From positions 20,272-84,271 of the forward strand of contig CAWFYD010000004.1 of the NCBI GenBank assembly GCA_963819945.1: 64,000 nt of DNA, in the 5' to 3' direction. Both the position numbers and the translations under genes were made by a program. Numbering within the stretch: the stretch's first letter is position 1; each line of letters opens with the position of its first letter. This DNA comes from an uncultured Acidimicrobiia bacterium (GTDB taxonomy: Bacteria; Actinomycetota; Acidimicrobiia; IMCC26256; JAENVU01). This document shows positions 1 through 64,000 of this stretch, in pieces. The notes beneath the pieces were generated by a model, which saw only the letters and a list, made by a program, of their open reading frames with translations, did not search any database and was not told the DNA's origin.

Positions 1-858
1 TGCCGCTTGCGTCCGGTTTCGTTCCCACGATGCAGCGCGCCACGCCCGGAACCCGGACCGTGCCGTCCTTCTCGAATGCGCTCACCTTTGCCATGGCGGT
101 GGCCCGAATCCGTTCCCGCGCCGGTTCGTCGATCTGCTGCAGCGCCGCGACTGCGAGCGAGACGTGCTCGCTGATCATCTCCCAATACTGCGTCGGGCGA
201 CTCGCGTCACGAGCTCGACGGTGACGTCCCACTCGGCGACGTCGCGCAGCCCCGCGCCCTCGTACAGGGCACTGACGTATCCCGGGGCAGCGCACCGGAA
301 CATGTTCGGCCCGTCCGGGTCGGGTGGCGCCAGCACCGTCTCGGTCGCGATTGCCTGCATGGCGATCGATGTCCACGGGTTTTCGTCGGGCTTGACCCAT
401 ACGGACGAGCAGAGCCGTCCGCCCGGCTTGAGCACGCGCGTGAACTCGGCCGTCGCCTTGGCTACGTCGGGAAAGAACATGTACCCGAAGCGCACGGAGA
501 CGCTATCGAATGTGGCGTCGTCGAACGGCAGATCATCGGCGCTGCACACCTTCGTCTCGATGTTGGTGATCCCTTGCGCCTTGGCTCGTCGCGCGGCGAT
601 ATCCAGCATCTCCGCGACGAGGTCGGTCAGCACGACGCGTCCCTGCGGCGACAGTCTCGCGATGCTCAGACCAGGCTCACCCGTGCCCGCGGCGATGTCG
701 AGATGCTGCTGATCGGAAGCGATGTCGAGACGCTCGATCATCGCGGCGCCGACCGGACCGAGCTGATCCGTGATGACCGCGTCCCACTTCTCCCAACCCG
801 CCGAGAGCCCGGCCCAGGTTGCTCGCTGACTGTCTCGGATCTCGTTGCCGCTCGGCAT
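1..858 (-). pseudogene. Class I SAM-dependent methyltransferase (Methyltransf_11-like); one frameshift near 205-215; 3' end leaves the window
   Basis: ORF 175..858 has the SAM motif LDIAAGTGEPG, the acidic loop VLTDL and PGGRL. After ...VTVELVT the family-typical tail PTQYWEMISEHVSLAVAALQQIDEPARERIRATAMAKVSAFEKDGTVRVPG reads on in another frame down to nt 1 (own translation). Confidence 0.8.
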
Positions 859-983
859 CTGCCCTCCGCCACCGATCCACAGAACACGAAGGCACTTCTT
901 CGTTGGGGGGCATGATGCCCGGTCGGCGCGTGCCGCTCCAACCCCGCCAGGACCTGATCCGCCCGGTCTGCGTCCGAGCGCGA

Positions 984-1962
984 CTACGAGCGAACGAGGA
1001 TCACGGTCTTGCCGCTCGCGGTGCCGGCCTCGAGCCCGCGAATCGCCGACGCAGTGTCTTCGAGGGTGAAGCGCTGGCCGATCGACGGCACGACGTCACC
1101 GGTCTCGATGAACTCGGCGAGCCGCTCCATCGAGGAATGGTGCTCCTTGCTGACGAACATCGTGAGACGCTGCTGAACGAATGGCGACAGGAGCATCGCC
1201 CGCAGCTGTCGCCCGATGCCGCCCGTCCAGCGGCCGCCGTTCTCCCCGCCCACGATCACGAGGGTGCCCTTCCGGGTCAACGCACTGCGGAGACGGGAGA
1301 TGGTGCTGCGACCGCCAATATCGAGGATCACGTCGTACCGGCGCCCGCGGTCGGCGAAGTTCTCCCGGGTGTAGTCGACGACGTCGTCGGCTCCGAGGGC
1401 GCGGACCAGTTCGACCTTGGCGGTGCCGGCGACGCCGGTGACCTCGGCACCGAGCGCTTTGGCCAACTGCACCGCGAAGCTGCCGACCCCGCCGGAGGCT
1501 CCGATGACGAGCACGCGTTGCTCGGGCTGGAGCCGGGCTACGTCAGTCAGCGCCTGGAGCGCGGCGATGCCGGAGACCGCCGAGACGGCTGCCTGCTCGA
1601 AGGTGGCACGATCCGGCATTCGCGCGAGCTTGTCCTCGCTCGCGGCGCAGTACTCGGCGAAGGATCCTGAAGCGATGCCGAAGACTTCGTCGCCGGCGCG
1701 CGAACCGGCTGACCGACGTTCCCACGGCGGCCACGCGGCCCGCGACATCCAGCCCGGGGATCGGCTGCTTCGGCCGCCTCAGACCGAAGCCGGCCACGCG
1801 GACCAGGTACGGCAGGCCGGTCATGAGGTGCCAGGTACCCCGGTCGACACCGGCGGCGTGCACCTCGACGAGGACCTCGTCGGGGCCGATGGTCGGGCAC
1901 TCGACGGTTTGGAGCTCGAGGCTGTCGGCCGGGCCGTACGACCGCTGCACAACGGCACGCAT
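984..1962 (-). pseudogene. NADPH:quinone oxidoreductase / zinc-type alcohol dehydrogenase-like (MDR family), one frameshift near 1700
   Basis: The GroES-like half MRAVVQRSYGPADSLELQTVECPTIGPDEVLVEVHAAGV...GLDVAGRVAAVG lies in ORF 1543..2055. The remainder AGDEVFG...VLVIGASGGVGSFAVQLAKALGA...GKTVILVRS lies in ORF 984..1748. The junction behaves as one extra base. ATG at 1962. Confidence 0.85.
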
Positions 1963-2284
1963 CGTCGACCGGCCGGGCGACGGCGACGACGCCGGTTCCG
2001 AGTCCCGAGGTGCCGATTCGGATTGGTTCGATCGTGGTGGGGTTGCCATCGTCATGAAGTGCGTCCTCCCGTGTGCGTGAGGCCGTGTGAGCCCGGTCGA
2101 GGGACCTCACGGAAGCTGCTGCGTGCCTACCCGGACGGACCAGGAGAAGACCGACCCCAATTATCGAAGATGCGCGTGACGATCGCTCGCGAATCAGATT
2201 GCGACCGGAAGACGGGCCGCGGGCGACCATTGGGGGCGTGCCAGAAGCCACTCGCCGTCTCCAACCCGCGTCGTGGCGTCGCGG

Positions 2285-3627
2285 TCAACCCGAGACCGCA
2301 AAGAGATGCCAGGAGCCGGGAACGCCTTTCAGCTCGTGGTCGCCTCGGTCTTCGAACTCGATGCCAGAACCGGCGACGAGGTCAACGACCGTTCGGGACG
2401 CGAGGACCTCACCGGCCGCGGCGAGCCCGGAGACCCGCGCCGCAATGTGTACTCCGATGCCGGCGACGTCCTGATCGCGTAGCTCGATCTCGGCGGTATG
2501 CGCGCCGGAGCGCACGTCGAGCCCGGACTCCCGCATCGTGTTTCTGATCATGATCAAGGCGCCGATGGCGCGCGCCGGTCCGTCGAACACTGCGAGCACG
2601 CCGTCACCGGTGTTCTTCACTTGTCGACCTCTGAAGCGTGCGAGAGAACGACGTACGACATCGTCGTGGTGGTCGAGAAGCTCCTTCCAACCACGGTCTC
2701 CGAGCGTCACGGCGTGTTGCGTCGAGTTCACGATGTCGGTGAACGCCACGGTCGCAAGCGTCCGGTCGACGTTCTGCGTATGACGGGCACCGGTGAGGAA
2801 TTCCTCGGTCTGGTCGGCGAGCTCGTCGATCGAGCTCGAGAAGAAGAGATGGTCACTGCCGGCCAGCTCGACATACTTGGCGCTGGGCAGATGCTCGGCC
2901 AGGAACCGGCCGTGCGCCGCGCGCACGTACTGGTTGCCCGCTTGATGAGCGACCAGCACCGGCTGGTGCACGGCTCCGAGCACATCTCGTACGTCGAGCG
3001 CGAACGCGGCCTGCTGCATCTGGATCGCGGGCCCCAATCCAACGGAGTGCCTGCCAGAAGTGTGCCCACCACTGCCGGAACGCGGGATCGCCGGCTCGAC
3101 TTGGCGCCACGAGCTCAGGAACTACCCCGGTCGGAAAGTCCTGCCGAAACGCTGTCAACCGACGAGAGTTGAATCTCCTCTGGAATGCCTAACGGGTAGT
3201 CAGGCGCTCGGCTCAGGCGCGCGAAGGTGTTGTACAACACCAGGCTCGAGACGCGAGACGAATGCGTTGCGGCCGCGAGGAGCGCGACCGGACCGCCTGC
3301 GTCGATGCCGATGAGGTGTGCTTGCGCACTCCCGGCCGCGTCGAGCACCGAGATGAGATCGTCGACCCACTCCTCGGCAGTTGGGATCGCGCGCCGTGCG
3401 ACCGGATCCGAGAGTCCACACCCTCGCTTGTCGAACAGGATGAGTCGGCCGAGCGAACCGAGCCGATGGAAGAAGCGCGCCGCGAACTGGTCGTCCCAGA
3501 CGAGCTCCACGTTCGACCACGACGTCGGCATGAGTGCCATGTCCAAAGGACCGTCGCCGACGACCTGATACGCGAGAAAGGAACCATCGGCCGTCTCCAC
3601 GTATTGCGTCGTCGGAAAGTCGGCCAC
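2285..3627 (-). pseudogene. Alpha/beta-hydrolase domain fused to class III adenylate/guanylate cyclase (LipJ/Rv1900c-like architecture), two frameshifts 3040-3160
   Basis: ORF 3115..3840 carries the hydrolase half (FDKRGCGLSD, HLIGIDAGGP). A bridge FRQDFPTGVVPELVAPSRAGDPAFRQWW is in the ORF 2853..3158 frame. ORF 2285..3037 carries the hydrolase end plus the cyclase (FTDIVNSTQ, KNTGDGVLAVF, GIGVHIAARV, LKGVPGSWHLFAV). GTG start at 3627 is inferred. Confidence 0.8.
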
Positions 3628-3712
3628 GTGCGGATCACAGCACACGTCGGCGTAAACAACAAAAGGCGTCGCGTGCGACGCGCTCGAGGACCGCTCCGAG
3701 CTGTGCGTGCGG

Positions 3713-5419
3713 TCACGCGCAGCGGCAGGGCACGGTTTGGTCGAGAACCTGCCAGCGGAACTCCACGGGTGGTGACGCTTCACCGCAGCCGGTGCAGCTG
3801 ATGCGCCACGCCGAACCGACCCGCGCGATCTGGAGCGCAACTTCGCCGGTGGAGAGCCGCGTCGGTTCGACTTTGGGCTTCCTCACGGCCGGCAAGCTCG
3901 TGATCTCGGGTTCGAGATACATCGTTTCCGAGCTGGGCTCGGGCAGGGCGCGTTCGAGACGCGTCAGCTCCGCCTCGTCGCTCGCGCCGAACGCCCCGCG
4001 CGAGGCGAAGGCCAACAATGCGTACTGCGTTTCGACATCTAATGGTTCGGTTGGACGCTGATAGCTCTCGAGGTGCTCCGGCGTGCGCACGACGGGGGGA
4101 CCCGGTTCGGCGATGAACTCGGCGAGCTGATCGAAACGAGCGCTGTCGAACACGCCCGTGGCCTCCGAGATCCGCTCGATCTCGTCGAGGAAGCCATCGC
4201 GCTCGACGCGGTGTGCTGGATCTTCGAGCGTGTCCTTGGCGAACATGATCACCAAGGTGGCGGCGATCCCCGCCCGTTTCCGCCGGAGGATGCGGCCCAT
4301 GCGCTGGATCATTTGGCGTCGGGTGCGGCTCGCGCTCATCACCACGCCGAGGTTCGCGTCGGGTACGTCGATGCCTTCGTCGAGGACACGGGGCGCGGCG
4401 ACCGCATCGAGCTTCCGATCGCGGAGGTCGTCGAGGATCTCGCGCCGCCGGGCGCGCCCGGTGGAGCCGGTGATCAGATCGACCGCGACGAGGGGGTCGA
4501 GCCGGTTGATCGCGTGGTTCGCCGCGCGCACGGTCTCGGTGAAGACCAGCGCGCCTTCCGCAGCCCTGATTGCGGGAGCGAGGTGGCCGAGGAGCTCGTA
4601 CTTGCCGATGCTCTGAGCCACGATCTGGCGCCGCTTCGAGAACGCGTCGAGGTATTCGCGTGCGGCGCGGCCATCGACACCGGCGTCATGTTCGGCAAGG
4701 TGCGCGACCGCGGCGATGAAATCACCGAACGGCTCGAGTGGCATGTCGCGGACCTGGCGGAGATGGCTGCGCGAGCTCACGAGGCGTTGCTCGAACGCGG
4801 CGTAGTCGGCGCGCTCCTGATCCGAGAGCGCGACACCTACGAACGCCACCCGCGGACGGGCGCACACGCCGTCCGCGATTCCTTGCTCGAAGCCGTAGCG
4901 ATAACAGATGCCGCCGAAATAGGGGAGTAGGAGATCGGTGACCGCGTCGTCGCTGCGCTCCAACGTCGCGGTGAGGCCGAGGCGTTCTTCGTATTGCGGG
5001 AGCATCGCCCGCCGAAGCGTCTTCCCGCCGAGGCCGTGGCACTCATCGGCAATCAGCAGCCCGCCCCCGAGGCCGGGTGCCGGCTGGTACGCCGCCGCCG
5101 AGTGGCGAGTCGCGACGAGTACGTCGCAATCGGTCGGTCCGTCGCGACCGCTATCGCCCAGCCGTCCGATGCGGGCAGAGGGGAGGGCCAGCGTGAGCCG
5201 GCCGTGCCACTGCTCCATGAGAACGCGCGACGGAACGAGAACCAGGACGAAGCGGCCCCGGCGCAGCGCGTCCGCGGCCGCGGCGATCGCGACATCGGTC
5301 TTGCCGGAACCGGTGACGGCTTCGATGACGCCTTGGCGTCCGCAGCGCAACCAGCTCACGAGCGCGTCGAGCTGCCAGCGGTAGAGCTCACGATCAGCCG
5401 GGTGTGCACCTGTCGACAT
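3713..5419 (-). CDS. SF2 DEAD/DEAH-box (ResIII/XPB-like) helicase with a Cys-containing C-terminal extension
   Basis: Uninterrupted 568-aa ORF. Motif I AVTGSGKT, II DECH, III TATLER, VI QRMGRILRR. About 130 aa of tail ends ...WRISCTGCGEASPPVEFRWQVLDQTVPCRCA. Confidence 0.85.
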   Translation of the reverse strand: MSTGAHPADRELYRWQLDALVSWLRCGRQGVIEAVTGSGKTDVAIAAAADALRRGRFVLVLVPSRVLMEQWHGRLTLALPSARIGRLGDSGRDGPTDCDVLVATRHSAAAYQPAPGLGGGLLIADECHGLGGKTLRRAMLPQYEERLGLTATLERSDDAVTDLLLPYFGGICYRYGFEQGIADGVCARPRVAFVGVALSDQERADYAAFEQRLVSSRSHLRQVRDMPLEPFGDFIAAVAHLAEHDAGVDGRAAREYLDAFSKRRQIVAQSIGKYELLGHLAPAIRAAEGALVFTETVRAANHAINRLDPLVAVDLITGSTGRARRREILDDLRDRKLDAVAAPRVLDEGIDVPDANLGVVMSASRTRRQMIQRMGRILRRKRAGIAATLVIMFAKDTLEDPAHRVERDGFLDEIERISEATGVFDSARFDQLAEFIAEPGPPVVRTPEHLESYQRPTEPLDVETQYALLAFASRGAFGASDEAELTRLERALPEPSSETMYLEPEITSLPAVRKPKVEPTRLSTGEVALQIARVGSAWRISCTGCGEASPPVEFRWQVLDQTVPCRCA

Positions 5420-5535
5420 GAGGGAACAACGCTACCGGGACGATTGCCATGCTGCGTACCGAGCGCACGGTGCGCGACCGATGCCTGCGGCCAGACGGTG
5501 CGCGTCGGGGACGGGAACGCCGCGATACTTGGCCG

Positions 5536-6365
5536 ATGGAGCTGTCTTCGGTGACCGTGCGCGTGTTGGGCGCGGTCGAGCTGGTCGATGCTTCGGGCGA
5601 GGTTCGTGAAGTGCCGGGTCGTCGATTGCAGACCTTGCTCGCCCGCCTCGTGTCGCAGCCGGGGCAGGTCGTCTCCGTGGATGCGCTCGTTGACGCCGTG
5701 TGGCCGGACGGGCTCCCTGATGTCCCCGGATGCGGCATTGCAGACCCAGGTGTTCCGGCTGCGGAAGCGGCTGCGGCTTTCCCGGCGCTCCCACCGTCGC
5801 GACGCGTGGCCCGGGCTACGCGCTCGAGCTGGGCTCTGCGACCGTCGACGCGATCGAGTTCGAACGGGGGGTTCGAGCCGCGATCGGCGCCGAACCGTCG
5901 GTCGCCCGCTCGCTCTTGCACGACGCGCTGTCCCTGTGGCGGGGTACGCCGTACGCCGGATTCGAGGATGTCGAGCCGCTGCGGGCGGAGCAGGTCCGGT
6001 TGGAGGAGCTCCATCTGCAAGCGATCGAGGCGCACGCCGAAGCGCTGCTGGCGTGCGACGAGCCGAACCACGCCATCACGGAGCTGGACGCGTTCGTGTT
6101 GGAGCACCCGCTGCGCGCCGAGGCTCAAGCCACCCTGATGCGCGCCCTCGCCGCCACCGGGCGCGATGCCGAGGCGCTTCGCGTGTTCCAGGCGTACCGA
6201 GACCATCTGGTCGAAGAGCTGGGTCTCGAGCCCTCACCACGACTCCGACGATTGGAAGCGTCGATCGTGCGCGGTGACGTGAACCCGGGCCCCGAGTCGG
6301 CTGCATTGGCCGGCGAACCCGCTGACCGCGGCTGTCCATCGACGGCTTGTCGCGGCAACGCCTGA
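5536..6365 (+). pseudogene. SARP-family regulator (winged helix + BTAD), two +1 frameshifts; probably continuous with the hydrolase domain downstream
   Basis: wHTH VRVLGAVELVDASGEV..RRLQTLLARLV is in ORF 5449..6138. PDAALQTQVFRLRKRL is in the ORF 5588..6277 frame. The BTAD LWRGTPYAGFEDVEPLRAEQVRLEELHLQAIEAHAEALL...ALRVFQAYRDHLVEELGLEPSPRLRRLE is in ORF 5730..6365. ATG at 5536. Confidence 0.8.
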
Positions 6366-7142
6366 CCGGAAACGGGGATCGATCTCGCCTGGGGTGAGCT
6401 CGGAGCCGGGTCCCCGGTGGTCGTGGTCCCGGCGTGGATCTCCAACCTCGAGGTGATCGCCGAGGGCGGCGATCCTCGGTCGTCGCTGATCGAGCACCTC
6501 GCGCGAAATCACCGTGCGATCACCTACGACCGGCGCGGCACGGGCTTGTCGGGCGGCACGGTTCGCGATTTCAGTGTCGAGGCCGCCGCCGACGAGCTCG
6601 AGGCCGTGCTGGAACATCTCGGTGAGCCGGCGGCGCTCTTCGCGATGTCGGGGGCGGGGCCGATCGCGCTGGCGTGCGCGGCCCGCAGACCCGATCGGGT
6701 GTCACACCTCGTGCTGTTCGGGACGTACGCGAGCGGGCCCAAGACGTTCGGCGACGTCGGTCGACCGATCCTGGACCTGTTGCGTCAGCGCCCGAACATC
6801 GCGACCGAACTGTTGGCCGGTCTGTACCGCCCAGGAGCGTCGAGGTCCGCGACGCAGCAATTCGCGCGCATCCTGCGGGAGAGCGCGCCGATCGAGGTGG
6901 CGGCGGGCTACCTCGAAGCGATCTACACCACCGATGTCACTGATCTCGTCGAGGAGATTCGAGCGCCGGCACTGGTGTTGCACTACCGCGGTGATCGTGT
7001 GATCCCGTTCGCGGGTGGGGAGGCCCTCGCCGCCGCGTTGCCGTCGGCCCGTATGGTCGCGAAGGACGGCGCCTGGCATCTGCCTGATGCCCGCGACGTC
7101 GGCGACATCATCGGCGCCGTCGAGGAGCTGTTGAGCTCGTAG
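6366..7142 (+). CDS. Alpha/beta-hydrolase fold domain protein (same subfamily as the cyclase-linked modules); no own start codon at the domain N-terminus
   Basis: ORF 6417..7142. The frame is open back to TGA 6363-6365 and reads IDLAWGELGAGSPVVVVPAWISNLE, so the domain begins before the first start codon. Nucleophile elbow FAMSGAG. YDRRGTGLS. Confidence 0.75.
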   Translation, partial: PETGIDLAWGELGAGSPVVVVPAWISNLEVIAEGGDPRSSLIEHLARNHRAITYDRRGTGLSGGTVRDFSVEAAADELEAVLEHLGEPAALFAMSGAGPIALACAARRPDRVSHLVLFGTYASGPKTFGDVGRPILDLLRQRPNIATELLAGLYRPGASRSATQQFARILRESAPIEVAAGYLEAIYTTDVTDLVEEIRAPALVLHYRGDRVIPFAGGEALAAALPSARMVAKDGAWHLPDARDVGDIIGAVEELLSS

Positions 7143-7263
7143 CTCTGGTTCCACGGCGTTCCGGGTCGGCGATCCGGACCGCGAGCGTCCACGCGAGCGC
7201 GACGCGAGCGGACTTCGCGATGGTGTGTCGGACCAGCCGTCGGAAGACCCGTGGAGCGATGAA

Positions 7264-7927
7264 ATGACCGAGACCGCGCATCTCGCGCACTCCGAGCCCG
7301 TGCGTCGCCCTCACCCAATACGCGCCTGGGCCAACGCCAAGTTCTTCGAGCTGATGGACGGGTACCTCCATCGACGCCTCGGTGCCCGCAAGAAGGCCCT
7401 CTTCGCAGACTCTGCCTCCGACCGTCGTGGAGCTGGGTTCGGGAGCGGGTGCTTCGATGCGCTACCTCGCGCCCGGCAGCCGCCTCATCGCCATCGAACC
7501 GAACCCGCACACGCACGACGCACTGCGCCGCAACGCCGCACGCTACGGGATCGACCTCGAGATTCGCGAGGAAGGTGCTGAGTCGACCGGTCTCGCCAGC
7601 GCGAGCGTCGACGCGGTGATCTGCACACTCGTGCTGTGCACGGTGGAGGACCAGGCAGCTGCGCTCGCGGAGGTGCACCGCATCCTGCGTCCCGGAGGAC
7701 GCTTCGTCTTCATCGAGCACGTTGGGTCGGGTCCGGGTCCGCTCCGAGCGATGCAACGGCTGTTGCGTCGCCCATGGCGATATGTCTTCGACGGTTGCTG
7801 CCTCGACCGCGACACCGCCGCCGCGATCGCGGCTACCGGATTCGCGGACGTGCGGATGGAGAAGTACCGACTCGGTGGCCTGTTCGTGCCCGTGTGGCCG
7901 CAGATCAGTGGCGTCGCCGTCGCATGA
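7264..7927 (+). pseudogene. Class I SAM-dependent methyltransferase, one +1 frameshift near 7410
   Basis: ORF 7225..7581 gives MTETAHL...WANAKFFELMDGYLHRRLGARKKALFA. ORF 7382..7927 continues LPPTVVELGSGAGASMRYL...ILRPGGRFVFIEH. Confidence 0.8.
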
Positions 7928-7967
7928 GCACCGAACTGCACCCGCGGACCAACTTGGGAGGAACGCC

Positions 7968-8944
7968 ATGAGATCGGAGACGGACGGATCGCCGGCGGTG
8001 ACCGGCGCGCCGCAGTACGTCACAGATGGTGTCGGTCGGAATGGCCGCGCTCACCCCGGACGCGACGCTTTCGGCGTCGACACGTGCGATCGCCGCGGCC
8101 GGCATCGATCATGTCGTGTGCGGCGACCACGTCAGCTTCATCGTCGGTGCGGGCTTCGACGGGCTCATCGGCGCGACCCACGAGCTCGCAACCGAACCCT
8201 CGCTTCGAGCCTTCGTGGCGGTGTATCTGCTGCCCCTCCGTCATCCCGTGCTGGTGGCCCGTCAGCTGTCCTCCGTGTCCGAGCGCTACCCGGGACGGCT
8301 GACATTCGGCGTCGGTATCGGTGGCGAGGACCCCCACGAGCTCGAGATCTGCGGGATCGATCCCCGTACTCGCGGCCGCCGCATGGACGAATCCCTGGCC
8401 ATCCTCCGTGCGTTGCTCGCCGGAGCACCCGTCACTCACCACGGCGAGTTCTTCGACCTCGCCGAAGCCCTGATCCTGCCCGCGCCGCAACCACCCATCC
8501 CGATCATCGTCGGAGGTCGCTCCGACGCCGCGCTGCGCCGCGCCGGCCGCCTCGGCGACGGCTGGATCGGCATCTGGAACTCCGCGCGACGGTTCGAGCA
8601 AGCGAGCGCCATGATCGACGACGCCGCCGCGGCGGCCGGCCGACAGAACGTCGAATGGCAGCACGCAATGCAGGTCTGGTGCGGCATCGGAAGCGATCCT
8701 GCCGACCGGACGCGCGGCACTCGCTCCGACGATGGAAGGCCTGTACAACATCCCGTTCGAACGATTCGAGCGCTACAGCCCGTGCGGTGCCCCCGAGACC
8801 ATCGCCGAGTTCCTGGCGCCGTACGTCTTGGCCGGGTGCCGCACGTTCAACCTGCTGGCGTGTGCCGAGAACATGGACACGGCGGTGGCCGGCGTCTCCG
8901 AGATCCGCCGCCTCCTCAACGACGTCACTTCACCTCGCAGCTGA
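7968..8944 (+). pseudogene. LLM-class (luciferase-like, F420/flavin-dependent) oxidoreductase, two +1 frameshifts
   Basis: GGGAGG 7956-7961 lies 6 nt before ATG 7968. The frame changes between 8002 and 8040 into ORF 8026..9195 (AAGIDHVVCGDHVSF, LTFGVGIGG, IIVGGRSDAALRRAGRLGDGW). It changes again near 8710 into ORF 8732..8944 (MEGLYNIPFERFERYSPCGAPETIAEFLAPYV). Confidence 0.8.
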
Positions 8945-9020
8945 CCCGAGGTGAAATTCTGCGCCTCGTGCCTCCCGGCGAAGGCGGTCTTCAGGTATTC
9001 GTGGGAAATTCCCGGTGCGA

Positions 9021-9046
9021 TGTCGAGAACTCGAATCTGCTCCGTC
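9021..9046 (+). promoter_or_regulatory. Candidate ECF-type promoter upstream of the DGPF/sigma operon
   Basis: TGTCGA 9021-9026, a 16-nt spacer, then CGTC 9043-9046, about 38 nt upstream of ATG 9084. This matches the -35/-10 pattern I recall for ECF41/42-like groups (recollection, not verified). Confidence 0.35.
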
Positions 9047-9083
9047 CCAGGGTGTACCCCGACCGGCACCGAAGGAGAACACC

Positions 9084-9487
9084 ATGGCCAAGTACCTGTT
9101 GCTCAAGCACTACCGAGGCGCGCCGGCGCCCGTCAACGATGTCCCGATGGACCGGTGGAAGCCCGACGAGGTCGAGGCCCACATCCAGTTCATGAACGAC
9201 TTCGCAGCTCGGCTCGAGAGCAGCGGCGAGTTCATCGACGGACAGGCGCTGTCGCCCGACGGCGTGTGGGTCCGCTACGACGGCGAGGGGCGCCCGCCGG
9301 TGACCGACGGCCCGTTCGCCGAGACGAAGGACCTGATCGCGGGATGGATGGTGATCGACGTCGACAGCTACGAGCGAGCCATCGAGCTCGCCGGTGAGCT
9401 GTCGGCCGCACCCGGGGCCGACGGCGAACCGATCCACGAATGGCTGGAGGTCCGGCCCTTCCTGACCGCGCCGCCCACCGTCACCGA

Positions 9488-9491
<4 letters not shown>
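9084..9491 (+). CDS. YCII-related / DGPF domain protein
   Basis: ATG 9084 is preceded by GAAGGAGA (9071-9078). MAKYLLLKHYRG...DGPFAETKDLIAGWMVIDV is the family signature. The stop TGA 9489-9491 overlaps the next start. Confidence 0.85.
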
Positions 9492-10642
<1,151 letters not shown>

Positions 10643-10711
10643 CGTCGCCCGCTGGTGAGTCAGCGCTGTTTGTCGAATCCGACCTGGGTGTGCTCTCCGC
10701 GGACCCGTGGC

Positions 10712-10993
10712 TCAGGCGCTCACCTGGTTGGTGACCTCGGCCGTCCTCTCCTGCGGCGGGGGTGGACCGTTCTCGAGCGCCGCGACGACCGGGCCGAGCT
10801 TCTGCTGGAATGCGTCGTTCGATTCCTTCGTGTCCCAGAGCGCAACGACGAGGAAGCCGCCCTTGGTGGGCCCAGCGAAGTGGTGGAGCTGACCGGGGGG
10901 CAGCGTGCCGTCGGCGGGATGGACGGCGGCGATGATCGCGTCGTACTGCTCCTGGGTGCCGCCCTCGAAGAAGTGCGTGATCAGGTACGTCAT
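10712..10993 (-). CDS. Small conserved hypothetical protein (93 aa), possibly ABM/Dabb-like fold
   Basis: Intact ORF with GC-rich third positions: MTYLITHFFEGGTQEQYDAIIAAVHP...FLVVALWDTKESNDAFQQKLGPVV. No motif I can name. Confidence 0.55.
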   Translation of the reverse strand: MTYLITHFFEGGTQEQYDAIIAAVHPADGTLPPGQLHHFAGPTKGGFLVVALWDTKESNDAFQQKLGPVVAALENGPPPPQERTAEVTNQVSA

Positions 10994-11125
10994 GAGTTGG
11001 GCCTCCGGTTGTGCGACTGGGTGGCCTGTTGATCGCAGGCGGTCGTGCTCCTGCCCATTGTTGGCCTATCGGCGCGTCATCGGCGCGTCACGGGCGCGAC
11101 CGTCGGTCGGCCGTCCGCCGCTTGC

Positions 11126-11527
11126 TCAAGTTGCCGGATTCGGGGCCCATGGACGATGCGGTCGCACCCTCGGCGACCGACTCGCGTCGGCGATGTTCAT
11201 CGAGACGTGTTGAGTCCATGCCACATCGAAGGTGTCGTCGGGTACCGGAAGCGCGAGGGCGTCGCCCTGGTGGATCTCCACTCGGTCCGAGAGGCCGACC
11301 CGCCGGGTCAGGTCGATGGCCACGTCACAGAGCTCCTGGGTGAGGTCCACCCCGACGACGTGACAGCACCCGATCTCGCGCCAGGAAGCGCCGTTCGACT
11401 CGACGTTGCCCGCTATGGAACTCCCGTCTTGAACATCGGTGAGACACCGATCCTGGCAGTGCTGCCCGACCCGTGCTGCCGGCAGACGACTCCGGTCAGA
11501 TCGCGCTCGGGCCATCGTGTCCCTCAT
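11126..11527 (-). pseudogene. Remnant or frameshifted class I SAM-dependent methyltransferase
   Basis: The core GCCHVVGVDLTQELCDVAIDLTRRVGLSDRVEIHQGDALALPVPDDTFDVAWTQHVSMNIAD is readable. The glycine-rich SAM loop upstream and the C-terminal third are not readable in this frame. True extent unresolved. Confidence 0.55.
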
Positions 11528-11585
11528 CCGGTCAAGGACTTGCGCCTAGAGTCCCGCATCACTGCACGACGCGGCGGAGGACGAT

Positions 11586-11990
11586 GTGGCTCCCGGACCT
11601 ACGGATCTGAACGAGGAGTTCGTACGGTCGTTGCCCGATGACGGCCCCGTGGTGATGGTCAACCTGGTGCGGTTCCGGGAGCGGTCGCTCGACGGATCGG
11701 GATCGGGGTGGGACGCCTACACGCGGTACAGCGAGTCGGACATGCCGCTCCTGAAGCGGGTCGGCGGCACGGTCCTGTGGGCCGGTCACGTCGAGGGCGC
11801 GGCGCTCGGTGATCTCGGCGGGAGTCGCTGGGACTGGGTGGTCGTCGTGCGGTATCCATCACGAGCGGCCTTCCTCTCCATGATGACGTCACCCGAATAC
11901 GCCCTCGCCAACCGCGATCGCGAGAACGGGGTGGAAGATCACGTCATCTTGGCGGCGAATCAGTCCTACTCGAAGTTCATGCCAGCGTGA
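11586..11990 (+). CDS. DUF1330 family protein
   Basis: Intact 134-aa ORF. PVVMVNLVRFRE...YTRYSESDMPLLKRVGGTVLWAG...WDWVVVVRYPSRAAFLSMMTSPEY is the typical DUF1330 pattern. Confidence 0.75.
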   Translation: MAPGPTDLNEEFVRSLPDDGPVVMVNLVRFRERSLDGSGSGWDAYTRYSESDMPLLKRVGGTVLWAGHVEGAALGDLGGSRWDWVVVVRYPSRAAFLSMMTSPEYALANRDRENGVEDHVILAANQSYSKFMPA

Positions 11991-12020
11991 CGACGGGATT
12001 TCGGGCGTTAATCTGACGCC

Positions 12021-13464
12021 ATGGTCGAGCCGGGCCGGGTAGAGACCGACTACCTCGTCGTGGGTGCGGGCGCGATGGGCGTCGCGTTCGTCGACAGCCT
12101 GATCGAACACTCCGACTCCGAGGTCGTCGTCGTCGAGCGACGCCATCGAGCGGGCGGTCACTGGCTGGACTCGTATCCCTTCGTCCAGCTTCATCAGCCG
12201 TCCTCGACCTACGGCGTCAACTCGACCGTCCTCGGACAGGATCGCATCGAGCCCGACGGGAGCGAGGCCGGGTTCTACGAGCGCGCCAGTGGCACCGAGA
12301 TCTGCGGCTACTACGACGAGATCATGCGCCACCGCCTGCTCGCCTCGGGTCGGGTCCGGTTCTTCCCGATGTGCGATTACCTCGGCGATCGGCGCTTCCA
12401 ATCGCTCGTCAGCGGCGACGTCACCGACGTGACGGTGAGGCGACGAGTCGTCGACGCGACGTACATGGCAACGCGCGTGCCGGCACGCGAACCGCCGCCA
12501 TTCGCCGTCGCGGACGGCGTGCAATGTGTCCCGGTGGGCGAGCTGACGAAGGTCTCGCACGTGCCCGCCGGCTACGTCATCGTCGGCGGGGGAAAGACCG
12601 CGCTCGACGCGTTCTGCTGGCTCCTCGACCGCGGTACGCCGGCCGACCAGATCACGTGGATCCGCCCTCGAGACGCGTGGCTGTTGAACCGCAAGTTCTT
12701 CCAGCCCGGCGAAGGTGTCATGGAGACGTTCGAGGGGATCGTGCTCGAGCTCGAAGCCATCGCGCGACGGCGACTCGGTCGAGGAGATCTACGAGCGACT
12801 CGAAGCGAGCGAGGTCATGTTCCGCGTCGACCGTTCGGTCGTCCCGACGATGATGAAGGGTGCGACGCTGAGTGCCGGCGAGCTCGCCCAGCTGCGACGC
12901 ATCGACAACGTCGTGCGCCTCGGCCACGTGGAGCGCATCGACCTCGACGAGATCGTGCTCGAGCGGGGCACCATTGCGACGAGCCCGGAGCATCTGCACG
13001 TGCACTGCGCGACACCCGGGCTGAGTGACCGTCCGCCGGTGCCGATCTTCACCGACGACACCATCACGCTCCAGGTGCTGTCACGCATCAGCTTGTGCAT
13101 GTCTTCGGCGTTCATCGGCTTGGTCGAAGGGAGCGACCGGACGACCGCAGAGAAGAATCGCCTGTGTCGTCCGAACCCGTGGCCGCAGACCCCATTCGAT
13201 TTCCTGCGGGCGATCCTGTTGGGGATCAAGACCGAGCTGGGATGGCAGGACGCCGATCTCCGCGAGTGGGTCGAGGCGTCGCGTCTGAACCTCGTCGGTG
13301 GACTCGCTCGTCACGCCGACCAGAACGCCGTCCAAGCGCTGCAGGGCCGGTTCCTCGCCGCGCTGTTCCCGGCGTTGGACAACTTCGAACAGCTGTCCGC
13401 GCAAGCATCCGAGGCCGAGCGCGCGCGGATCTTCGAGCCGGAAGAGAGCGTTCCGAGCTCGTAG
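12021..13464 (+). pseudogene. FAD/NAD(P)-binding oxidoreductase, one +1 frameshift near 12760
   Basis: Dinucleotide folds YLVVGAGAMGVAFVD and VIVGGGKTALDAF. ORF 12021..13028 is continued by ORF 12715..13464. Confidence 0.75.
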
Positions 13465-13509
13465 CCGCTCGTCGGAGTCCGGCAACGCCGCCCCTCCGTC
13501 GCTTAGAGG

Positions 13510-14480
13510 TCACACTTCGAAGCCGGCGCCCCTCGCCAAGGCCCGGCGGGTCTCCGCGACCAGCGCTCGGACGATCGCTGCCGGCCGGCTCGACCCGTTC
13601 GATGAGGCCCGTGCTCTGACCGCCGACGACGAGGAGCTGTTCGCGGTCGCCCGCGGCATCTGCCTCGTCGAGCTCCACGCCGCGCCGCGGTCGGATCAGT
13701 CGAGACGTCGGCCGTCTGGCCCTCCCAACGTTCGATGTACTCGGTGCGCAGGACCCGCATGCGCGTCCCGTAGCCGACGGTTCCCGGGTTCGGGTTCATC
13801 GCGTTGATGAAGTCGCTCTGTATCCAGTCTTCGGACGGCGCGGAGACGAGCGCCTTCTTCCAGCGCTCTCCGACCGGGGATTCGACCGATGCGAGGAAGC
13901 GACTGCCAAGGTTGACGCCGGCGGCGCCGAGCACCATCGCTGCCGCGATGCCGCGCCCGTCGGCGATTCCACCCGCCGCGACAACCGGGACGGGACGTAC
14001 CGCGTCGACGACTTGTGGCACGAGGCACAAGGTGCCGACCGTTCCCGCGTATCCGCCGGCTTCGCCACCTTGCGCGACGATGATGTCGGCACCGTGCTCT
14101 GCGGCCTGCTGCGCCTGCTGCACCGTCGTGACCTGCTGCATGGCGATGCTGCCGGAATCCTGGACCCGGCGCATGAGATCTCCCGCGTCGTCAAGCGCAA
14201 ATGACACGACGGCAGGGGAGTGTTCGAGTGTCGCTTCGAAGGCATCGGCGTCGAGGTCCGGCACGACGTGATTGACGGCGAAGGGCCGATCCGTCAGCTC
14301 GCGCAGCTCGGCGAGGTCCCGGCGAAGCTGTTCCGGCGGACGGTTCCAGGCGCCGATGCTCCCGAGCGCGCCGGCCGCCGAAACCGCCGCCGCCAGCGCC
14401 GGCGAGGTGAAGATGCTCATCCCCGCCTGGATGAGCGGCACCTCGATGCCCACCAGTTCACACAACGGCGACTGCGCCAT
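13510..14480 (-). pseudogene. Nitronate monooxygenase (NMO / 2-nitropropane dioxygenase family), two frameshifts in the last third
   Basis: PLIQAGMS, IVAQGGEAGGY, VVAAGGIADGRGIAAAMVLGAAGVNLGSRF. The tail needs two further frames: ELDEADAAGDREQLLVVGGQSTGLIERVEPA, then IVRALVAETRRALARGAGFEV with a stop at 13510-13512. Confidence 0.8.
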
Positions 14481-14748
14481 GACGACTCTCCGTTCGAGAG
14501 GGCGCGATCAGACTAGGACGGGAGCGTGCGGCGGCATGCAGAGGTACGTCTACGACATCTTCGGGCCGAGTGTGAACCTCGCCGCGGGGATGGAATCCCT
14601 GGCCGAGCCAATGACCTCCGCGGTGAACGAAAATACCTACGAGATCATCAAGATCGACGAGCACTTGACGGATCTCGGCGACGTCGAGGTCAATGGATTG
14701 GACAGCCAGTGGATCTGCTCGCTTGACGGCGAGCCGCATCGGCGCTGA
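14479..14748 (+). pseudogene. Orphan C-terminal remnant of a class III nucleotidyl cyclase domain
   Basis: MQRYVYDIFGPSVNLAAGMESLAEPMTSAVNENTYEIIKIDEHLTDLGDVEVNGLDSQ matches the YD(I/V)(W/F)G..VN.A.R.ES..........Y......F....G...VKG end of cyclase domains. The metal-binding N-terminal half is absent. The local stretch is visibly AT-richer (gaa aat acc tac gag atc atc aag atc). Confidence 0.6.
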
Positions 14749-14762
14749 CTCGGTACGGCTGG

Positions 14763-15920
14763 TCAGCGGGCGGAGGAGCGTGGTGGTGAGCCGCTCGATG
14801 TCGTCCTCGTGGTTGTACAGATGGATCGCCAGGCGCAGATTGCCGTCGCGGGCCGAACCGATGATGCCCTGGCGCTTCAGTCCCGCCAACAGCTCGGTGG
14901 GTTCGTTGTCGCCCAGCGGCACCGAGACGATGCTGCTGCGATTGGCCTCGGGGAGGTCGATCGGCGTCCACCCGATCTCGGCCAGCGACGCCCTCAGCAA
15001 TTCGCTGAGCTCGCGGTTGCGGGCGTAGATGGCGTCGACGCCGAAGGTGTCGAACACGGAGAGGGCGGCTTCGTTCCCGACTGCTGCCAGCCAGCTGATC
15101 GAGTTGTCGAAGCGCGATGCGGTCGGTGACAGGTCCATGCCGGGTCCGAAGAAGCTCTCGAACGGGACCCGGCCGGCCTTCCAACCTGCGTTGATCGGGG
15201 TCAGCCGATCCTGGATGGCGGGGGAGAGGTAGCAGTACCCGAGACCACGACCGGCGTGGAGCAGGAACTTGTGATCGGCAGTCGCCAACACGTCGACATG
15301 TTCGAGCTCGTCGGCCACCGGCAACGCGCCGACGAGCTGCGAGCCGTCGACGAACACGATGGCACCGACCGATCGCGCGATCTCACTGATCGCCCGGATG
15401 TCCGACCGGTGCCCGGTTGCCGTCTGCACTCCGCTGAACGCGACCAACACGGTCTCGTCGTCGACGAGCTTCGCAATGTCGTCGGGCTCGAGACCGCCAT
15501 TTCGAAACGGCGCCTGCCGGACCTCGTACCCCTTCTGCGCCAGCATTCGCCACGGGTAGTGGTTCGAGCTGTACTCGCGTTCGCCGATCACCACGTTGTG
15601 TCCCGGGCCTGCCGGAGGGAGCTGCGCCGCCACCAGACCCGCAGCCGCGGACACCGACGCGATCAAGGCGATGTCCGAGCGATCAGCACCCATCAGGGCC
15701 GCCACCAAGGTCCTGCGCTCTCGCCTGCGGCCTCGCCACGAGCAAAGTCCAGACCGCTCTCCGACCAATCGTCGATGTAGCCCTTCAACGCGGCGACCAG
15801 TGCTCGGCTCGCCAAACCAACGGCAGCCGTGTTGAAGTACGCCACCTTCTCGGTCGCGGGGAACAGGTTGCGGGCGTTGCGCACGTCACCGGCTGAACCC
15901 GGTTCCGCCTGACTGCTCAT
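14763..15920 (-). pseudogene. Class V aminotransferase / cysteine desulfurase-like PLP enzyme, frameshift near 15715, 3' end uncertain
   Basis: ORF 15693..15920 (NLFPATEKVAYFNTAAVGLASRAL) joins ORF 14458..15768 (LATADHKFLL with the PLP lysine). The main frame has no stop before 14458. A TGA in the adjacent frame at 14763-14765 is the likely end. Confidence 0.75.
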
Positions 15921-16192
15921 GCCCGAACGCTAACTGCCGACCCCGGTTCGGACCGTTCCCGCGTTCCTGAAGCGAATCCGGGGGCTCCCCGGTGTGCGGC
16001 CTGCCGATCTGCCGTATCGCGCGGCCGGCTCCCGTCTGATCGGTCATCCTGCCCCTTGTGTCCGGTCCGGCCGGCTCGCAGGGGTCAGATCACTCTCCGG
16101 TGGCTCCGAGCGAGATTGCAGCGCGCCGGCGGGGTGAGTAGACCAGGGGCGCTCGCTCTTCGCGGTCATGTCGTCGAGCTGGGGGGCTCGTC

Positions 16193-17581
16193 ATGCGCAA
16201 GCTCGCGTTGGTGTTCGTGCTCATGCTCGTGACGAGCGCGTGTGACTGGCCACAGTTCCTGTCCAACCCTGCGCATACGAGCTCGAGTGCCGATCGCTCG
16301 ATCAGCCGCGAGGCGGTGGGGTCCGGTGCTGTCTCATTGCGCTGGAGTGGAGCTCTCGCCGGTACCGCGCTCACACCAGCGGTGGTCTCGGAGGGCGTCG
16401 CGTACGTCGGTGCAACCTCGGGCTCGAATTCGAACGAGTCCGCGTTGTATGCGTTCGACGCGTCGGGCGCGTCAGGGTGCTCCGGGTCCCCGCGGACCTG
16501 CTCACCCCTCTGGACCACCACCGCGCTCCCGAGCGGCTCGATGTTGCCACCGTCGATCGCGGATGGCGTCGCGTTGGTCGCGCTCCCGGGGCTCCCCCTC
16601 CGGGCATACGACGCCGCGGGCTCGACGAATTGTGGTGGAGCGCCGAAGCGCTGCGACGTGCTGTGGTCCACCGCGCCGCTCGGCCAATCGTCGAGCACTG
16701 CCGTCGCGGCGAACGGCCTCGTGTACCAAGGGTTCTACAGCGCTGACCTGGCAGTGGGCACCGGCGTCGCCGCGTACGACCTGTCGGGAACGACGAACTG
16801 CTCTGGCACACCCAAGACGTGCCGCCCGGTGTGGATCGGACGAATTCCCCGCGTGACGAATTTCGTCGTACCCGCCGTTGCGAACGGGGTCGTCTACATC
16901 ACGTCGGATACCACGCTGTACGCCTTCGCCGCCGCTGGGGATACGAACTGCTCGGGCGGCACCCCGAAGTCCTGCCTGCCGCTCTGGCAAGCCGACCTTC
17001 CCAGTGGAACGGGCTTCGGAACCGCGCCGGTCGTCTCGAACGGCTTCGTGTTCCAAGCGACTGCCAACGGCGAGCTCGAGGCGTTCGACGCCGCGGGTCT
17101 CGCGGGCTGCTCCGGGACGCCTCGGATCTGCACGCGGCGGTTCTTCGCCGCGGCGTCAGGCATTCCATCCGTCGCAGACGGGACGCTCTACGCCCTGACG
17201 CCGAATGGACGTCTGTCCGCGTTCGACGCGACCGGGGCCGAGCGGTGCTCGACACGGTCTCGCCAATGCCACCCGTTGCGCAGCTACAACCTCCCACCGA
17301 TCCAGTGCGATCTCCCCGGACCGTGTGGGAGCCGGTCACCCGCCGCCGTTGTGAACGGGGTGCTCTACCTCACTTCGACGTTCCTCAAGAACGCCGGCTT
17401 CGCCTCGCTCAACGCGTTCGACGCGCTCGGCGAGGCGAACTGCTCCGGAGTGCCACCGAGATGTGGCGAGCTCGCGCACTGGGACAACGTCGGTCCGTCG
17501 CCGGCGATCGCGAACGGCTACCTGTACGCGTCCACGTTCGCGCCCGCGGAGCCTCGCCTCAACGCCTACGGCCCGCCGTGA
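16193..17581 (+). CDS. Secreted lipoprotein, PQQ-like beta-propeller repeat protein with one Cys pair per blade
   Basis: Intact 462-aa ORF. Signal peptide plus lipobox-like LVTSAC. Seven repeats of (L)xA(F/Y)DAxGxxxC(S/G)GxPxxCxP(L/V)W. The closing strand is LNAYGPP. Confidence 0.8.
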   Translation: MRKLALVFVLMLVTSACDWPQFLSNPAHTSSSADRSISREAVGSGAVSLRWSGALAGTALTPAVVSEGVAYVGATSGSNSNESALYAFDASGASGCSGSPRTCSPLWTTTALPSGSMLPPSIADGVALVALPGLPLRAYDAAGSTNCGGAPKRCDVLWSTAPLGQSSSTAVAANGLVYQGFYSADLAVGTGVAAYDLSGTTNCSGTPKTCRPVWIGRIPRVTNFVVPAVANGVVYITSDTTLYAFAAAGDTNCSGGTPKSCLPLWQADLPSGTGFGTAPVVSNGFVFQATANGELEAFDAAGLAGCSGTPRICTRRFFAAASGIPSVADGTLYALTPNGRLSAFDATGAERCSTRSRQCHPLRSYNLPPIQCDLPGPCGSRSPAAVVNGVLYLTSTFLKNAGFASLNAFDALGEANCSGVPPRCGELAHWDNVGPSPAIANGYLYASTFAPAEPRLNAYGPP

Positions 17582-17682
17582 GCAACCACGCGCCTGCTTG
17601 CAGCCCAGCTCCCGCAGCGGCGTGGAATCGCGGGGCCGGCTGACGAAAACCTCGAGGGCCGCCGGTGGATCAGTCCGCGGTG

Positions 17683-18534
17683 CTACAGGCCCGTCATGTC
17701 GTGATTCATTGCTGCGATGTTCATCCGACTCGTGTGACATGCATCGGCCGGGTCGTGGATCGCAGTCCCGCCGCTGATGCACGGCATCATCCCGGCGAAC
17801 ACGTCAGGCTCGAACTTCATGTCGTCGAGGATCCAGACGTGCAACATGTAGAAGTTCGACATGTTGACGTTGATGCCGCCCGTCGCGGCACACGACGCGT
17901 CGGTCGTGTTGAACCCGACCATCGTTGCGTTGCTCGTGTCGAAGCAGATCATCGGGTGGATGTGCCACCAGTCGTTGTTCCCGGCGAACCCGGCGGGCGG
18001 ACGACCGGTGTTGGTGTGGACGTAGTAGTCGAACCCGACGAGCTTGGAGCCCGGAGCGTCACCTTCGAACTGCAGGACCTCAGGCTTCGTGGGATCGAAC
18101 GTGTCGTCCAACCCCGCGGCGCTGAGATCGGGATCAAGGCGATTGAACGACGGGTCGGCGAGAATCGCCGGTGTGATCCCACCGCGGATGTGGTGGGTGC
18201 CCATGCCGCTGACGTACGGCGTGGCCATCCGAAAGCCCGCAGCTTCGGCTGCGCCCGCGGTAGGCCACTGGAGCACGTAGCTCTTCGCGAGATCGAACTG
18301 GGCCGACATCGCCTTGCAGTCCGACCAGGGCAAGGGGGCCTTGTGCGTTCCTGCGTAGTAGTCGACGCTGCCCGCGGCCGGCCCGCTCGTAACCGGGATC
18401 TCCTCCGTGGAGGTGCACCACCACGGGACCGGCCCGCCGGAGTGCTCGGCATCGACTGCCGCGTTGAGGTAGGCGCACGACGACAGCAGTGCCATCGCCC
18501 CGACGAGTCCCGCGAGCCGCAACACCGTTCTCAT
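17683..18534 (-). CDS. Lipoprotein of unknown function (His/Trp/Cys-rich)
   Basis: MRTVLRLAGLVGAMALLSSC carries a lipobox (ATG 18534). Intact. Distinctive GMGTHHIRGG, NNDWWHIHPMICF, YMLHVWILDD. No family recognised. Confidence 0.65.
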   Translation of the reverse strand: MRTVLRLAGLVGAMALLSSCAYLNAAVDAEHSGGPVPWWCTSTEEIPVTSGPAAGSVDYYAGTHKAPLPWSDCKAMSAQFDLAKSYVLQWPTAGAAEAAGFRMATPYVSGMGTHHIRGGITPAILADPSFNRLDPDLSAAGLDDTFDPTKPEVLQFEGDAPGSKLVGFDYYVHTNTGRPPAGFAGNNDWWHIHPMICFDTSNATMVGFNTTDASCAATGGINVNMSNFYMLHVWILDDMKFEPDVFAGMMPCISGGTAIHDPADACHTSRMNIAAMNHDMTGL

Positions 18535-18657
18535 CCCTGTTCCCCCAGTCGGTACCACTGCCGCGGCATCGATCATGACAGACGAAGCTTCGGTGATGTG
18601 TGAGGAGGTGGTGAAGCTTGCGACCGACGAGCACGCGCTTTCGACGGATCCCCTCGA

Positions 18658-20146
18658 TCAGCTCTGCCCGACCGGTCGCGGCGCGGCGACGTCGCCGGTC
18701 TGGCCCCAGGCGGTGGATCCGGCGATGCCGTTGACGTACCAGTGGCTGTTCGAGGGGCGCCACACCGCGAAGTCGGTGCTTCCGTCGCCGTTGTAGTCGC
18801 CGGGGACCGCGACGTCGCCGGTCTGGCCCCAGGCAGTGGAGCCGGCGATGCCGTTGACGTACCAACGACCGTTCGACGGGCGCCACACCGCGAAGTCGGT
18901 GCTTCCGTCGCCCGTTGTAGTCGCCGGGGACCGCGACGTCGCCGGCTCTTGCCGAACGGCGGTGGATCCGGCGATGCCATTGACGTACCAACGACCGTTC
19001 GACGGACGCCACACCGCGAAGTCGGTGCTCCCGTCACCGTTGTAGTCGCCGGGGACGGCGATGTCGCCGCTCTTGCCGAACGGCGTGGATCCGGCGATGC
19101 CATTCACGTACCAACGACCGTTCGACGGACGCCACACCGCGAAGTCGGTGCGTTCCGTCGCCGTTGTAGTCGCCGGGGACGGCGATGTCGCCGCTCTTGC
19201 CGAACGGCGTGGATCCGGCGATGCCATTGACGTACCAACGACCGTTCGACGGACGCCACACCGCGAAGTCGGTGCGTTCCGTCGCCGTTGTAGTCGCCGG
19301 GGACGGCGATGTCGCCACTCTTGCCGAACGGCGTGGATCCGGCGATGCCATTCACGTACCAGCGACCGTTCGACGGACGCCACACCGCGAAGTCGGTGCG
19401 TTCCGTCACCGTTGAAGTCGCAGTACACCGCGGCCTCCGGTGGCGGCGCAGCTTCTGCCGGCAGGATGACCCGCATCTCGTCGAAGACGCCACCGTTGTG
19501 TCCGAACATCGTCGTGGACAGCTCGAGGCGATCGGGCGAGATCGCATACGAGTCGCCGTCGTAGTTGAACTCCATGTCGCGGCCGCCCAACGACGAGAAC
19601 GTGGTGGACGGGCTGAAGATCTCGTCGGTGGCGTCGAGAGCCGCGCTCGTGACGTACACCCCGAGGACCGGGCGATCGAACGTGATCGTCGCGGATCGGG
19701 CGATCCCTTGGGTGAGGCTGAAGGGAAGTCCACTCAGATCCGGGTCGAAGTGCAGGAGGACGCTGACCACCTCGGTCCCGGCGGGCGGCAGGCCGGGACC
19801 GCTGTACGGCGTCGTGATGGCATTCGCGAAGGTGTTCGGCTCGGCTCCGACCCCCAACGTGGGATCGTGCACCGCAGCATCGAACGGGAACGACGGCATC
19901 GTCGGCGTGACAACGCCGCGACCTTCGGGAATCAACCGGATGTCTGTCTGGCTCACGACGACTCCCGAGTTGAGGTCCGGGGCCGGATCCAACACCTCGA
20001 TCTCGCCCGCGAGCTCGCTGACCCCCTCGCCGGCGCCGGGCAGCCGCCACGGCGCTGCGGCCCGGCACTGCGATGGCGGCGCCGAGCATCAGGCTGGCGA
20101 CGAACACCGCTCCCACACCCCTGCGGGTCCTGACGACGAGTCCCAT
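18658..20146 (-). pseudogene. Secreted protein with an unknown ~200-aa N-terminal domain and six FG-GAP/VCBS-like 41-aa repeats; at least 7 frameshifts
   Basis: GGAGGA lies 10 nt before ATG 20146. Signal peptide MGLVVRTRRGVGAVFVASLMLGAAIA. Repeats read GD(I/V)[33 protein letters not shown](P/A)(F/W)G(K/Q)(S/T). The frame rotates inside the repeats. Confidence 0.8.
18688..19420 (-). repeat. Tandem coding repeat, six units of 123, 124, 125, 124, 124 and about 113 nt
   Basis: Unit starts are at 18688, 18811, 18935, 19060, 19184 and 19308. Units 4 and 5 differ at 1 position. An extra g sits at 19152, 19276 and 19400 (exactly 124 nt apart). Confidence 0.9.
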
Positions 20147-20264
20147 AGGTCCCTGATCCTCCGACTGAGCCGCCCGGCGCGACCGTGGTCGTTTCGTCCG
20201 CTTTTGTCAAGTGGCCCGACTTTGTTCCGGAGCTGGTCGCACTGCGAGGGTCCGCGCGGCGCCT

Positions 20265-20278
20265 TGCGTGCGCACGCA
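20265..20278. promoter_or_regulatory. 14-bp perfect palindrome TGCGTGCGCACGCA in the 353-nt leader of the FG-GAP gene
   Basis: Read directly from the sequence, about 120 nt upstream of ATG 20146. The same leader has the 12-nt direct repeat CCGCAGCGATGG at 20298 and 20334. Confidence 0.3.
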
Positions 20279-20499
20279 GCACTCCCGTCGTCGGCAACCG
20301 CAGCGATGGTCGGACCGGGTGGCCACCGTGGTCCCGCAGCGATGGCCCCCTGCAGCTCGGGTTCCATGCTTGGACGGCGGGGTTCGTGGATTACCCGCAG
20401 GGTCAGCGCACCCTCCGCTTCCTTCCCATCACCTGGGCGAACGGTCGCCCGGTCCTGGGTTGATCCCGCTCGACGACCGGTCGGTTGCGCCGTACGGCA

Positions 20500-20800
20500 C
20501 TAGCGCTGAGGTCCGCCCTCGGGATAGATGCTGCGCGTCTCGGCCCGCCGGTTGCGTTGGTCGATCCAGTCGCTCAGGTAGGCCTTCGGGAGCAGCTTGA
20601 TGATCAGCCAGCGTCAGGTACAGAACGGTGTTGATCGCCACGAACATGCTCAGCACGGCGAACCATTGCGAGTGCATGATGCTCTCGGGTAGCAGGACGC
20701 TCGCGAAGAGCAGCACACCGGTCACGACGTCACCTCGCGCGTGTCTCGTGACTCTCGGTTGCGTCGGCGTCAGCCGTGGGTTGCGACGCGTGGTCGACAT
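20500..20800 (-). pseudogene. Small two-TM membrane protein downstream of the GT2 (PgaD-like position), one frameshift near 20600
   Basis: VTGVLLFASVLLPESIMHSQWFAVLSMFVAINTVLYLTLA is followed in the next frame by LIIKLLPKAYLSDWIDQRNRRAETRSIYPEGGPQR, with a stop at 20500-20502. A GTG at 20725, 4 nt after the GT2 stop, is a more likely start than ATG 20800. Confidence 0.6.
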
Positions 20801-22164
20801 GTCCCCACGTGGCGTTCCGGGCGAAGGTGATGTCGAAGATGCCCTTGACGTACACGACGTCGAGGTACATGTCGTAGAGGAGCTCGGGGATCAGCAGCGC
20901 GGCGAGCAGCCGTGCTTTCCAACCGCCGCTCCAGGACGCTGACGACCCGATCGACGACGAACAGGCTTCCCACGCCGAGCCAGAACGGGAACCACACCCA
21001 CTGGTCCGCGGCGAGCAGCGGTCACGATGATGAGCAGCCAGAACGAGCTGAGTGCGATGACCGAGTAGCCGATGCCGAGCTGTTGGGCCCAGTAGCGGAG
21101 CATCGTGGGGGCCGGCCCGTAGGCGCCGAGATTCTCCAGGGCGCCCCGTTGCCAGCGGAGCCGCTGGGTCCACAGGTTGCGCCATGTGGGCATGAGCTCG
21201 GTGACGACCCGGCAGCCGTTCGGCGACGCCATCAGCCCACCGAGGGACTTGATGGCGAGGGTCAGCTCGTTGTCCTCGGTGAGCGCCGCCGTGTCGTACA
21301 CGTCACCGTGGACACCGGGCAGCAGGCCCTCCTCGGCTGTCCGCGACGGTCCGCAGCGCCCGCGCCCGAAACATCGATGCGGTGCCGGTCAGCACGAACA
21401 CGCGCCCGCGCCGGCGCTTGATCTCCCGGGAGTACCGGACGTACTCGTTTCGTTGGAGCTGGCCGAGGAGCGCCGTGGCCCGTCTCGCCGTAGAAGAGAC
21501 CGCCGATCGCCATCAGCGCGCGATCGCTGGTGAACCGCTGAATGCCGGCGGCGAGGAAGCCGTCGTCGAGCACGGTGTCGGCGTCCATGCACATGACGAT
21601 GTCGTTGTCTCCGAACCCACCGAGCAGACCGCGCAACGCCTGGTTCAGCGCCCCCGCCTTCTTGTGGGTGTTGCCCTCGGAGACGAACACCTCCGCTCCG
21701 TGCTCCCGCGCGATGGATTCGGTCGCGTCGGTGCAGTTGTCCGCGACGACGATGACGCGGTTCGGCGCCGGCTCTTGCGCACCGAGGGAGTCGAGCGTCG
21801 CGCCGATCGATGCTGCCTCGTTGTGGGCGGGGATGAGGACGGTGACGGTGACCGGTCCGCCGAACACGCCACGGGTCTCCGCCATGACGAGCTTGGGGGC
21901 GAGCAGCTTCACCCTGGCGTCGGACGAGCGTCGGGATCGGTCCATGACGACCCGTTCGACGAGGGCCACGCCGGCGGCGAAGAGCAAGCCGAGACCGATC
22001 GCGCCGAACACGATGGTGAGGGCGGGCATCTGCGTGTCGTAGAAGACGTGCCACCCACCGAACACGGAGCTCGACTTCGGAGACTGATCGACCGAAGGGG
22101 AGCGCGCCGAAACTGCGAACCACAGCACGAGCGCTCCACCGATGGCGATGCCGGCGATGACCAA
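20730..22164 (-). pseudogene. Processive family-2 glycosyltransferase (PgaC/cellulose/chitin-synthase-like), four +1 frameshifts; N-terminus may extend to about 22400
   Basis: TVLIPAHNEA, VVADNCTD, MCMDADTVL (DxD), TEDNELTL, QRLRWQRG (QxxRW) and C-terminal TM helices are spread over ORFs 21262..22164, 20891..21301, 20770..20997 and 20730..21185. The frame upstream of TTG 22164 stays open (..ATKRRNASGWLGRYIG) without a start codon. Confidence 0.8.
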
Positions 22165-22462
22165 TCCGATGTAGCGGCCGAGCCAGCCGCTGGCGTTCCG
22201 GCGCTTGGTGGCCCGGGCATCGTCGCCGGGACCGGAGCCGGCCGGAGGGTTGGGCCTACGGGTGCGGTCGCAGATCGCGGTCGATCCCGGCGGATCGCTC
22301 GGTGGTGTCGAGCTCGCTGGTTTCGGATTCGGGCGCGGTCGAGCCGCGCGGCGCTGGTGCTCACAACGTCACATCGGCCGGATCGACCGCTCGCCTGATC
22401 GGATTCTCCTTCGTCGGGTCGATTTCGAGCGACCCGGTCGGGTCTCCGCGAGCCGGGAAAGC

Positions 22463-22891
22463 TCAGGCGCCCCCGCGAAAGAGGTCGAAATCGTCGAAGT
22501 CGAAGCCGGGGGAGACGACGCAGCTGACGAGCGCGTCTACGTCGGACGGAAGCGTTCGTTGCCACCGCGCCGCAGGGACAACGACCTGGAGCTGTTGGCC
22601 GGAGGCGAGGTCGACACCCAGCGTCTCGATGGCGGCCGGGATCGGTTGCGGTCCATCGCCGCCGAGCTCCAGAGCCACGACGCCGAGATGCGCGAACCAG
22701 GCCTCGTCGGAGGCAACCCGATGCCAAGCAGAAGATTCGCCGGCGGGCAACAGGAAGAGGATCGCGGTGGCGGTCGCGCGATCACGACCGTCCCGGGTCC
22801 GGACCCGTTCGACTGCCTCCCAGGTCCGGCGGTACCAGCCGCCCTCGGGATGAGGCTGCAGGTCGAGTGCCTCAGCCAGCGGTGGCCTCAT
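22463..22891 (-). CDS. Cupin superfamily protein (DUF985-like)
   Basis: Intact. MRPPLAEALDLQPHPEGGWYRRTW...ILFLLPAGESSAWHRV.SDE.W..H is the family pattern. ATG at 22891. Confidence 0.75.
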   Translation of the reverse strand: MRPPLAEALDLQPHPEGGWYRRTWEAVERVRTRDGRDRATATAILFLLPAGESSAWHRVASDEAWFAHLGVVALELGGDGPQPIPAAIETLGVDLASGQQLQVVVPAARWQRTLPSDVDALVSCVVSPGFDFDDFDLFRGGA

Positions 22892-23012
22892 CGACGCCTC
22901 AGCTCTCAGTCCATCTGCGACCACTCGAGCGTCTGGAGGTCGTCGGCACGCCGGTGGAAGTGGCCGATTGTACCGAGTGACGACGACCAGACGGGCGGGC
23001 CATCATGGGGCG

Positions 23013-26000
23013 ATGATCTTCGAGTTCGATGGGTACGAGCTCGACGTCGGGCGGTTCGAGCTGCGACTGCGCGGGGAGCGCCTCCACGTCGAGCCGCAGG
23101 TCTTCGACGTGCTGCGTCATCTCGTGGAGCATCGAGACCGCGTCGTCACGAAGGAGGAGCTGCTCGACGACGTCTGGGGCGACCGGTTCGTCAGCGAGTC
23201 GGCGCTGACCACTCGGATCAAGGCGGCGCGGCGTGCAGTCGGCGACAACGGCCGCGAGCAACGCCTCATCGGCACCGCCCATGGCCGGGGGTACCGCTTC
23301 CTCGCGCCGGTCGTGGTTCGGGAGTCTCCGATGCCCAGAACGGTGCACTGCGACGTTCGCTACGCGCGCACCGGCTCCGTGAACGTCGCCTACGAGGTGA
23401 CCGGCAACGGCCCCGTCGACATCGTGCTCGTGTCCGGGTTCGTCTCGCACCTGGAGGTCGACTGGGAGGACCCCCGGTCGGCGGCCTTCCTCGATCGTCT
23501 CGGACGAGCCGGGCGACTGATCCGCTGGGACATGCGGGGAACCGGGCTCTCCGACCGGCCGCCCGAGCTTCCCGACCTCGAGTCGCGGATGGACGATCTC
23601 CGCGCCGTGATGGATGCGGCGGGGAGCGAACGAGCCGTGGTGCTCGGAGACTCCGAAGGTGGACCCGTCGCGACTCTCTTCGCCGCCACCTATCCGTCTC
23701 GCACCCTCGCCCTGGTGCTCTACGGCACCTACGCGACCGGTATGGCGTCGACCGAGCCGGAACTGGTTGCCGCATCGAGTCTGCAGCAGGTGTGCCCGAA
23801 CGCCGACGACGCGATGGCGGAGTGGTGGGAGCGGAGGGCGCGTGCGTCGGCGAGTCCGGGAACGCTGGCCGCGCTGGCGGAGCGGAACGCCGAGGTCGAC
23901 GTCAGCAGCGCCCTGGCGACGCTACATGTCCCGACGTTGGTGGTTCACCGCCGCGACGATCGCCAGGTACCCGTCGAGAACGGACGCTTCCTCGCGGAGC
24001 ACATCGCCGACGCGCGTCTCGTCGAGCTGCCGGGTGTCGATCACGTCCCCTGGATCGACGCCGACGAGGTCCTCGAGCCGATCGAGGCGTTCATCGACGA
24101 GGTCTCCGCGGCCGAGCCGCGAGGAGCCAGCGGGGTCGAGGGCGCGCTCGCGACAACGCTGTTCACCGACATCGTCGGATCCACCGAACTGAACGCGAGC
24201 ATGGGCGACGCGCAGTGGAGCGCCCTGCTCGATCGACACGACCGGATCCTCCATGAGGCGATGGAGGCGTGGCAGGGGCGCTGGGTGAAGTCGACCGGCG
24301 ACGGCGCGCTGGCCGTCTTCGAGACCCCGGCACGCGCCCTGCGCGCCGCACTCACCGCCGGGGCAGCGACTCGCCGAGCTCGGGATCCAGATCCGTGCCG
24401 CGGCCCATGCGAGCGAGATCGAGACGGCGGGGCGACGACGTCGCCGGGCTCGGGGTCACGATCGCCGCTCGACTGGTGGCGATCGCCGAGCCGGACGAGA
24501 TCCTGGTCACCGCGGCGGTGCGTGACCTCGTGTGTGGTTCGGGCATCGAGCTCGATCGAGCGCGGTACGCGTGACCTGAAGGGCGTGCCGGGACGATGGG
24601 AGACCTACGCCGTCGGTGCTGCCCAAGCCCGAGGTCGAGCCGCTGATCTCCACCATCTCGCGACTCGCCGCGTGTGACCAACCTCCCGCAGCCGTCGGAC
24701 CCGTTCATCGGGCGCGCCGACGACCTCGCCCGGGTCGCCGACGGCGTGGCGAGCTCCCGTCTCGTGACGCTGGCCGGACCGGGGGGAGTCGGCAAGACGC
24801 GCAGCCGCGATCGAATTCGCGAGCAGCTCCGACCTGGAGAGCTGGTTCGTGGACCTCAGCCGGGTCACCGAGCCCGGTGCCGTCGCCGCGGCCTTCCTCG
24901 ACACCCTCAGCGTGTCGCCTCGGAGCGGCGTCACGGACTGCGACCGTCTCGTCGAGTCGCTCGAGTCTCGGCCAGTCCTGCTCCTCGTCGACAACTGCGA
25001 GCACCTCCTCGACGCGACGGGGGAGATCGTCGGCCCGGCTGCTCCGGGGAACCACCGACGTCCGGGTCCTGGCGACGAGCCGGCAAGCGCTCGGCGTCGC
25101 GGGGGAGCAGGTGCTCGTCGTGGCTCCGCTCGGCCTTCCGTCGGCGACGGCAACGGTCGAGGAGCAACGCGCCTCCGACGCGGTGCGGATGTTCATCGAA
25201 CGTGCCGAGCTGGCCGGAGCGTCGGTCGATGACATCGAGAGCGTGGTTGCGCTCTGCCGGCGGCTCGACGGCATCCCGCTCGCGCTCGAGCTGGCCGCAG
25301 CGCGCATGCGCGCGTTCTCGGCCGCGCAGATCCTGGAGCAGCTCGACGCGGGCTGGTCCGTCTCGGTCGCGCGGCTCGACCAGGTCCGGCGCACCATCTC
25401 TCGCTCGACGACGCGATCGACTGGTCGTACCGGCTGCTCGACGACGGCGAGCGCGAGCTGCTGCTGCTGCTCGGCACGTTCCGCGGTCCGTTCGACCTTC
25501 CGGCCGCGACGGCGGTGGCCGCCAGCGACCCGCTGAAGACGTCGGACCGGCTCGCGCAGCTCGTCGACCAGTCGCTGCTCCAGAGCGTCGTCAGCCCCGC
25601 CGGCCGGCGGTTCCGGCTGCTGGAGACGGTGCGCGCCTTCACGGCTGCCCGCATCGATCCCGGCGACGCGGCCGGCGCCCGCGAACGGCACGCGGACGTA
25701 CTTCGCGCGCCGGGTCGACAAGCTCGGCGCGCTCGTGCCCGGGCCGGACGAGGACGACGCCAGCAATCGACTCATGGTCGAGCTCGACGACATCCACGCC
25801 GCCTTCGCGCACGCGGCCGCGACGTGGCGACGTCGACACCGCGGCCCGGCTGGCGCTCGGTCCCCGCCTGGCGCTCTCCACCGACGCGGCGCGCTGGGCA
25901 CATCTCGCGTTGCGCGCGGTGCAGCTCGACGGGATCGTCGTCACGGCCGGAATACGTCTCGCTCCTGGCCAGCGCGGCATGGGGCGCGGTGCTGATCGCG

Positions 26001-26826
26001 GATCTCCCGCGCGCACGAGCGCTGGCCAACGAGGGCCTGACCCGAGTCGGTGATCCGGCCCAGCATCCGCGCTTGTGCTGGATCTGGCCGCAGGCCGCCG
26101 GCGGCTCATTCGTCGAAGGCGCGGACGGCTGCATCGCCGGTGCCGCCGTCGCAGCCGGCCGTGAAGATCACGCGGCGGAATCGTTCTTGCTGGGAACAGC
26201 GGCGATCTACCGGCTCGCGGCCGGCGACGAGCTGCGGGCGATCGACGAGGCGCGGGCCGCCCTGGCCTTGGCGGCCGACGTCGGGAGCCGGTCGCTCCGC
26301 GGCACGCGCGGCCGGCGCACTGGCCTACGCACTCCAGGATGTCGACGTGACCGGGGCTCGCCGTGCCGCGGAAGAGGTGCTGGAGGTTGCGACTCCGGGT
26401 GACTTCCACCTCAACATGCCGCATCGCGTCCTGGCGATCCTTGCCTGGCGCGAGGGTGACTACGAGGCCGCAGCGGAGCATGCGACGCGGGCGACGTCGC
26501 TGATCCGGGACCAAGGTGATCGGTACGTCCAGGCCGCGTCGGTTCGCCAGCTGGCCGCGCTGATCGGCTCGGTGGAGCCGCTCCTCGCGGCGGAGCTGCT
26601 CGGTGTGGCCGACGGCCTCGTTCCTGAGGTCCGGGTCATCGCCCGCGACGAGATCGCCGATAGCCGGCTCCGGGCACATCTCGTCGATACGCTCGGCGCC
26701 GCCGAAATGGCCTCGGTGGTCGATCGCGCCCGGCGGTACGACACTCGCGTCGCGAACGCCACGATCGATCGGGCCCTGCGCGTGATCCGCGCCGGAGGAG
26801 CGATCTCCGCCGATTCGCAGCGCTAG
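23013..26826 (+). pseudogene. About 1270-aa multidomain regulator: OmpR-type winged helix, alpha/beta hydrolase, class III cyclase, NB-ARC P-loop ATPase and TPR-like C-terminus; at least 12 frameshifts
   Basis: The domains read in this order:
- wHTH: MIFEFDGYELD..VVTKEELLDDVWGDRFVSESALTTRIKAARRAV..GRGYRF.
- Hydrolase: VRYARTGSVNVAYEVTGNGPVDIVLVSGFVSHLE, VLGDSEGGP.
- Cyclase: FTDIVGSTE, KSTGDGALAVF, GLGVTIAARL, LKGVPGRWETYAV.
- P-loop GPGGVGKTR at about 24776-24802.
- Walker B: LLLVDNCEHLL.
- Further ATPase motifs: LATSRQALG, LDGIPLALELAAARM.
- Helical repeats up to ...IDRALRVIRAGG, stop at 26826. Confidence 0.8.
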
Positions 26827-27010
26827 CGAGAGCTGGGCTTTCGAGCGATCACGAATTGATGGTCGTTGCGGAACCGGTAGATGCCGAACCCGTCGCGGCA
26901 TGTACGTGATCGGGCTCCCGTTCATGCGGCGGCGCAAATCCGGCTTCCTTGACCGCGTCGGGGCCGATGCCCACGACCTGGCACCCGTGCTGCACGCGGC
27001 CCTCGGCCGG

Positions 27011-27478
27011 TCAGCCGTCCCCGTGTGACGTCACGCGGAAGAGGGCCGTGATCCGATCGATCGTCGTCTGCTCGGTGGGGTTGACGTCCTTCGCGGCGCT
27101 GGCCACCGCCTGGGCGATGTCGACCAGCCACGCCGCGACCTCGGCGGCTTCGATGGCATCGAGCTTCTTCAACGCGGCCGCCGCGGGCTTCAGGCTCTCG
27201 AGCGCACCGTCGATCGCGGCTTCGATCGTCGGGCCCCGGTGCTCCTTCATCTCGTGCCGAGCGTCCTTGGTGTCGGCGCCGGCCACGATCGCCGCGATGA
27301 GCTCGTTCGCCGCGCCGTGCGGACCGGGCTTCGCGATGGCCCGCGCGCTCGCACTTGCCTCTTTGATCATCGAGATCGGACCGTGTTCACCGGCCGCGAA
27401 GATGGCCGCGGTCACGAGCAGCGGCGCCTCCGTCAGCGCGTGCCACTCGTCCTCGGTGAATGCGGACTGGTCGGTCAT
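27011..27478 (-). CDS. Conserved hypothetical helical protein (155 aa)
   Basis: Intact ORF with typical codon bias: MTDQSAFTEDEWHALTEAPLLVTAAIFAAGEHGPISMIKE... No named motif. Confidence 0.6.
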   Translation of the reverse strand: MTDQSAFTEDEWHALTEAPLLVTAAIFAAGEHGPISMIKEASASARAIAKPGPHGAANELIAAIVAGADTKDARHEMKEHRGPTIEAAIDGALESLKPAAAALKKLDAIEAAEVAAWLVDIAQAVASAAKDVNPTEQTTIDRITALFRVTSHGDG

Positions 27479-27530
27479 CGGAGCTCCTCGAGACGGGGTT
27501 GGCGAGCGTACCGGCCGGACCCGGGCCGAC

Positions 27531-28340
27531 TCAGTACGGGCGATCGCCGACGACGGTGACCCGTTCCATCACACGGCGGTGGGGGAGGAAGTCGTTGCTG
27601 ACGCAGTGCTGGGTCGCGCGGTTGTCCCAGAATGCGACGCTCCCCGGGCTCCACCGGAAGCGACACTGCACGTCGGGGATCGACGCGCTGCGTTCGAGCT
27701 CGCTCAAGAGCGAGCGCGCCTCGACCGTTTCCATGCCCTTGATGCCACACGTGAAGGCCGCGTTCACGTAGATCGTGCGGCGCCCCGTCTCGGGATGGGT
27801 CCGCACGATCGGATGCTCGACGGTGGGGTGCTTCGCGCGCATCTTCTCCTGCCGCTCGGGGGACAGATGACGGCCGAACGCGCGCGTGTAGTCGTGCAGC
27901 GCGACGAGTGGGTCGATCTTCGCCCGTGTCGTCGCGTCCAGGAGGTCGTACGCGGCTCCCATGTCGGCCCAGAGCGTGTCGCCGCCGAGCGGAGGCGACA
28001 CGACGATCCTCAGGATGGAACCGAGCGAGGGCTCCGGACGCCAGGTCACGTCGCTGTGCCACACGTCCGGCGCGCGCATCTTCCCTTCGGAGGGGAGCAC
28101 GAAGATCTCGGGTTCTTCCTGGTCGGCCGGCGTGAGCGGATGTACCTCGAGGTCGCCGAATCGCCGTCCGAAGGCGATGTGGCGCTTCCGATCCAGCTCG
28201 GTCTGGTCGCGGAAGAAGATCACCTTCCAGGCCAGCAGCGCGTCGCTGATCTCGGCAATGGTCTCGTCCGGCAGCGGGGCGGCGAGATCGACACCGCTGA
28301 TCTCAGCGCCGATCGTCGCGGTCAGCGGAGCTATCTCCAT
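27531..28340 (-). CDS. TauD/TfdA-family Fe(II)/2-oxoglutarate dioxygenase
   Basis: Intact 269 aa. The metal triad context is WHSDVTW...GGDTLWADM...FWDNRATQH...R.MERVTV. Confidence 0.85.
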   Translation of the reverse strand: MEIAPLTATIGAEISGVDLAAPLPDETIAEISDALLAWKVIFFRDQTELDRKRHIAFGRRFGDLEVHPLTPADQEEPEIFVLPSEGKMRAPDVWHSDVTWRPEPSLGSILRIVVSPPLGGDTLWADMGAAYDLLDATTRAKIDPLVALHDYTRAFGRHLSPERQEKMRAKHPTVEHPIVRTHPETGRRTIYVNAAFTCGIKGMETVEARSLLSELERSASIPDVQCRFRWSPGSVAFWDNRATQHCVSNDFLPHRRVMERVTVVGDRPY

Positions 28341-28384
28341 GGCGCGAAAGCCTAAGACACACCGCGCCGCGGGAAGCGATCGCA

Positions 28385-29350
28385 GTGCGCGAGGCTGGGC
28401 CGATGAGCTTGGGAAGCGAATCGACGACCGACGAGGTGCTCGAGGGCACCGATCTGTCGGGTCAGTGGGTGCTGGTCACCGGCGCGTCCGCGGGCCTCGG
28501 ACAGGAGACCGCGCGCGCCGTCGCGGCGCACGGAGGCAACCTCGTGCTCGGAGTGCGTGACGTCGCCAAGGGCGAGCGAGCCGCCGAGCCGGTGCGGGAA
28601 GCGGCGGCGGGGACCGGCGCGACCGTCGAGCTGCGCGAGGTCGACCTCGCGGCATTGGCATCGATACGCACCTTTACCGACGCGGTCCGCGCCGATCACG
28701 ACCGGCTCGACGTGATCATCGCCAATGCCGGAGTGATGGCCACCCCGGAAGGTCGGACCGCCGACGGCTTCGAGACCCAGTTCGGCACCAATCACCTCGG
28801 CCACTTCCTGCTTGTCAATCGGCTGCGGCCGCTGCTCGACCACGGGCGAGCTCGGATCGTGAGCTTGTCGTCGGCGGGGCACCGGTTCAGCGACGTCGTC
28901 GTTGACGACATCAACTTCGAGCGATCCCCGTACGACCCCTGGCAGGCGTACGGGCGATCGAAGACTGCCAACGTCCTCTTCGCAGTCGAGCTCGACCGGC
29001 GCGGTCGTGACGCCGGACAGCGGGCCACCGCGGTGCATCCGGGCACCATCGTGACCGAGCTCGGGCGGCATCTGACGAAGGAGACCTTCGCCGCGTTGCG
29101 ACCCGCGCCGGGTCAACCGGAGATGGTCTGGAAGACGGTCCCGCAGGGTGCAGCCACCAGCGTGTGGGCCGCGTTCGTCGCGGACCCCGACGCGATCGGC
29201 GGGCACTACTGCGAGGACTGCCACGTCGCCGAGCTCACCGACGATCCCACCACCCGGGGCGGGATCAACGCCTACGCGCTCGACCCGGATTCGGCCCGGG
29301 CGTTGTGGACCCGCTCCGAAGAGCTCGTGGGCGAGTCGTTCCCCACCTAG
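28385..29350 (+). CDS. Short-chain dehydrogenase/reductase (SDR)
   Basis: Intact. VLVTGASAGLG (TGxxxGxG), NAG, S...YGRSK catalytic pattern. The alternative start ATG 28403 is possible. Confidence 0.85.
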   Translation: MREAGPMSLGSESTTDEVLEGTDLSGQWVLVTGASAGLGQETARAVAAHGGNLVLGVRDVAKGERAAEPVREAAAGTGATVELREVDLAALASIRTFTDAVRADHDRLDVIIANAGVMATPEGRTADGFETQFGTNHLGHFLLVNRLRPLLDHGRARIVSLSSAGHRFSDVVVDDINFERSPYDPWQAYGRSKTANVLFAVELDRRGRDAGQRATAVHPGTIVTELGRHLTKETFAALRPAPGQPEMVWKTVPQGAATSVWAAFVADPDAIGGHYCEDCHVAELTDDPTTRGGINAYALDPDSARALWTRSEELVGESFPT

Positions 29351-30613
29351 GTGGGGTCGGACCCGGTCGACGGACCGGGGTTCGACCCCGAGCGTCGCAG
29401 TGGGAAACGCGAGGTCGCGCCAACCCGCGCTCCCGTCAGGTACCGTCGCTCCGTGGAGGACCTGGTGCCCGGCGTCTCCCGCCCCGGTTCGCTGGATCCG
29501 TTCGAACGCTCGAATCTCGACGATCCGTACCCGTTCTACGCGCGTCTGCGTTCCTCGGCGCCCGACTTCATCGAGGTCCCGGAGCGCGGAGTGCTCGTCG
29601 CGGCCCGTCACGACGTCTGCCGCACGGTCCTGCGCGACCACGGAACCTTCCGCTCCGGTCTTGGTGTGCAGTGGGTCTCCGTCGCCGATTCCGGCATCCG
29701 GGGATCGTTCATCGAGAACGATCCGCCGGAGCACGCCCGGGTCCGGCGCTCCGTGCAGAAGTGGTGCACGCCGACGGCCATCGCCGAGCTCACCGAGGTC
29801 GTCGAACGCGCCGTGGACCGGCTCGTCGTTGCGTTCGTCGCCGCCGGCGGGGGAGACGTGATGACGGCGCTCGCCCGCCGGCTTCCGCTCATGGTCATGA
29901 GGGACTGGCTCGGACTCGACCTGCCCGACGACGCGATCGGGTGGGCCGACGCCTCGTTCCGGCTGGGCGCGCCCGATCCACCGCCCGACACCCGCGCCCG
30001 CTTCGACGGGTTCCTCGAGTGGGCGTTCGGCGGCGGGTTCCTCGACGTCGTTCCCGGCGCGCTGGCCGAGAAGGTGCTCGCGGGAGGCGAAGAGCAGCGT
30101 CTGCACGAGGACGAGACGTTCATCGCGCTCGCGTCCCTGCTGATCGCCGGGCTCGACACGACCGTGCATCTGATCGGCAATGGCTTCGCCGCGTTGGCCG
30201 ACCGGCCCGAGCAGTTCGCCGCGCTGCGTGACGATCCGGTCGGGCTCGCGTCCGGAGCCGTCGAAGAGATGCTCAGGTTCGACGGGCCGATTCGGTTCTT
30301 CCTCCGTCGCACCGACGACGGTCGCACCGTCGTCGTGTTGTACGGCGCCGGCAATCACGACGAGGCGGTGTTCGACGAGCCGGAAGCGTTCCGCATCGAT
30401 CGGGACGCGTCGGAACAGCTCTCGTTCGGCTCGGGGATCCATCTTTGTCTCGGCGCACCCTTGGCCCGCCTCGAAGCGATCACACTGTTTCGCACGCTCG
30501 CGCAGCGCATCGATGCCGTCGAGCCGCTCGCCGGCGCGGCTCGCACCGATTCTGCAGCCATCCGGGGCTATTCGACACTGCCCGTCCGGATTCGCGCCCG
30601 GCAAGGACATTGA
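29351..30613 (+). CDS. Cytochrome P450 (start uncertain: GTG 29351 or GTG 29453)
   Basis: I-helix LLIAGLDTTVH, K-helix EEMLR, heme loop FGSGIHLCLGAPLA. Uninterrupted. The segment between ExxR and the heme Cys looks about 10 aa short. Confidence 0.85.
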   Translation: MGSDPVDGPGFDPERRSGKREVAPTRAPVRYRRSVEDLVPGVSRPGSLDPFERSNLDDPYPFYARLRSSAPDFIEVPERGVLVAARHDVCRTVLRDHGTFRSGLGVQWVSVADSGIRGSFIENDPPEHARVRRSVQKWCTPTAIAELTEVVERAVDRLVVAFVAAGGGDVMTALARRLPLMVMRDWLGLDLPDDAIGWADASFRLGAPDPPPDTRARFDGFLEWAFGGGFLDVVPGALAEKVLAGGEEQRLHEDETFIALASLLIAGLDTTVHLIGNGFAALADRPEQFAALRDDPVGLASGAVEEMLRFDGPIRFFLRRTDDGRTVVVLYGAGNHDEAVFDEPEAFRIDRDASEQLSFGSGIHLCLGAPLARLEAITLFRTLAQRIDAVEPLAGAARTDSAAIRGYSTLPVRIRARQGH

Positions 30614-30626
30614 TGACCGGGCCGGA

Positions 30627-31299
30627 GTGAGGAAGCGCCGGACGCTCGAGGAGGCGCGGCGGCGCGGCGTTCACCTCGAGTGGGCAACCAACGCGTGGAA
30701 CCTGATGGAGGTCGTGGTCACGATCTCCCTCGGGTTGCGGGCAGGTTCGCTGGCGCTGATCGCCTTCGGGCTCGACTCCGTCATCGAGATCTTCGCTTCG
30801 ACGGTGGTGATCCGGAACCTGCGCGACGACCGAAGCGATCCCGGAGATCGGCGGGTGCACCGCTCGCTGCGCCTCATCGCCGTCGCGTTCTGGGTCCTCG
30901 CGACATTCCTGGTCGTGATGAGCCTCCGGGGCCTCATCCGCGGTGATCACCCCGACAGCGCACCGTGGGGCGTTGCCTATCTGGCGCTGACCGCGGTCGC
31001 AATGTTCGGTCTCGCTCGGCTCAAGCACGAGACGGCGACCGAGCACGACATCGAGACCCTGCAGGCCGAAGCCGCCCTCACGTTCCTCGACGGTTGCCTG
31101 AGCACGGGCATCCTCATCGCACTCGTGCTCAACGCATGGCTCGGGTGGTGGTGGACGGACGCGGCCGCGGCTCTTCTGGTCGCGGCATTCGCGCGTCAAG
31201 GACGGGCTCGACCACTGGCACGAATCCGAGCCGCACGAGCGGGACCCCAACGATCTCGACCACCCGGAAGGGTCGGGCCCGCGGCTGCCTCCGACCTGA
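30627..31299 (+). pseudogene. Cation-efflux-like (CDF-related) membrane protein, one +1 frameshift near 31195
   Basis: GTG 30627. LEWATNAWNLMEVVVTISLGLRAGSLALIAFGLDSVIEIFAS. The tail VKDGLDHWHESEPHERDPNDLDHPEGSGPRLPPT is in the next frame, with a stop at 31297-31299. Confidence 0.65.
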
Positions 31300-31305
31300 C
31301 TGGCT

Positions 31306-31875
31306 TCAGGTCACCATGCCCGGACGCCCGGCGCGGGCAGTCGCTCGGGCCGCCCGGCGCGGGGACCAGATCCGAACGAGCGTCATCATGAGAATGACCG
31401 CTGACGTCAGGAGGCAGGCCCACTGGAACACCGCGTTGTGGCGGTCGGTTCCCGCCGTGATCCCGTGCACTGTTGCGACCACGAAGAGAGCGAAGCTCGA
31501 GAGATGGACCGCGTGCCAGGCTCGACGGGGCATCTTGCGCATCGCGAGGGACGTGATCTCGATCGCGATGAGCAGGTACATGCCGATCACGCCGAGCGCG
31601 ACCGCGGCGGGCTTGTAGCTCGAGGCGAACGGAACGAGGAAGTCTGCCGGTCCGAACCCGATGAACTGGTCGGCGGCGAGTCCGACCAGGTGCACGCCGA
31701 CGAATGCCACCGTGAGCCCGCCCAGGAACCGGTGGACGTCAAGCACCCAGCTCGGCGCCGGCTTCCGGATCAACCGGGTGGAGAGCTGCAATCCGGTGAT
31801 GACGGCGAGCGATGCGAGCGCCCAGGCGATGATCCCACCGGCGCGTGCCGTGTACCACCAGGTCTGTGAGCTCAC
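31306..31875 (-). CDS. Ferric-reductase-like transmembrane domain protein (MsrQ/YedZ-like)
   Basis: Intact 189 aa, GTG start. Six hydrophobic segments with conserved His (VHRFLGG, VGVHLVG, AVHLSSF, TVHGITAG). Confidence 0.75.
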   Translation of the reverse strand: MSSQTWWYTARAGGIIAWALASLAVITGLQLSTRLIRKPAPSWVLDVHRFLGGLTVAFVGVHLVGLAADQFIGFGPADFLVPFASSYKPAAVALGVIGMYLLIAIEITSLAMRKMPRRAWHAVHLSSFALFVVATVHGITAGTDRHNAVFQWACLLTSAVILMMTLVRIWSPRRAARATARAGRPGMVT

Positions 31876-31900
31876 GCCAAGAGCCTACGGCGTCGCCGGC

Positions 31901-32347
31901 TCAGCTCCCGCCAGTCGTGGTGTGGGCCACCTTTGCGGTGCTCGCCGCCGCGCTCGTCGCATTTGTCGCCTTCGACACCGGCGTTGCTGCGGCCGGTGCG
32001 GCGGCGATCGTGTTCGCGGCGGGAGTGCTCGATGTCGCGACGGTCGGAGCCGGCGTCGCGACCGCGCTCGCATTCGCGACCGCCACGGTTCCGGCAATTC
32101 CGAAGAACGAAGCGATGCTGAGCCCACCGAGGAGCCAGCGAGTCGCCGCGGCCGGGTGACGGCGGCGCGGCTTGGCCGCCGGTGGACGCCGCTCGCCGCC
32201 GGAGGCGGGTGTGGCGACGCGCGAGGCCGGGTCGGTCGACGCCCGGCTCGCAGCCGCAGCTCGCGGCGAGCGACCGGATGCCGCGCGGCGAGCCTGAAGC
32301 TGTCGGACCCGTTCGGCTGGGTCGATGGTGTTGCTGCGGTCAGTCAT
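31901..32347 (-). CDS. Single-pass membrane protein with Arg-rich cytoplasmic head and Ala/Thr/Pro-rich exported tail (148 aa)
   Basis: ATG 32345-32347 lies inside ATGACTGA, overlapping the upstream stop. TM WLLGGLSIASFFGIAGTVAV. The tail ends AKVAHTTTGGS. Third-position GC supports the frame. Confidence 0.6.
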   Translation of the reverse strand: MTDRSNTIDPAERVRQLQARRAASGRSPRAAAASRASTDPASRVATPASGGERRPPAAKPRRRHPAAATRWLLGGLSIASFFGIAGTVAVANASAVATPAPTVATSSTPAANTIAAAPAAATPVSKATNATSAAASTAKVAHTTTGGS

Positions 32348-32622
32348 CGGAGCTTCCCTTCTCGTGGCCGGCGCCCGCGGTGGTGGCGGCTGCGCCGGTC
32401 GTGCGGCCTTCCTGTTCATGCTCGCCTGCTTGGGTCCGAGGCGAGCTCGTGCTCTGGGCTGTGGTGCGCGGCGGGGGCGCTGGCGACCGTGGGTTGTGCA
32501 GTCGTTGCGGGTGACGCCGAAGCGAACCCGAGTGCCCCAAAGCTCGCCCCGATGGCGATCGCCGCAGAGGCGAGGCTGATCGAGATCGCACTTGCGGCTG
32601 CGACCGCTGTCTTCCGTTGCAT
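32340..32622 (-). CDS. Small exported Ala/Thr-rich protein (signal peptide), possible frameshift
   Basis: MQRKTAVAAASAISISLASAAIAIGASFGALGFASA. ORF 32416..32622 stops early. The neighbouring frame reaches TGA 32340-32342, which overlaps the next ATG. Confidence 0.45.
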
Positions 32623-32696
32623 CGTTCGCTCCCTCGATCGTCGGTTTCGGGCTGTGGATGGTGTTCAGCCCGTGTAGCCACCAGGTAACAGGAGCG

Positions 32697-32738
32697 CCGT
32701 GAAGGCCCGACCCCGGGGTCCGTGAAGTGTCCGTGAAG
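32697..32738. promoter_or_regulatory. Three direct repeats CCGTGAAG (starts 32697, 32720, 32731) in the divergent promoter region; candidate response-regulator boxes
   Basis: Read directly. Gaps are 23 and 11 nt. Boxes 2 and 3 share the 10-mer GTCCGTGAAG. A degenerate fourth copy CCGTGTAG is at 32670. Confidence 0.5.
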
Positions 32739-32788
32739 CAGAGCCGGGCCACGAGGCAACTGGGCGTACCCTGGCCGGCGTGGTGGGA

Positions 32789-33475
32789 ATGCGGGTGCTC
32801 GTCGTCGACGACGAGCAGAAGATCCGGGAGATCGTTCGCAGCTATCTCGAACGTGAGGGATTCGATGTCGCGGAAGCGAGCGACGGCGACGCGGCGTTGA
32901 CCCTCGCCCGGGACTGGCATCCCGACCTCGTCGTGCTCGACGTGATGATGCCGGGTCGCGACGGGATCGAGGTGTTGCGCCAGATCCGTACCAGCTCAGA
33001 CGTTCCGGTGATCCTGCTCACGGCGCGCGCGGAGGAGGTCGACACGGTCGTCGGTCTGTCGGTGGGGGCCGACGACTACGTCACCAAGCCCTTCCGGCCA
33101 CGCGAGCTCGTCGCTCGGATCAAGACGGTGCTTCGCCGGACGAGTGCTCCCTCGCGCGAGACGACCGACCGCCTGGTGTTCCCCGGGCTGGTCATCGACG
33201 TCGATGCCCGTGAGGTCTGCCGGGCCGGCCAAGACGTCGCGCTCAGCACGCTGGAGTTCGATCTTCTGGTGGCACTCGCCCGGGCGCCGGGGCGGGTGCT
33301 GTCCCGCCGGCAGCTGTTGGAGACCGTCTGGGGCTTCGATTTCTTCGGCGACGAGCGCGTGGTCGATGTGCACATCCGGAGCATTCGCAAGGAGCTGGGT
33401 GACAGCGCCGACGATCCGGAGCTGATCGGCACGGTGCGCGGGGTGGGCTACAAGTTTCTCGGGACCCCGGAATGA
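32789..33475 (+). CDS. OmpR/PhoB-family response regulator
   Basis: Intact. MRVLVVDDE..DLVVLDVMMPGRDG..KPF receiver domain plus wHTH LSTLEFDLLVALARAPGRVLSRRQLLETVWG..VDVHIRSIRKEL..VRGVGYKF. Confidence 0.9.
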   Translation: MRVLVVDDEQKIREIVRSYLEREGFDVAEASDGDAALTLARDWHPDLVVLDVMMPGRDGIEVLRQIRTSSDVPVILLTARAEEVDTVVGLSVGADDYVTKPFRPRELVARIKTVLRRTSAPSRETTDRLVFPGLVIDVDAREVCRAGQDVALSTLEFDLLVALARAPGRVLSRRQLLETVWGFDFFGDERVVDVHIRSIRKELGDSADDPELIGTVRGVGYKFLGTPE

Positions 33476-34575
33476 GGGTGTGGCGCCGCCTCGACGTTCG
33501 ACTCTTTGCTTCCTACGCGCTCGTCGGCGTTGGTGGTGTTCGCGGCGCTGGCGGTCACGGTCCGCGTCGTCGCTTCGGCCCGCTTCGATGACGACATCAA
33601 GACCGTCACCCAGTCGGGAGAGAACGAGAGTGAGTCACACAACGTGTTCGTGGACTCGCTCGACTCGGCGCTCGGCGATCGCGCTGGCAGTTAGCCTCGG
33701 CGCCGCGGCCATCGTGGCAACGCTCGTCGCTCGCAAGATCACTCGACCGGTGCTTCGCGTGCGGGACGCGACGCGGCGGTTGGCCGACGGCCACTATGAC
33801 GAGCGCGTGGACGAGCCCGGGGAGCTCGAGCTGGCTGAATTGGCGCGCGACGTGAATCGTCTGGCGGTGAAGCTCGAAACGACAGAGCGGCGCCGGGCCC
33901 GGCTCGTGTCGGAGGTCGCGCACGAGATGCGGACGCCGCTGACCACGATTGACGGCTACATCGAAGGAATCCTCGACGGGGTCTTCGAGCCGAGCGAAGA
34001 AGTGCTGGTCGCGGTGGGGGAGGAGACCTCGCGGCTTCAGCGGCTCGCGACGGATCTCGCCGAGCTGTCACGTTCGGAGGAGGGTGCGACCGAGCTGCAT
34101 CAACGCGTGGTCGACCTCGGTGGGCTCGCGGCGTCCAGCGCCGAGCGCCTGCGGCCGCAGTTCGAGGAGAAGGGGGTGGGTCTCTCGATCGTTGCGGGTC
34201 CGCCTCTACCCGTAGTCGTGGATTCTGAACGGATTGCGCAGGTGCTCACCAACCTCTTCGGGAACGCGCTGACGTACACGCCCGCCGGCGGTCACGTCGA
34301 GGTTCGCGCGACCCGGGAACACGACCGCGCCCACATCGCCGTCACCGACACGGGCATCGGACTCTCACCCGAGGACGCCGAACTCGTCTTTGATCGGTTC
34401 TACCGGGTTCGGGGCCCGGTGCGGCCGTCGGGCGGGAGCGGCATCGGGCTGACGATTGCCCGAGGGCTCGCGCGGGCGCATCACGGCGACATCGAGGTTG
34501 CGTCTGCCGGCGTCGGGCGGGGTTCGGTCTTCACCCTCACGCTCCCGATCGTCCGCCCCGACGTCCGCGGCGTAG
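33472..34575 (+). pseudogene. Sensor histidine kinase (2 TM, HAMP, HisKA, HATPase_c), three +1 frameshifts (about 33530, 33680, 34550)
   Basis: ATG 33472 sits in an ATGA overlap with the RR stop. TM1 LFASYALVGVVVFAALAVTV, TM2 IALAVSLGAAAIVATLVA. H-box VSEVAHEMRTPLT. GGSGIGLTIARGLARAHHGDIEV. TAG 34573-34575 is in the same frame as the ATG (367 codons). Confidence 0.8.
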
Positions 34576-34578
34576 ACC

Positions 34579-34620
34579 CTTCACGACACCTTCATCGCCG
34601 CGGCTACGCGGGCTTCACGG
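34579..34620 (+). promoter_or_regulatory. Three boxes CTTCACGA / CTTCATCG / CTTCACGG (starts 34579, 34590, 34613) upstream of apbE; reverse complement of the 32697-32738 boxes
   Basis: Read directly. Gaps are 11 and 23 nt. The array lies in the 65 nt between the inferred kinase stop and ATG 34641. Confidence 0.45.
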
Positions 34621-34640
34621 CCCCGGCGTTAGATGGTGGC

Positions 34641-35581
34641 ATGCGGACAGAAGAGCGAATCATCGAAGTGATGGGCACCACGGCACACATCATGGTGACG
34701 GGGGGCCGACCCGGCCTTGCTGATCGGGCGGTGGCGCGACTCGAGGAGCTGGAAGCACGCTGGAGCCGCTTTCGATCCACCAGCGAGATCAGCGTGCTCA
34801 ACGCGCGGTCGGGTGTCCCCGTGTTGGTGTCCCGCGACACGTACCAGCTCGTCGCGCGTGCGCTCGAGGGTTGGCGCCTCACCGAGGGTCGGTTCGACCC
34901 GACGATGCTGGCCGAGATCTGCGCCGCGGGCTACGACCGGTCCTTCGAGCTGGTTGACGGCACGGGCGGTGCATCTCACGCGCCGTCCTCCCCGCGGCCT
35001 GATGCCGCTCAGGCGGACCGGATCACCCTTGACCCGATCGTCGGCACGGTGTGTCTCGGGTCCGGTGTCGGGTTCGACCCGGGCGGCATCGGCAAGGGCT
35101 TCGCCGCGGATCTCGTCGTCGACCTGCTCCTCGCCGAAGGTGCGAGACGGAGCACTGGTGAACATCGGCGGCGATCTGCGCGCGGCCGGGGACGCCCCAG
35201 GGGGCGAAGGTTGGATCGTCGCGGTCAACGACCCCAACCACGCCGATCAGGTGCGTCGGGACGGTCGCGCTGGCGGCGGGCGCCATGGCATCCAGCTGGC
35301 GCACGAAACGGGCATGGCGGACGCCTGACGGAACACCGCGCCACCATCTGCTCGATCCGTCGACCGGCCGCTCAGCGGAGAGCGGGCTCGCGGGCGTCAC
35401 GGTGGTGACGCGATGGGGCTGGCACGCAGAGGTGCTTGCGAAGGCCGCGTTTCTCGCGGGACCGGTAGCCGGCGCGGCGCTGCTCACCGCTTCCGACGCG
35501 GCCGGCCTGTTGGTCGCCGACGACGGAGCAGTTCAAGAGGTCGGTGCTTGGGCGCAGTTCAGCGTGCGATCCTCGATCTGA
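34641..35581 (+). pseudogene. apbE: ApbE-family FAD:protein FMN transferase, two +1 frameshifts (about 35150, 35250)
   Basis: EVMGTTAHIMV, SEISVLN, FDPGGIGKGFAADL, ALVNIGGDLRA, GAMASS.., HHLLDPSTGRSA are spread over ORFs 33480..35408, 34717..35328 and 35285..35581. No signal peptide or lipobox is visible. Confidence 0.8.
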
Positions 35582-35640
35582 TTGACGAGACTGGCTCCCT
35601 GGGCACCACGGGTCACGAACCAGAGGAGAGATCGGCGGAG

Positions 35641-36699
35641 ATGAGCGACACGAACGGACCGTTGACGTGCGACGCGTGGGTCGTGACCAAGCTCGGTGAC
35701 CCGGCCGCGGTGCTCGAACGCCAGCAGGTCGAGGTGCCGGCACCGGGGCCGAACGAGATCCGTGTCGCCGTCGAGACGTTCTGTCTCAACTTCAACGACA
35801 TCGACGTCATCCGTGGCCGATACCTGACGCTGCCGCTCGAGGCGCCGTTCGTTCCCGGCATGGAGTCGGTCGGCATGGTCGAGAGCGCCGGTGCGGGCGC
35901 GGAGCATCTCCTGGGACAGCGGATCGTCGGCATCCCGGTCATGGCGCACGGCGGGTACGCGACGCACGCGATCGTCGATTCGGCGACAGCGTTCGGGATC
36001 CCCGCATCCATGAGCAGCGTCGACGGCGCCGCGATGCACTACCCCTTCCATCTCGGCTGGTTCGCGCTCCACGAGCGGGCCCGGCTCCAACCCGGCGAGA
36101 CGCTGCTCGTGCACGCGGGCGCCGGCGGGACCGGGTCCGGGGCGATCCAGATCGGCAAGGCGCTCGGCGCGAGGGTCATCGCGACCGCGGGAACCGACGA
36201 GAAGGTCAAGTACTGCAGGGACTCGGTGCGGACCATGCGATCAACTACCGCAGCACGGATTTCGTCCCCGAGGTCGAGGAGCTCACCTACGGGCGTGGCG
36301 TGGACGTGGCGTTCGACGCGGTCGGTGGTGACGTCACCGTGCAGACCTTCAAGTGCATGGGCTTCAACGGTCGGCATCTCATCGCGGGGTGGAGCGAGAA
36401 CATCCAGCTCGAGCACGCGAGCTACTTCACGCCGTGGCCGATCGCGTACGGGAACTTCTCGATCTGCGGGGTGTGCCTGGTGTACGTGAACGACCCGCTC
36501 GGCACCCGACGCACGATGGGATTCAACTGGCCCGGACGCGCCGAAGGGCAGGTCGCCCACGCGAAGATCCTGGAGCTCCTGCGCACGGGAGCCATCCGGA
36601 CTGCGATCGGCCGTGAGCTGGCCTTCGATGAGATTCCCGCACGCGTTGGCGTCGATGGAACGGCGCGAGACCGTCGGGCGCCTGGTCGTCAGCCTCTGA
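35641..36699 (+). pseudogene. MDR-family quinone oxidoreductase / zinc-type dehydrogenase, two frameshifts (about 36225, 36640)
   Basis: GAGGAGAG lies before ATG 35641. EIRVAVETFCLNFNDIDVIRG, LLVHAGAGGTGSGAIQIGKALGARV. The tail ALASMERRETVGRLVVSL has its stop at 36697-36699. Confidence 0.8.
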
Positions 36700-36723
36700 G
36701 CGCTCGCCGGTTCCTGACGTCGA

Positions 36724-37585
36724 TCAGAAGGTGCCGCTCAGCGTCGACGTCACGCCGCCGGATGTGCTCGTGACCGTCCAGGTGTCGCCGCTCGTGACTC
36801 GCGGCGTCCCGGTTCCCGAGTACTGCGAGCCGACCAGCCAGGTTCCCGCGACGATGTTGGTGTTGGCGACGTACGTGTAGGTGACGGTGCTCGCGGTGAC
36901 GCTGTTCCCGTTGTTCACCGTCCCGCCCCAGAACGTCGTGTACTGGCCGGAGTAGTTGACGCCGGGGGTGCGGGCCACCTTGACGGTGACGCTGAGCGCG
37001 GTCATGGGCGCCGGGTTCGTGATGGTCAGCTGGTTCTCGCCCCACCACGCGCTCGGTGCCCGAGCCCACGGCGGGGGTGGCTGTGACGCCATTGTTGGCA
37101 GGAGCCGTCGTCGTCGTGGTCGTGGAGGTCGCGGTGGTGGACGTCGTAGCGGTTGATGCCGTGGTGGACGACGCGCCGCTCGAGTCGCAAACCGAGGAGC
37201 TGGAGTCGGCCGCGACCGGGGTCCCGCCGGGCAACGTGACGTCAACCTGGCCGGCGACGGAGGGGTCGAGCGTGATCGTGTATTGCGAGCTCGAAGGCCA
37301 GCTCCGCAGCGTCGCGCCCGGGCCGGTGGTGAGCTGGGTCTGACCGGCGGCCCCGAGGCTGGGGTAGCCGGCGTTCTGGGCCCGATACGCCTCGAGCGCG
37401 TTCTCGACGCTGCTCACGTCGGCTTGGCACGCGTTCGTCGAAGCCTTGGAGGTCACGCCCTTCACCGCGAAGATCACCACGCCGCTCAGGACGCCGAGGA
37501 TCACGATGACGACGAGGAGCTCGACCAGCGTGAAGCCCGCGCTGCCGTGCGGACGCGCGCGCGGGACAAGCTGCTTTCCGGGCAT
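36724..37585 (-). pseudogene. Type IV pilin/pseudopilin-like protein with Ser/Thr-rich linker and C-terminal beta-sandwich-like domain; one +1 frameshift near 37060
   Basis: Prepilin signal MPGKQLVPRARPHGSAG|FTLVELLVVIVILGVL. Linker SSGASSTTASTATTSTTATSTTTTTT. The C-terminal part WWGENQLTITNPAP...NIVAGTWLVGSQYSGTG...LSGTF is in ORF 36724..37245. Confidence 0.75.
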
Positions 37586-37633
37586 ATCCCTACGTATCGG
37601 CCGCCGACCCCGGCGCCTGAAGGGGACCGATTG

Positions 37634-38974
37634 TCAGGTACCGGTGACCGCGAGGAGCTCCCACTCGTCGGGGACGCCCTTGAGCGTCTGGATTCCCCGA
37701 GATTCGAAGGTGATGCCGGATCCCGCGACGAGGTCCTTCATGGTGCGGCTGACGAGCACCTCATCGGGGCCGGCGAGCGCACCGACCCGTGCCGCGATGT
37801 GCACGGCGATCCCACCGATGTCGTCGCCCATGATCTCGATCTCGCCGCAGTGCAAGCCGATCCGCACGGGTGCGCCGGCCGCCGCGGCGGCGGCGCGGAT
37901 CGCGCGTCGCGCAGCGGATCCCCTGCGCCGGCCCGTCGAAGGTCGCGAGGAAGCCGTCGCCGATCGTCTTGACCTCGATCCCACCGGCACGCACGACCTC
38001 GTTCCGGATGACCTCGTAGTGGCGCTCGAGCAGCTCCCGCCAGCGGGCGTCGCCCAGCTCGGACGCCCGTTCGGTGGAGCCCACGATGTCGCTGAAGAGC
38101 ACCGTGGCGAGGCGCCGATCGGGCTCCACCGTCCGTCGCGATCCGGTCACGAACTCCTCGATCGCGTCGAGGATCTCGTCGGAGCGCTCGAAGAACGGCG
38201 AGTGGTCAATTCCCCGAACCTCGACGTACTTCGCGCCGGGGATGTGCTCGGCGAGGTAGCGGCCACTGCGGACGTTGACCAGGCGGTCGCCATGCCGGTG
38301 CACCACGAGCGTCGGGGCCTGCACCGACGGCAACACGGCGCGCACGTCGGTGTCGAAGAACATGGCCGCCACGGAGGCGATCATCCCGGGAGTGATCGAG
38401 GAGCGCTCGAGGCGTCCGAACCAGGCGACCACCTCCGGGTCATCGACTCGCGACGGCGCCGTCGCGTCGACCGACACGCCTTGTCCCCACGAAGGCAGCA
38501 GGAACTCGACACCGGACTCGGTGAAGTCCGCTTCGGTGACGAGCCACGGGTGATCTTCGCTGTAGGTGGAGCGGGCCATCCCGCCGTAGAGCACCAGCGC
38601 CTCGACCCGCTCAGGGTGGGTGGCGGCGAAGAGCACGGACGCGGGCGCGCCCTCCGACATGGCGTAGAGCACCGCCCGCTCCACGCCCGCCGCGTCCATC
38701 ACCGCGGCGATGTCGCTCATGCGCGTATCCATGTCCGGCGCTTCCGTCACGGTGATCGGATCCGAGAGACCCGTGCCACGCCGGTCGTACGCGGTGACCC
38801 GGGCAAACGAACCGAGCCGCTCGAAGTAGCGCTCGACCGCCGGTTGGTTCCAGAGCACCTCGAGGTGGGAGATGAAGCCCGGGACGAGCGACCAGGTCGT
38901 GGTCGCCCTCGCCCCACGAGTGGTACGCCAGATGGACGACCGTCGTTCTCGGCGTAGTGGATCGGCGGGATCAC
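37634..38974 (-). pseudogene. Alpha/beta hydrolase fused to class III cyclase (second LipJ-like paralogue), three +1 frameshifts
   Basis: GTG 38974. VIPPIHYAENDG(V)HLAYHSWGEGDHDLV(L)VPGFISHLEVLWNQP is recovered after removing one c and one g. [52 protein letters not shown]. Confidence 0.8.
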
Positions 38975-39126
38975 GCGCGGGAGGCTACCGAGGTTCCGCG
39001 GACTGGTTCGCCAGGTACGCGAATCGCCCGCAGGGTGACGATCGGCGCAGCACGGAGACGGGCCAGTTTGCCGGGCGTCAGGTATCGGGCAGTCTGGGGG
39101 CCGGAGCGCGAAGCTTGGGGGAAACG

Positions 39127-40568
39127 ATGAAGCGTGCCGGTGCTCGCATCGCGATGGCGGTGCTCTCAACGTGCCTGGTCGTCGCGACGGCGAGCGGTGT
39201 TCTCGCAACGCCCGCGTCGGCTGACGTCACGATCGCCGGTCCGGTCACCGGCGGCAACGGGAGTCCGGCCGCGGTGACCACGGTGTTCGACCTGGCCTCG
39301 GTCGGGTACGAGCAGTCCGAGTTCTTCCTCTCCGGCACTGCGCACGCGTACGCACCGACCGCACCGTTGGCGAGTGACGGGCGATGGGACGTCGCGCCGA
39401 GTGCCGAAGCGCCGTACACGACTCGGATCATCGTGAACCGTCCGAGTGATCCGAGTCGCTTCAACGGCACCGTGTTCGTCGAGTGGTTGAACGTCTCGAT
39501 CGGCACCGACGTCGGGGTCGACTGGGGCTTCGGCCACAACGAGCTGATCCGGCGCGGCTTCGCGTGGGTCGGGGTCAGCGCGCAGGCGGTCGGGGTCAAC
39601 GCAGCGAAGGCCGCCGACCCCGCGCGCTACGGCGCCGCTCTCGCATCCCGGCGACAGCTTCTCGTACGACATGTTCACGCAGGCCGGCGACGCGCTGCGC
39701 ACGAACGCCGACACGCTGCTCGGCGGGCTGCATCCCCAGCGGCTCATCGCCAGTGGCGAGTCGCAGTCCGCGGGCCGCATGGTCACGTACATCAACGCGA
39801 TCCATCCGCTCGCGCAGCACCTACGACGGGTTCCTCGTCCACAGCCGAGGCGCGGGTGGAGCTCCGACTCTCGCAATCACCGCTGCCCGATGTGGTGATG
39901 CCCGCGACCGCGATCATCCGGACGCGACAACCCGGCGCCGACCCTCGTCCTCCAGTCCGAGACCGACGTCAACGAAGGTGCGCGCCAGGACGACTCGCCG
40001 ACGTTCCGGCTCTGGGAGATGGCCGGCACATCACATGTGGATGCATACAGCGTCGGCATCGGGCTCAGCGACGTGGGGGACGGGCACGGCGAAGTTGCGA
40101 TGCTGCAGGCGATGGTCGACCCGCCCGGATTCGGTTGTGCCGTCCCGATCAACACCGGCCCGAGCCACTGGATCGTGCAGACGGCCATGCGCCGCCTCAC
40201 GCAATGGGTGAAGCTCGGCACCGCGCCACCGACGGCGCCCCGCATCGAGGTCACCACCTTCGCGCCGCGGACCTACGCGCGCGACGCGAACGGCAACGTG
40301 CTGGGTGGCATCCGCACACCCCAGGTCGACGCTCCGGTCGCGGTCATCGGGAACGACGGCCAGAGCGGACCGGGATTGCTGTGCCGGCTTGGTGGGCGCG
40401 ACCGTTCCGTTCGATGCCGCTCAGCTCGCCGCGCTGTACCGGAGCCACGACCAGTTCGTCGCCCGGTGGCGCCGCGCCGCGAACCAGTCGGTCCACGCCG
40501 GGTTCCTGCTCGGCATCGACGCGCGCCTCCTCAACCGGGCCGCCGCGGGAGTTGCCATTCCGTCCTGA
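39127..40568 (+). pseudogene. Secreted alpha/beta-hydrolase-like protein of unknown specificity, five consecutive +1 frameshifts
   Basis: GGGGGA lies before ATG 39127. Signal peptide MKRAGARIAMAVLSTCLVVATASGVLATPASA. Nucleophile-like IASGESQSAG. The segments run through frames 1,2,0,1,2,0 and end ...LLNRAAAGVAIPS. Confidence 0.7.
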
Positions 40569-40636
40569 CGCGCGAAAGGCGCAGCGCCACGCGTTCCCGT
40601 CGGTAGGGTTCCTCCTCACGCCATCGGGAGGTCGTC

Positions 40637-41811
40637 GTGCGCACGCTGGTCACCACGTCGCGAATGCCGTTCGCGGTCGACGAGATCCGCAAGCTCGGAG
40701 AGGTCGGGCAACGACGTCACCGCGGTCGACACCTTCAAGGCGTCACCCGGCAGTCACTCCCGTGGTGCGGCCCGTCACATCGAAGTGCCGGCACCCGCGC
40801 AGGAGACCGAGCGAGTTCATCGACGCGATCGTCGGCATCGTGGCGGACCAGCAGATCGAATGGCTCCTCCCGATGTTCGAGGAGGTCTTCTATCTCGCCG
40901 CGCACCGGGACCGCCTCGAGGGGAAGTGCGAGCCTCTTCTTCCCCGACTTCGCGACGCTGGCCCAGGTGCACGACAAGGTCTCCTTCGCCGCGCTGTGCC
41001 GCCGGCTCGGCCTCTCCGTCGCCGAGTCGGTGACCGCGACCTCACCGGAGGAGCTGCGGCCGCCATCGGCCGATTCGACCACTGGTTCGCCCGCGCCGCC
41101 TACGGCCGGGGCGGGCTCAACATCCTGACCAACACGGGCCCGCTGGCCGGCGAAGGCCAGCGTCGACGATGCCGTGCCGACGCCCGACGACCCGTGGCTC
41201 GTGCAGGAGTACCTCGACGGCGTGGACCTGTGCAGCTGGAGCGTCGTGCACGACGGCGAGATCGCGCTGCACTCCACCTACGAGCACGCGCTCACCATCG
41301 ACAACCGCGGCGGCATCGTCTTCGAGTCGATCGACTCGCCGGAGACGCTCGACGCCGCGCAGCGGATCGTCAGCCGAGCTCGGCTGGACCGGCCAGGTGA
41401 GCTTCGACTTCCTGCGCACCGAGGACGGTGTCCACCACCTCGTCGAGTGCAACCCGCGCCCGACCGACGGGTGCACGCTCGCCACGCCCGAAGAGCTCGA
41501 CGCCGCGCTGTTCGGTCCCCGTCCACCGGCACCGGTCGTCGTGCCGCCGGCCGCAAGCGCGAGATCAAGGAAGCGGTGTTGCGCGACATGTTCCAGCACC
41601 TCGGCCGCTTCCGCTCCGACTACGAGGCCGCCAAGGGTGGTTCGGACGTCTACGCCCAGCATCACGACCACCTGCCCTGCTGTACACGGTGCTCTCGCTC
41701 CAGCACGTCAAGGCGTACCGCAAGACGCTCGGCATCGATCACAAGTCCCGTGAGGACCTGATGGCGGCCCAGTTCTTCGACGTGGCCTGGGACGGCGACC
41801 CGATCTCGTGA
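40637..41811 (+). pseudogene. ATP-grasp domain enzyme, at least 8 frameshifts
   Basis: GGGAGG lies before GTG 40637. Recovered pieces are FIDAIVGIVADQQIEWLLPMFEEVFYLAAHRDRL, LFFPDFATLAQVHDKVSFAALCRRLGL, PWLVQEYLDGVDLCSWSVVHDGEI and GQVSFDFLRTEDGVHHLVECNPRPTDG. Confidence 0.7.
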
Positions 41812-41824
41812 CGCGCCGCTCCGC

Positions 41825-42716
41825 ATGACGCTCGCCATCGTCCTGTCGCTGCTCGCGGCACTGCTGTTCGCCCTGGCGTCGGTGCTCCAACAGCGCGGAA
41901 CCGCCGGCATCTCGGACGAGGACGCGCTGGGCGCCGGGATGCTGACCGCATTGTTCCGGCGACCGATCTGGCTCCTCGGCATCACCGCGGACATCGCCGG
42001 CTTCGGCGTGCAGGCCGCGGCGCTCGCGGTGGGCAGCCTGCTCCTGGTCCAGCCGCTGCTCGTGACGACCTTGCTGTTCGCGTTGCCGATGGCCGCGCGC
42101 TTCGCGCACCGCAGCCTCTCCGCGGACGAGTGGCGCTGGTCCGGACTCCTGGCGGTCTCGCTCGTCGTGTTCGTGGTGATGGGGGAGCCGACCGCCGGTC
42201 GCGACGATCCGTCGTTCCGCGCCTGGCTGCCCGACGATCGTGGTGGTGGTCCCGCTGGTCGGCGCGTGCGTCTTCGCGGCCGCCGGGCTGCCCCACGGCA
42301 CCCGCCGGTCACTCGTGCTCGCGGTCGCGGCCGGCGTGCTGCTCGGTGTGTCGGCTCCGCTGACGAAGACCGCCATCGCCGGGTTCGACGACGGCTTCAT
42401 CGAAGGGCTGTCGCGCTGGGAGCTCTGGGGGATGGCGCTCACCGCGTCGCTCGGGACGTTCTGGCAGCAGTCGAGCTACCAGGCGGGAGACGTGCAGACG
42501 AGCCTCCCCGCGGTGACGGTGCTGAAGCCGCTCGTGGCGATGGCCCTCGGGCTCACGATCTACGAGGAGACGCTGAAGATCGGTGGCGTCGGCGATCTGC
42601 TGCTGCTGGCGTCGATCGTCACGATGGTGTGGGCGACGATCGTCCTCGGCCGGCTCGCCGCGCCGGATCTGGCCGAGCCGCCGCCGGCCCCACCCGAGGC
42701 CGCCGCCCCGGCCTGA
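41825..42716 (+). pseudogene. DMT-superfamily (NIPA/EamA-like) membrane protein, one +1 frameshift near 42235
   Basis: ORF 41825..42760 (MTLAIVLSLLAALLFALASVLQQRG...) is continued by ORF 42240..42716 (VVVPLVGACVFAAAG...LLLLASIVTMVWATIVLG). About 9-10 hydrophobic segments. Confidence 0.7.
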
Positions 42717-42745
42717 CCCGACCGGCGTCTCGCGCGGCGGTAGCA

Positions 42746-42774
42746 AAACTGTTACGGTAACGGTTTCGTTACGG
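42746..42774. promoter_or_regulatory. AT-rich imperfect palindrome plus direct half-site; candidate ArsR-type operator
   Basis: AAACTGTTACGGTAACGGTTT (42746-42766) matches its reverse complement at 18 of 21 positions. GTTACGG is repeated at 42768-42774. The element lies 15-45 nt upstream of ATG 42789 and is a conspicuous AT island in GC-rich DNA. Confidence 0.5.
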
Positions 42775-42788
42775 AATAGGAGGCGCGC

Positions 42789-43122
42789 ATGAGCGTCACG
42801 GTCGTCCGCTACACCACGAAGCCCGATCGAGCCGACGAGAACCAGGCGCTTCGTCGAGAAGGTGTTCGCCGAGCTGAACGCCGAACGCCCGGACGGGCTG
42901 CGCTACATCACGTTCCGGCTCGCGGACGGCGTGAGCTTCGTGCACGTCGCGTCGGTCTCGAGCGCCGATGGGGTCAACCCGCTGGGATCAACGCCCGCGT
43001 TCGGCGACTTCCAACGGGAGATCGCGGACCGCCTGGTCGACGGCCCGGTGGTCTCGGAGGCGACCGTCGTCGGTTCCTACGGCTTCCCGGCCGACGTCGA
43101 CACTGGAGAGGGCCAGGCATGA
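42789..43122 (+). pseudogene. Small ABM/Dabb-like protein, one +1 frameshift near 42852
   Basis: MSVTVVRYTTKPDRADENQAL is followed by VEKVFAELNAERPDGLRYITFRLADGVSFVHVASV... (ORF 42862..43122). AGGAGG lies before the ATG. Confidence 0.6.
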
Positions 43123-43526
43123 GCGACGGCGACGGAACCCGCGACCAACCATGGGTGCTGACGACTCCGAGCGGCGGCTCCGAGTACACCGCGTACCGCG
43201 ACGAGACGTTCGATCCGCCGGCGCTCGTCGTGCAGGTCGGCAAGACCCAGCTCCAGTACCGCCTGCAGTGCATCGAGGATCTCCGGGCGATGCTGGTCGC
43301 AGACGGCGACTGGGTGCCGCTCGGCAACGCCGACGAGCAGAAGCCGGCGAAGGCCGGAACCGTCGAGGCCTGGGCGCGCGCCGCCGACAATCCGGTCGGC
43401 GGGTGGTACGGCCTGAAGAAGGGGCTACGCGGGCGCTTCGGCAACTACGTTCCGCCGGTGCTGGAGCAGCTCGGGCTGGCGGAGGTGGAGCACAACGCCC
43501 GCAACAACCGGATGCGGGCGCGATGA
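43119..43526 (+). CDS. Conserved hypothetical protein (135 aa)
   Basis: ATG 43119 sits in an ATGA overlap. Intact. ...GWYGLKKGLRGRFGNYVPPVLEQLGLAEVEHNARNNRMRA. No family name recalled. Confidence 0.55.
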   Translation: MSDGDGTRDQPWVLTTPSGGSEYTAYRDETFDPPALVVQVGKTQLQYRLQCIEDLRAMLVADGDWVPLGNADEQKPAKAGTVEAWARAADNPVGGWYGLKKGLRGRFGNYVPPVLEQLGLAEVEHNARNNRMRAR

Positions 43527-43861
43527 GCGCGGCGGTACCGGCGGGCGACCCCTTCGACGCACTGGGTGACCCGAACCGGCGGGCGATCGTCGAGCTGCTG
43601 AGCGTCGAGGGCCGATCGGTGCAACAGCTCGCCGACTCGCTGCCGATCAGCCGGCCGGCGGTGTCCCGGCATCTCAAGCTGCTGAAGGAAGCGGGGCTGG
43701 TCACCGAGGAGCCTGCGGGCACGCGCCGGATCTACCGGTTGCACGACGACGGCATCGAAGCCGTCCAGGCCTATCTCGAACAGGTCTGGGGTGAGACGAT
43801 CGCCCGCTTTCGGCTGACGGCCGAGAACACGACGCCGAGGAAGCGAGCGAAGCGCGCATGA
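43523..43861 (+). CDS. ArsR/SmtB-family transcriptional regulator
   Basis: ATGA overlap at 43523. FDALGDPNRRAIVELLSVEGRSVQQLADSLPISRPAVSRHLKLLKEAGLV is the HTH. Confidence 0.9.
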   Translation: MSAAVPAGDPFDALGDPNRRAIVELLSVEGRSVQQLADSLPISRPAVSRHLKLLKEAGLVTEEPAGTRRIYRLHDDGIEAVQAYLEQVWGETIARFRLTAENTTPRKRAKRA

Positions 43862-44307
43862 TCGAGCCGCTGCGGCTGAGCTTCGAGATCGACTGCCCAC
43901 CCGAACACGCCTTCGACGTCTGGACGACCCGGCTCGCGACGTGGTGGCCGAAGGGTCACTCGACATCCGGTGATCCGGACATGCAGGTCGTGCTCGAACC
44001 GCGTCTCGGGGGCCGCATCTTCGAACGCACGCCGGACGGCACCGAGATCGACTGGGGTGAGATCACGGTCTGGAACCCACCGTTGCGCCTCGGCTACCTC
44101 TGGCACATCGCGCGTGATCGCCGCGACGCGACCGACGTGGAGCTCACCTTCGTCGACGCGGGTGACGGCCGGACGCGACTCGAGATCGTGCATGCGGGCT
44201 GGGAGCGGCTGGGCGAGGAAGGTCTCGCCTGGCGCAACGCCAACACGAACGGCTGGGCCGCGCTGATCCCGTCGTTCCAAGCCGCCGCCGGGCAGATCTC
44301 GGCCTGA
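43858..44307 (+). CDS. SRPBCC / AHSA1 (Aha1-like) domain protein
   Basis: ATGA overlap at 43858. Intact. AFDVWTTRLATWWPKGHS...G..I.WGEITVWNPP.RL.Y.W. Confidence 0.8.
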   Translation: MIEPLRLSFEIDCPPEHAFDVWTTRLATWWPKGHSTSGDPDMQVVLEPRLGGRIFERTPDGTEIDWGEITVWNPPLRLGYLWHIARDRRDATDVELTFVDAGDGRTRLEIVHAGWERLGEEGLAWRNANTNGWAALIPSFQAAAGQISA

Positions 44308-44327
44308 CGGACGGTCACTCGGGGCGG

Positions 44328-44897
44328 TCAGTCGGGGCGGGCCCGAGACTTCGCGAGGAGCTGGACGAGCTCGACTTCGAGCGCGGCGATTGCCGTGACG
44401 TCCTCCGGCTCGACGCCGAGTGGGCCCGGGAACAGCACCGCGGCCACGGAGGCCCCGGCTGTACGCAGCGCCATGAGCCGCGCGACGTCCGGCTCGAGTC
44501 CGTAGCTCTCGCGGTACATCTCGACGACCTGGTCGATGAGCGGCGTCGGGCGGGGCCCGTCCAGCGAACCCGGCTCCGCGGCGACGAGCCAGTTCATGAG
44601 CACGATGGCGGTTCGGATGTCCGGGCGCAGCGGCGCGTCGGTCGAGATGGGTCCGACCTGGCTGGTGCTCTCGCTGGCGAGCCGGTCGAACGCGGCGCGG
44701 AACAAGCCGACCTTGCCGCCGAACCAGGCCTGGACGAACCGGTGGTGGTGGCCCGACGCCTCGGCGACGTCTCGCGTCGTGATCTGGTCCGGACCCCGCT
44801 CGCGCAACAGCCGGACGGTGGCGTCGATCATGTTGTCGGTGCCCTGGTCCCGCCGGGTGCGGGTGTGAGGGGTCGCTCGATCCGCACGCGGAGGCAT
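44328..44897 (-). CDS. TetR-family transcriptional regulator
   Basis: Intact. The N-terminal HTH is MIDATVRLLRERGPDQITTRDVAEASGHHHRFVQAWF. Confidence 0.8.
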   Translation of the reverse strand: MPPRADRATPHTRTRRDQGTDNMIDATVRLLRERGPDQITTRDVAEASGHHHRFVQAWFGGKVGLFRAAFDRLASESTSQVGPISTDAPLRPDIRTAIVLMNWLVAAEPGSLDGPRPTPLIDQVVEMYRESYGLEPDVARLMALRTAGASVAAVLFPGPLGVEPEDVTAIAALEVELVQLLAKSRARPD

Positions 44898-44952
44898 CAG
44901 GGCAGTGTATTGACCCGGCGGTCAGAGCTTGCGATCTCGGGCCGTGTCCGGA

Positions 44953-45996
44953 TCACGCCGAAGGGTCGGGCGCTCCGAGCGCAGTCGGGACAAGATCCCA
45001 TGCCTCGGCCAGCAGCTCGTAGGAACGCAGTCGATCCGCCGGGCCATGGATGATCGAGGTGATCATCAGCTCGTCCGCGCCCGTTCGTGCGGCGAGTGCT
45101 TCGAGCTCGGCGACCGCGTGCTGCGGCGTCCCGCAGATCAGGGGTGAGTTCCACCCTTTGATGATCTCCTTCTCCATTGGCGTGAACACGTGCTCGGCCG
45201 CGGCCTGCGGAGTCGGGATCTGTGCCGGGCGACCCTGACGGAGCCGGGCGAACGACAGCGCGCTCGGCCCGGCCAACCACCGCGCCTGCTCCTCGCTCTC
45301 GCCGCAGATCACCGGCACACCGATCATCGAGTACGGCTCAGCCAGCTCCGGCGACGGCCGGAAGGCCTCGCGGTAGACGTCGAGCGCGGCCACCGTGTTG
45401 TGCGACGCGAAGTGGTGCGCGAACGAGAACGGCAGGCCCAGCGCCCCGGCGACCTGCGCGCTGAAGTCGCTCGAGCCGAGCATCCAGATCGCCGGTCGGT
45501 AGCCGCGACCCGGGACGGCCGTGATCTGCGGATGGGTGCCGGCGAAGAACAGGAACAAGTCGCGGAGCTGCTCCGGGAACTCGTCGGCGGCGAGCGAATC
45601 CGGGCGACGGCGCAGGGCCGCCGCGGTGACCGGATCGGTACCGGGAGCTCGACCGATGCCGAGATCGATCCGGCCGGGATGCAGCGCTTCCAGCATGCCG
45701 AACTGCTCGGCCACCACCAGTGATGCGTGATTGGGCAGCATGACCCCGCCGGCGCCGATGCGGATCGTCTCGGTCGACGCGGCCAGATGGGAGATGAGCA
45801 CCGGGGGAGAGGAGCTCGCGATTCCGGGCATGTTGTGATGCTCCGCCACCCACAGCCGCGCGTATCCGAGGCGTTCGGCGAGCCGGGCGAGGTCCGTCGA
45901 GCCGGCCAACGCCCGGGCGGGGTTCGATCCGTCGCCGACCGGAACCAGGTCGAGCACCGAGAGCAGCGGGCGCGGGCGTGACCTCACGTCAGTCAT
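44953..45996 (-). CDS. LLM-class flavin-dependent oxidoreductase (luciferase family)
   Basis: Intact 347 aa. LSVLDLVPV, LGYARLWVAEHHNMPGIASS, IRIGAGGVMLPNH, GRIDLGIGRAPG. Confidence 0.85.
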   Translation of the reverse strand: MTDVRSRPRPLLSVLDLVPVGDGSNPARALAGSTDLARLAERLGYARLWVAEHHNMPGIASSSPPVLISHLAASTETIRIGAGGVMLPNHASLVVAEQFGMLEALHPGRIDLGIGRAPGTDPVTAAALRRRPDSLAADEFPEQLRDLFLFFAGTHPQITAVPGRGYRPAIWMLGSSDFSAQVAGALGLPFSFAHHFASHNTVAALDVYREAFRPSPELAEPYSMIGVPVICGESEEQARWLAGPSALSFARLRQGRPAQIPTPQAAAEHVFTPMEKEIIKGWNSPLICGTPQHAVAELEALAARTGADELMITSIIHGPADRLRSYELLAEAWDLVPTALGAPDPSA

Positions 45997-46005
45997 TCTG
46001 TCGGT

Positions 46006-46491
46006 TCAACCGCCCCGATCCCCGCCATCTTCCCGTGCGTGCAGATCGGCGTAATGGCTGAGCCAACGCTCGGAGATGACCTGGGCAGACGTGCCGTCGT
46101 CGTAGGCCGGCGAGACGAGCGACGCGGCAGCGGTGACTTCGATCACCACGATCGAGCGCACGCGGTCGCGCGTGATGGTGGAGCCGTGTTCCCGGAGCAC
46201 GGCGAGGCCGCGGTCGAACAGGGGCCCCTCGGTGTAGACGGTCGCGACACCTTTGAAGCGGTACCCCTTGCGCACGATGGGATCGACGACGTTCACCTCG
46301 ACGTTCGGGTTCGACGCGAGGTTCTGCACAGTCCCTGGCGACGCGACATCGGCGAACATCAGATGGTGGTCGTCCCACACCGTCGTCGTTCCCTTGGGCG
46401 AGAGGTTGGGTCGACCGTCCGGGGTGACGGTCGCCACGAAGCCGAGCCGCTGCTCCAGGACGACCTGTTGCATGTCCGCGGTCAGCTCCAT
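46006..46491 (-). CDS. Pyridoxamine 5'-phosphate oxidase-family (split-barrel flavin/F420) protein
   Basis: Intact 161 aa. LGFVATVTPDGRPNLSPKGT..VWDDHHLMFADV.SP.T..NL. Confidence 0.75.
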   Translation of the reverse strand: MELTADMQQVVLEQRLGFVATVTPDGRPNLSPKGTTTVWDDHHLMFADVASPGTVQNLASNPNVEVNVVDPIVRKGYRFKGVATVYTEGPLFDRGLAVLREHGSTITRDRVRSIVVIEVTAAASLVSPAYDDGTSAQVISERWLSHYADLHAREDGGDRGG

Positions 46492-46495
46492 CCCG

Positions 46496-47627
46496 CTACC
46501 CGATCGCTACGGGTTCCAGCTCCCGCTCGCGGTGCTGGTCGTAGGCCCACCCGGGACCGCGGAAGACGAACGAGAGGCGGTCACGCCAGTTCGTCGAACC
46601 GGCCACGTCACGGAGGATGTCGGCGTGCTCGTGCGTGGCGATCCGGGCGGGGTTGAAGGTGGCGATGTTCTTCGTCAGGCCGTACACGACGTCTTCGCGT
46701 TCGGGCTCGAACGTCCCGAACAGCCGGTCCCACACGATCAGGATGCTGCCGTGGTTCCGATCCAGGTACTGGCGGTTCATCCCGTGATGCACGCGGTGAT
46801 GCGACGGCGTGTTCAGCACCTCCTCGGCCGGACCGAGGCGACGGATCGTGTCGGTGTGGATCCAGTACTGGTACAGCAGGTTGATCGCTCGCGCGGACGC
46901 GATCATCTCGGGTCGGAAGCCGAGCACGCACAACGCGCTGTACGGCAGGAACGTGCCGAACACGTCGGCGACGGGTTGGCGGAGCGCGGTCGAGAGGTTG
47001 TACCGCTGGCTCGAGTGGTGCACGACGTGGATCGCCCACATGTACCGGCTCTCGTGCATGAAGCGGTGGTTCCAGTAGTAGATGAAGTCCCACGCCAGCG
47101 TCGCCCCCGCCAGTGCGAGGGGACCGGTACCGAGATCACGCCCGCCCCGCAGCTTCCACATGCGCGCCGGAGTGACGGAGGTTTGGAGCGCGGTCGTGAT
47201 CGCGATCCCGCCCGTCGACCACGGCCGCCACGCCTCCCGCCCGCGCGACCTGGCGGGCCCGCCGGGCGGCGTCGCGCCGGCCCCGTCGACCACCGGAGCG
47301 CACCTCGGTCGCTCGTTCCGCCCGCCGCGCGAATGCATCCGCGACGGTGGTGACCGCGACGCTGCCGACCGCGGTGGCGAGGAGCGCCTTGCCCAGCTTT
47401 CCCTTCCCCGGCACGAACGGCCCGAGCAGCTTCGGCAGCACCATCGGGGCCAGCAGGCTGAGCACACCCATCGAGAGGCTGGCGAACGTGTCGTCGCGGG
47501 TGTAGTCCGCGGCGGACGGGCCGAGGCGCTCCGCGCGCTTGCGCAGATATGCCGCCTCGACGCCCATCGTCGCGAAGTATCCCGGAGTCGCGGCGGCCGT
47601 CAGATCCACGGAACGGAGGGTACTCAC
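46496..47627 (-). pseudogene. Fatty acid hydroxylase / sterol desaturase superfamily membrane protein, at least one frameshift near 47200-47350
   Basis: His boxes HRFMH, HVVHH and HHRVHH are in ORF 46496..47467. The N-terminal part VSTLRSVDLTAAATPGYFATMGVEAAYLRKRAERL...KALLATAVGSVAV is in the ORF 47136..48359 frame. GTG at 47627. Confidence 0.75.
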
Positions 47628-47654
47628 GGAGGGCCCGAGGGTTACGGTTCCGTG

Positions 47655-48679
47655 ATGGCTGATGCCGAGTCCGTCGAAGTCGAGGCCGCGGGCCACACCG
47701 TCCGGGTGACCAGCCCGGACAAGGTGATGTTCCCCGAGATCGGAACCACCAAGCTCGACGTCGTGCGGTACTACCAAGCCGTGGAGCCGCCGCTCATGAA
47801 CGCCATGCGCCGGCGGCCGGTGCTGATGGAGCGGTTCCCCCGTGGCGTCGGAAAGTCGTCCTTCTTCCAGAAGCGCGTTCCCGACGACGTGCCCGATTGG
47901 CTCGAGACCACCGTTGTCAGCACGCCGAACGGCACGACCTCCCGAGCGCTGGTCGCCGCGGATCTCGCGCACATCATCTGGGCGGTCAACCTCGCCTGCC
48001 TCGGGTTCCACGTCTGGCCCAACACCGCCGACGACGACGAGCACGCCGACGAGCTGCGCATCGACCTCGACCCGCAGCCCGGCACGGACTTCGAGCAGGC
48101 CCGACTCGCCGCCCAGGAGGTCCGCAGCGCTCTTCGACGAGGTCGGCATCGTGAGCTGGCCGAAGACGACGGGGAACCGGGGGATCCACGTGTACGTCCG
48201 GCTCGAACGCCAGTGGTCGCCGATCCAGGTGCGGGCCGGCGCGGTGGCGGTGGCACGAGAGCTCGCCCGCCGCCGCCCCGACCTGATCACGGACGCGTGG
48301 TGGAAGGAGGAGCGCGGCGAGCGCATCTTCGTGGACTTCAACCAGAACGCACCGCACAAGACCGTGTTCGGCGCGTGGTCCGTGCGCTCCCGTCCGGGTG
48401 CTCAGGTATCGACGCCGTTCACGTGGGACGAGCTCGACACGATCGACCCCGAGGCGCTGACGCTGGCCACCGTTCCCGAACGGGTCGCCCGTCACGGCGA
48501 TCCGTGGGGGCCGATCGACGAGCGAGCCGCAGTCCTTGTCACCACTGCTCGAGATGTCCGAACGGGATCTCGCATCCGGGCTGCTCGATGCGCCGTGGCC
48601 CCCCGTGTACCCGAAGATGCCGGGGGAGCCGCCCCGGGTGGCGCCGAGCCGAGCGAAGAAGACGCCAAAGCAGAAGTGA
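47655..48679 (+). pseudogene. Stand-alone LigD-type NHEJ polymerase/primase domain (PolDom), two +1 frameshifts (about 48125, 48525)
   Basis: VRVTSPDKVMFPE, VVRYYQAV, MERFPRGV..SFFQK, ELRIDLDP, WPKTTGNRGIHVYVRL, IFVDFNQN. The tail PLLEMSERDLASGLLDAPWPPVYPKMPGEPPRVAPSRAKKTPKQK has its stop at 48677-48679. Confidence 0.8.
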
Positions 48680-48768
48680 TCCGTCTTCCAAAATCAACAC
48701 TTCGGTGCCAGGATCGTGGCGCACGGAGCCCGCGGCGCCGGGTACCGCAAACCGTGGAGGTCTCACCC

Positions 48769-49884
48769 ATGACCACGTTCGCGTTCGATCCCGGAACCGA
48801 CCACCTGGACGTCGACAGCCCGAGCACCACGGTCTTCGACTTCGACTACACCGAAGGGCGCGAGCAGCTGCTCCGCCTGTACGACAAGGGCACGCGCCGG
48901 CAATGGATCGGCGAGGACCGGTTGGACTGGTCCCTCGACGTCGACCCGGACAACCCGCTCGGAATGCCGGACGAGGTGCACCCGCTCTTCGGTTCGCCGT
49001 GGTGGGAGAAGATGAACGAATCGGAGCGGGGCGAGGTGCGGCGGCACTGGGAGTCCTGGCGGTTCAGCCAGTTCATGCACGGTGAGCAGGGTGCACTGAT
49101 CTGCACCGCCAAGATCGTGCAGACGGTCCCGGACATCGACAGCAAGTTCTACGCCGCGACCCAGGTCATCGACGAAGCTCGCCACGTCGAGGTGTACAGC
49201 CGGTACCTCCACGAGAAGCTGCAGCTGGTCTACCCGTTGAACCGCCACCTCGGGAGCCTGCTCGAGGACGTCGTCGCGGACGCCCGCTGGGACATGACGT
49301 ACCTCGGCATGCAGGTGATCATCGAAGGCCTGGCGCTCGCGGCCTTCGGCTTGATCCGCAACATGGCGACCGAACCGCTCGGGAAGGCCCTCAATGCGTA
49401 CGTGATGCAGGACGAAGCCCGCCACGTCATGTTCGGCCGGCTCGCGCTCCGTGACTACTACCCGCAGCTCACCGAGGCCGAGCGGGACGAGCGCGAGGAG
49501 TTCTGCGTCGAAGCGTGCTACCTGATGCGCGACCGCTTCCTCGGCGAAGAGGTGTGGGCGCGCGTCGGGCTCCCGCAGGAAGCGGCGGAGTACGTCGAGC
49601 ACAGCGACATCATGAAGGAGTTCCGCGGCTACCTCTTCATGCGCATCGTGCCGATCCTGAAGGACATCGGGCTCTGGGGGCCCCGGATCCAGGGCGCCTT
49701 CCGCGACATGGGCGTCATGCAGTTCGCCGAGTCGGACCTCGACGCCGAGATGGCGAACGACGAGCAGGCCGCGCAGGACCTGGACGACCCGCCTCGATCA
49801 CGTGAAGACGGTCGCCGCGGAAGCCTGAGGCATGCGGGCAGCGCGCTGCAGGTCCCATCTGCGCCCCGATCGCCTCCGAAGTGA
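48769..49884 (+). CDS. Ferritin-like diiron oxygenase family protein
   Basis: GTGGAGG lies before ATG 48769. Two EARH motifs (VIDEARHVEVY, MQDEARHVMF) plus HGEQGAL and IIEGLAL. The C-terminus may instead end at 49828 (RLDHVKTVAAEA) if a shift is present. Confidence 0.75.
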   Translation: MTTFAFDPGTDHLDVDSPSTTVFDFDYTEGREQLLRLYDKGTRRQWIGEDRLDWSLDVDPDNPLGMPDEVHPLFGSPWWEKMNESERGEVRRHWESWRFSQFMHGEQGALICTAKIVQTVPDIDSKFYAATQVIDEARHVEVYSRYLHEKLQLVYPLNRHLGSLLEDVVADARWDMTYLGMQVIIEGLALAAFGLIRNMATEPLGKALNAYVMQDEARHVMFGRLALRDYYPQLTEAERDEREEFCVEACYLMRDRFLGEEVWARVGLPQEAAEYVEHSDIMKEFRGYLFMRIVPILKDIGLWGPRIQGAFRDMGVMQFAESDLDAEMANDEQAAQDLDDPPRSREDGRRGSLRHAGSALQVPSAPRSPPK

Positions 49885-49996
49885 CCGCGTAGTAAGTAGC
49901 GGTGCTTGAAACCCGCGGCGGGGGCGGTAAGACTCGACGGGCTGTCACACGGCATGATCAAGGGTCACGTTCACGGGAATCTTCGGGGGGAACTCG

Positions 49997-51331
49997 GTGA
50001 AGCACGTACGTCTGGTGGCGCTCGTCGCCACGATCGCCTGCGCCATGGCTGCCACCGCGTCCACCGCGACCGCAGCGTCCGGCGAGAAGCCCACGGCATC
50101 CGAGGTCGGGGTCACGCCCTCGACGATCCGCTTCGCGGTCGTCGCGGACGTCGACAACTCGCTGGCGCCGGGGATCTTCCAGGGCTCCGTCGACGGAGTG
50201 AAGGGCTGGGCCAAGTACACCAACGCCAAGGGCGGGCTCGCCGGGCGCAAGGTGGCCATCGACTTCATCGACTCCAAGCTGAGCGGTGACGAGGCTCGCA
50301 ACGCCGTCATCAAGGCGTGCGCCGAGGACTTCGCACTCGTCGGGACCTCGGCCATCTTCCTGAACAAGGTCGACGACATCGAGGCCTGCGCGGACAAGGC
50401 CGGCGCCGCGACCGGGATCCCGGACCTCGCGGTCGTCTCGACCGAGGTGGTGCAGCAGTGCTCGCCCACGACCTTCGCGGTGAACCCGCCGTCGCTCATC
50501 TGCTCGACGAAGGACAAGCACCCGCAGACGTACCAGGGCAACGCCGGGCGCGCGTTCTACTACCAGAAGAAGTTCGGCAAGAAGCTCCACGGCGGCTACA
50601 TCACCTCGGGTGACCTGAAATCCGCCGAGAACGCCAACCTCGGCTCGATGACCGAGATGCAGCACGCCGGAGCCGGCATCAAGGCCGACTTCACCACGCC
50701 GATGTCCGCCACCGCGACCCAGAGCGGGTACACGCCGGTGGTCCAGCAGCTGAAGGACAACTCGTCGAACTACGCCCAGAACGGCGGCACGTTCAACTCG
50801 ACCGTGCTGATGCGCCGGGAGGCCAAGCTCCAGGGTGTCGGGGCCGCCGGCTCGAAGTTCATCTGGGACTGCACGCTGCAGTGCTACGACAAGCAGCTGC
50901 TCAAGCAGGGTGGCGCGGACGTGGAGGGCCAGTACGTCTCGACGCTCTTCCTCCCGTTCGAAGAGGCCAAGTACAACAAGACCCTCTCCAACTTCATCAA
51001 GTACACCGGGAAGAAGAAGGTCACCGGCTTCGGCATCCAGGCCTACGCCTCCGGGCTCCTCATCAACCAGGCCGTCAAGACGATCGTGAAGGCCGGTGGC
51101 GTGAACGCGCTGACCCGTTCCGCCCTCTTCACCGAGCTCAACAAGATCACGTCCTTCAATGCGGGTGGCATGATCGGCACCACGAACATCGCGAAGCGCT
51201 TGGTCACGCCCTGCTACGTGCTCACGCAGGTCAAGAACGGCAAGTTCGTTCGCGTGACGCCATCCAAGAAGGGGACCTTCAACTGCAAGGCCAAGAACCG
51301 GGCGACGGTCAAGCTGAACCTGCTCAAGTAG
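49997..51331 (+). CDS. ABC transporter substrate-binding protein (Liv/branched-chain amino acid type, family 4)
   Basis: Intact 444 aa. Signal peptide VKHVRLVALVATIACAMAATAS. Operon with the Liv-type permease and ATPases. Confidence 0.8.
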   Translation: MKHVRLVALVATIACAMAATASTATAASGEKPTASEVGVTPSTIRFAVVADVDNSLAPGIFQGSVDGVKGWAKYTNAKGGLAGRKVAIDFIDSKLSGDEARNAVIKACAEDFALVGTSAIFLNKVDDIEACADKAGAATGIPDLAVVSTEVVQQCSPTTFAVNPPSLICSTKDKHPQTYQGNAGRAFYYQKKFGKKLHGGYITSGDLKSAENANLGSMTEMQHAGAGIKADFTTPMSATATQSGYTPVVQQLKDNSSNYAQNGGTFNSTVLMRREAKLQGVGAAGSKFIWDCTLQCYDKQLLKQGGADVEGQYVSTLFLPFEEAKYNKTLSNFIKYTGKKKVTGFGIQAYASGLLINQAVKTIVKAGGVNALTRSALFTELNKITSFNAGGMIGTTNIAKRLVTPCYVLTQVKNGKFVRVTPSKKGTFNCKAKNRATVKLNLLK

Positions 51332-51335
51332 CTCC

Positions 51336-54260
51336 ATGATCGACCGCTCGCGCCGTTCGACGGTGCTCGCCGGGCTTGGCGTCGCGCTGTTCGTCGGCTT
51401 CATCATCCAAGCGTCCTGGTCCGGCCGCGCCGTCACCTTCGACTCCGTCCTCTTCTTCCTGATCGTCGGGATCACGGTCGGGTCGATCTACGCCGTGGCC
51501 GCGAGCGGTCTGGTCGTCACGTACACGACCTCGGGCATCTTCAACTTCGCCCAGGGCGCCATCGGGATGTTCATGGCGTTCGTCTACTGGGAGCTGAAGG
51601 TCAACCTCGGGCTCCAGACGCTCCTCGCGTTGGCGGTGACCGTCGTCATCGCCGCACCGCTGTTCGGGGCGGGGATCGAACGGCTCCTGATGCGCCGGCT
51701 CGCCGCGGCGCCGCTCGTGGCCCAGCTCGTCGTCACCATCGGCCTCATGCTCGCCCTCATCGGGTTGGCCGCCTTCATCTGGAACCCGGGCGAGCCGCAC
51801 GCGATCGGCACCTTCTTCGGTTCCGAGGGCTTCAACATCGGCCAGACCTTCATGCCGTACTACCGGCTGATCACGATCGTCGCGGGCATCGCGATCGCCA
51901 TCGGACTCCGCTTCGTGCTGTACCGCACCCGGATCGGCGTCGCGATGCGAGCGGTCGTGGACAACCGGGATCTGGCCGGGCTCAACGGGGTCCGCCCCGG
52001 CCGGGTCTCCGCGACCTCGTGGGCCCTCGGTGCCTCGATGGCCGCGATCGCCGGCATCTTCCTCGCCGAGGAGCTCAGCACGCTGAGCATCGAGACGTTG
52101 ACGCTGCTCATCGTCGACGCGTTCGCGGCCGCGATCATCGGGCGGCTCAAGAGCCTCCCGATGACCTACGTCGGAGGTCTGATCATCGGCCTCTCGATCT
52201 CCTTCCAGCAGAACTTCCTGACCTGGTCGGGCCGGTGGGCCACGGCCACGCCCGCGATCCCCACGATCATCCTGTTCCTCGCCCTGCTGTTCCTCCCGCA
52301 GGACCGGATCGAGGGGCGGCGCTCGTTCGCATTGAAGAGCCCGCGCCTCATCAGCTGGAAGCGCGCGTTGTTCGGGTTCGCGATCGTGTTCGTCGCCGTC
52401 CTCGCGGTCTCCGGCGCGCTCGACCGGCCGAATGTGCGCCGGCTCACGATTGCCATCGTGACCGCGCTGATCATGGTGTCGCTCGTCCCGCTCACCGGAT
52501 GGTCGGGCCAGATCTCGCTGGCGCAGATCACGTTCGTCGGCATCGGCGCGTGGGCCACCTTCGAGTTCTCCACCGCCGGGGGTGAGCTGTTCGGGTTGAA
52601 GCTGTTGTCCCCGGGGAATCCGCTGCTGCTGCTCGTGGGCGCGGCGGTCGCGGTCCCGTTCGGCGTGCTCATGGCCCTGCCCGCCCTGCGATTACGCGGG
52701 CTCTATCTCGCGCTTGGCCACCATGTCGTTCGCCCGCATGGCGGAGTTCGTCTTCTTCGACCAGCCCGAGGTGTTCGGTGGCCAGGGCCGGAACATCGCG
52801 GACCTCAAGATCTTCGGCGCCGACATCAGCGCGCCGTTCACCGTCCTCGGCATCGACTTCCCGCGAGACACCGGCTTCCTGCTCCTCGCCACGTTCCTGT
52901 TCGGGGTCGTCGGCATGCTGATCGTCGCCATGCGCCATGGCTCCTTCGGGCGGCGGCTGGTCGCGATGCGCGACAGCCCGGCGGCGTGCGCCACCCTCGG
53001 CGTGAACCTCTCGCGCACCAAGCTCATGGTCTTCATGCTGTCGGCGGCGATCGCCGGCTTCGCGGGGGCGCTGCTGGGCGTGGCCCGGGGCACCGCGAGC
53101 ACGCTCGACTTCCAGATGCTCAACGGGCTGCCGTTCCTCCTGCTGCTGGTGGTCGGGGGCGCGTCGATCGTCTCCGGCGCGCTCGTCGGCGGCATCCTGC
53201 TCCAGGTCTTCACCTGGATCACGATCATCTTCCCCAACGGGCTGACGCTCGCCGGCGTGGACGTCGTGGACCTCGAGACGAAGCTCGGCCCGGGTCTGGC
53301 CGGCATCGGCATCGGTCGGAACCCCGAGGGGTTGGTGACGGACATCAGTGCCCGCTGGCACGAGCGGCGCAATCCCACCGAGGCGGCTCCCGCCGCCGCG
53401 GAGCCCACGGGGGAACCGGTCCCGGTGGCAGTGGCCACGCCGACGCCCACGCCCCTCACGACTGCGCGCGTCGCCCCCGTGGCCGGGACCCCGCTCCTCG
53501 ACGTGCGTGGTGTCGCGGTGCGCTTCGGCGGGCTCCAGGTGCTCGACGACGTGTCGATCGACGTGCGGGTCGGCCACGTCACCGGGTTGATCGGCCCGAA
53601 CGGCGCGGGCAAGACGACGTTGTTCAACGTGATCACCGGGCTCCAGGCGCCGACGCTGGGCCGCGTGCTCATCGACGGTGAGGACATCACGCAGAGCAAG
53701 CCCCACCAACGGGCGCGCCTCGGCATCGGGCGGACCTTCCAGCGGCTCGAGACCTTCGACACCTTGAGTGCCCGCGACAACGTCCTCGTCGCGGCCGAGA
53801 TGCGACGGGCCTGGTCCCGCGAGAAGTTCGACCCGGGCGCGCTGGCCGATGAGCTCATCGCGCGGGTGGGGCTCCAGGACGTCGCCGGCGAGCGCGTCGA
53901 CTCTCTCCCGACGGGTACGGCCCGGTTGGTGGAGGTGGCGCGGGCGCTGGCGAGCAAGCCACGCGTGCTCCTGCTCGACGAGCCGTCGTCCGGCCTCGAC
54001 GCGTCCGAGACCGCGGCGCTGAGCGAGCTGTTGCGGGAGCTCGCGGCGGACGGCTTGGCGGTCCTGCTCGTGGAGCACGACATGAGCTTCGTCATGGGAG
54101 CATGCGAGAACATCCACGTGCTCGATTTCGGCAAGATCATCACCGCCGGGTCGCCGACCGAGGTGCAGGCGAGCCCCGCCGTGCGCGCCGCGTACCTCGG
54201 CGACGACCGCGAGCAGGCCGTCGCCGAGACCGCGCCTGCACTCGACACCGTCCTCCATGA
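51336..54260 (+). pseudogene. Fused LivH-LivM permease plus LivG ATPase (one polypeptide of about 970 aa), +1 frameshift at 52716-52717 and probably one more near the 3' end
   Basis: The LivH part (AVAASGLVVTYTTSGIFNFAQGA) and LivM part (LVPLTGWSGQISLAQITFVGIGAW) are in ORF 51336..53681. LYLALATMSFARM is restored by removing one g from cttGGcc. The LivG part is GLIGPNGAGKTTLFN, LPTGTARLVEVARAL, LLLDEPSSGLD. TGA 54258-54260 overlaps the livF ATG. Confidence 0.8.
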
Positions 54261-55009
54261 GCTCGAGCTCCCGAAGGTCGTCACCGTCAGCGACGCGACT
54301 CCCGCCGGCGGTATCGCTCCAGGACGTGCGCGCCGGCTACGGGAACATCGAGGTGATCCACGGCCTCGACCTCGTCGTGCCGGCGGGACAGGTGTTCGCG
54401 CTGCTGGGTCCGAACGGTGCGGGGAAGTCCACGACGCTCAAGATCGCCAGCGGCCAGGTCCGACCGACGCAGGGGGCCGTCGAGATCCACGGCCGCGACG
54501 TGATCGGCACCGCGCCCGATCAGCTCGCGCGCGACGGCGTGTGCCTCGTACCCGAAGGCCGCGGCGTGTTCCCGAACCTCACGGTGACCGAGAACCTCCG
54601 CATGGCCACGTACACCGGGGTGCCGTTCGCCACCGTGCTCGAGCGGTCGTTCGAACGGTTTCCTCGTCTGGCCGAGCGGCGCAAGCAGATCGCCGGGACG
54701 TTGTCCGGCGGCGAGCAGCAGATGCTCGCCATGGCCCGGGCGCTGACCTCGGAACCGCGGGTGCTGCTGCTCGACGAGCTCTCGATGGGCCTCGCGCCGC
54801 TGATCGTCGAGGAGCTGTACGAGCTGGTGAAGCGCATCGCGGCCGACGGGGTCTCGATCCTGGTGGTCGAGCAGTTCGCGCACGAGGTGCTCGGCGTCGC
54901 CGACGTCGCCGCCATCATGTTGCACGGCCGGATCGAGCTGGTCGGACCCCCGGCGGAGATCGGCCCGGCGCTCGACCGGGCGTATCTCGGGGGATCGATC
55001 GTCGCTTAG
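54257..55009 (+). CDS. livF: Branched-chain amino acid ABC transporter ATP-binding protein LivF
   Basis: LQDVRAGYGNIEVIHGLDL, LLGPNGAGKSTT, LSGGEQQMLAMARAL, LLLDELSMGLAP. The N-terminal 20 aa are uncertain. Confidence 0.85.
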   Translation: MSSSSRRSSPSATRLPPAVSLQDVRAGYGNIEVIHGLDLVVPAGQVFALLGPNGAGKSTTLKIASGQVRPTQGAVEIHGRDVIGTAPDQLARDGVCLVPEGRGVFPNLTVTENLRMATYTGVPFATVLERSFERFPRLAERRKQIAGTLSGGEQQMLAMARALTSEPRVLLLDELSMGLAPLIVEELYELVKRIAADGVSILVVEQFAHEVLGVADVAAIMLHGRIELVGPPAEIGPALDRAYLGGSIVA

Positions 55010-56176
55010 CCGGCGGACGTCTCCGACCGGCACGTCGTACCGCCGCACGTACCCGGCGAAGCGTTCCCGGAGTGCGGCCGGATCGAGTCCGAGCTCCGTG
55101 ACGTCGTAGCGGTGCGACCCGAGCGCGCCCTTCGGGTGCGCGGCCACGTAGCCGGCGATCGCCGCGGCGGCGGTCGCGCTGAGCTCGGTGTCGACAGCCC
55201 GTGTACACGTCGCCGCACCGTCGCGACGGGATCACGGATCAGGTCCGCGTACTGGACGTCGACGATCGGGTGCTCGGGGTGAGCGTCCCGAAACGCATCG
55301 ATGCGCCGGACCGACTCCTCGAGCGTCGCGGTCCAGTGCTCCGTGATGTACGTCCGTGTGGTCCGCGTCCGTGAACGTGCCGGACAGCGTGCTGATCAGG
55401 CTGCACACGGAGGCGCACAGGACGACCGGGTCCCGGTGGATGAGCACGAGCCGCGGCATCCGGGTAGACCGCCGTCAACGCATCGAGCGCGATCGCATGG
55501 TGCGGGCTCTTGAGCGTCCAGCGCCCGCGCGACACCACCACTCTGGAGGATCTGCAGCACCTGCCGGTGGTACTCGTAGGCCGACCGCTGGTCCACCGCG
55601 CGCAACCACCGGCCGTACTCGGGCACGTTCGCAATCGCCTCCCACGACATGCTCTTGAAGTCCTGGCTCATCACCGCGATGCACTCCGTCGGACCGTCGG
55701 CGTCCTCGTGGTGGATCGCCCGCATGCGCGGGTTCAGCGCTTCGAGCATGTCCGCGCCGGCCTGGGCTGCTTCGACGCGTGGTCCACTGCGGTGGTTCCC
55801 GGGTGTCGACGGGGGCACCGGATCGGATGATTCCCAACGCAGCAGCGATCGGTTGGCCGGATCCTGGTCGAGCAGCTGACCGAGGAAGGTCGTGCCGGCC
55901 CGGAACATGCCGATCACGACGATCGGCGCGACGATCGCCTCGCCCGAGACCTCCGGGTGCCGCTGAGACCAGTCCATGACCGCCAACCGCGTTCGCAGCG
56001 CGGCCAGGAGCGTGTCGCGGATCGCGAACCCACCGAGCTCGTTGAGGTCGGCGTCGGCACGGATCGAGGCGCAGAGGATTCCGAGGCCCTCGCGGAAGTC
56101 TCCGGCGCCGAAGTCCTCGAGTCCGGTCTCCCGGCGCGCCGGCGTCGATCAGCTCGTCTGCGTCAGGTCCACTCAT
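55006..56176 (-). pseudogene. Sulfotransferase family protein, seven consecutive +1 frameshifts
   Basis: Recovered pieces, in order:
- MSGPDADELIDA.
- ETGLEDFGAGDFREGLGILCASIRADADLNELGG.
- The PAPS loop IVVIGMFRAGTTFLGQLL.
- RWTLKSPHHAIALDAL.
- RLVLIHRDPVVLCASVCSL.
- ITEHWTATLEESVRRIDAFRDAHPEHPIVDVQYADLIRDP.
- AAHPKGALGSHRYDVTELGLD.
TAA 55006-55008 overlaps the livF TAG. Confidence 0.75.
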
Positions 56177-56191
56177 CGGCAGGGAAGCGGC

Positions 56192-57221
56192 TCAGGTGGT
56201 CAGCGTGACGACGGTCCGGCCACTGGTCCGCCGGTTGGCGTGGTCCTCGAGCGCGGCGGCGACCGCTTCCATGGTGATGCGCCGCCCGATGGTGGGGCGC
56301 ACGGATCCGGCTGCGACCAGCTCGAGCAGCGCCGCATGCACCGCCCGCCCGATCTCGGGCGGGAAGGTGTTGATCCCGAAGCGGCGGAGCTCGATCGGCA
56401 TCTCGGTGTAGCCGAGCATCACGCCGAGCACGGAGAAATTGCCCATCGACACCTTGCGCAACGGCCGTCCGGTGTTGCCCGACTCCGGGTCGTCGTTGTA
56501 GCCGACCGGAACGTAGCGCCCCTCCCGGGCGACACAGGTCCAGATGGTCTCGGTGCCGTCGCCACCGACGAGGTCGACCACGACCTCGGCGCCCTTCCCG
56601 TCCGTGAGGTCCATCACCCGGTCGAACGATGTCTTCGCTCGTGTGGTCGATCGCCGTGGCTCCCAGCCCCTCGCACAGTCGACCCTTCTCCGGGCCGCCC
56701 GCGATCGCGATCACACGCGCGCCGGCCGCGACCCCGAGCTGGATGACCGCGGTCCCGACCGCGCTCGCGCCGCCGACGACCAGCAGCGTCTCGCCGGGCT
56801 GCAGATGGGCCCGGGTATGCAGGGCAAGGAAGCCGGTGTGGAACGGCAGGGTGAACGCGGCGGCTTCGACGTCGTCGAGCTCGGGCGGGGCATCGAACAC
56901 ACCCGTCTGCGCAGCCAACGCATATTCGGCGATGCCACCGAAGGACATGTTCGTCATCGCGACGACGCGACGACCGATCCAGGGCTCCGCGCCGTCGCCG
57001 GCGGCGTCCACCACGCCACAGACGTCCATGCCGAGCGTGAACGGGATCTGACCCATCACGCTGGCGACCGTCCCGCGACACCGCGCGATGTCACCGAAGT
57101 TCAGTGACGCGGCGGCCACCGCGACGCGCACCTCACCGGGCCCCGGCTCGGGAACCGGGATGTCGGCGATCTCGAGCGCCTCCGTCGGCTCGCCGTGCGC
57201 CGTGACTCGAAGCGCTTTCAT
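56192..57221 (-). pseudogene. MDR-family quinone oxidoreductase, one +1 frameshift near 56625
   Basis: GGAGGG lies before ATG 57221. EVRVAVAAASLNFGDIARCRG, LLVVGGASAVGTAVIQLGVAAGARV. The C-terminal half is in ORF 56192..56617. Confidence 0.8.
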
Positions 57222-57284
57222 CGCATGCCCTCCGAGCGCGCTCGACCGATGTGCGAACGCGGCGAAGATAGTAAAGAGCCCTGC

Positions 57285-57934
57285 TTAGGTCAAGGATCCG
57301 TGGGCGCGGACATCGCCGCGGCGGCCATTCGCACGAGGTTGCGGACGAACGTCTCGTACTCGAGCTGCGGACGGCCCTTGCGCCCCTGGCTGGCCGAGCG
57401 AGCGAGCGCGGTCCGCCACGGATCGCAGGATGAAGGTCGTGATCAGCGAGAAGCGCTCGACGCGCACCGCGTCGCTCAGGCTCGGCTACCCGCGTCGCGA
57501 GCAACGCGTAGACGTCGTACCCACCGGTGCGGTCCAGCGCCGAGGCGAGCTCCGGGCTGAGCGACTCCGGATCTTCACCCGCGAGCTCGGCGACGATCAG
57601 CAGGTAGCAACGGCCGCGCCAGCCGCTCTCCGCCAGCTCCGCTGCGGGCCGCACGATCGCTTCGAGCACCGGTTCGAGATCATCAGCGGGGGAGCGGGTG
57701 GCGATCGCGAGCAGCTCGCCCTCGCGTCGGGCCAGGAACTCGACGTGGCGTTCGAGCACCGCGCACAACACGCCGCTCGCGCGACCCGAAGTGGTAGTTG
57801 AGCGCGGAGCGGTTGCGTTGCCCGGCTTGGCGCGTGATCTCGATCAGGGACGCGTTGTAGACCCCGTGCTCCGCGAACGCGCGCGTTGCTGCATCGAGCA
57901 GCTTGTCTCGCGTTGCGGAAGCGTCGGGGGGCAT
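57285..57934 (-). pseudogene. TetR-family regulator, at least 3 frameshifts
   Basis: The HTH RDKLLDAATRAFAEHGVYNASLIEITRQAGQRNRSALNYHFGSRE is in ORF 57683..57934. The ligand domain is spread over ORF 57133..57771 and ORF 57285..57467. Confidence 0.7.
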
Positions 57935-57998
57935 CGAGCGATGTTACGAAGCGCGCGAGATCACGAGCTCACGTCGGACGCCGGGAACCGCCGAGCTG

Positions 57999-58400
57999 TC
58001 AGTGGAGGGTGAGATGGCCCGTGCACTCGGGGTGCCGGTAGAGGAAGCCCGCGGTGTTGGTGGTGTGCGCGGCGACTGCGTCCGGCCAGTTCGGGAACAC
58101 CGAGCTGCCGTTCGCGCCGACGACGGCCAGGTCCACGCACGCCCGGTTGATCTGCGTCGTGAGGGTGTTGACCTGGCCGCGCAGCGCGGTCGTGATGGTG
58201 CGGTTGTCCCAGGTATCGGGTGTGTTCTTGCCGGTGCACGGAAGCGCCTGCACCTTGATCGTCCCGTTCTTGCGGGTGCACGTGGTGATGCTCGACGGTG
58301 AGCTCCCCGCGACTTCGAGGCCACCCCAGGTGGCTGCGAGCCCCACGACCAGCCCGAACGCGATCCAGCGGGTGCGCTTCGGCTTCCGCGTCGTCTCCAT
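57999..58400 (-). CDS. Membrane-anchored or secreted small Cys-containing protein of unknown function (133 aa)
   Basis: Intact. N-terminal anchor RWIAFGLVVGLAATWGGL. Four Cys (TTCTRK, LPCTGK, RACVDL, PECTGH). Confidence 0.55.
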   Translation of the reverse strand: METTRKPKRTRWIAFGLVVGLAATWGGLEVAGSSPSSITTCTRKNGTIKVQALPCTGKNTPDTWDNRTITTALRGQVNTLTTQINRACVDLAVVGANGSSVFPNWPDAVAAHTTNTAGFLYRHPECTGHLTLH

Positions 58401-58562
58401 GGTGATGTCCCCCCGTGCTCGAAGAATCCTGGTGAGAAGGCCGGCGGTCCCGATCCGCGAACCGTCCGCCGGGCGCAGCCTGCTACCTCCGCCGGCCGAT
58501 CGGCAACCGTTCGTCGCGCCGCTTCACTCTCGCGCGGCGTGGAGTGTGAGGACGGAGGCGGG

Positions 58563-59051
58563 TCAGGACCGGAGCCGGGGTCGATCCGCTCCAGGCGGGC
58601 GACGAAGGCCCCGGCGTAGTCCCACACGAGCTGGTCGCCGTCGCGCCAGCGCCGGACCTCGATGCCGGGGAGGTCGCGCGGGCGCAACACGAGCACCGAG
58701 TCCTCGAACGTCGCGGCGACGACGATCGGCGTCGTGAAGTCGACGGCGGCGACGTCGTTCACGCCGTGCTCGTGGGTGCCATCGACCACCATGTCGTGCA
58801 CGACGCCTCCCGCGGTGACGACGACCCGGTCCCCGGCCTGCTCGATGCGCTCCGTGTGGGCCCACACGGGATGGTCGGCCCGCGGCCGGATCGCCGCCCA
58901 CGGGGAGGTCGACGACCTTCCACTCGCCGCGCAGATCCGGCGCGCCCGCGATCAACGGATCGGTTGCGCCGGCGAGGATCGGCGGGGGAGGTGCGGATCC
59001 GTACCCGCCGGGCGGCGTGTGTGCTTTCGGGATGTCCTGCACCCGCGTCAT
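58563..59051 (-). pseudogene. Hypothetical protein (about 160 aa), one or two frameshifts
   Basis: MTRVQDIPKAHTPPGGYGSAPPPP...LRGEWKVVDL (ORF 58563..59468 frame) is continued by WAHTERIEQAGDRVVVTAGGVVHDMVVDGTHEHGVNDV...LVWDYAGAFVARLERI (ORF 57944..58867). Confidence 0.5.
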
Positions 59052-59138
59052 GTCGTCCCCCTGATCACGCCGGCACTCGGTCCCGCCCATCTGAGCATCG
59101 ATGCGCGCGGCGACGCCAGAATCCGACAGACTGCAGTG

Positions 59139-59633
59139 ATGTTCGACGACGTCCTCTCCGCCAACCAGGCGTACAGCTCCGGCTTCCGGCTCGCGGGTCT
59201 CGCACCGACCGCGGCCCGGGGGCTCGCCGTGGTGACCTGCATCGATTCGCGCATCGAACCGCTGCAGATGCTCGGTCTCGCGCCGGGCGACGCCAAGATC
59301 CTGCGCAATGCCGGCGCCCGGGTGACCGACGACGTGCTGCGCTCGCTCGTGCTCGCGGTCAATCTTCTCGGGGTCAACCGCGTCGGTGTGGTCCAGCACA
59401 CGGGCTGTCGCATGACCGGCGCGACCAATGCGGAGCTCCAGGAGTCGCTCGGCGCGACGTACTGCCACTGACGCGGGCGACTGGGACTTCCTCCCGATCG
59501 ACGACCAGACGCGCGTCCTGCGCGACGACGTCGAGCGGATCCGCAGCTGCGCCGCTGCTCCCGTCCACGCTCGCGGTCGCGGGTTTCATCTACGACGTCG
59601 ACACGGGTCTGCTCGCGCCCGGTCGTGTCGTGA
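59139..59633 (+). pseudogene. Beta-class carbonic anhydrase, frame leaves and returns (at least 2-3 frameshifts after 59440)
   Basis: VVTCIDSRIEP and VVQHTGCRM (Zn ligands C, H, C). IRSC..LAVAGFIYDVDTGLL. ATG 59139 and TGA 59631-59633 are in the same frame (165 codons). Confidence 0.8.
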
Positions 59634-60641
59634 GCCGGCTCGACCCGGTCGACGCGCTGGCGCGCGAGACCGAGTTCTCCGGCGTGGTGAGCGTCGATCG
59701 GGCGGGGGAGACCGAGTTCGCGCAGGCGTACGGCTTCGCGCACGAGCGCATCGAGCATCCCGAACACGATCGACACGCAGTTCGCCACCGCCAGTGCAGC
59801 GAAGGGCTTCACCGCGCTCGCGGTCGTGCACCTCATCGAGCAGGGACTCCTGGACCTCAGCACGACGGCTCGGTCGGTGCTGGGAGCCGACCTCCCGCTC
59901 ATCCGCGACGACGTCACGGTCGAGCACCTGCTCTCGCACCGATCGGGCATCGGCGATTACCTCGACGAGGACGAGGACGGCGAGCTCAGCGACTACGCGA
60001 TCAAGGTCCCGGTCCACGAGCTCTGGACGACCGAAGGATTCCTCCCGATCCTCGACGGCTTCGAGACGAAGTTCGAGCCCGACGAGCGGTTCTCATACTG
60101 CAACGGCGGCTTCATGGTCCTCGCGTTGATCGCCGAGCGGGCCAGCGGGGTCGGGTTCCATGACCTCGTGATCCGGTCGGTGTGCGAGCCCGGCGGGCCT
60201 CGTGGACACCGAGTTCCTTCGGTCCGACGCGCTGCCGGCGCGGGCGGCACTCGGCTACCTCGAGGTCGACGGCGCGACCGTGACCAACGTGTTCCACCTT
60301 CCGATACGCGGCAACGGCGACGGCGGCATCTACACGACCGTCGGCGGACGTCAGCAGATTCTGGCGCGCGTTCTTCGCCGGGCCAGATCGTCCTGCCGCG
60401 CTGGGTGGCCGAGATGGTGCGACCGCGGAGTCAGACCGACCATGAGTCGAGGCGGTACGGACTCGGGTTCTGGCTGCATCCGTCGAGCGCAGTCGTGATC
60501 TCGGAAGGTTGCGATGCCGGCGTGTCCTTCCTCAGCGCGCACGACCCCGAGAGTGCGATGACGGCAACCGTGATCTCGAACTCGACGTCTGGGGCCTGGC
60601 CGGTCGTCGAGCTCCTTCACCAGCAGCTCGGGCTTGCCTAG
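59630..60641 (+). pseudogene. Serine hydrolase / beta-lactamase-family protein, at least 4 frameshifts
   Basis: GTG 59630 sits in a GTGA overlap with the CA stop. SxxK as ATASAAKGFTALAV. LLSHRSGIGDY, YCNGGFMVLALI. The tail ...SGAWPVVELLHQQLGLA. Confidence 0.75.
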
Positions 60642-60688
60642 GCTCACCCCGATCTTCACTCGCGGAACCACCGAAAGGACCAGCCCGC

Positions 60689-61244
60689 ATGGCAGACGAA
60701 TGGGGCCCGCTCGGGCCGCTGGTCGGGGACTGGGAGGCGGAGGGCGGTCTCGACACCGCCTACTCGCACACCCTCGAGAAGGTGCTCGGCACGCCGTACC
60801 TGGAGCGGGTGACCTTCAAGCCGTTCGGACCGGTCGACAACGGCCGCCAGTCCCTGTACGGGCTCGACTACAAGACGGCGATGTGGCGCAACGACGAGGA
60901 GAACCCGTTCCACACCGAGGTGGGGTACTGGCTCTGGGACGGCGCAACCGGTGAGGTCCTGCGGGGATTCGTCGTGCCGCGCGGCATCACCGTGCTCGCC
61001 GGCGGCACCGCCTCCGCCGACGCGAAGAGCTTCACGCTGGCCGCGTCGCCCGACCACCCGCAGTACACGATCGGCGAGAACAAGTACCTCGCCGAAGAAC
61101 GCGTCGACGTTGAGCTACGAGGTGACGATCACGATCAACGAGGACGACTCGTGGACGTACAACGAGACGACCATGTTGAAGATGGTCGAGATGGACGAGC
61201 CCTTCGCCCACACCGATCACAACACGCTCCGCCGCGTCGGCTGA
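60689..61244 (+). pseudogene. Nitrobindin / THAP4-like heme-binding beta-barrel (DUF1794, FABP-like) protein, one +1 frameshift near 61095
   Basis: LGPLVGDWEAEGG, YLERVTFKPFGPV.N..Q.LYGL.Y, FHTEVGYWLWD. The tail LSYEVTITINEDDSWTYNETTMLKM is in ORF 60951..61244. Confidence 0.75.
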
Positions 61245-61320
61245 CCGAGCAACCTTCCGTTTCTCTCGCCGCGACGTCGGTCGTTGCTCTCCTGCGGCTT
61301 CCGGCTCTCCGGCCACTTCT

Positions 61321-61346
61321 CCCCGCGATGGGTATCGATCGCGGGG
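61321..61346 (+). terminator. Perfect 9-bp stem / 8-nt loop hairpin downstream of the nitrobindin gene (no U tract)
   Basis: CCCCGCGAT-gggtatcg-ATCGCGGGG read directly, 77 nt after the stop at 61244 and 107 nt before the next start. Confidence 0.3.
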
Positions 61347-61452
61347 TCAGAGGTGTAGCCTCAAGATGTTCTTTCCCAGCGGTGCGGACGGCGACCAAGT
61401 CCCCGTTATCGGCTGCACTCCCGAGGGTTGTCCCAAGTCAGGGTGTGCAGCG

Positions 61453-62166
61453 ATGAGCGAGCGAGGACTGGATCCGGTGCGGCTCGCCCGGATCGTGGCC
61501 GCGCTCGCGCCCGCCGACGGCAGCGAGCGACCCACAGCCGTCGTTGTGCGTGGCGTCCGCGAAGGTGATGCAGGTCACCGGGGCGGGGGTGGTGTTGATC
61601 TTGCGAGGACGCACACTCGGAACCGTCTGCTTCTCCGACAAGCAGACCGAGACCGTGGAAGATGTGCAGTACACGCTGGGCGAGGGTCCGTGTGTCGATG
61701 CCTTCGCGACCAAGGCGCCGGTGCTGGTCCCGGATCTGGAAAGGCTCGGAACGGCGCGCTGGCCCGGGTTCCGCGAGGGAGCACTCGACGAACGGCGTCC
61801 GGGCGGTGTTCGGATTTCCGCTGCTCGTCGGGGCGGTGTGCATCGGGGCGCTGAACCTGTACAACGCCGAGATCGGCCCGCTGACCGAGGACCAGATGGA
61901 AGATGCGGTGCTGGTCGCCCACGTCGCCGGGCGCGCGGTCATGGGGTGGCAGTCGGTGGCCGGACCGGGTTCGCTCGCGCTGGCAGCTCGAGCACGCCGA
62001 CGCGCACCGAGCCGTCGTCAACCAGGCGGCCGGAATGGTGTCGGTACAGGCCGACGTCACCGTGGAGGAAGCCCTGATGTTGATCCGCGCGTACGCATTC
62101 GCGGAGGATCGCCCGATCACCGAGGTCGCCGCCGACGTCGTCGGCCGCGCCCTGCGCTTCGACTGA
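61453..62166 (+). pseudogene. GAF-ANTAR RNA-binding antiterminator-type regulator, three +1 frameshifts
   Basis: The GAF part is LCVASAKVMQVTGAGVVLI..LGEGPCVDAF..GVRAVFGFPLLVGAVCIGALNLY. The ANTAR part is AVVNQAAGMVSVQADVTVEEALMLIRAYAFAEDRPITEVAADVV. The frames run 1,2,0,1. Confidence 0.8.
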
Positions 62167-62223
62167 AGGACCGAATGCCGAACCGTACAATGATCTCAGC
62201 ACCGCTCGATTGGAAGGGCAGTC

Positions 62224-62961
62224 ATGACTCGAGAGCAGCTGCTTGTCGAGACCTTCGTCGATCTCGCCGACACCCTGGTGGATACCTACGACATCATCGA
62301 CTTCATGCATACCCTCGCCGAACGGGGCGTGGAGCTCCTCGACGTCTCGGCGGCAGGCATCATGCTGGTGGACAGCGACGGCAATCTGCGCCATGCGGCG
62401 TGCTCGAGCGAGCAGATGCGCCTGGTGGAGTTCTTCGAGCTCCAAGTCGAGGAAGGTCCGTGCTTCGACGCGTTCCGCGACGCCGCGGCCGTCCGCAGCG
62501 ACTCTCCCGAGGACGCCGCGGCGCGCTGGCCGCGCTTCGCCCCGCACGCCGCTACCAGCGGGTACGTCTGCGGTCTCGGCCGTACCCATGCGGTTGCGCT
62601 CCCAAGTGATCGGCGCCCTGAACCTCTTCTCGTCCGACTCCCGGTGCGCTCAGCGAGGACGATCTCCGGGTCGCGCAGGCCATGGCGGACATCGCCACGA
62701 TCGGTGTCCTCCACGAGCGGGTGGTCCGCGAGTCGCGGGACGTCTCCGCCCAGCTCGAATTCGCACTCGAGTCCCGGATCGCGATCGAGCAGGCGAAGGG
62801 CATCGTCGCCGAGCACAACCACATCTCCGTCGACCTGGCGTTCGACCTGATTCGGCGCTACACCCGCGACCAGAACCAGCTGCTCAGCGAGACCGCCCGC
62901 AAGATCATCGAAGGGACGCTGCGGCCGGAACAGCTTCCTCGTGGCTCGCCTCACCTCCTGA
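62224..62961 (+). pseudogene. GAF-ANTAR regulator (paralogue), three +1 frameshifts
   Basis: VETFVDLADTLVDTYDIIDFMHTL..AAGIMLVD..EEGPCFDAF..VPMRLRSQVIGALNLFS. The ANTAR part is LESRIAIEQAKGIVAEHNHISVDLAFDLIRRYTRDQNQLLSETARKII. The frames run 1,2,0,1. Confidence 0.8.
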
Positions 62962-62990
62962 ACTGCCGGCAACCGGGATCGGGTCTGGCG

Positions 62991-63510
62991 TCAGTGCTCG
63001 AGGAAGGGAGCGAACGCGGCGGGGTAGACGACCCGACCGCGCATCGCCGGGTCGTACGCCGCGAGGCGGATCACCTGGGCGGCTTCGGTGGCGCCCACGA
63101 CGGCAACGTGATGTGGATGCCGTGGGCCACTGAATGCTCGAACCCCAACCGGCCGTAGAACGCCGGATCACCTTCGAGGACGATGAGCGGCTCGCCCCTC
63201 GCGTCGGCCGCGGCAGTGACCGCGGCGAGGGCCGATCCGACGCCTCGACCATGGAAATCGGGCCGCACCGCGAGGGGCGAGAGGCTGGCGATTCGCCGCT
63301 CCCTGGGGCCGTCGACCAACGCGACCTCGCTGACCATCACGTGGCCGATGACCGCGCCGTCGACCTCCGCGACGAGCGAGAGCTCGGGACGAAGCCGGGG
63401 GACCTGCGGATCGCATCGACGAGCTCGGCTTCGGCCCGGGAGCCGAACGCCGCCGCGACGATGCTCGCGATCTCCGCTGCGTCCTCGCCGGTCTCCGGCC
63501 GGATGTTCAC
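62991..63510 (-). pseudogene. GNAT-family N-acetyltransferase, two -1 frameshifts
   Basis: VNIRPETGEDAAEIASIVAAAFG.., LSPLAVRPDFHGRGVGSALAAVT (acetyl-CoA motif Q/RxxGxG/A), FYGRLGFE. The tail VIRLAAYDPAMRGRVVYPAAFAPFLEH has its stop at 62991-62993. Confidence 0.75.
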
Positions 63511-63511
63511 A

Positions 63512-64000
63512 TCAGCGTTCTAGTGCAGCAGCCACCTTCGCCGCCGCGCTATCCCCGACGACATCGAGCGCCTCGGTGCTGCGTTGCGCCCGGGCGAGCA
63601 CGAACGCGCCTTCGATCGCACAAAACAGCTCCACCGCGATCTTGCGGGCCTGCTCCGCCGGCATGCCCGCCCGGACGAAGCGCGCCTCGAGGACCGTGAG
63701 CCACGACTCGAACGCCGTCGCCGCGGCGATGCGCATCGGCTCGCTCGCGCTCGACACCTCCAGGGCCATCGTCGCGATCGGGCACGCGTCCTCGTAATTC
63801 GTCATCTCCAGGACCTCGGCGGCGCCCGCGCAGAACGCCCGGGTCGCCTCCACCACATCCGCGTCCTCGGTGAAGAACAGCTCCACCAGCTCGCGGTAGA
63901 TCGCGCCGCCGGCTTCGAGCGCGGCGACGCCGAGCTCCTCCTTGCCGCCGGGGAAGTAGTGGTAGATCGACCCGTACGGTGCATCGCTGGCATCCACGAT
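63512..64000 (-). CDS. TetR-family regulator, C-terminal ligand domain; N-terminal HTH lies beyond the window end
   Basis: The ORF is open to nt 64000. GSIYHYFPGGKEELGVAALEAGGAIY is the typical junction after the TetR HTH. Stop at 63512-63514. Confidence 0.7.
   Translation of the reverse strand: MVDASDAPYGSIYHYFPGGKEELGVAALEAGGAIYRELVELFFTEDADVVEATRAFCAGAAEVLEMTNYEDACPIATMALEVSSASEPMRIAAATAFESWLTVLEARFVRAGMPAEQARKIAVELFCAIEGAFVLARAQRSTEALDVVGDSAAAKVAAALER

Follow-up and report, generated by a model that had tools for sequence, protein, structure and literature searches.

Insertion-dominated frame breaks in a metagenome-derived Acidimicrobiia contig as probable consensus errors of the deposited assembly

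Frame breaks are dense in a 64,000-nt stretch, hereafter called the window, of a 302,988-bp contig from an uncultured Acidimicrobiia bacterium (Actinomycetota) held at NCBI and ENA; judged from the sequence, they are very probably (about 0.93) consensus errors of the deposited assembly, reflecting neither pseudogenisation nor recoding. We count about 97 putative single-base breaks, or 1.5 per kb, affecting about 35 of the roughly 58 genes in the window (~60%); the local density reaches 5 per kb and one gene of 1.17 kb carries up to 8 lesions. Validated events across the window comprise 65 extra bases vs at most 8 missing bases (binomial P = 3e-12). The original prediction had held that more than half of the genes are frameshifted, with insertions favored about 8:1, and had preferred uncorrected consensus errors to decay or recoding; the counts bear out the first two statements, and the third is supported by an indel-only spectrum, stop-free repaired genes and lesions that lack a motif and are shared with no relative.

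The lesions belong to the deposited record. Public protein P0161, from the 302,988-bp contig, is the broken 842-aa ORF of window positions 38872-41400, matched at 100% identity over 100% coverage; in it the real N-terminus of a hydrolase runs into an out-of-frame tail, while P0549, also in the public database, is a fragment of a GT2 glycosyltransferase ending in an Arg-rich out-of-frame tail. As we envisage it, the consensus would have gained about 90 single bases that the organism lacks and lost a few real ones, in patches of a few kb, probably while noisy reads were being merged into a consensus or polished, and gene callers would then yield truncated or chimeric ORFs. The breaks would be of little biological interest, with some use as a quality-control flag.

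The sign of the events is also visible in composition. A compositional Viterbi frame tracker run over the 64 kb returned 67 '+1' and 21 '-1' same-strand frame changes, some of the latter being two close insertions (55214 with 55194, 35147 with 35254 and 60340 with 60380). The same tracker gave 79 '+1' and 105 '-1' changes, or 0.53 per kb, on a control set of 17 high-GC loci totalling 348 kb. At the control rate about 14 '+1' and 19 '-1' changes would be expected in the window, leaving an excess of about 52 '+1' and almost no '-1', and no such '+1' excess is seen in the control loci. Unbroken Pfam or NCBIfam alignments cross more than 30 of the junctions. The affected genes are as follows.

5555..7137, plus strand: BTAD plus alpha/beta-hydrolase regulator; extra bases 5723, 5777 and 6373, missing base 6324-6339, TGA at 6363 in a short out-of-frame stretch
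7138..7922, plus strand: methyltransferase; missing base 7174-7178, extra bases 7232 and 7411
8008..8940, plus strand: luciferase-like monooxygenase; extra base 8702
12027..13450, plus strand: FAD/NAD-binding protein; extra base 12764
13527..14486, minus strand: nitronate monooxygenase; extra bases 13679 and 13579
18656..19399, minus strand: FG-GAP repeat array; extra bases 19276, 19152, 18957, 18946 and 18913
20586..22215, minus strand: GT2 glycosyltransferase; extra bases 21471, 21329, 21019 and 20934, probably also ~20760 and ~20605
22977..24527, plus strand: OmpR-type/hydrolase/cyclase regulator; extra bases 24360 and 24427, clean over 22977-24360
24661..26823, plus strand: AAA/TPR regulator; seven compositional frame changes, of which the first three (24803, 25039, 25398) fall within one NCBIfam alignment
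33472..34575, plus strand: sensor histidine kinase; frame steps from +0 to +1 (near 33530) and from +1 to +2 (near 33672), by inspection of translations only
34641..35565, plus strand: ApbE flavin transferase; two extra bases, 35147 and 35254
37642..38996, minus strand: hydrolase-cyclase fusion; extra bases 37905 (within a Guanylate_cyc alignment), 38888 and 38938
39127..40568, plus strand: secreted alpha/beta hydrolase (Abhydrolase_10); five extra bases, 39631-39634, 39814-39817, 39867, 39925 and 40388
40637..41808, plus strand: ATP-grasp enzyme; five extra bases (40709, 40807, 40930, 41157, 41374) and three missing (41059, 41547, 41677)
41809..42713, plus strand: DMT-family transporter; extra base near 42237, within a DMT_1 alignment over positions 1-274 of 276
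47649..48471, plus strand: LigD primase-polymerase domain; extra base near 48126, within an alignment of E = 2e-83
51336..55005, plus strand: LivH/M/G/F-type ABC transporter, read as one long ORF; extra bases indicated near 52690-52716 by Viterbi tracking only and placed at 54306 by DNA alignment, where relative L087 has one continuous ORF of at least 606 aa
55006..56176, minus strand: sulfotransferase (Sulfotransfer_3); seven extra bases near 56142, 55530, 55454, 55353, 55214, 55194 and 55018-55030
56197..57221, minus strand: Zn-dependent dehydrogenase (ADH); one extra base, 56627; the L087 orthologue is 93% identical in amino-acid sequence
59620..60630, plus strand: beta-lactamase-family protein; four extra bases, 59747, 60189, 60340 and 60380
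61549..62911, plus strand: two tandem GAF-ANTAR genes; '+1' changes 61775, 61959, 62569 and 62639, the last two sharing one GAF_2 alignment

Frameshift-aware alignment to full-length orthologues, which the original prediction had proposed as a check, reproduced its counts for the sulfotransferase (7) and the hydrolase (5). Its four insertions in the GT2 gene were recovered, with two more in the C-terminal part, and of the three assigned to the kinase two or three were found, since the third, near 34545, which would remove the stop and fuse the ORF to ApbE, is only probable.

To place the events at the DNA level, we turned to close relatives found in other metagenomes, using their syntenic contigs (L086, L087, L152, L120, L114, L088 and L082), which share 83-92% nucleotide identity with the window (L087, 89%; L086, 83-88%; L152, 92%; L120 and L114, 91%; L088, 84%). 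Alignment to these seven contigs places 39 extra bases present in the window only. The FG-GAP repeats, with a unit of 123 nt and measured lengths of 124, 124, 123, 126, 123 and 124 nt, place five further ones, three of them in the 126-nt unit, giving 44 mapped insertions in total; the terminal 124-nt unit, which diverges at its 3' end, was left out of the scoring. Secure missing bases in the DNA alignments number only three, all in the ATP-grasp gene, and a few more are doubtful. Natural indels among the window and its relatives come in multiples of three, and no lesion is common to the window and any of the aligned contigs. No sequence from within the population itself (identity above 98%) turned up that could display an intact version directly.

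Once the extra bases are removed, the genes look ordinary. All of the repaired genes are full length and free of in-frame stops; for the four that have close orthologues, identity to these is 84-95%. The sulfotransferase, of 387 codons plus 7 nt and with neither missing bases nor stops, gives a joined translation of which all 387 residues align with P0041 at 84% BLASTP identity (89% for L087 at the DNA level); the repaired Abhydrolase_10 hydrolase aligns without gaps or stops to P0162 (90% amino-acid identity), all five of its sites being supported by two independent references (L086 and L152), and the repaired ATP-grasp enzyme reaches 95% with P0281. Of the four genes compared, all but the sulfotransferase have amino-acid identity equal to or above their nucleotide identity, which indicates that these genes were under purifying selection. 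The single in-frame stop reported earlier, at 6363, proves to be a TGA lying between the missing base at 6324-6339 and the extra base at 6373, outside the true frame.

These properties bear directly on the possibility that the bases are real and record a burst of insertion-biased mutation in the very recent past, perhaps in a mutator lineage, that inactivated about 60% of the region's genes. The lesions are indeed present in the deposited sequence, local hypermutation might in principle underlie their clustering, and the insertion common to two successive FG-GAP units (19276 and 19152, with the identical context gtgcGttcc) could have arisen by duplication after mutation. Yet spontaneous indel spectra of bacteria are deletion-biased, whereas the window has 65 insertions against at most 8 deletions, unaccompanied by nonsense changes or larger deletions; the repaired genes show no excess of amino-acid change, the insertions lie away from slippage-prone runs and no relative shares any of them. 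Moreover, neither selection nor drift would add up to eight hits to a gene of 1.17 kb that the first had already killed. Real gene decay produces deletions, nonsense codons, raised amino-acid change and lesions common to related strains. The pseudogene-rich genome of Mycobacterium leprae, a product of reductive evolution, resembles the window in the large share of genes with frame-disrupting lesions but differs from it in precisely these features, none of which the window displays. We therefore consider such a burst highly improbable.

Real bases that are skipped in expression, whether by programmed +1 ribosomal frameshifting of a pervasive kind or by correction of the transcripts, would leave the genes functional. 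In favor of this stand the near-uniform +1 sign of the shifts and a coding potential that stays intact on either side of the junctions. Programmed +1 frameshifting, as in bacterial prfB and in Euplotes, likewise demands that a single extra base be skipped to read the protein; its sites, however, recur from orthologue to orthologue, each marked by a defined shift motif next to a stop or a rare codon. The window sites, in contrast, number dozens, the orthologues have no shift at the same place, and no common motif is found among the 44 mapped contexts, the neighbors being as varied as A[C]G, G[C]G, C[G]C and G[A]C, among others. In addition, the old frame stays open long past each junction, so that no stop or hungry codon would drive the shift, missing-base (-1) events occur within the same gene, and clean neighboring genes attest ordinary decoding in the organism. 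Recoding on this scale appears extremely remote, and consensus error is the reading that we retain.

Indel errors are known to fragment genes in long-read genome and metagenome assemblies, as set out in the reports on proovframe (preprint 10.1101/2021.08.23.457338), on Kastor (PMC12007338) and by Sereika et al. (2022; PMC9262707). The window matches such assemblies in being indel-only, with truncated or chimeric ORFs in otherwise intact coding sequence, in being repairable by frameshift-aware alignment and in belonging to a long contig of a metagenome-derived genome; it departs from them in the dominance of insertions over deletions (at least 8:1) and, relative to polished assemblies, in its high density of 1.5 per kb, locally 5 per kb. 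Gene-fragmenting indel errors in long-read assemblies were reportedly also the subject of Watson and Warr in 2019.

The inserted bases themselves are unusual. G or C accounts for 82% of the 44 mapped ones, as anticipated by the original prediction, but its statement that the extra base often lengthens a short run is wrong in general: only 10 of the 44 (23%) equal a neighbor, against a null of 0.55 (P = 1.5e-5), 34 (77%) are unlike both neighbors, and no run exceeds 3 bases after insertion. That the inserted bases are mostly not run extensions speaks against homopolymer miscalls, in which nanopore consensus indels are concentrated (PMC9262707). The earlier label of long-read-type errors is no more than plausible, the signature being unlike the homopolymer type usual in nanopore consensus. 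By codon phase, 11 insertions fall in phase 0, six in phase 2 and three in phase 1, gap placement being biased toward mismatches.

Given an artefact, there is a little less than an even chance that strain polymorphism had no part in it and that the insertions are random errors of low-coverage noisy long reads, or of unpolished long-read patches in a hybrid assembly. This would agree with the indel-only, insertion-dominated spectrum, with the occurrence of deletions as well, and with the alternation of clean and dense blocks of 1-5 kb, as expected of accurate short-read contigs bridged by raw long reads or of fluctuating coverage; the scarcity of duplicated neighbors (23% vs about 55%) argues against it. 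Tentatively, and with a chance somewhat below even, many insertions may instead mark single sites at which co-assembled strains have two alleles and both were retained next to each other, a reading at which the non-run inserted bases weakly hint. Merged alleles would account for four features: an inserted base nearly always unlike its neighbor, the frequent presence of that base in relatives as the alternative allele next to the site, the dominance of insertions and the grouping of the errors in blocks. At site 39867, for instance, the window has A and C against A in L152 and C in L086, and at 39631-39634 it reads GGCG where L086 has GGC and L152 GCG. In the region covered by eight references the inserted base equals the relatives' alternative allele in the adjacent column at four of five sites (null 0.20), a result that counts against purely random error, whereas the signature overall is marginal, at 7 of 35 sites vs 3.5 expected, with 28 sites lacking it, and it is seen at none of the 18 sites with one reference only. 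The three secure deletions of the ATP-grasp gene are not accounted for by allele merging.

A comparable case is the collapsed long-read assembly of Trypanosoma brucei, in which nearby allelic variants led to misalignment, indel errors and apparent frameshifts, about 98% of the errors being indel or complex, and in which variant density was very uneven, with blocks of near-zero heterozygosity (Cosentino et al. 2021, PMC8445201). That organism is a diploid eukaryote with reads, whereas the 'alleles' of the window would be those of co-occurring metagenome strains, deduced from polymorphism among relatives.

The clustering of the breaks is genuine but moderate. The uneven density claimed earlier finds expression in a dispersion index of 2.3 in 2-kb bins (P < 2e-4) and in seven event-free gaps of at least 2.4 kb, vs 2.4 expected (P = 0.0016). 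The clean blocks are the following.

27011..30613, no strand assigned: largest clean block, with four intact ORFs (hypothetical protein, TauD, SDR and P450)
3713-5419, 9084-10993, 16193-18576, 43119-46491 and 49997-52680: other clean blocks

The dense block formerly set at 23.0-26.8 kb needs trimming, given that 23.0-24.3 kb is clean and its dense part begins at 24360.

We consider the frame breaks of the window to be consensus errors in the assembly, with a probability of about 0.93; they are not a biological feature, and the apparent pseudogenes are not real. Repair of individual genes against their orthologues was carried out with a protein-to-DNA aligner, which may skip one base (an extra base, the window having 1 nt more than the orthologue frame) or match a residue to two bases (a missing base). 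Seven genes were restored in this way, all free of stops, and the lesions found in five of them are as follows.

Lesions in repaired genes (gene; window coordinates; reference; amino-acid identity; lesions)
Sulfotransferase; 56176-55009; database protein P0041, residues 1-387; 84% (BLASTP, joined translation); 7 extra, 0 missing, 0 stops
Hydrolase; 39127-40563; database protein P0162, residues 1-478; 90%, no gap columns; 5 extra, 0 missing, 0 stops
Beta-lactamase; 59620-60630; ORF of contigs L098/L099 and further homologous ORFs; 64%; 4 extra, 0 missing, 0 stops
GT2; 22215-20586; database protein P0401 and longer homologues; 64%; 4 extra (plus 2 in the C-terminal part), 0 missing, 0 stops
ATP-grasp; 40637-41808; database protein P0281; 95%; 5 extra, 3 missing, 0 stops

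The lesions are thus single-base indels in otherwise intact and conserved coding sequence, the removal of which yields full-length proteins. The amino-acid identity of the repaired products ranges from 84 to 95% for the four closest and is 83% for a FAD/NAD-binding protein and 64% for the beta-lactamase and GT2. The length of the ATP-grasp gene (1170 + 5 - 3 = 1172 nt) indicates that its three missing bases are real deletions rather than pairs of insertions. The kinase passes from frame +0 to +1 near 33530 and from +1 to +2 near 33672, and a likely third break near 34545 abolishes its stop. The frameshift-aware counts reproduce those of the original prediction for the sulfotransferase (7), the hydrolase (5) and GT2 (4), and the breaks in the kinase also match the predicted number (3). 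TGA at 6363, the lone in-frame stop that the prediction had reported, is preceded by a missing base (6324-6339) and followed by an extra base (6373) and so lies out of the true frame; all repaired genes are free of stops. Pairs of a missing and an extra base, 35-60 nt apart, occur at 6324-6373 and 7174-7233, each enclosing a short out-of-frame stretch after which the frame is regained; they may represent either coupled errors of the consensus or divergence of a linker sequence.

Comparison at the DNA level was made with contigs of related genomes and metagenomes, among which L086 and L087 (JGI metagenome 3300082225) and L152 (3300081966) show synteny with the window, their nucleotide identity to it being 83-92%. 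The end-to-end alignment of L087 with window positions 57576-53169 shows that the window carries 11 single-base insertions and lacks one intergenic base, the remaining indels being of 3, 6 and 12 nt. Relative to L086, the window has 13 extra bases and lacks one, which falls in a spacer that aligns poorly; relative to L152, it has 10 extra and three missing; all five sites in the hydrolase are given independently by both L086 and L152. The metagenome scan, the query of which was a chimera of eight segments, missed this closest population (3300082225 / 3300081966) and returned references of 84-91% identity covering 5.5-8.9 kb and 12.0-13.4 kb, namely L120/L114 (91%) and L088 (84%). Contigs L081, L082 and L083 are related to the window in scrambled order and were usable only in patches. 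Together, L120/L114, L088 and the patches of L082 add sites 5723, 5777, 6373, 7232, 7412, 8702, 12764, 13579, 13679 and 31194. None of the 39 window-only bases occurs in any of L086, L087, L152, L120, L114, L088 and L082, relatives of 83-92% nucleotide identity; these independent assemblies are thus free of the indels at the corresponding sites.

The long ENA contigs L081 and L082 have normal counts of frame changes, and Mb-scale contigs carry intact copies of the same genes, which places the problem specifically in this contig or bin. At 18147-19530 of L082 (contig_59519), gene calling separates an Abhydrolase_1 gene from an adjoining weak Guanylate_cyc fragment; a frame break of this type may underlie the split, even though the overall counts of this contig are normal. 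Gene-block presence varies among the close relatives: L086 is devoid of 37.6-38.8 kb and 40.6-42.7 kb of the window, skipping from 40608 to 42718, whereas L152 has the 40.6-42.1 kb segment. The Zn-dehydrogenase of L086 is shorter by 87 nt (window 35894 / L086 766) and 282 nt (36222 / 1007), both in frame, and its predicted product, just 233 aa long, gives weak Pfam matches; the degraded copy may be that of L086.

As a uniform detector over the whole window we used a seven-state Viterbi frame tracker based on the base frequencies at each codon position and a penalty for stops. Its junction list, checked on controls, served for detection only, given that it assigns the wrong sign ('-1') to close pairs of insertions and the wrong strand to short stretches. 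The tracker found 67 '+1' and 21 '-1' same-strand frame changes, compared with 79 '+1' and 105 '-1' in 17 high-GC control loci (348 kb; 0.53 per kb, corresponding to ordinary gene boundaries). At the control rate, 64 kb would hold about 14 '+1' and about 19 '-1' changes, leaving an excess of about 52 '+1' and essentially no '-1' in the window. More than 30 junctions are crossed by single continuous HMM alignments of the joined frame segments (Pfam and NCBIfam). For instance, the Glyco_trans_2_3 alignment of GT2 (positions 1-197 of 198) and that of Beta-lactamase each span three junctions, Sulfotransfer_3 spans four and GAF_2 two, and junctions are also crossed by LigD_Prim-Pol (E = 2e-83), Abhydrolase_10 (E = 1e-129) and DMT_1 (positions 1-274 of 276). 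Pfam and NCBIfam alignments of the carbonic anhydrase end before both of its putative junctions, 59460 and 59551. Several '-1' junctions proved to be two nearby insertions (55214 with 55194, 35147 with 35254 and 60340 with 60380); others, at 36220, 15717, 25398, 63388 and 63110, reflect one missing or two extra bases, their homologues being only distant. Real breaks, rather than plain gene boundaries, lie inside 54306-54313 and 33475-33680.

In total, 65 extra bases were validated against at most eight missing ones (P = 3e-12), in agreement with the insertion bias initially proposed. About 97 putative events, or 1.5 per kb, affect some 35 of about 58 genes, hence more than half as first claimed, with up to eight lesions in a single gene. 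They are over-dispersed (index of dispersion 2.3 in 2-kb bins, P < 2e-4), and stretches of 2.4 kb or more with no event number seven, against an expectation of 2.4 (P = 0.0016). The clean blocks noted earlier correspond to runs of intact ORFs, and the dense blocks were borne out except for 23.0-24.3 kb, which is clean. The G+C content of the window is 66-73%, reaching about 86% at third codon positions, and the 44 insertions placed at the DNA level comprise, on the plus strand, 24 C, 12 G, 4 A and 4 T. The inserted base equals an adjacent base in only 10 of these 44, whereas random insertion matched for composition would give 55% (P = 1.5e-5), and the longest run after insertion is three; the idea that the extra base often lengthens a short run thus does not hold in general. 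Typical contexts, with the insertion in brackets, are G[C]G, C[G]C and A[C]G, and no common motif emerges among the 44, which are heterogeneous. An internal control is provided by an FG-GAP-repeat protein gene (18656-19399, minus strand), which contains six tandem near-identical DNA repeats of 123 nt (41 aa): units measure 124, 124, 123, 126 and 123 nt, an identical extra base occurring in identical context in two successive units while another unit has three. An array homologous to these repeats is found in L081 at 81-84% nucleotide identity.

This spectrum bears directly on whether the lesions could belong to the organism. Genuine pseudogenisation by reductive evolution, which would be expected to show a deletion bias together with nonsense and missense changes, is very unlikely in view of an indel-only, insertion-dominated spectrum devoid of in-frame stops, the accumulation of lesions within single genes and the absence of any lesion common to the relatives. 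Moreover, in all but one of the four genes compared, amino-acid identity to the orthologue is at least as high as nucleotide identity, for example 95% versus 92% in ATP-grasp and 93% versus about 89% in ADH, indicating that purifying selection has continued to the present day. Programmed +1 ribosomal frameshifting is excluded in practice: the heterogeneous contexts offer no shift-prone motif, -1 events occur within the same gene, neighbouring genes are decoded normally and no shift is kept in P0041, P0162, P0281 and P0401, all of which are single uninterrupted ORFs. That the extra bases are physically part of the organism's DNA, through a very recent, near-pure +1 insertional burst sparing neighbouring blocks or with tolerance or correction of pervasive +1 breaks at the level of expression, appears highly improbable to us. 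Among technical causes, nanopore homopolymer miscalls can be rejected because in 34 of the 44 cases the inserted base matches neither neighbour. That indels fragment genes in long-read assemblies is well established (10.1101/2021.08.23.457338; PMC12007338; PMC9262707); the consensus errors considered here are of the same class in effect but differ in signature, being non-homopolymeric and biased at least 8:1 toward insertions.

As to how the errors arose, we tentatively propose that the consensus may have kept both alleles of co-assembled strains side by side. Where eight references are available, the inserted base is the alternative allele of some relatives at the adjoining column in four of five sites (5723 G|T, 6373 A|C, 7232 G|A and 7412 T|C; null 0.20). 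In the hydrolase, the window reads A plus C at 39867, L152 having A and L086 having C, and GGCG at 39631-39634, where L086 has GGC and L152 GCG. With the alleles of relatives taken as a proxy for those within the sample, the signature is present in seven of 35 sites overall versus 3.5 expected, and in none of 18 single-reference sites. A codon-phase test for third-position enrichment was uninformative, since gap placement is drawn to mismatches. Merged alleles would fit the allele matches, the avoidance of bases identical to their neighbours, the insertion bias and the patchiness, a combination that is no more than suggestive, while leaving the three deletions unexplained. In a collapsed diploid long-read assembly, nearby allelic variants have been described to cause misalignment, INDEL errors and apparent frameshifts (PMC8445201). 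Plain insertion noise of low-coverage long reads or, in a hybrid assembly, stretches of long-read sequence left unpolished would be about as likely a source as merged alleles. If reads bore out this signature, it would indicate strain collapse during consensus as a specific, screenable failure mode that is distinct from the well-known homopolymer problem.

The lesions are already in the public record. Protein P0161, an 842-aa ORF (38872-41400) of which the first third is hydrolase and the remainder out-of-frame read-through, matches with 100% identity and coverage on a 302,988-bp contig, while P0549, a 136-aa GT2 fragment with an Arg-rich out-of-frame tail, is likewise in the public protein collection. 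No lesion was therefore introduced after deposition, and synthetic spiking of the window is ruled out by the same two proteins. Seven intact window proteins are also found there residue-for-residue, each on the same 302,988-bp NCBI/ENA contig. A public NCBI/ENA contig thus contains around 1.5 frame-breaking errors per kb, and broken or chimeric ORFs, the 842-aa hydrolase fusion among them, already serve as cluster representatives in protein databases; users of the record inherit these errors in pseudogene counts, pangenomes, domain-architecture surveys and language-model training sets. The biological weight of the breaks is small, the genes being ordinary Acidimicrobiia genes. The nearest orthologues of the P450 (64-66% identity) are in MAGs of Acidimicrobiia/Actinomycetota, with synteny limited to that gene in the genome-contig scan, and the sources of homologues of further window genes are labelled, for instance, 'MAG: ... 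[Acidimicrobiia bacterium]'. Scans for tRNA genes and Rfam families gave no match in the window.

Additional features of the gene content are the following.

2328-3716 (-), 22977-24527 (+), 37642-38996 (-) and 5555-7137 (+): paralogous regulators of a locally expanded family, several being fusions of alpha/beta-hydrolase and adenylate/guanylate-cyclase, one with an OmpR-type DNA-binding domain and one combining BTAD and hydrolase
30597-31258 (+): cation-efflux homologue
51336-55005 (+): LivH, LivM, LivG and LivF, after repair one continuous ORF of about 1220 aa
61549-62911 (+): tandem pair of GAF-ANTAR regulator genes

The cation-efflux homologue starts at the stop codon of the P450 and aligns only to residues 96-316 of a 317-aa L082 protein, possibly being a truncated remnant or a rearrangement point. 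The Liv fusion is at least partly genuine, since LivG and LivF are covered in L087 by one ORF of 606 aa or more.

Follow-up and report, generated by a model that had tools for sequence, protein, structure and literature searches.

Within the window, by which we mean the whole stretch of 64,000 nucleotides that was analysed, a gene on the minus strand (18658..20146) ends in tandem repeats of 41 codons, several of which are one or two bases too long. The locus raises the question of whether these extra bases, which make the reading frame rotate through all three phases and return, are present in the DNA of the organism or were introduced when its genome was assembled. As assembled, the gene carries seven single-base insertions and can be read as encoding a secreted protein, with a signal peptide, an N-terminal domain of about 190 aa and six FG-GAP-like repeats.

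Tandem Repeats Finder places the array at 18684-19421, with a period of 124, 6.0 copies, 94% matches and a score of 1172, and the six tandem units span 18688-19431. Cut at the unit starts given in the original prediction, the array yields units of 123, 124, 125, 124, 124 and 124 nt, and both the six starts and the lengths listed there are borne out to the base. Because the gene is on the minus strand, the units are read from 6 to 1. In a MAFFT alignment of the six units, units 4-6 have GGTGCGTTCC where units 1-2 have GGTGCTTCC: the extra G stands at 19152, 19276 and 19400, with a spacing of 124 nt, although it could equally be placed one base away (G19152 or C19151 on the plus strand). On the coding strand the site reads GGA-AC[G]-C-ACC, that is, a Ser AGC or a Thr ACC/ACG codon plus one base.

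Unit 6, the first in the gene (19308..19431, minus strand, 124 nt), has its extra base at 19399/19400, in column m26 (GACGGAAC[G]CACCGACT); unit 5 (19184..19307, minus strand, 124 nt) has it at 19275/19276 and unit 4 (19060..19183, minus strand, 124 nt) at 19151/19152, the family frame being regained after unit 4. Insertion aside, the sole difference between units 4 and 5 is C/G at 19107 vs 19231. Unit 3 (18935..19059, minus strand, 125 nt) has two extra bases, at 18961-62 (m93) and 18944-45 (m106), with GG where units 4-6 have a single G. Unit 2 (18811..18934, minus strand, 124 nt) has CCC at 18911-18913 where the other units have CC (m16; coding strand AAC GG[G] C GAC), and unit 1, the last in the gene (18688..18810, minus strand, 123 nt), is free of indels. 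All these differences had been described in the original prediction, and the alignment confirms them.

The claim that the ORF 18658..19995 (minus strand, 445 aa) stays open while reading the units in three phases also holds. The single difference at 19107 / 19231 / 19355 (GTGAAT vs GTCAAT) removes the third-phase TGA from unit 5, and the ORF is open only because unit 5, which is the one read in the third phase, lacks the TGA of units 4 and 6, an outcome with a chance of about 1 in 3. Little can be concluded from the open 445-aa frame, since at 70% GC an off-frame is often free of stops. Both clusters of insertions total +3, as selection for a real restoration of the frame would give, and the chance expectation for this is 1 in 9.

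The ends of the gene complete the picture. The C-terminal tail ...AAPRPVGQS and its stop (18658..18687, minus strand) match the ...ASRPAGQS* of the ortholog found in another genome of the genus, G009. The N-terminal domain (19432..20031, minus strand) is in one frame and has no indel relative to this ortholog. Upstream of it, the ATG at 20146 opens the signal peptide MGLVVRTRRGVGAVFVASLMLGAAIAVPG..., and the stretch with start codon and signal peptide (20045..20146, minus strand; MGLVVRTRRGVGAVFVASLMLGAAIAVPGRSAVAA) is in a frame that differs from the rest of the gene, while the equivalent in G009 is in frame. Comparison with the frame of the ortholog's ...SAAISAGEGVTGVSGEIEVV located a seventh +1 event between the signal peptide and the N-terminal domain, at approximately 20032..20044 (minus strand), where GCTGCCCGGCGCC has one base too many between ...AVAAA and GAGEGVSELAGEIEV. 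Since this seventh +1 throws the signal peptide out of frame, the assembly does not contain the gene as one intact ORF.

The repeats themselves are of a known kind. On the 445-aa ORF, FG-GAP_3 (PF13517) scores 46.3 bits (cut-off 26.9) and FG-GAP (PF01839) 25.8 bits (cut-off 22.1); on the ortholog from G009 (P0001) the scores are 79.3 and 44 bits, both above the cut-offs. In three-frame translation, every unit has the loop motif GDYNGDG(S/T)TD when read in the family frame, in which the 41-residue unit is PGDYNGDG(S/T) ... (P/A)(F/W)G(K/Q)(S/T)GD(I/V)AV. Trp_leader2 (PF08056) also scores just above its cut-off on the 18658-19995 ORF and on P0001, a spurious match to a W/R-rich repeat peptide. 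The N-terminal domain has no match in Pfam, NCBIfam or PDB, and a PDB sequence search retrieved no solved relative of the protein. A search of 5.8 billion proteins gave this domain 29 homologues at 55-82% identity, which belong to other organisms and whose C-terminal modules are diverse (dockerin, TSP3, InlB B-repeat, FlgD Ig, Ig-like). It looks like an uncharacterised secreted domain.

The comparison of unit number and phase with related genomes, which the original prediction had proposed, gives a simple result. The G009 ortholog is a single frame of 488 aa with a signal peptide, the N-terminal domain, six units of 123 nt without indel and a ...GQS* end. The assembled gene shows seven +1 events and zero -1 events relative to it. 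At the amino acid level the N-terminal domains are 85% identical, or 83% in an alignment over 198 codons, with a dN/dS of 0.18, and the gene has therefore been under purifying selection. G009 holds the only ortholog found in a genus-wide search of 11 genomes, and the protein search returned nothing closer than 82% identity. We also looked for a near-identical strain: metagenome contigs contained no match to two exact patterns (the unit-6 junction with a 2-3-nt gap and a conserved stretch of the N-terminal domain), and a pattern scan of genome contigs matched only the G009 ortholog.

These data bear on the possibility that the gene is a real pseudogene shaped by concerted evolution, in which unequal crossing-over or gene conversion spread a genuine 1-bp insertion from one unit to three neighbouring ones, the other four insertions being either real too or assembly errors. 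Homogenisation produces just such a change, the same in three neighbouring copies, and the arrays are visibly homogenised: units 4 and 5 are one base apart, and in the G009 ortholog the first four units all specify the same peptide. A pseudogene would, however, be expected to show a dN/dS near 1, and stops or deletions besides the frameshifts. Here the N-terminal domain has the low ratio given above, the family frame of the gene contains no in-frame stop, all seven events are +1 with no deletion, and the ortholog is intact. A very recent inactivation of the gene is possible.

The repeat is not unique to this gene. Using tblastn and a nucleotide profile of the unit, we found ten arrays in the genome under study (G000), each of six units and each at the C-terminus of a different secreted protein. 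The nine further arrays lie at C1:292212-292943, C11:5917-6635, C6:65353-66082, C6:67301-68028, C7:35014-35744, C7:40695-41430, C7:43639-44374, C7:52212-52952 and C7:57802-58537, five of them within 25 kb on contig C7. The N-terminal parts of these nine proteins differ, with Ig-like domains (PTISASPNPVTVTAGQ...DLTTGDPDGDPV), one protein with GHEHSYERF and a cupredoxin-like part (FHCHMFIHAHLG). The family of six-unit FG-GAP-like arrays is equally expanded in G009 and in a second genome of the genus, G008.

The number of units is six in all 25 arrays (10 in G000, 4 in G008 and 11 in G009), evidence against either a collapse or an expansion of the repeat. Tandem units that are about 99% identical are a classic site of copy-number errors, and the original prediction had accordingly listed the mis-assembly of a collapsed repeat, in which the true unit number would differ and the odd lengths would be scars of the collapse. 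With a unit number that is invariable in three genomes, the ortholog included, and with flanks, tail and stop that match the ortholog, this explanation is hardly credible.

What differs between the genomes is the number of indels. G008 (completeness 98%) has none in 24 units and G009 (80%) has two insertions in 66, so that the two genomes together have 2 indels in 90 units, whereas G000 (63%) has 28 indel columns in 60 units (17 insertions and 11 deleted columns, spread over eight of the ten arrays). The scarcity of indels in the units of the two relatives also speaks against the pseudogene explanation. The indels of this gene are, in addition, missing from its orthologue and from the paralogues in the better assemblies of the genus.

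The same kind of indel is found in G000 outside the repeats, where it breaks an essential gene. The rpoB gene (G000:C10:206270-209648, outside the window) falls into 7 matching pieces in three frames, while it is one frame in the congeners G002 (1210 aa) and G008 (1181 aa); relative to G002, at 95.5% nucleotide identity, it has five insertion events (+1, +2, +1, +1 and +1), from which the error load of the assembly can be gauged directly. Next to the repeat gene, a GT2 synthase gene (20520-22246 in the window) has five +1 events, at about 20606, 20934, 21017, 21327 and 21471, which are reproduced against the orthologues of both G008 and G004 (open frames of 557 and 540 aa). In G009, the rpoB fragment is also frame-broken, and about seven extra bases are private to its GT2 copy.

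Over 41.6 kb of G000 aligned to G002 with strict affine gap penalties, we counted 64 differences of +1 vs 19 of -1, an insertion bias of about 3.4:1. Among the clean coding insertions, 31 of 39 lie outside homopolymers (about 49% expected, p = 1.6e-4), and the inserted base is mostly a G or C beside a C or G, as in TTGC[G]TCA and GTTC[G]TCG. G000 carries about 1.5-3 inserted single bases per kb, mostly outside homopolymers, and about 4 indels per kb in the repeats. Its general statistics combine high contiguity with low marker completeness (15 contigs, 4.25 Mb, 70% GC, 63.17% completeness). The few-contig genomes of the genus (3-20 contigs, n = 8 including G000) comprise seven at 56-86% completeness and G008 at 98%, and the three many-contig genomes are at 91-98%.

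An insertion load of about 1.5 per kb throughout the genome, rpoB included, with a +1 polarity that is shared by all seven events of the gene, weighs further against the pseudogene explanation, which we consider very improbable. We regard as about equally improbable the related possibility that units of 124 nt are real in a recently inactivated or frame-tolerant gene, where three +1 events would cancel and the C-terminal units come back in frame. Programmed frameshifting and an altered genetic code were rejected because the same insertions strike rpoB and are missing from the relatives. The extra bases are thus very probably consensus errors of a contiguous but error-rich metagenome-assembled genome (MAG), missing from the DNA of the organism. 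Judged from the sequences, the real gene would most probably encode one secreted protein of about 490 aa, with a signal peptide, the N-terminal domain and six in-frame 41-codon FG-GAP-like repeats.

There remains the question of how an error could be identical in three consecutive units. The original prediction had argued that independent random errors are not its source, and this is upheld, since at about 1.5-3 insertions per kb the probability of the triple insertion is no more than about 1e-5. In the arrays of G000, insertions are indeed far from randomly placed: within arrays, 7 pairs of insertions share a column where 0.26 are expected, and between arrays 5 pairs do so where 0.87 are expected (P = 0.003). 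Column m26, which is that of the triple insertion in units 4-6, recurs as an insertion site in an array of a different contig (C7:41282), and m93 is hit in unit 3 and twice in C7:52337-52952. In a second array (C7:57802-58171), column m60 is hit in three consecutive units, as AACGGC[A]CGCTGG or ...[A]AGCTGG.

Such hot columns, common to arrays on different contigs, would be expected if the error were purely one of context-specific base calling or polishing, where each of units 4-6 would have its context of about 10-20 nt miscalled separately, without cross-talk. In its wide form, GACGGAAC.CACCGACTTCGCGG, this context occurs nowhere but in units 4-6, which share it exactly, and the preference of the genome-wide insertions for a G or C beside a C or G would also fit. 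Nevertheless, contexts of 12-16 nt are hit only sometimes elsewhere (1 of 2 for GGCACCACGGAC, 2 of 6 for AACGGCACCTGGTACG), and sharing within arrays far exceeds that between arrays. Some 30 further units contain ...GGCACCACCGAC... and are free of the insertion, and in the near-identical pair of paralogous units at C7:41307 and C7:44251 only one has it. The error is not dictated by local context alone, a fact that can also be claimed for a real insertion in a pseudogene. We therefore hold a purely context-specific error to be unlikely, while keeping it as a serious contender.

The nature of the inserted bases points to another mechanism. In the arrays, 14 of the 17 inserted bases equal the alternative base found at the adjacent column in other units of the family (31% expected, p = 2e-5); since three of these events are identical, they are not independent. 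That the inserted bases mimic variants between units is a further argument against a pseudogene. Genome-wide, the inserted base would be a synonymous variant of the neighbouring base in 17 of 31 cases (44% expected, p = 0.15), and as this is not significant, the pattern of two alleles written in tandem is supported only inside the repeat arrays. In this gene, both insertions of unit 3 are at switch points between the unit 4-6 type of sequence (ACG CCG TTC; AAG AGC GGC) and the unit 1-2 type (ACC GCC TGG; CAG ACC GGC), and at m26 the codon that is written ACGC in units 4-6 is AGC in units 1-3 and ACC in most of the family.

On this basis, and granted that the extra bases are artefacts, we give about an even chance to a coupled consensus error in near-identical units. 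Because units 4-6 are nearly identical, reads from different units, from paralogues or from co-assembled strains would pile on the same columns. A G/C change distinguishes the unit types at the Ser/Thr codon that follows DG (AGC vs ACC or ACG), and a consensus faced with this C/G mixture may have written both variants one after the other, as ACGC. It would have done so in every unit that shares the sequence of units 4-6, the three units having the same outcome because they are almost the same. The exact mechanism by which the consensus was formed can only be suggested from such patterns. Of the alternatives that the original prediction had offered unranked, a systematic error is thus favoured, in a form broadened to a coupled consensus error, whereas the collapsed repeat does not and a real amplification is unlikely.

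The statistics of G000 would fit the kind of product obtained from Nanopore reads with metaFlye and Medaka, which may point to the platform from which it came. G009 is MFD05684.bin.2.27, a long-read MAG of Microflora Danica, whose catalogue was assembled by metaFlye from Nanopore reads alone, followed by a single round of Medaka (PMC12313526). When variant copies are collapsed, INDEL errors and apparent frameshifts are known to result (PMC8445201).

As G000 is a species representative with about 1.5-3 spurious insertions per kb, and more in repeats, it should be used with caution: any frameshift, pseudogene, odd repeat period or overlapping ORF found in it is to be presumed an artefact until reads disagree. 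Non-homopolymer insertions at variable columns of arrays, in which the inserted base is the alternative variant, may help to flag errors in other long-read MAGs. Should the extra bases nevertheless be real, the locus would exemplify, neatly if modestly, the spread of a frameshift by concerted evolution.

Compared with known systems, the repeats resemble FG-GAP and FG-GAP_3 (VCBS-like; PF01839, PF13517; NCBIfam XAC2610-related NF047539) in their 41-residue units and their GDYNGDGxTD, which is like a Ca loop. The arrays of G000 have six units, in contrast to the seven blades typical of integrin-type propellers, a comparison made by sequence only. The locus also resembles tandem repeats under concerted evolution, in that adjacent units resemble each other much more closely than distant ones do, in this gene as in the ortholog; this homogenisation of the units is real, but nothing shows that the extra base itself was homogenised. 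A third likeness is to the residual indels of long-read genomes and MAGs, with ORFs, including those of essential genes, broken and completeness low despite contiguity (PMC8445201; 10.1101/2021.08.23.457338; PMC12313526), with errors concentrated in repeated or variable sequence, and with collapsed variants giving rise to INDELs. The usual complaint about Nanopore data, if this is indeed the platform of G000, concerns homopolymers, whereas the errors of G000 are mostly insertions outside them. The frame-rotating repeat of 124 bases is almost certainly a consensus error in a gene that is, in all else, an ordinary one for a secreted FG-GAP repeat protein.
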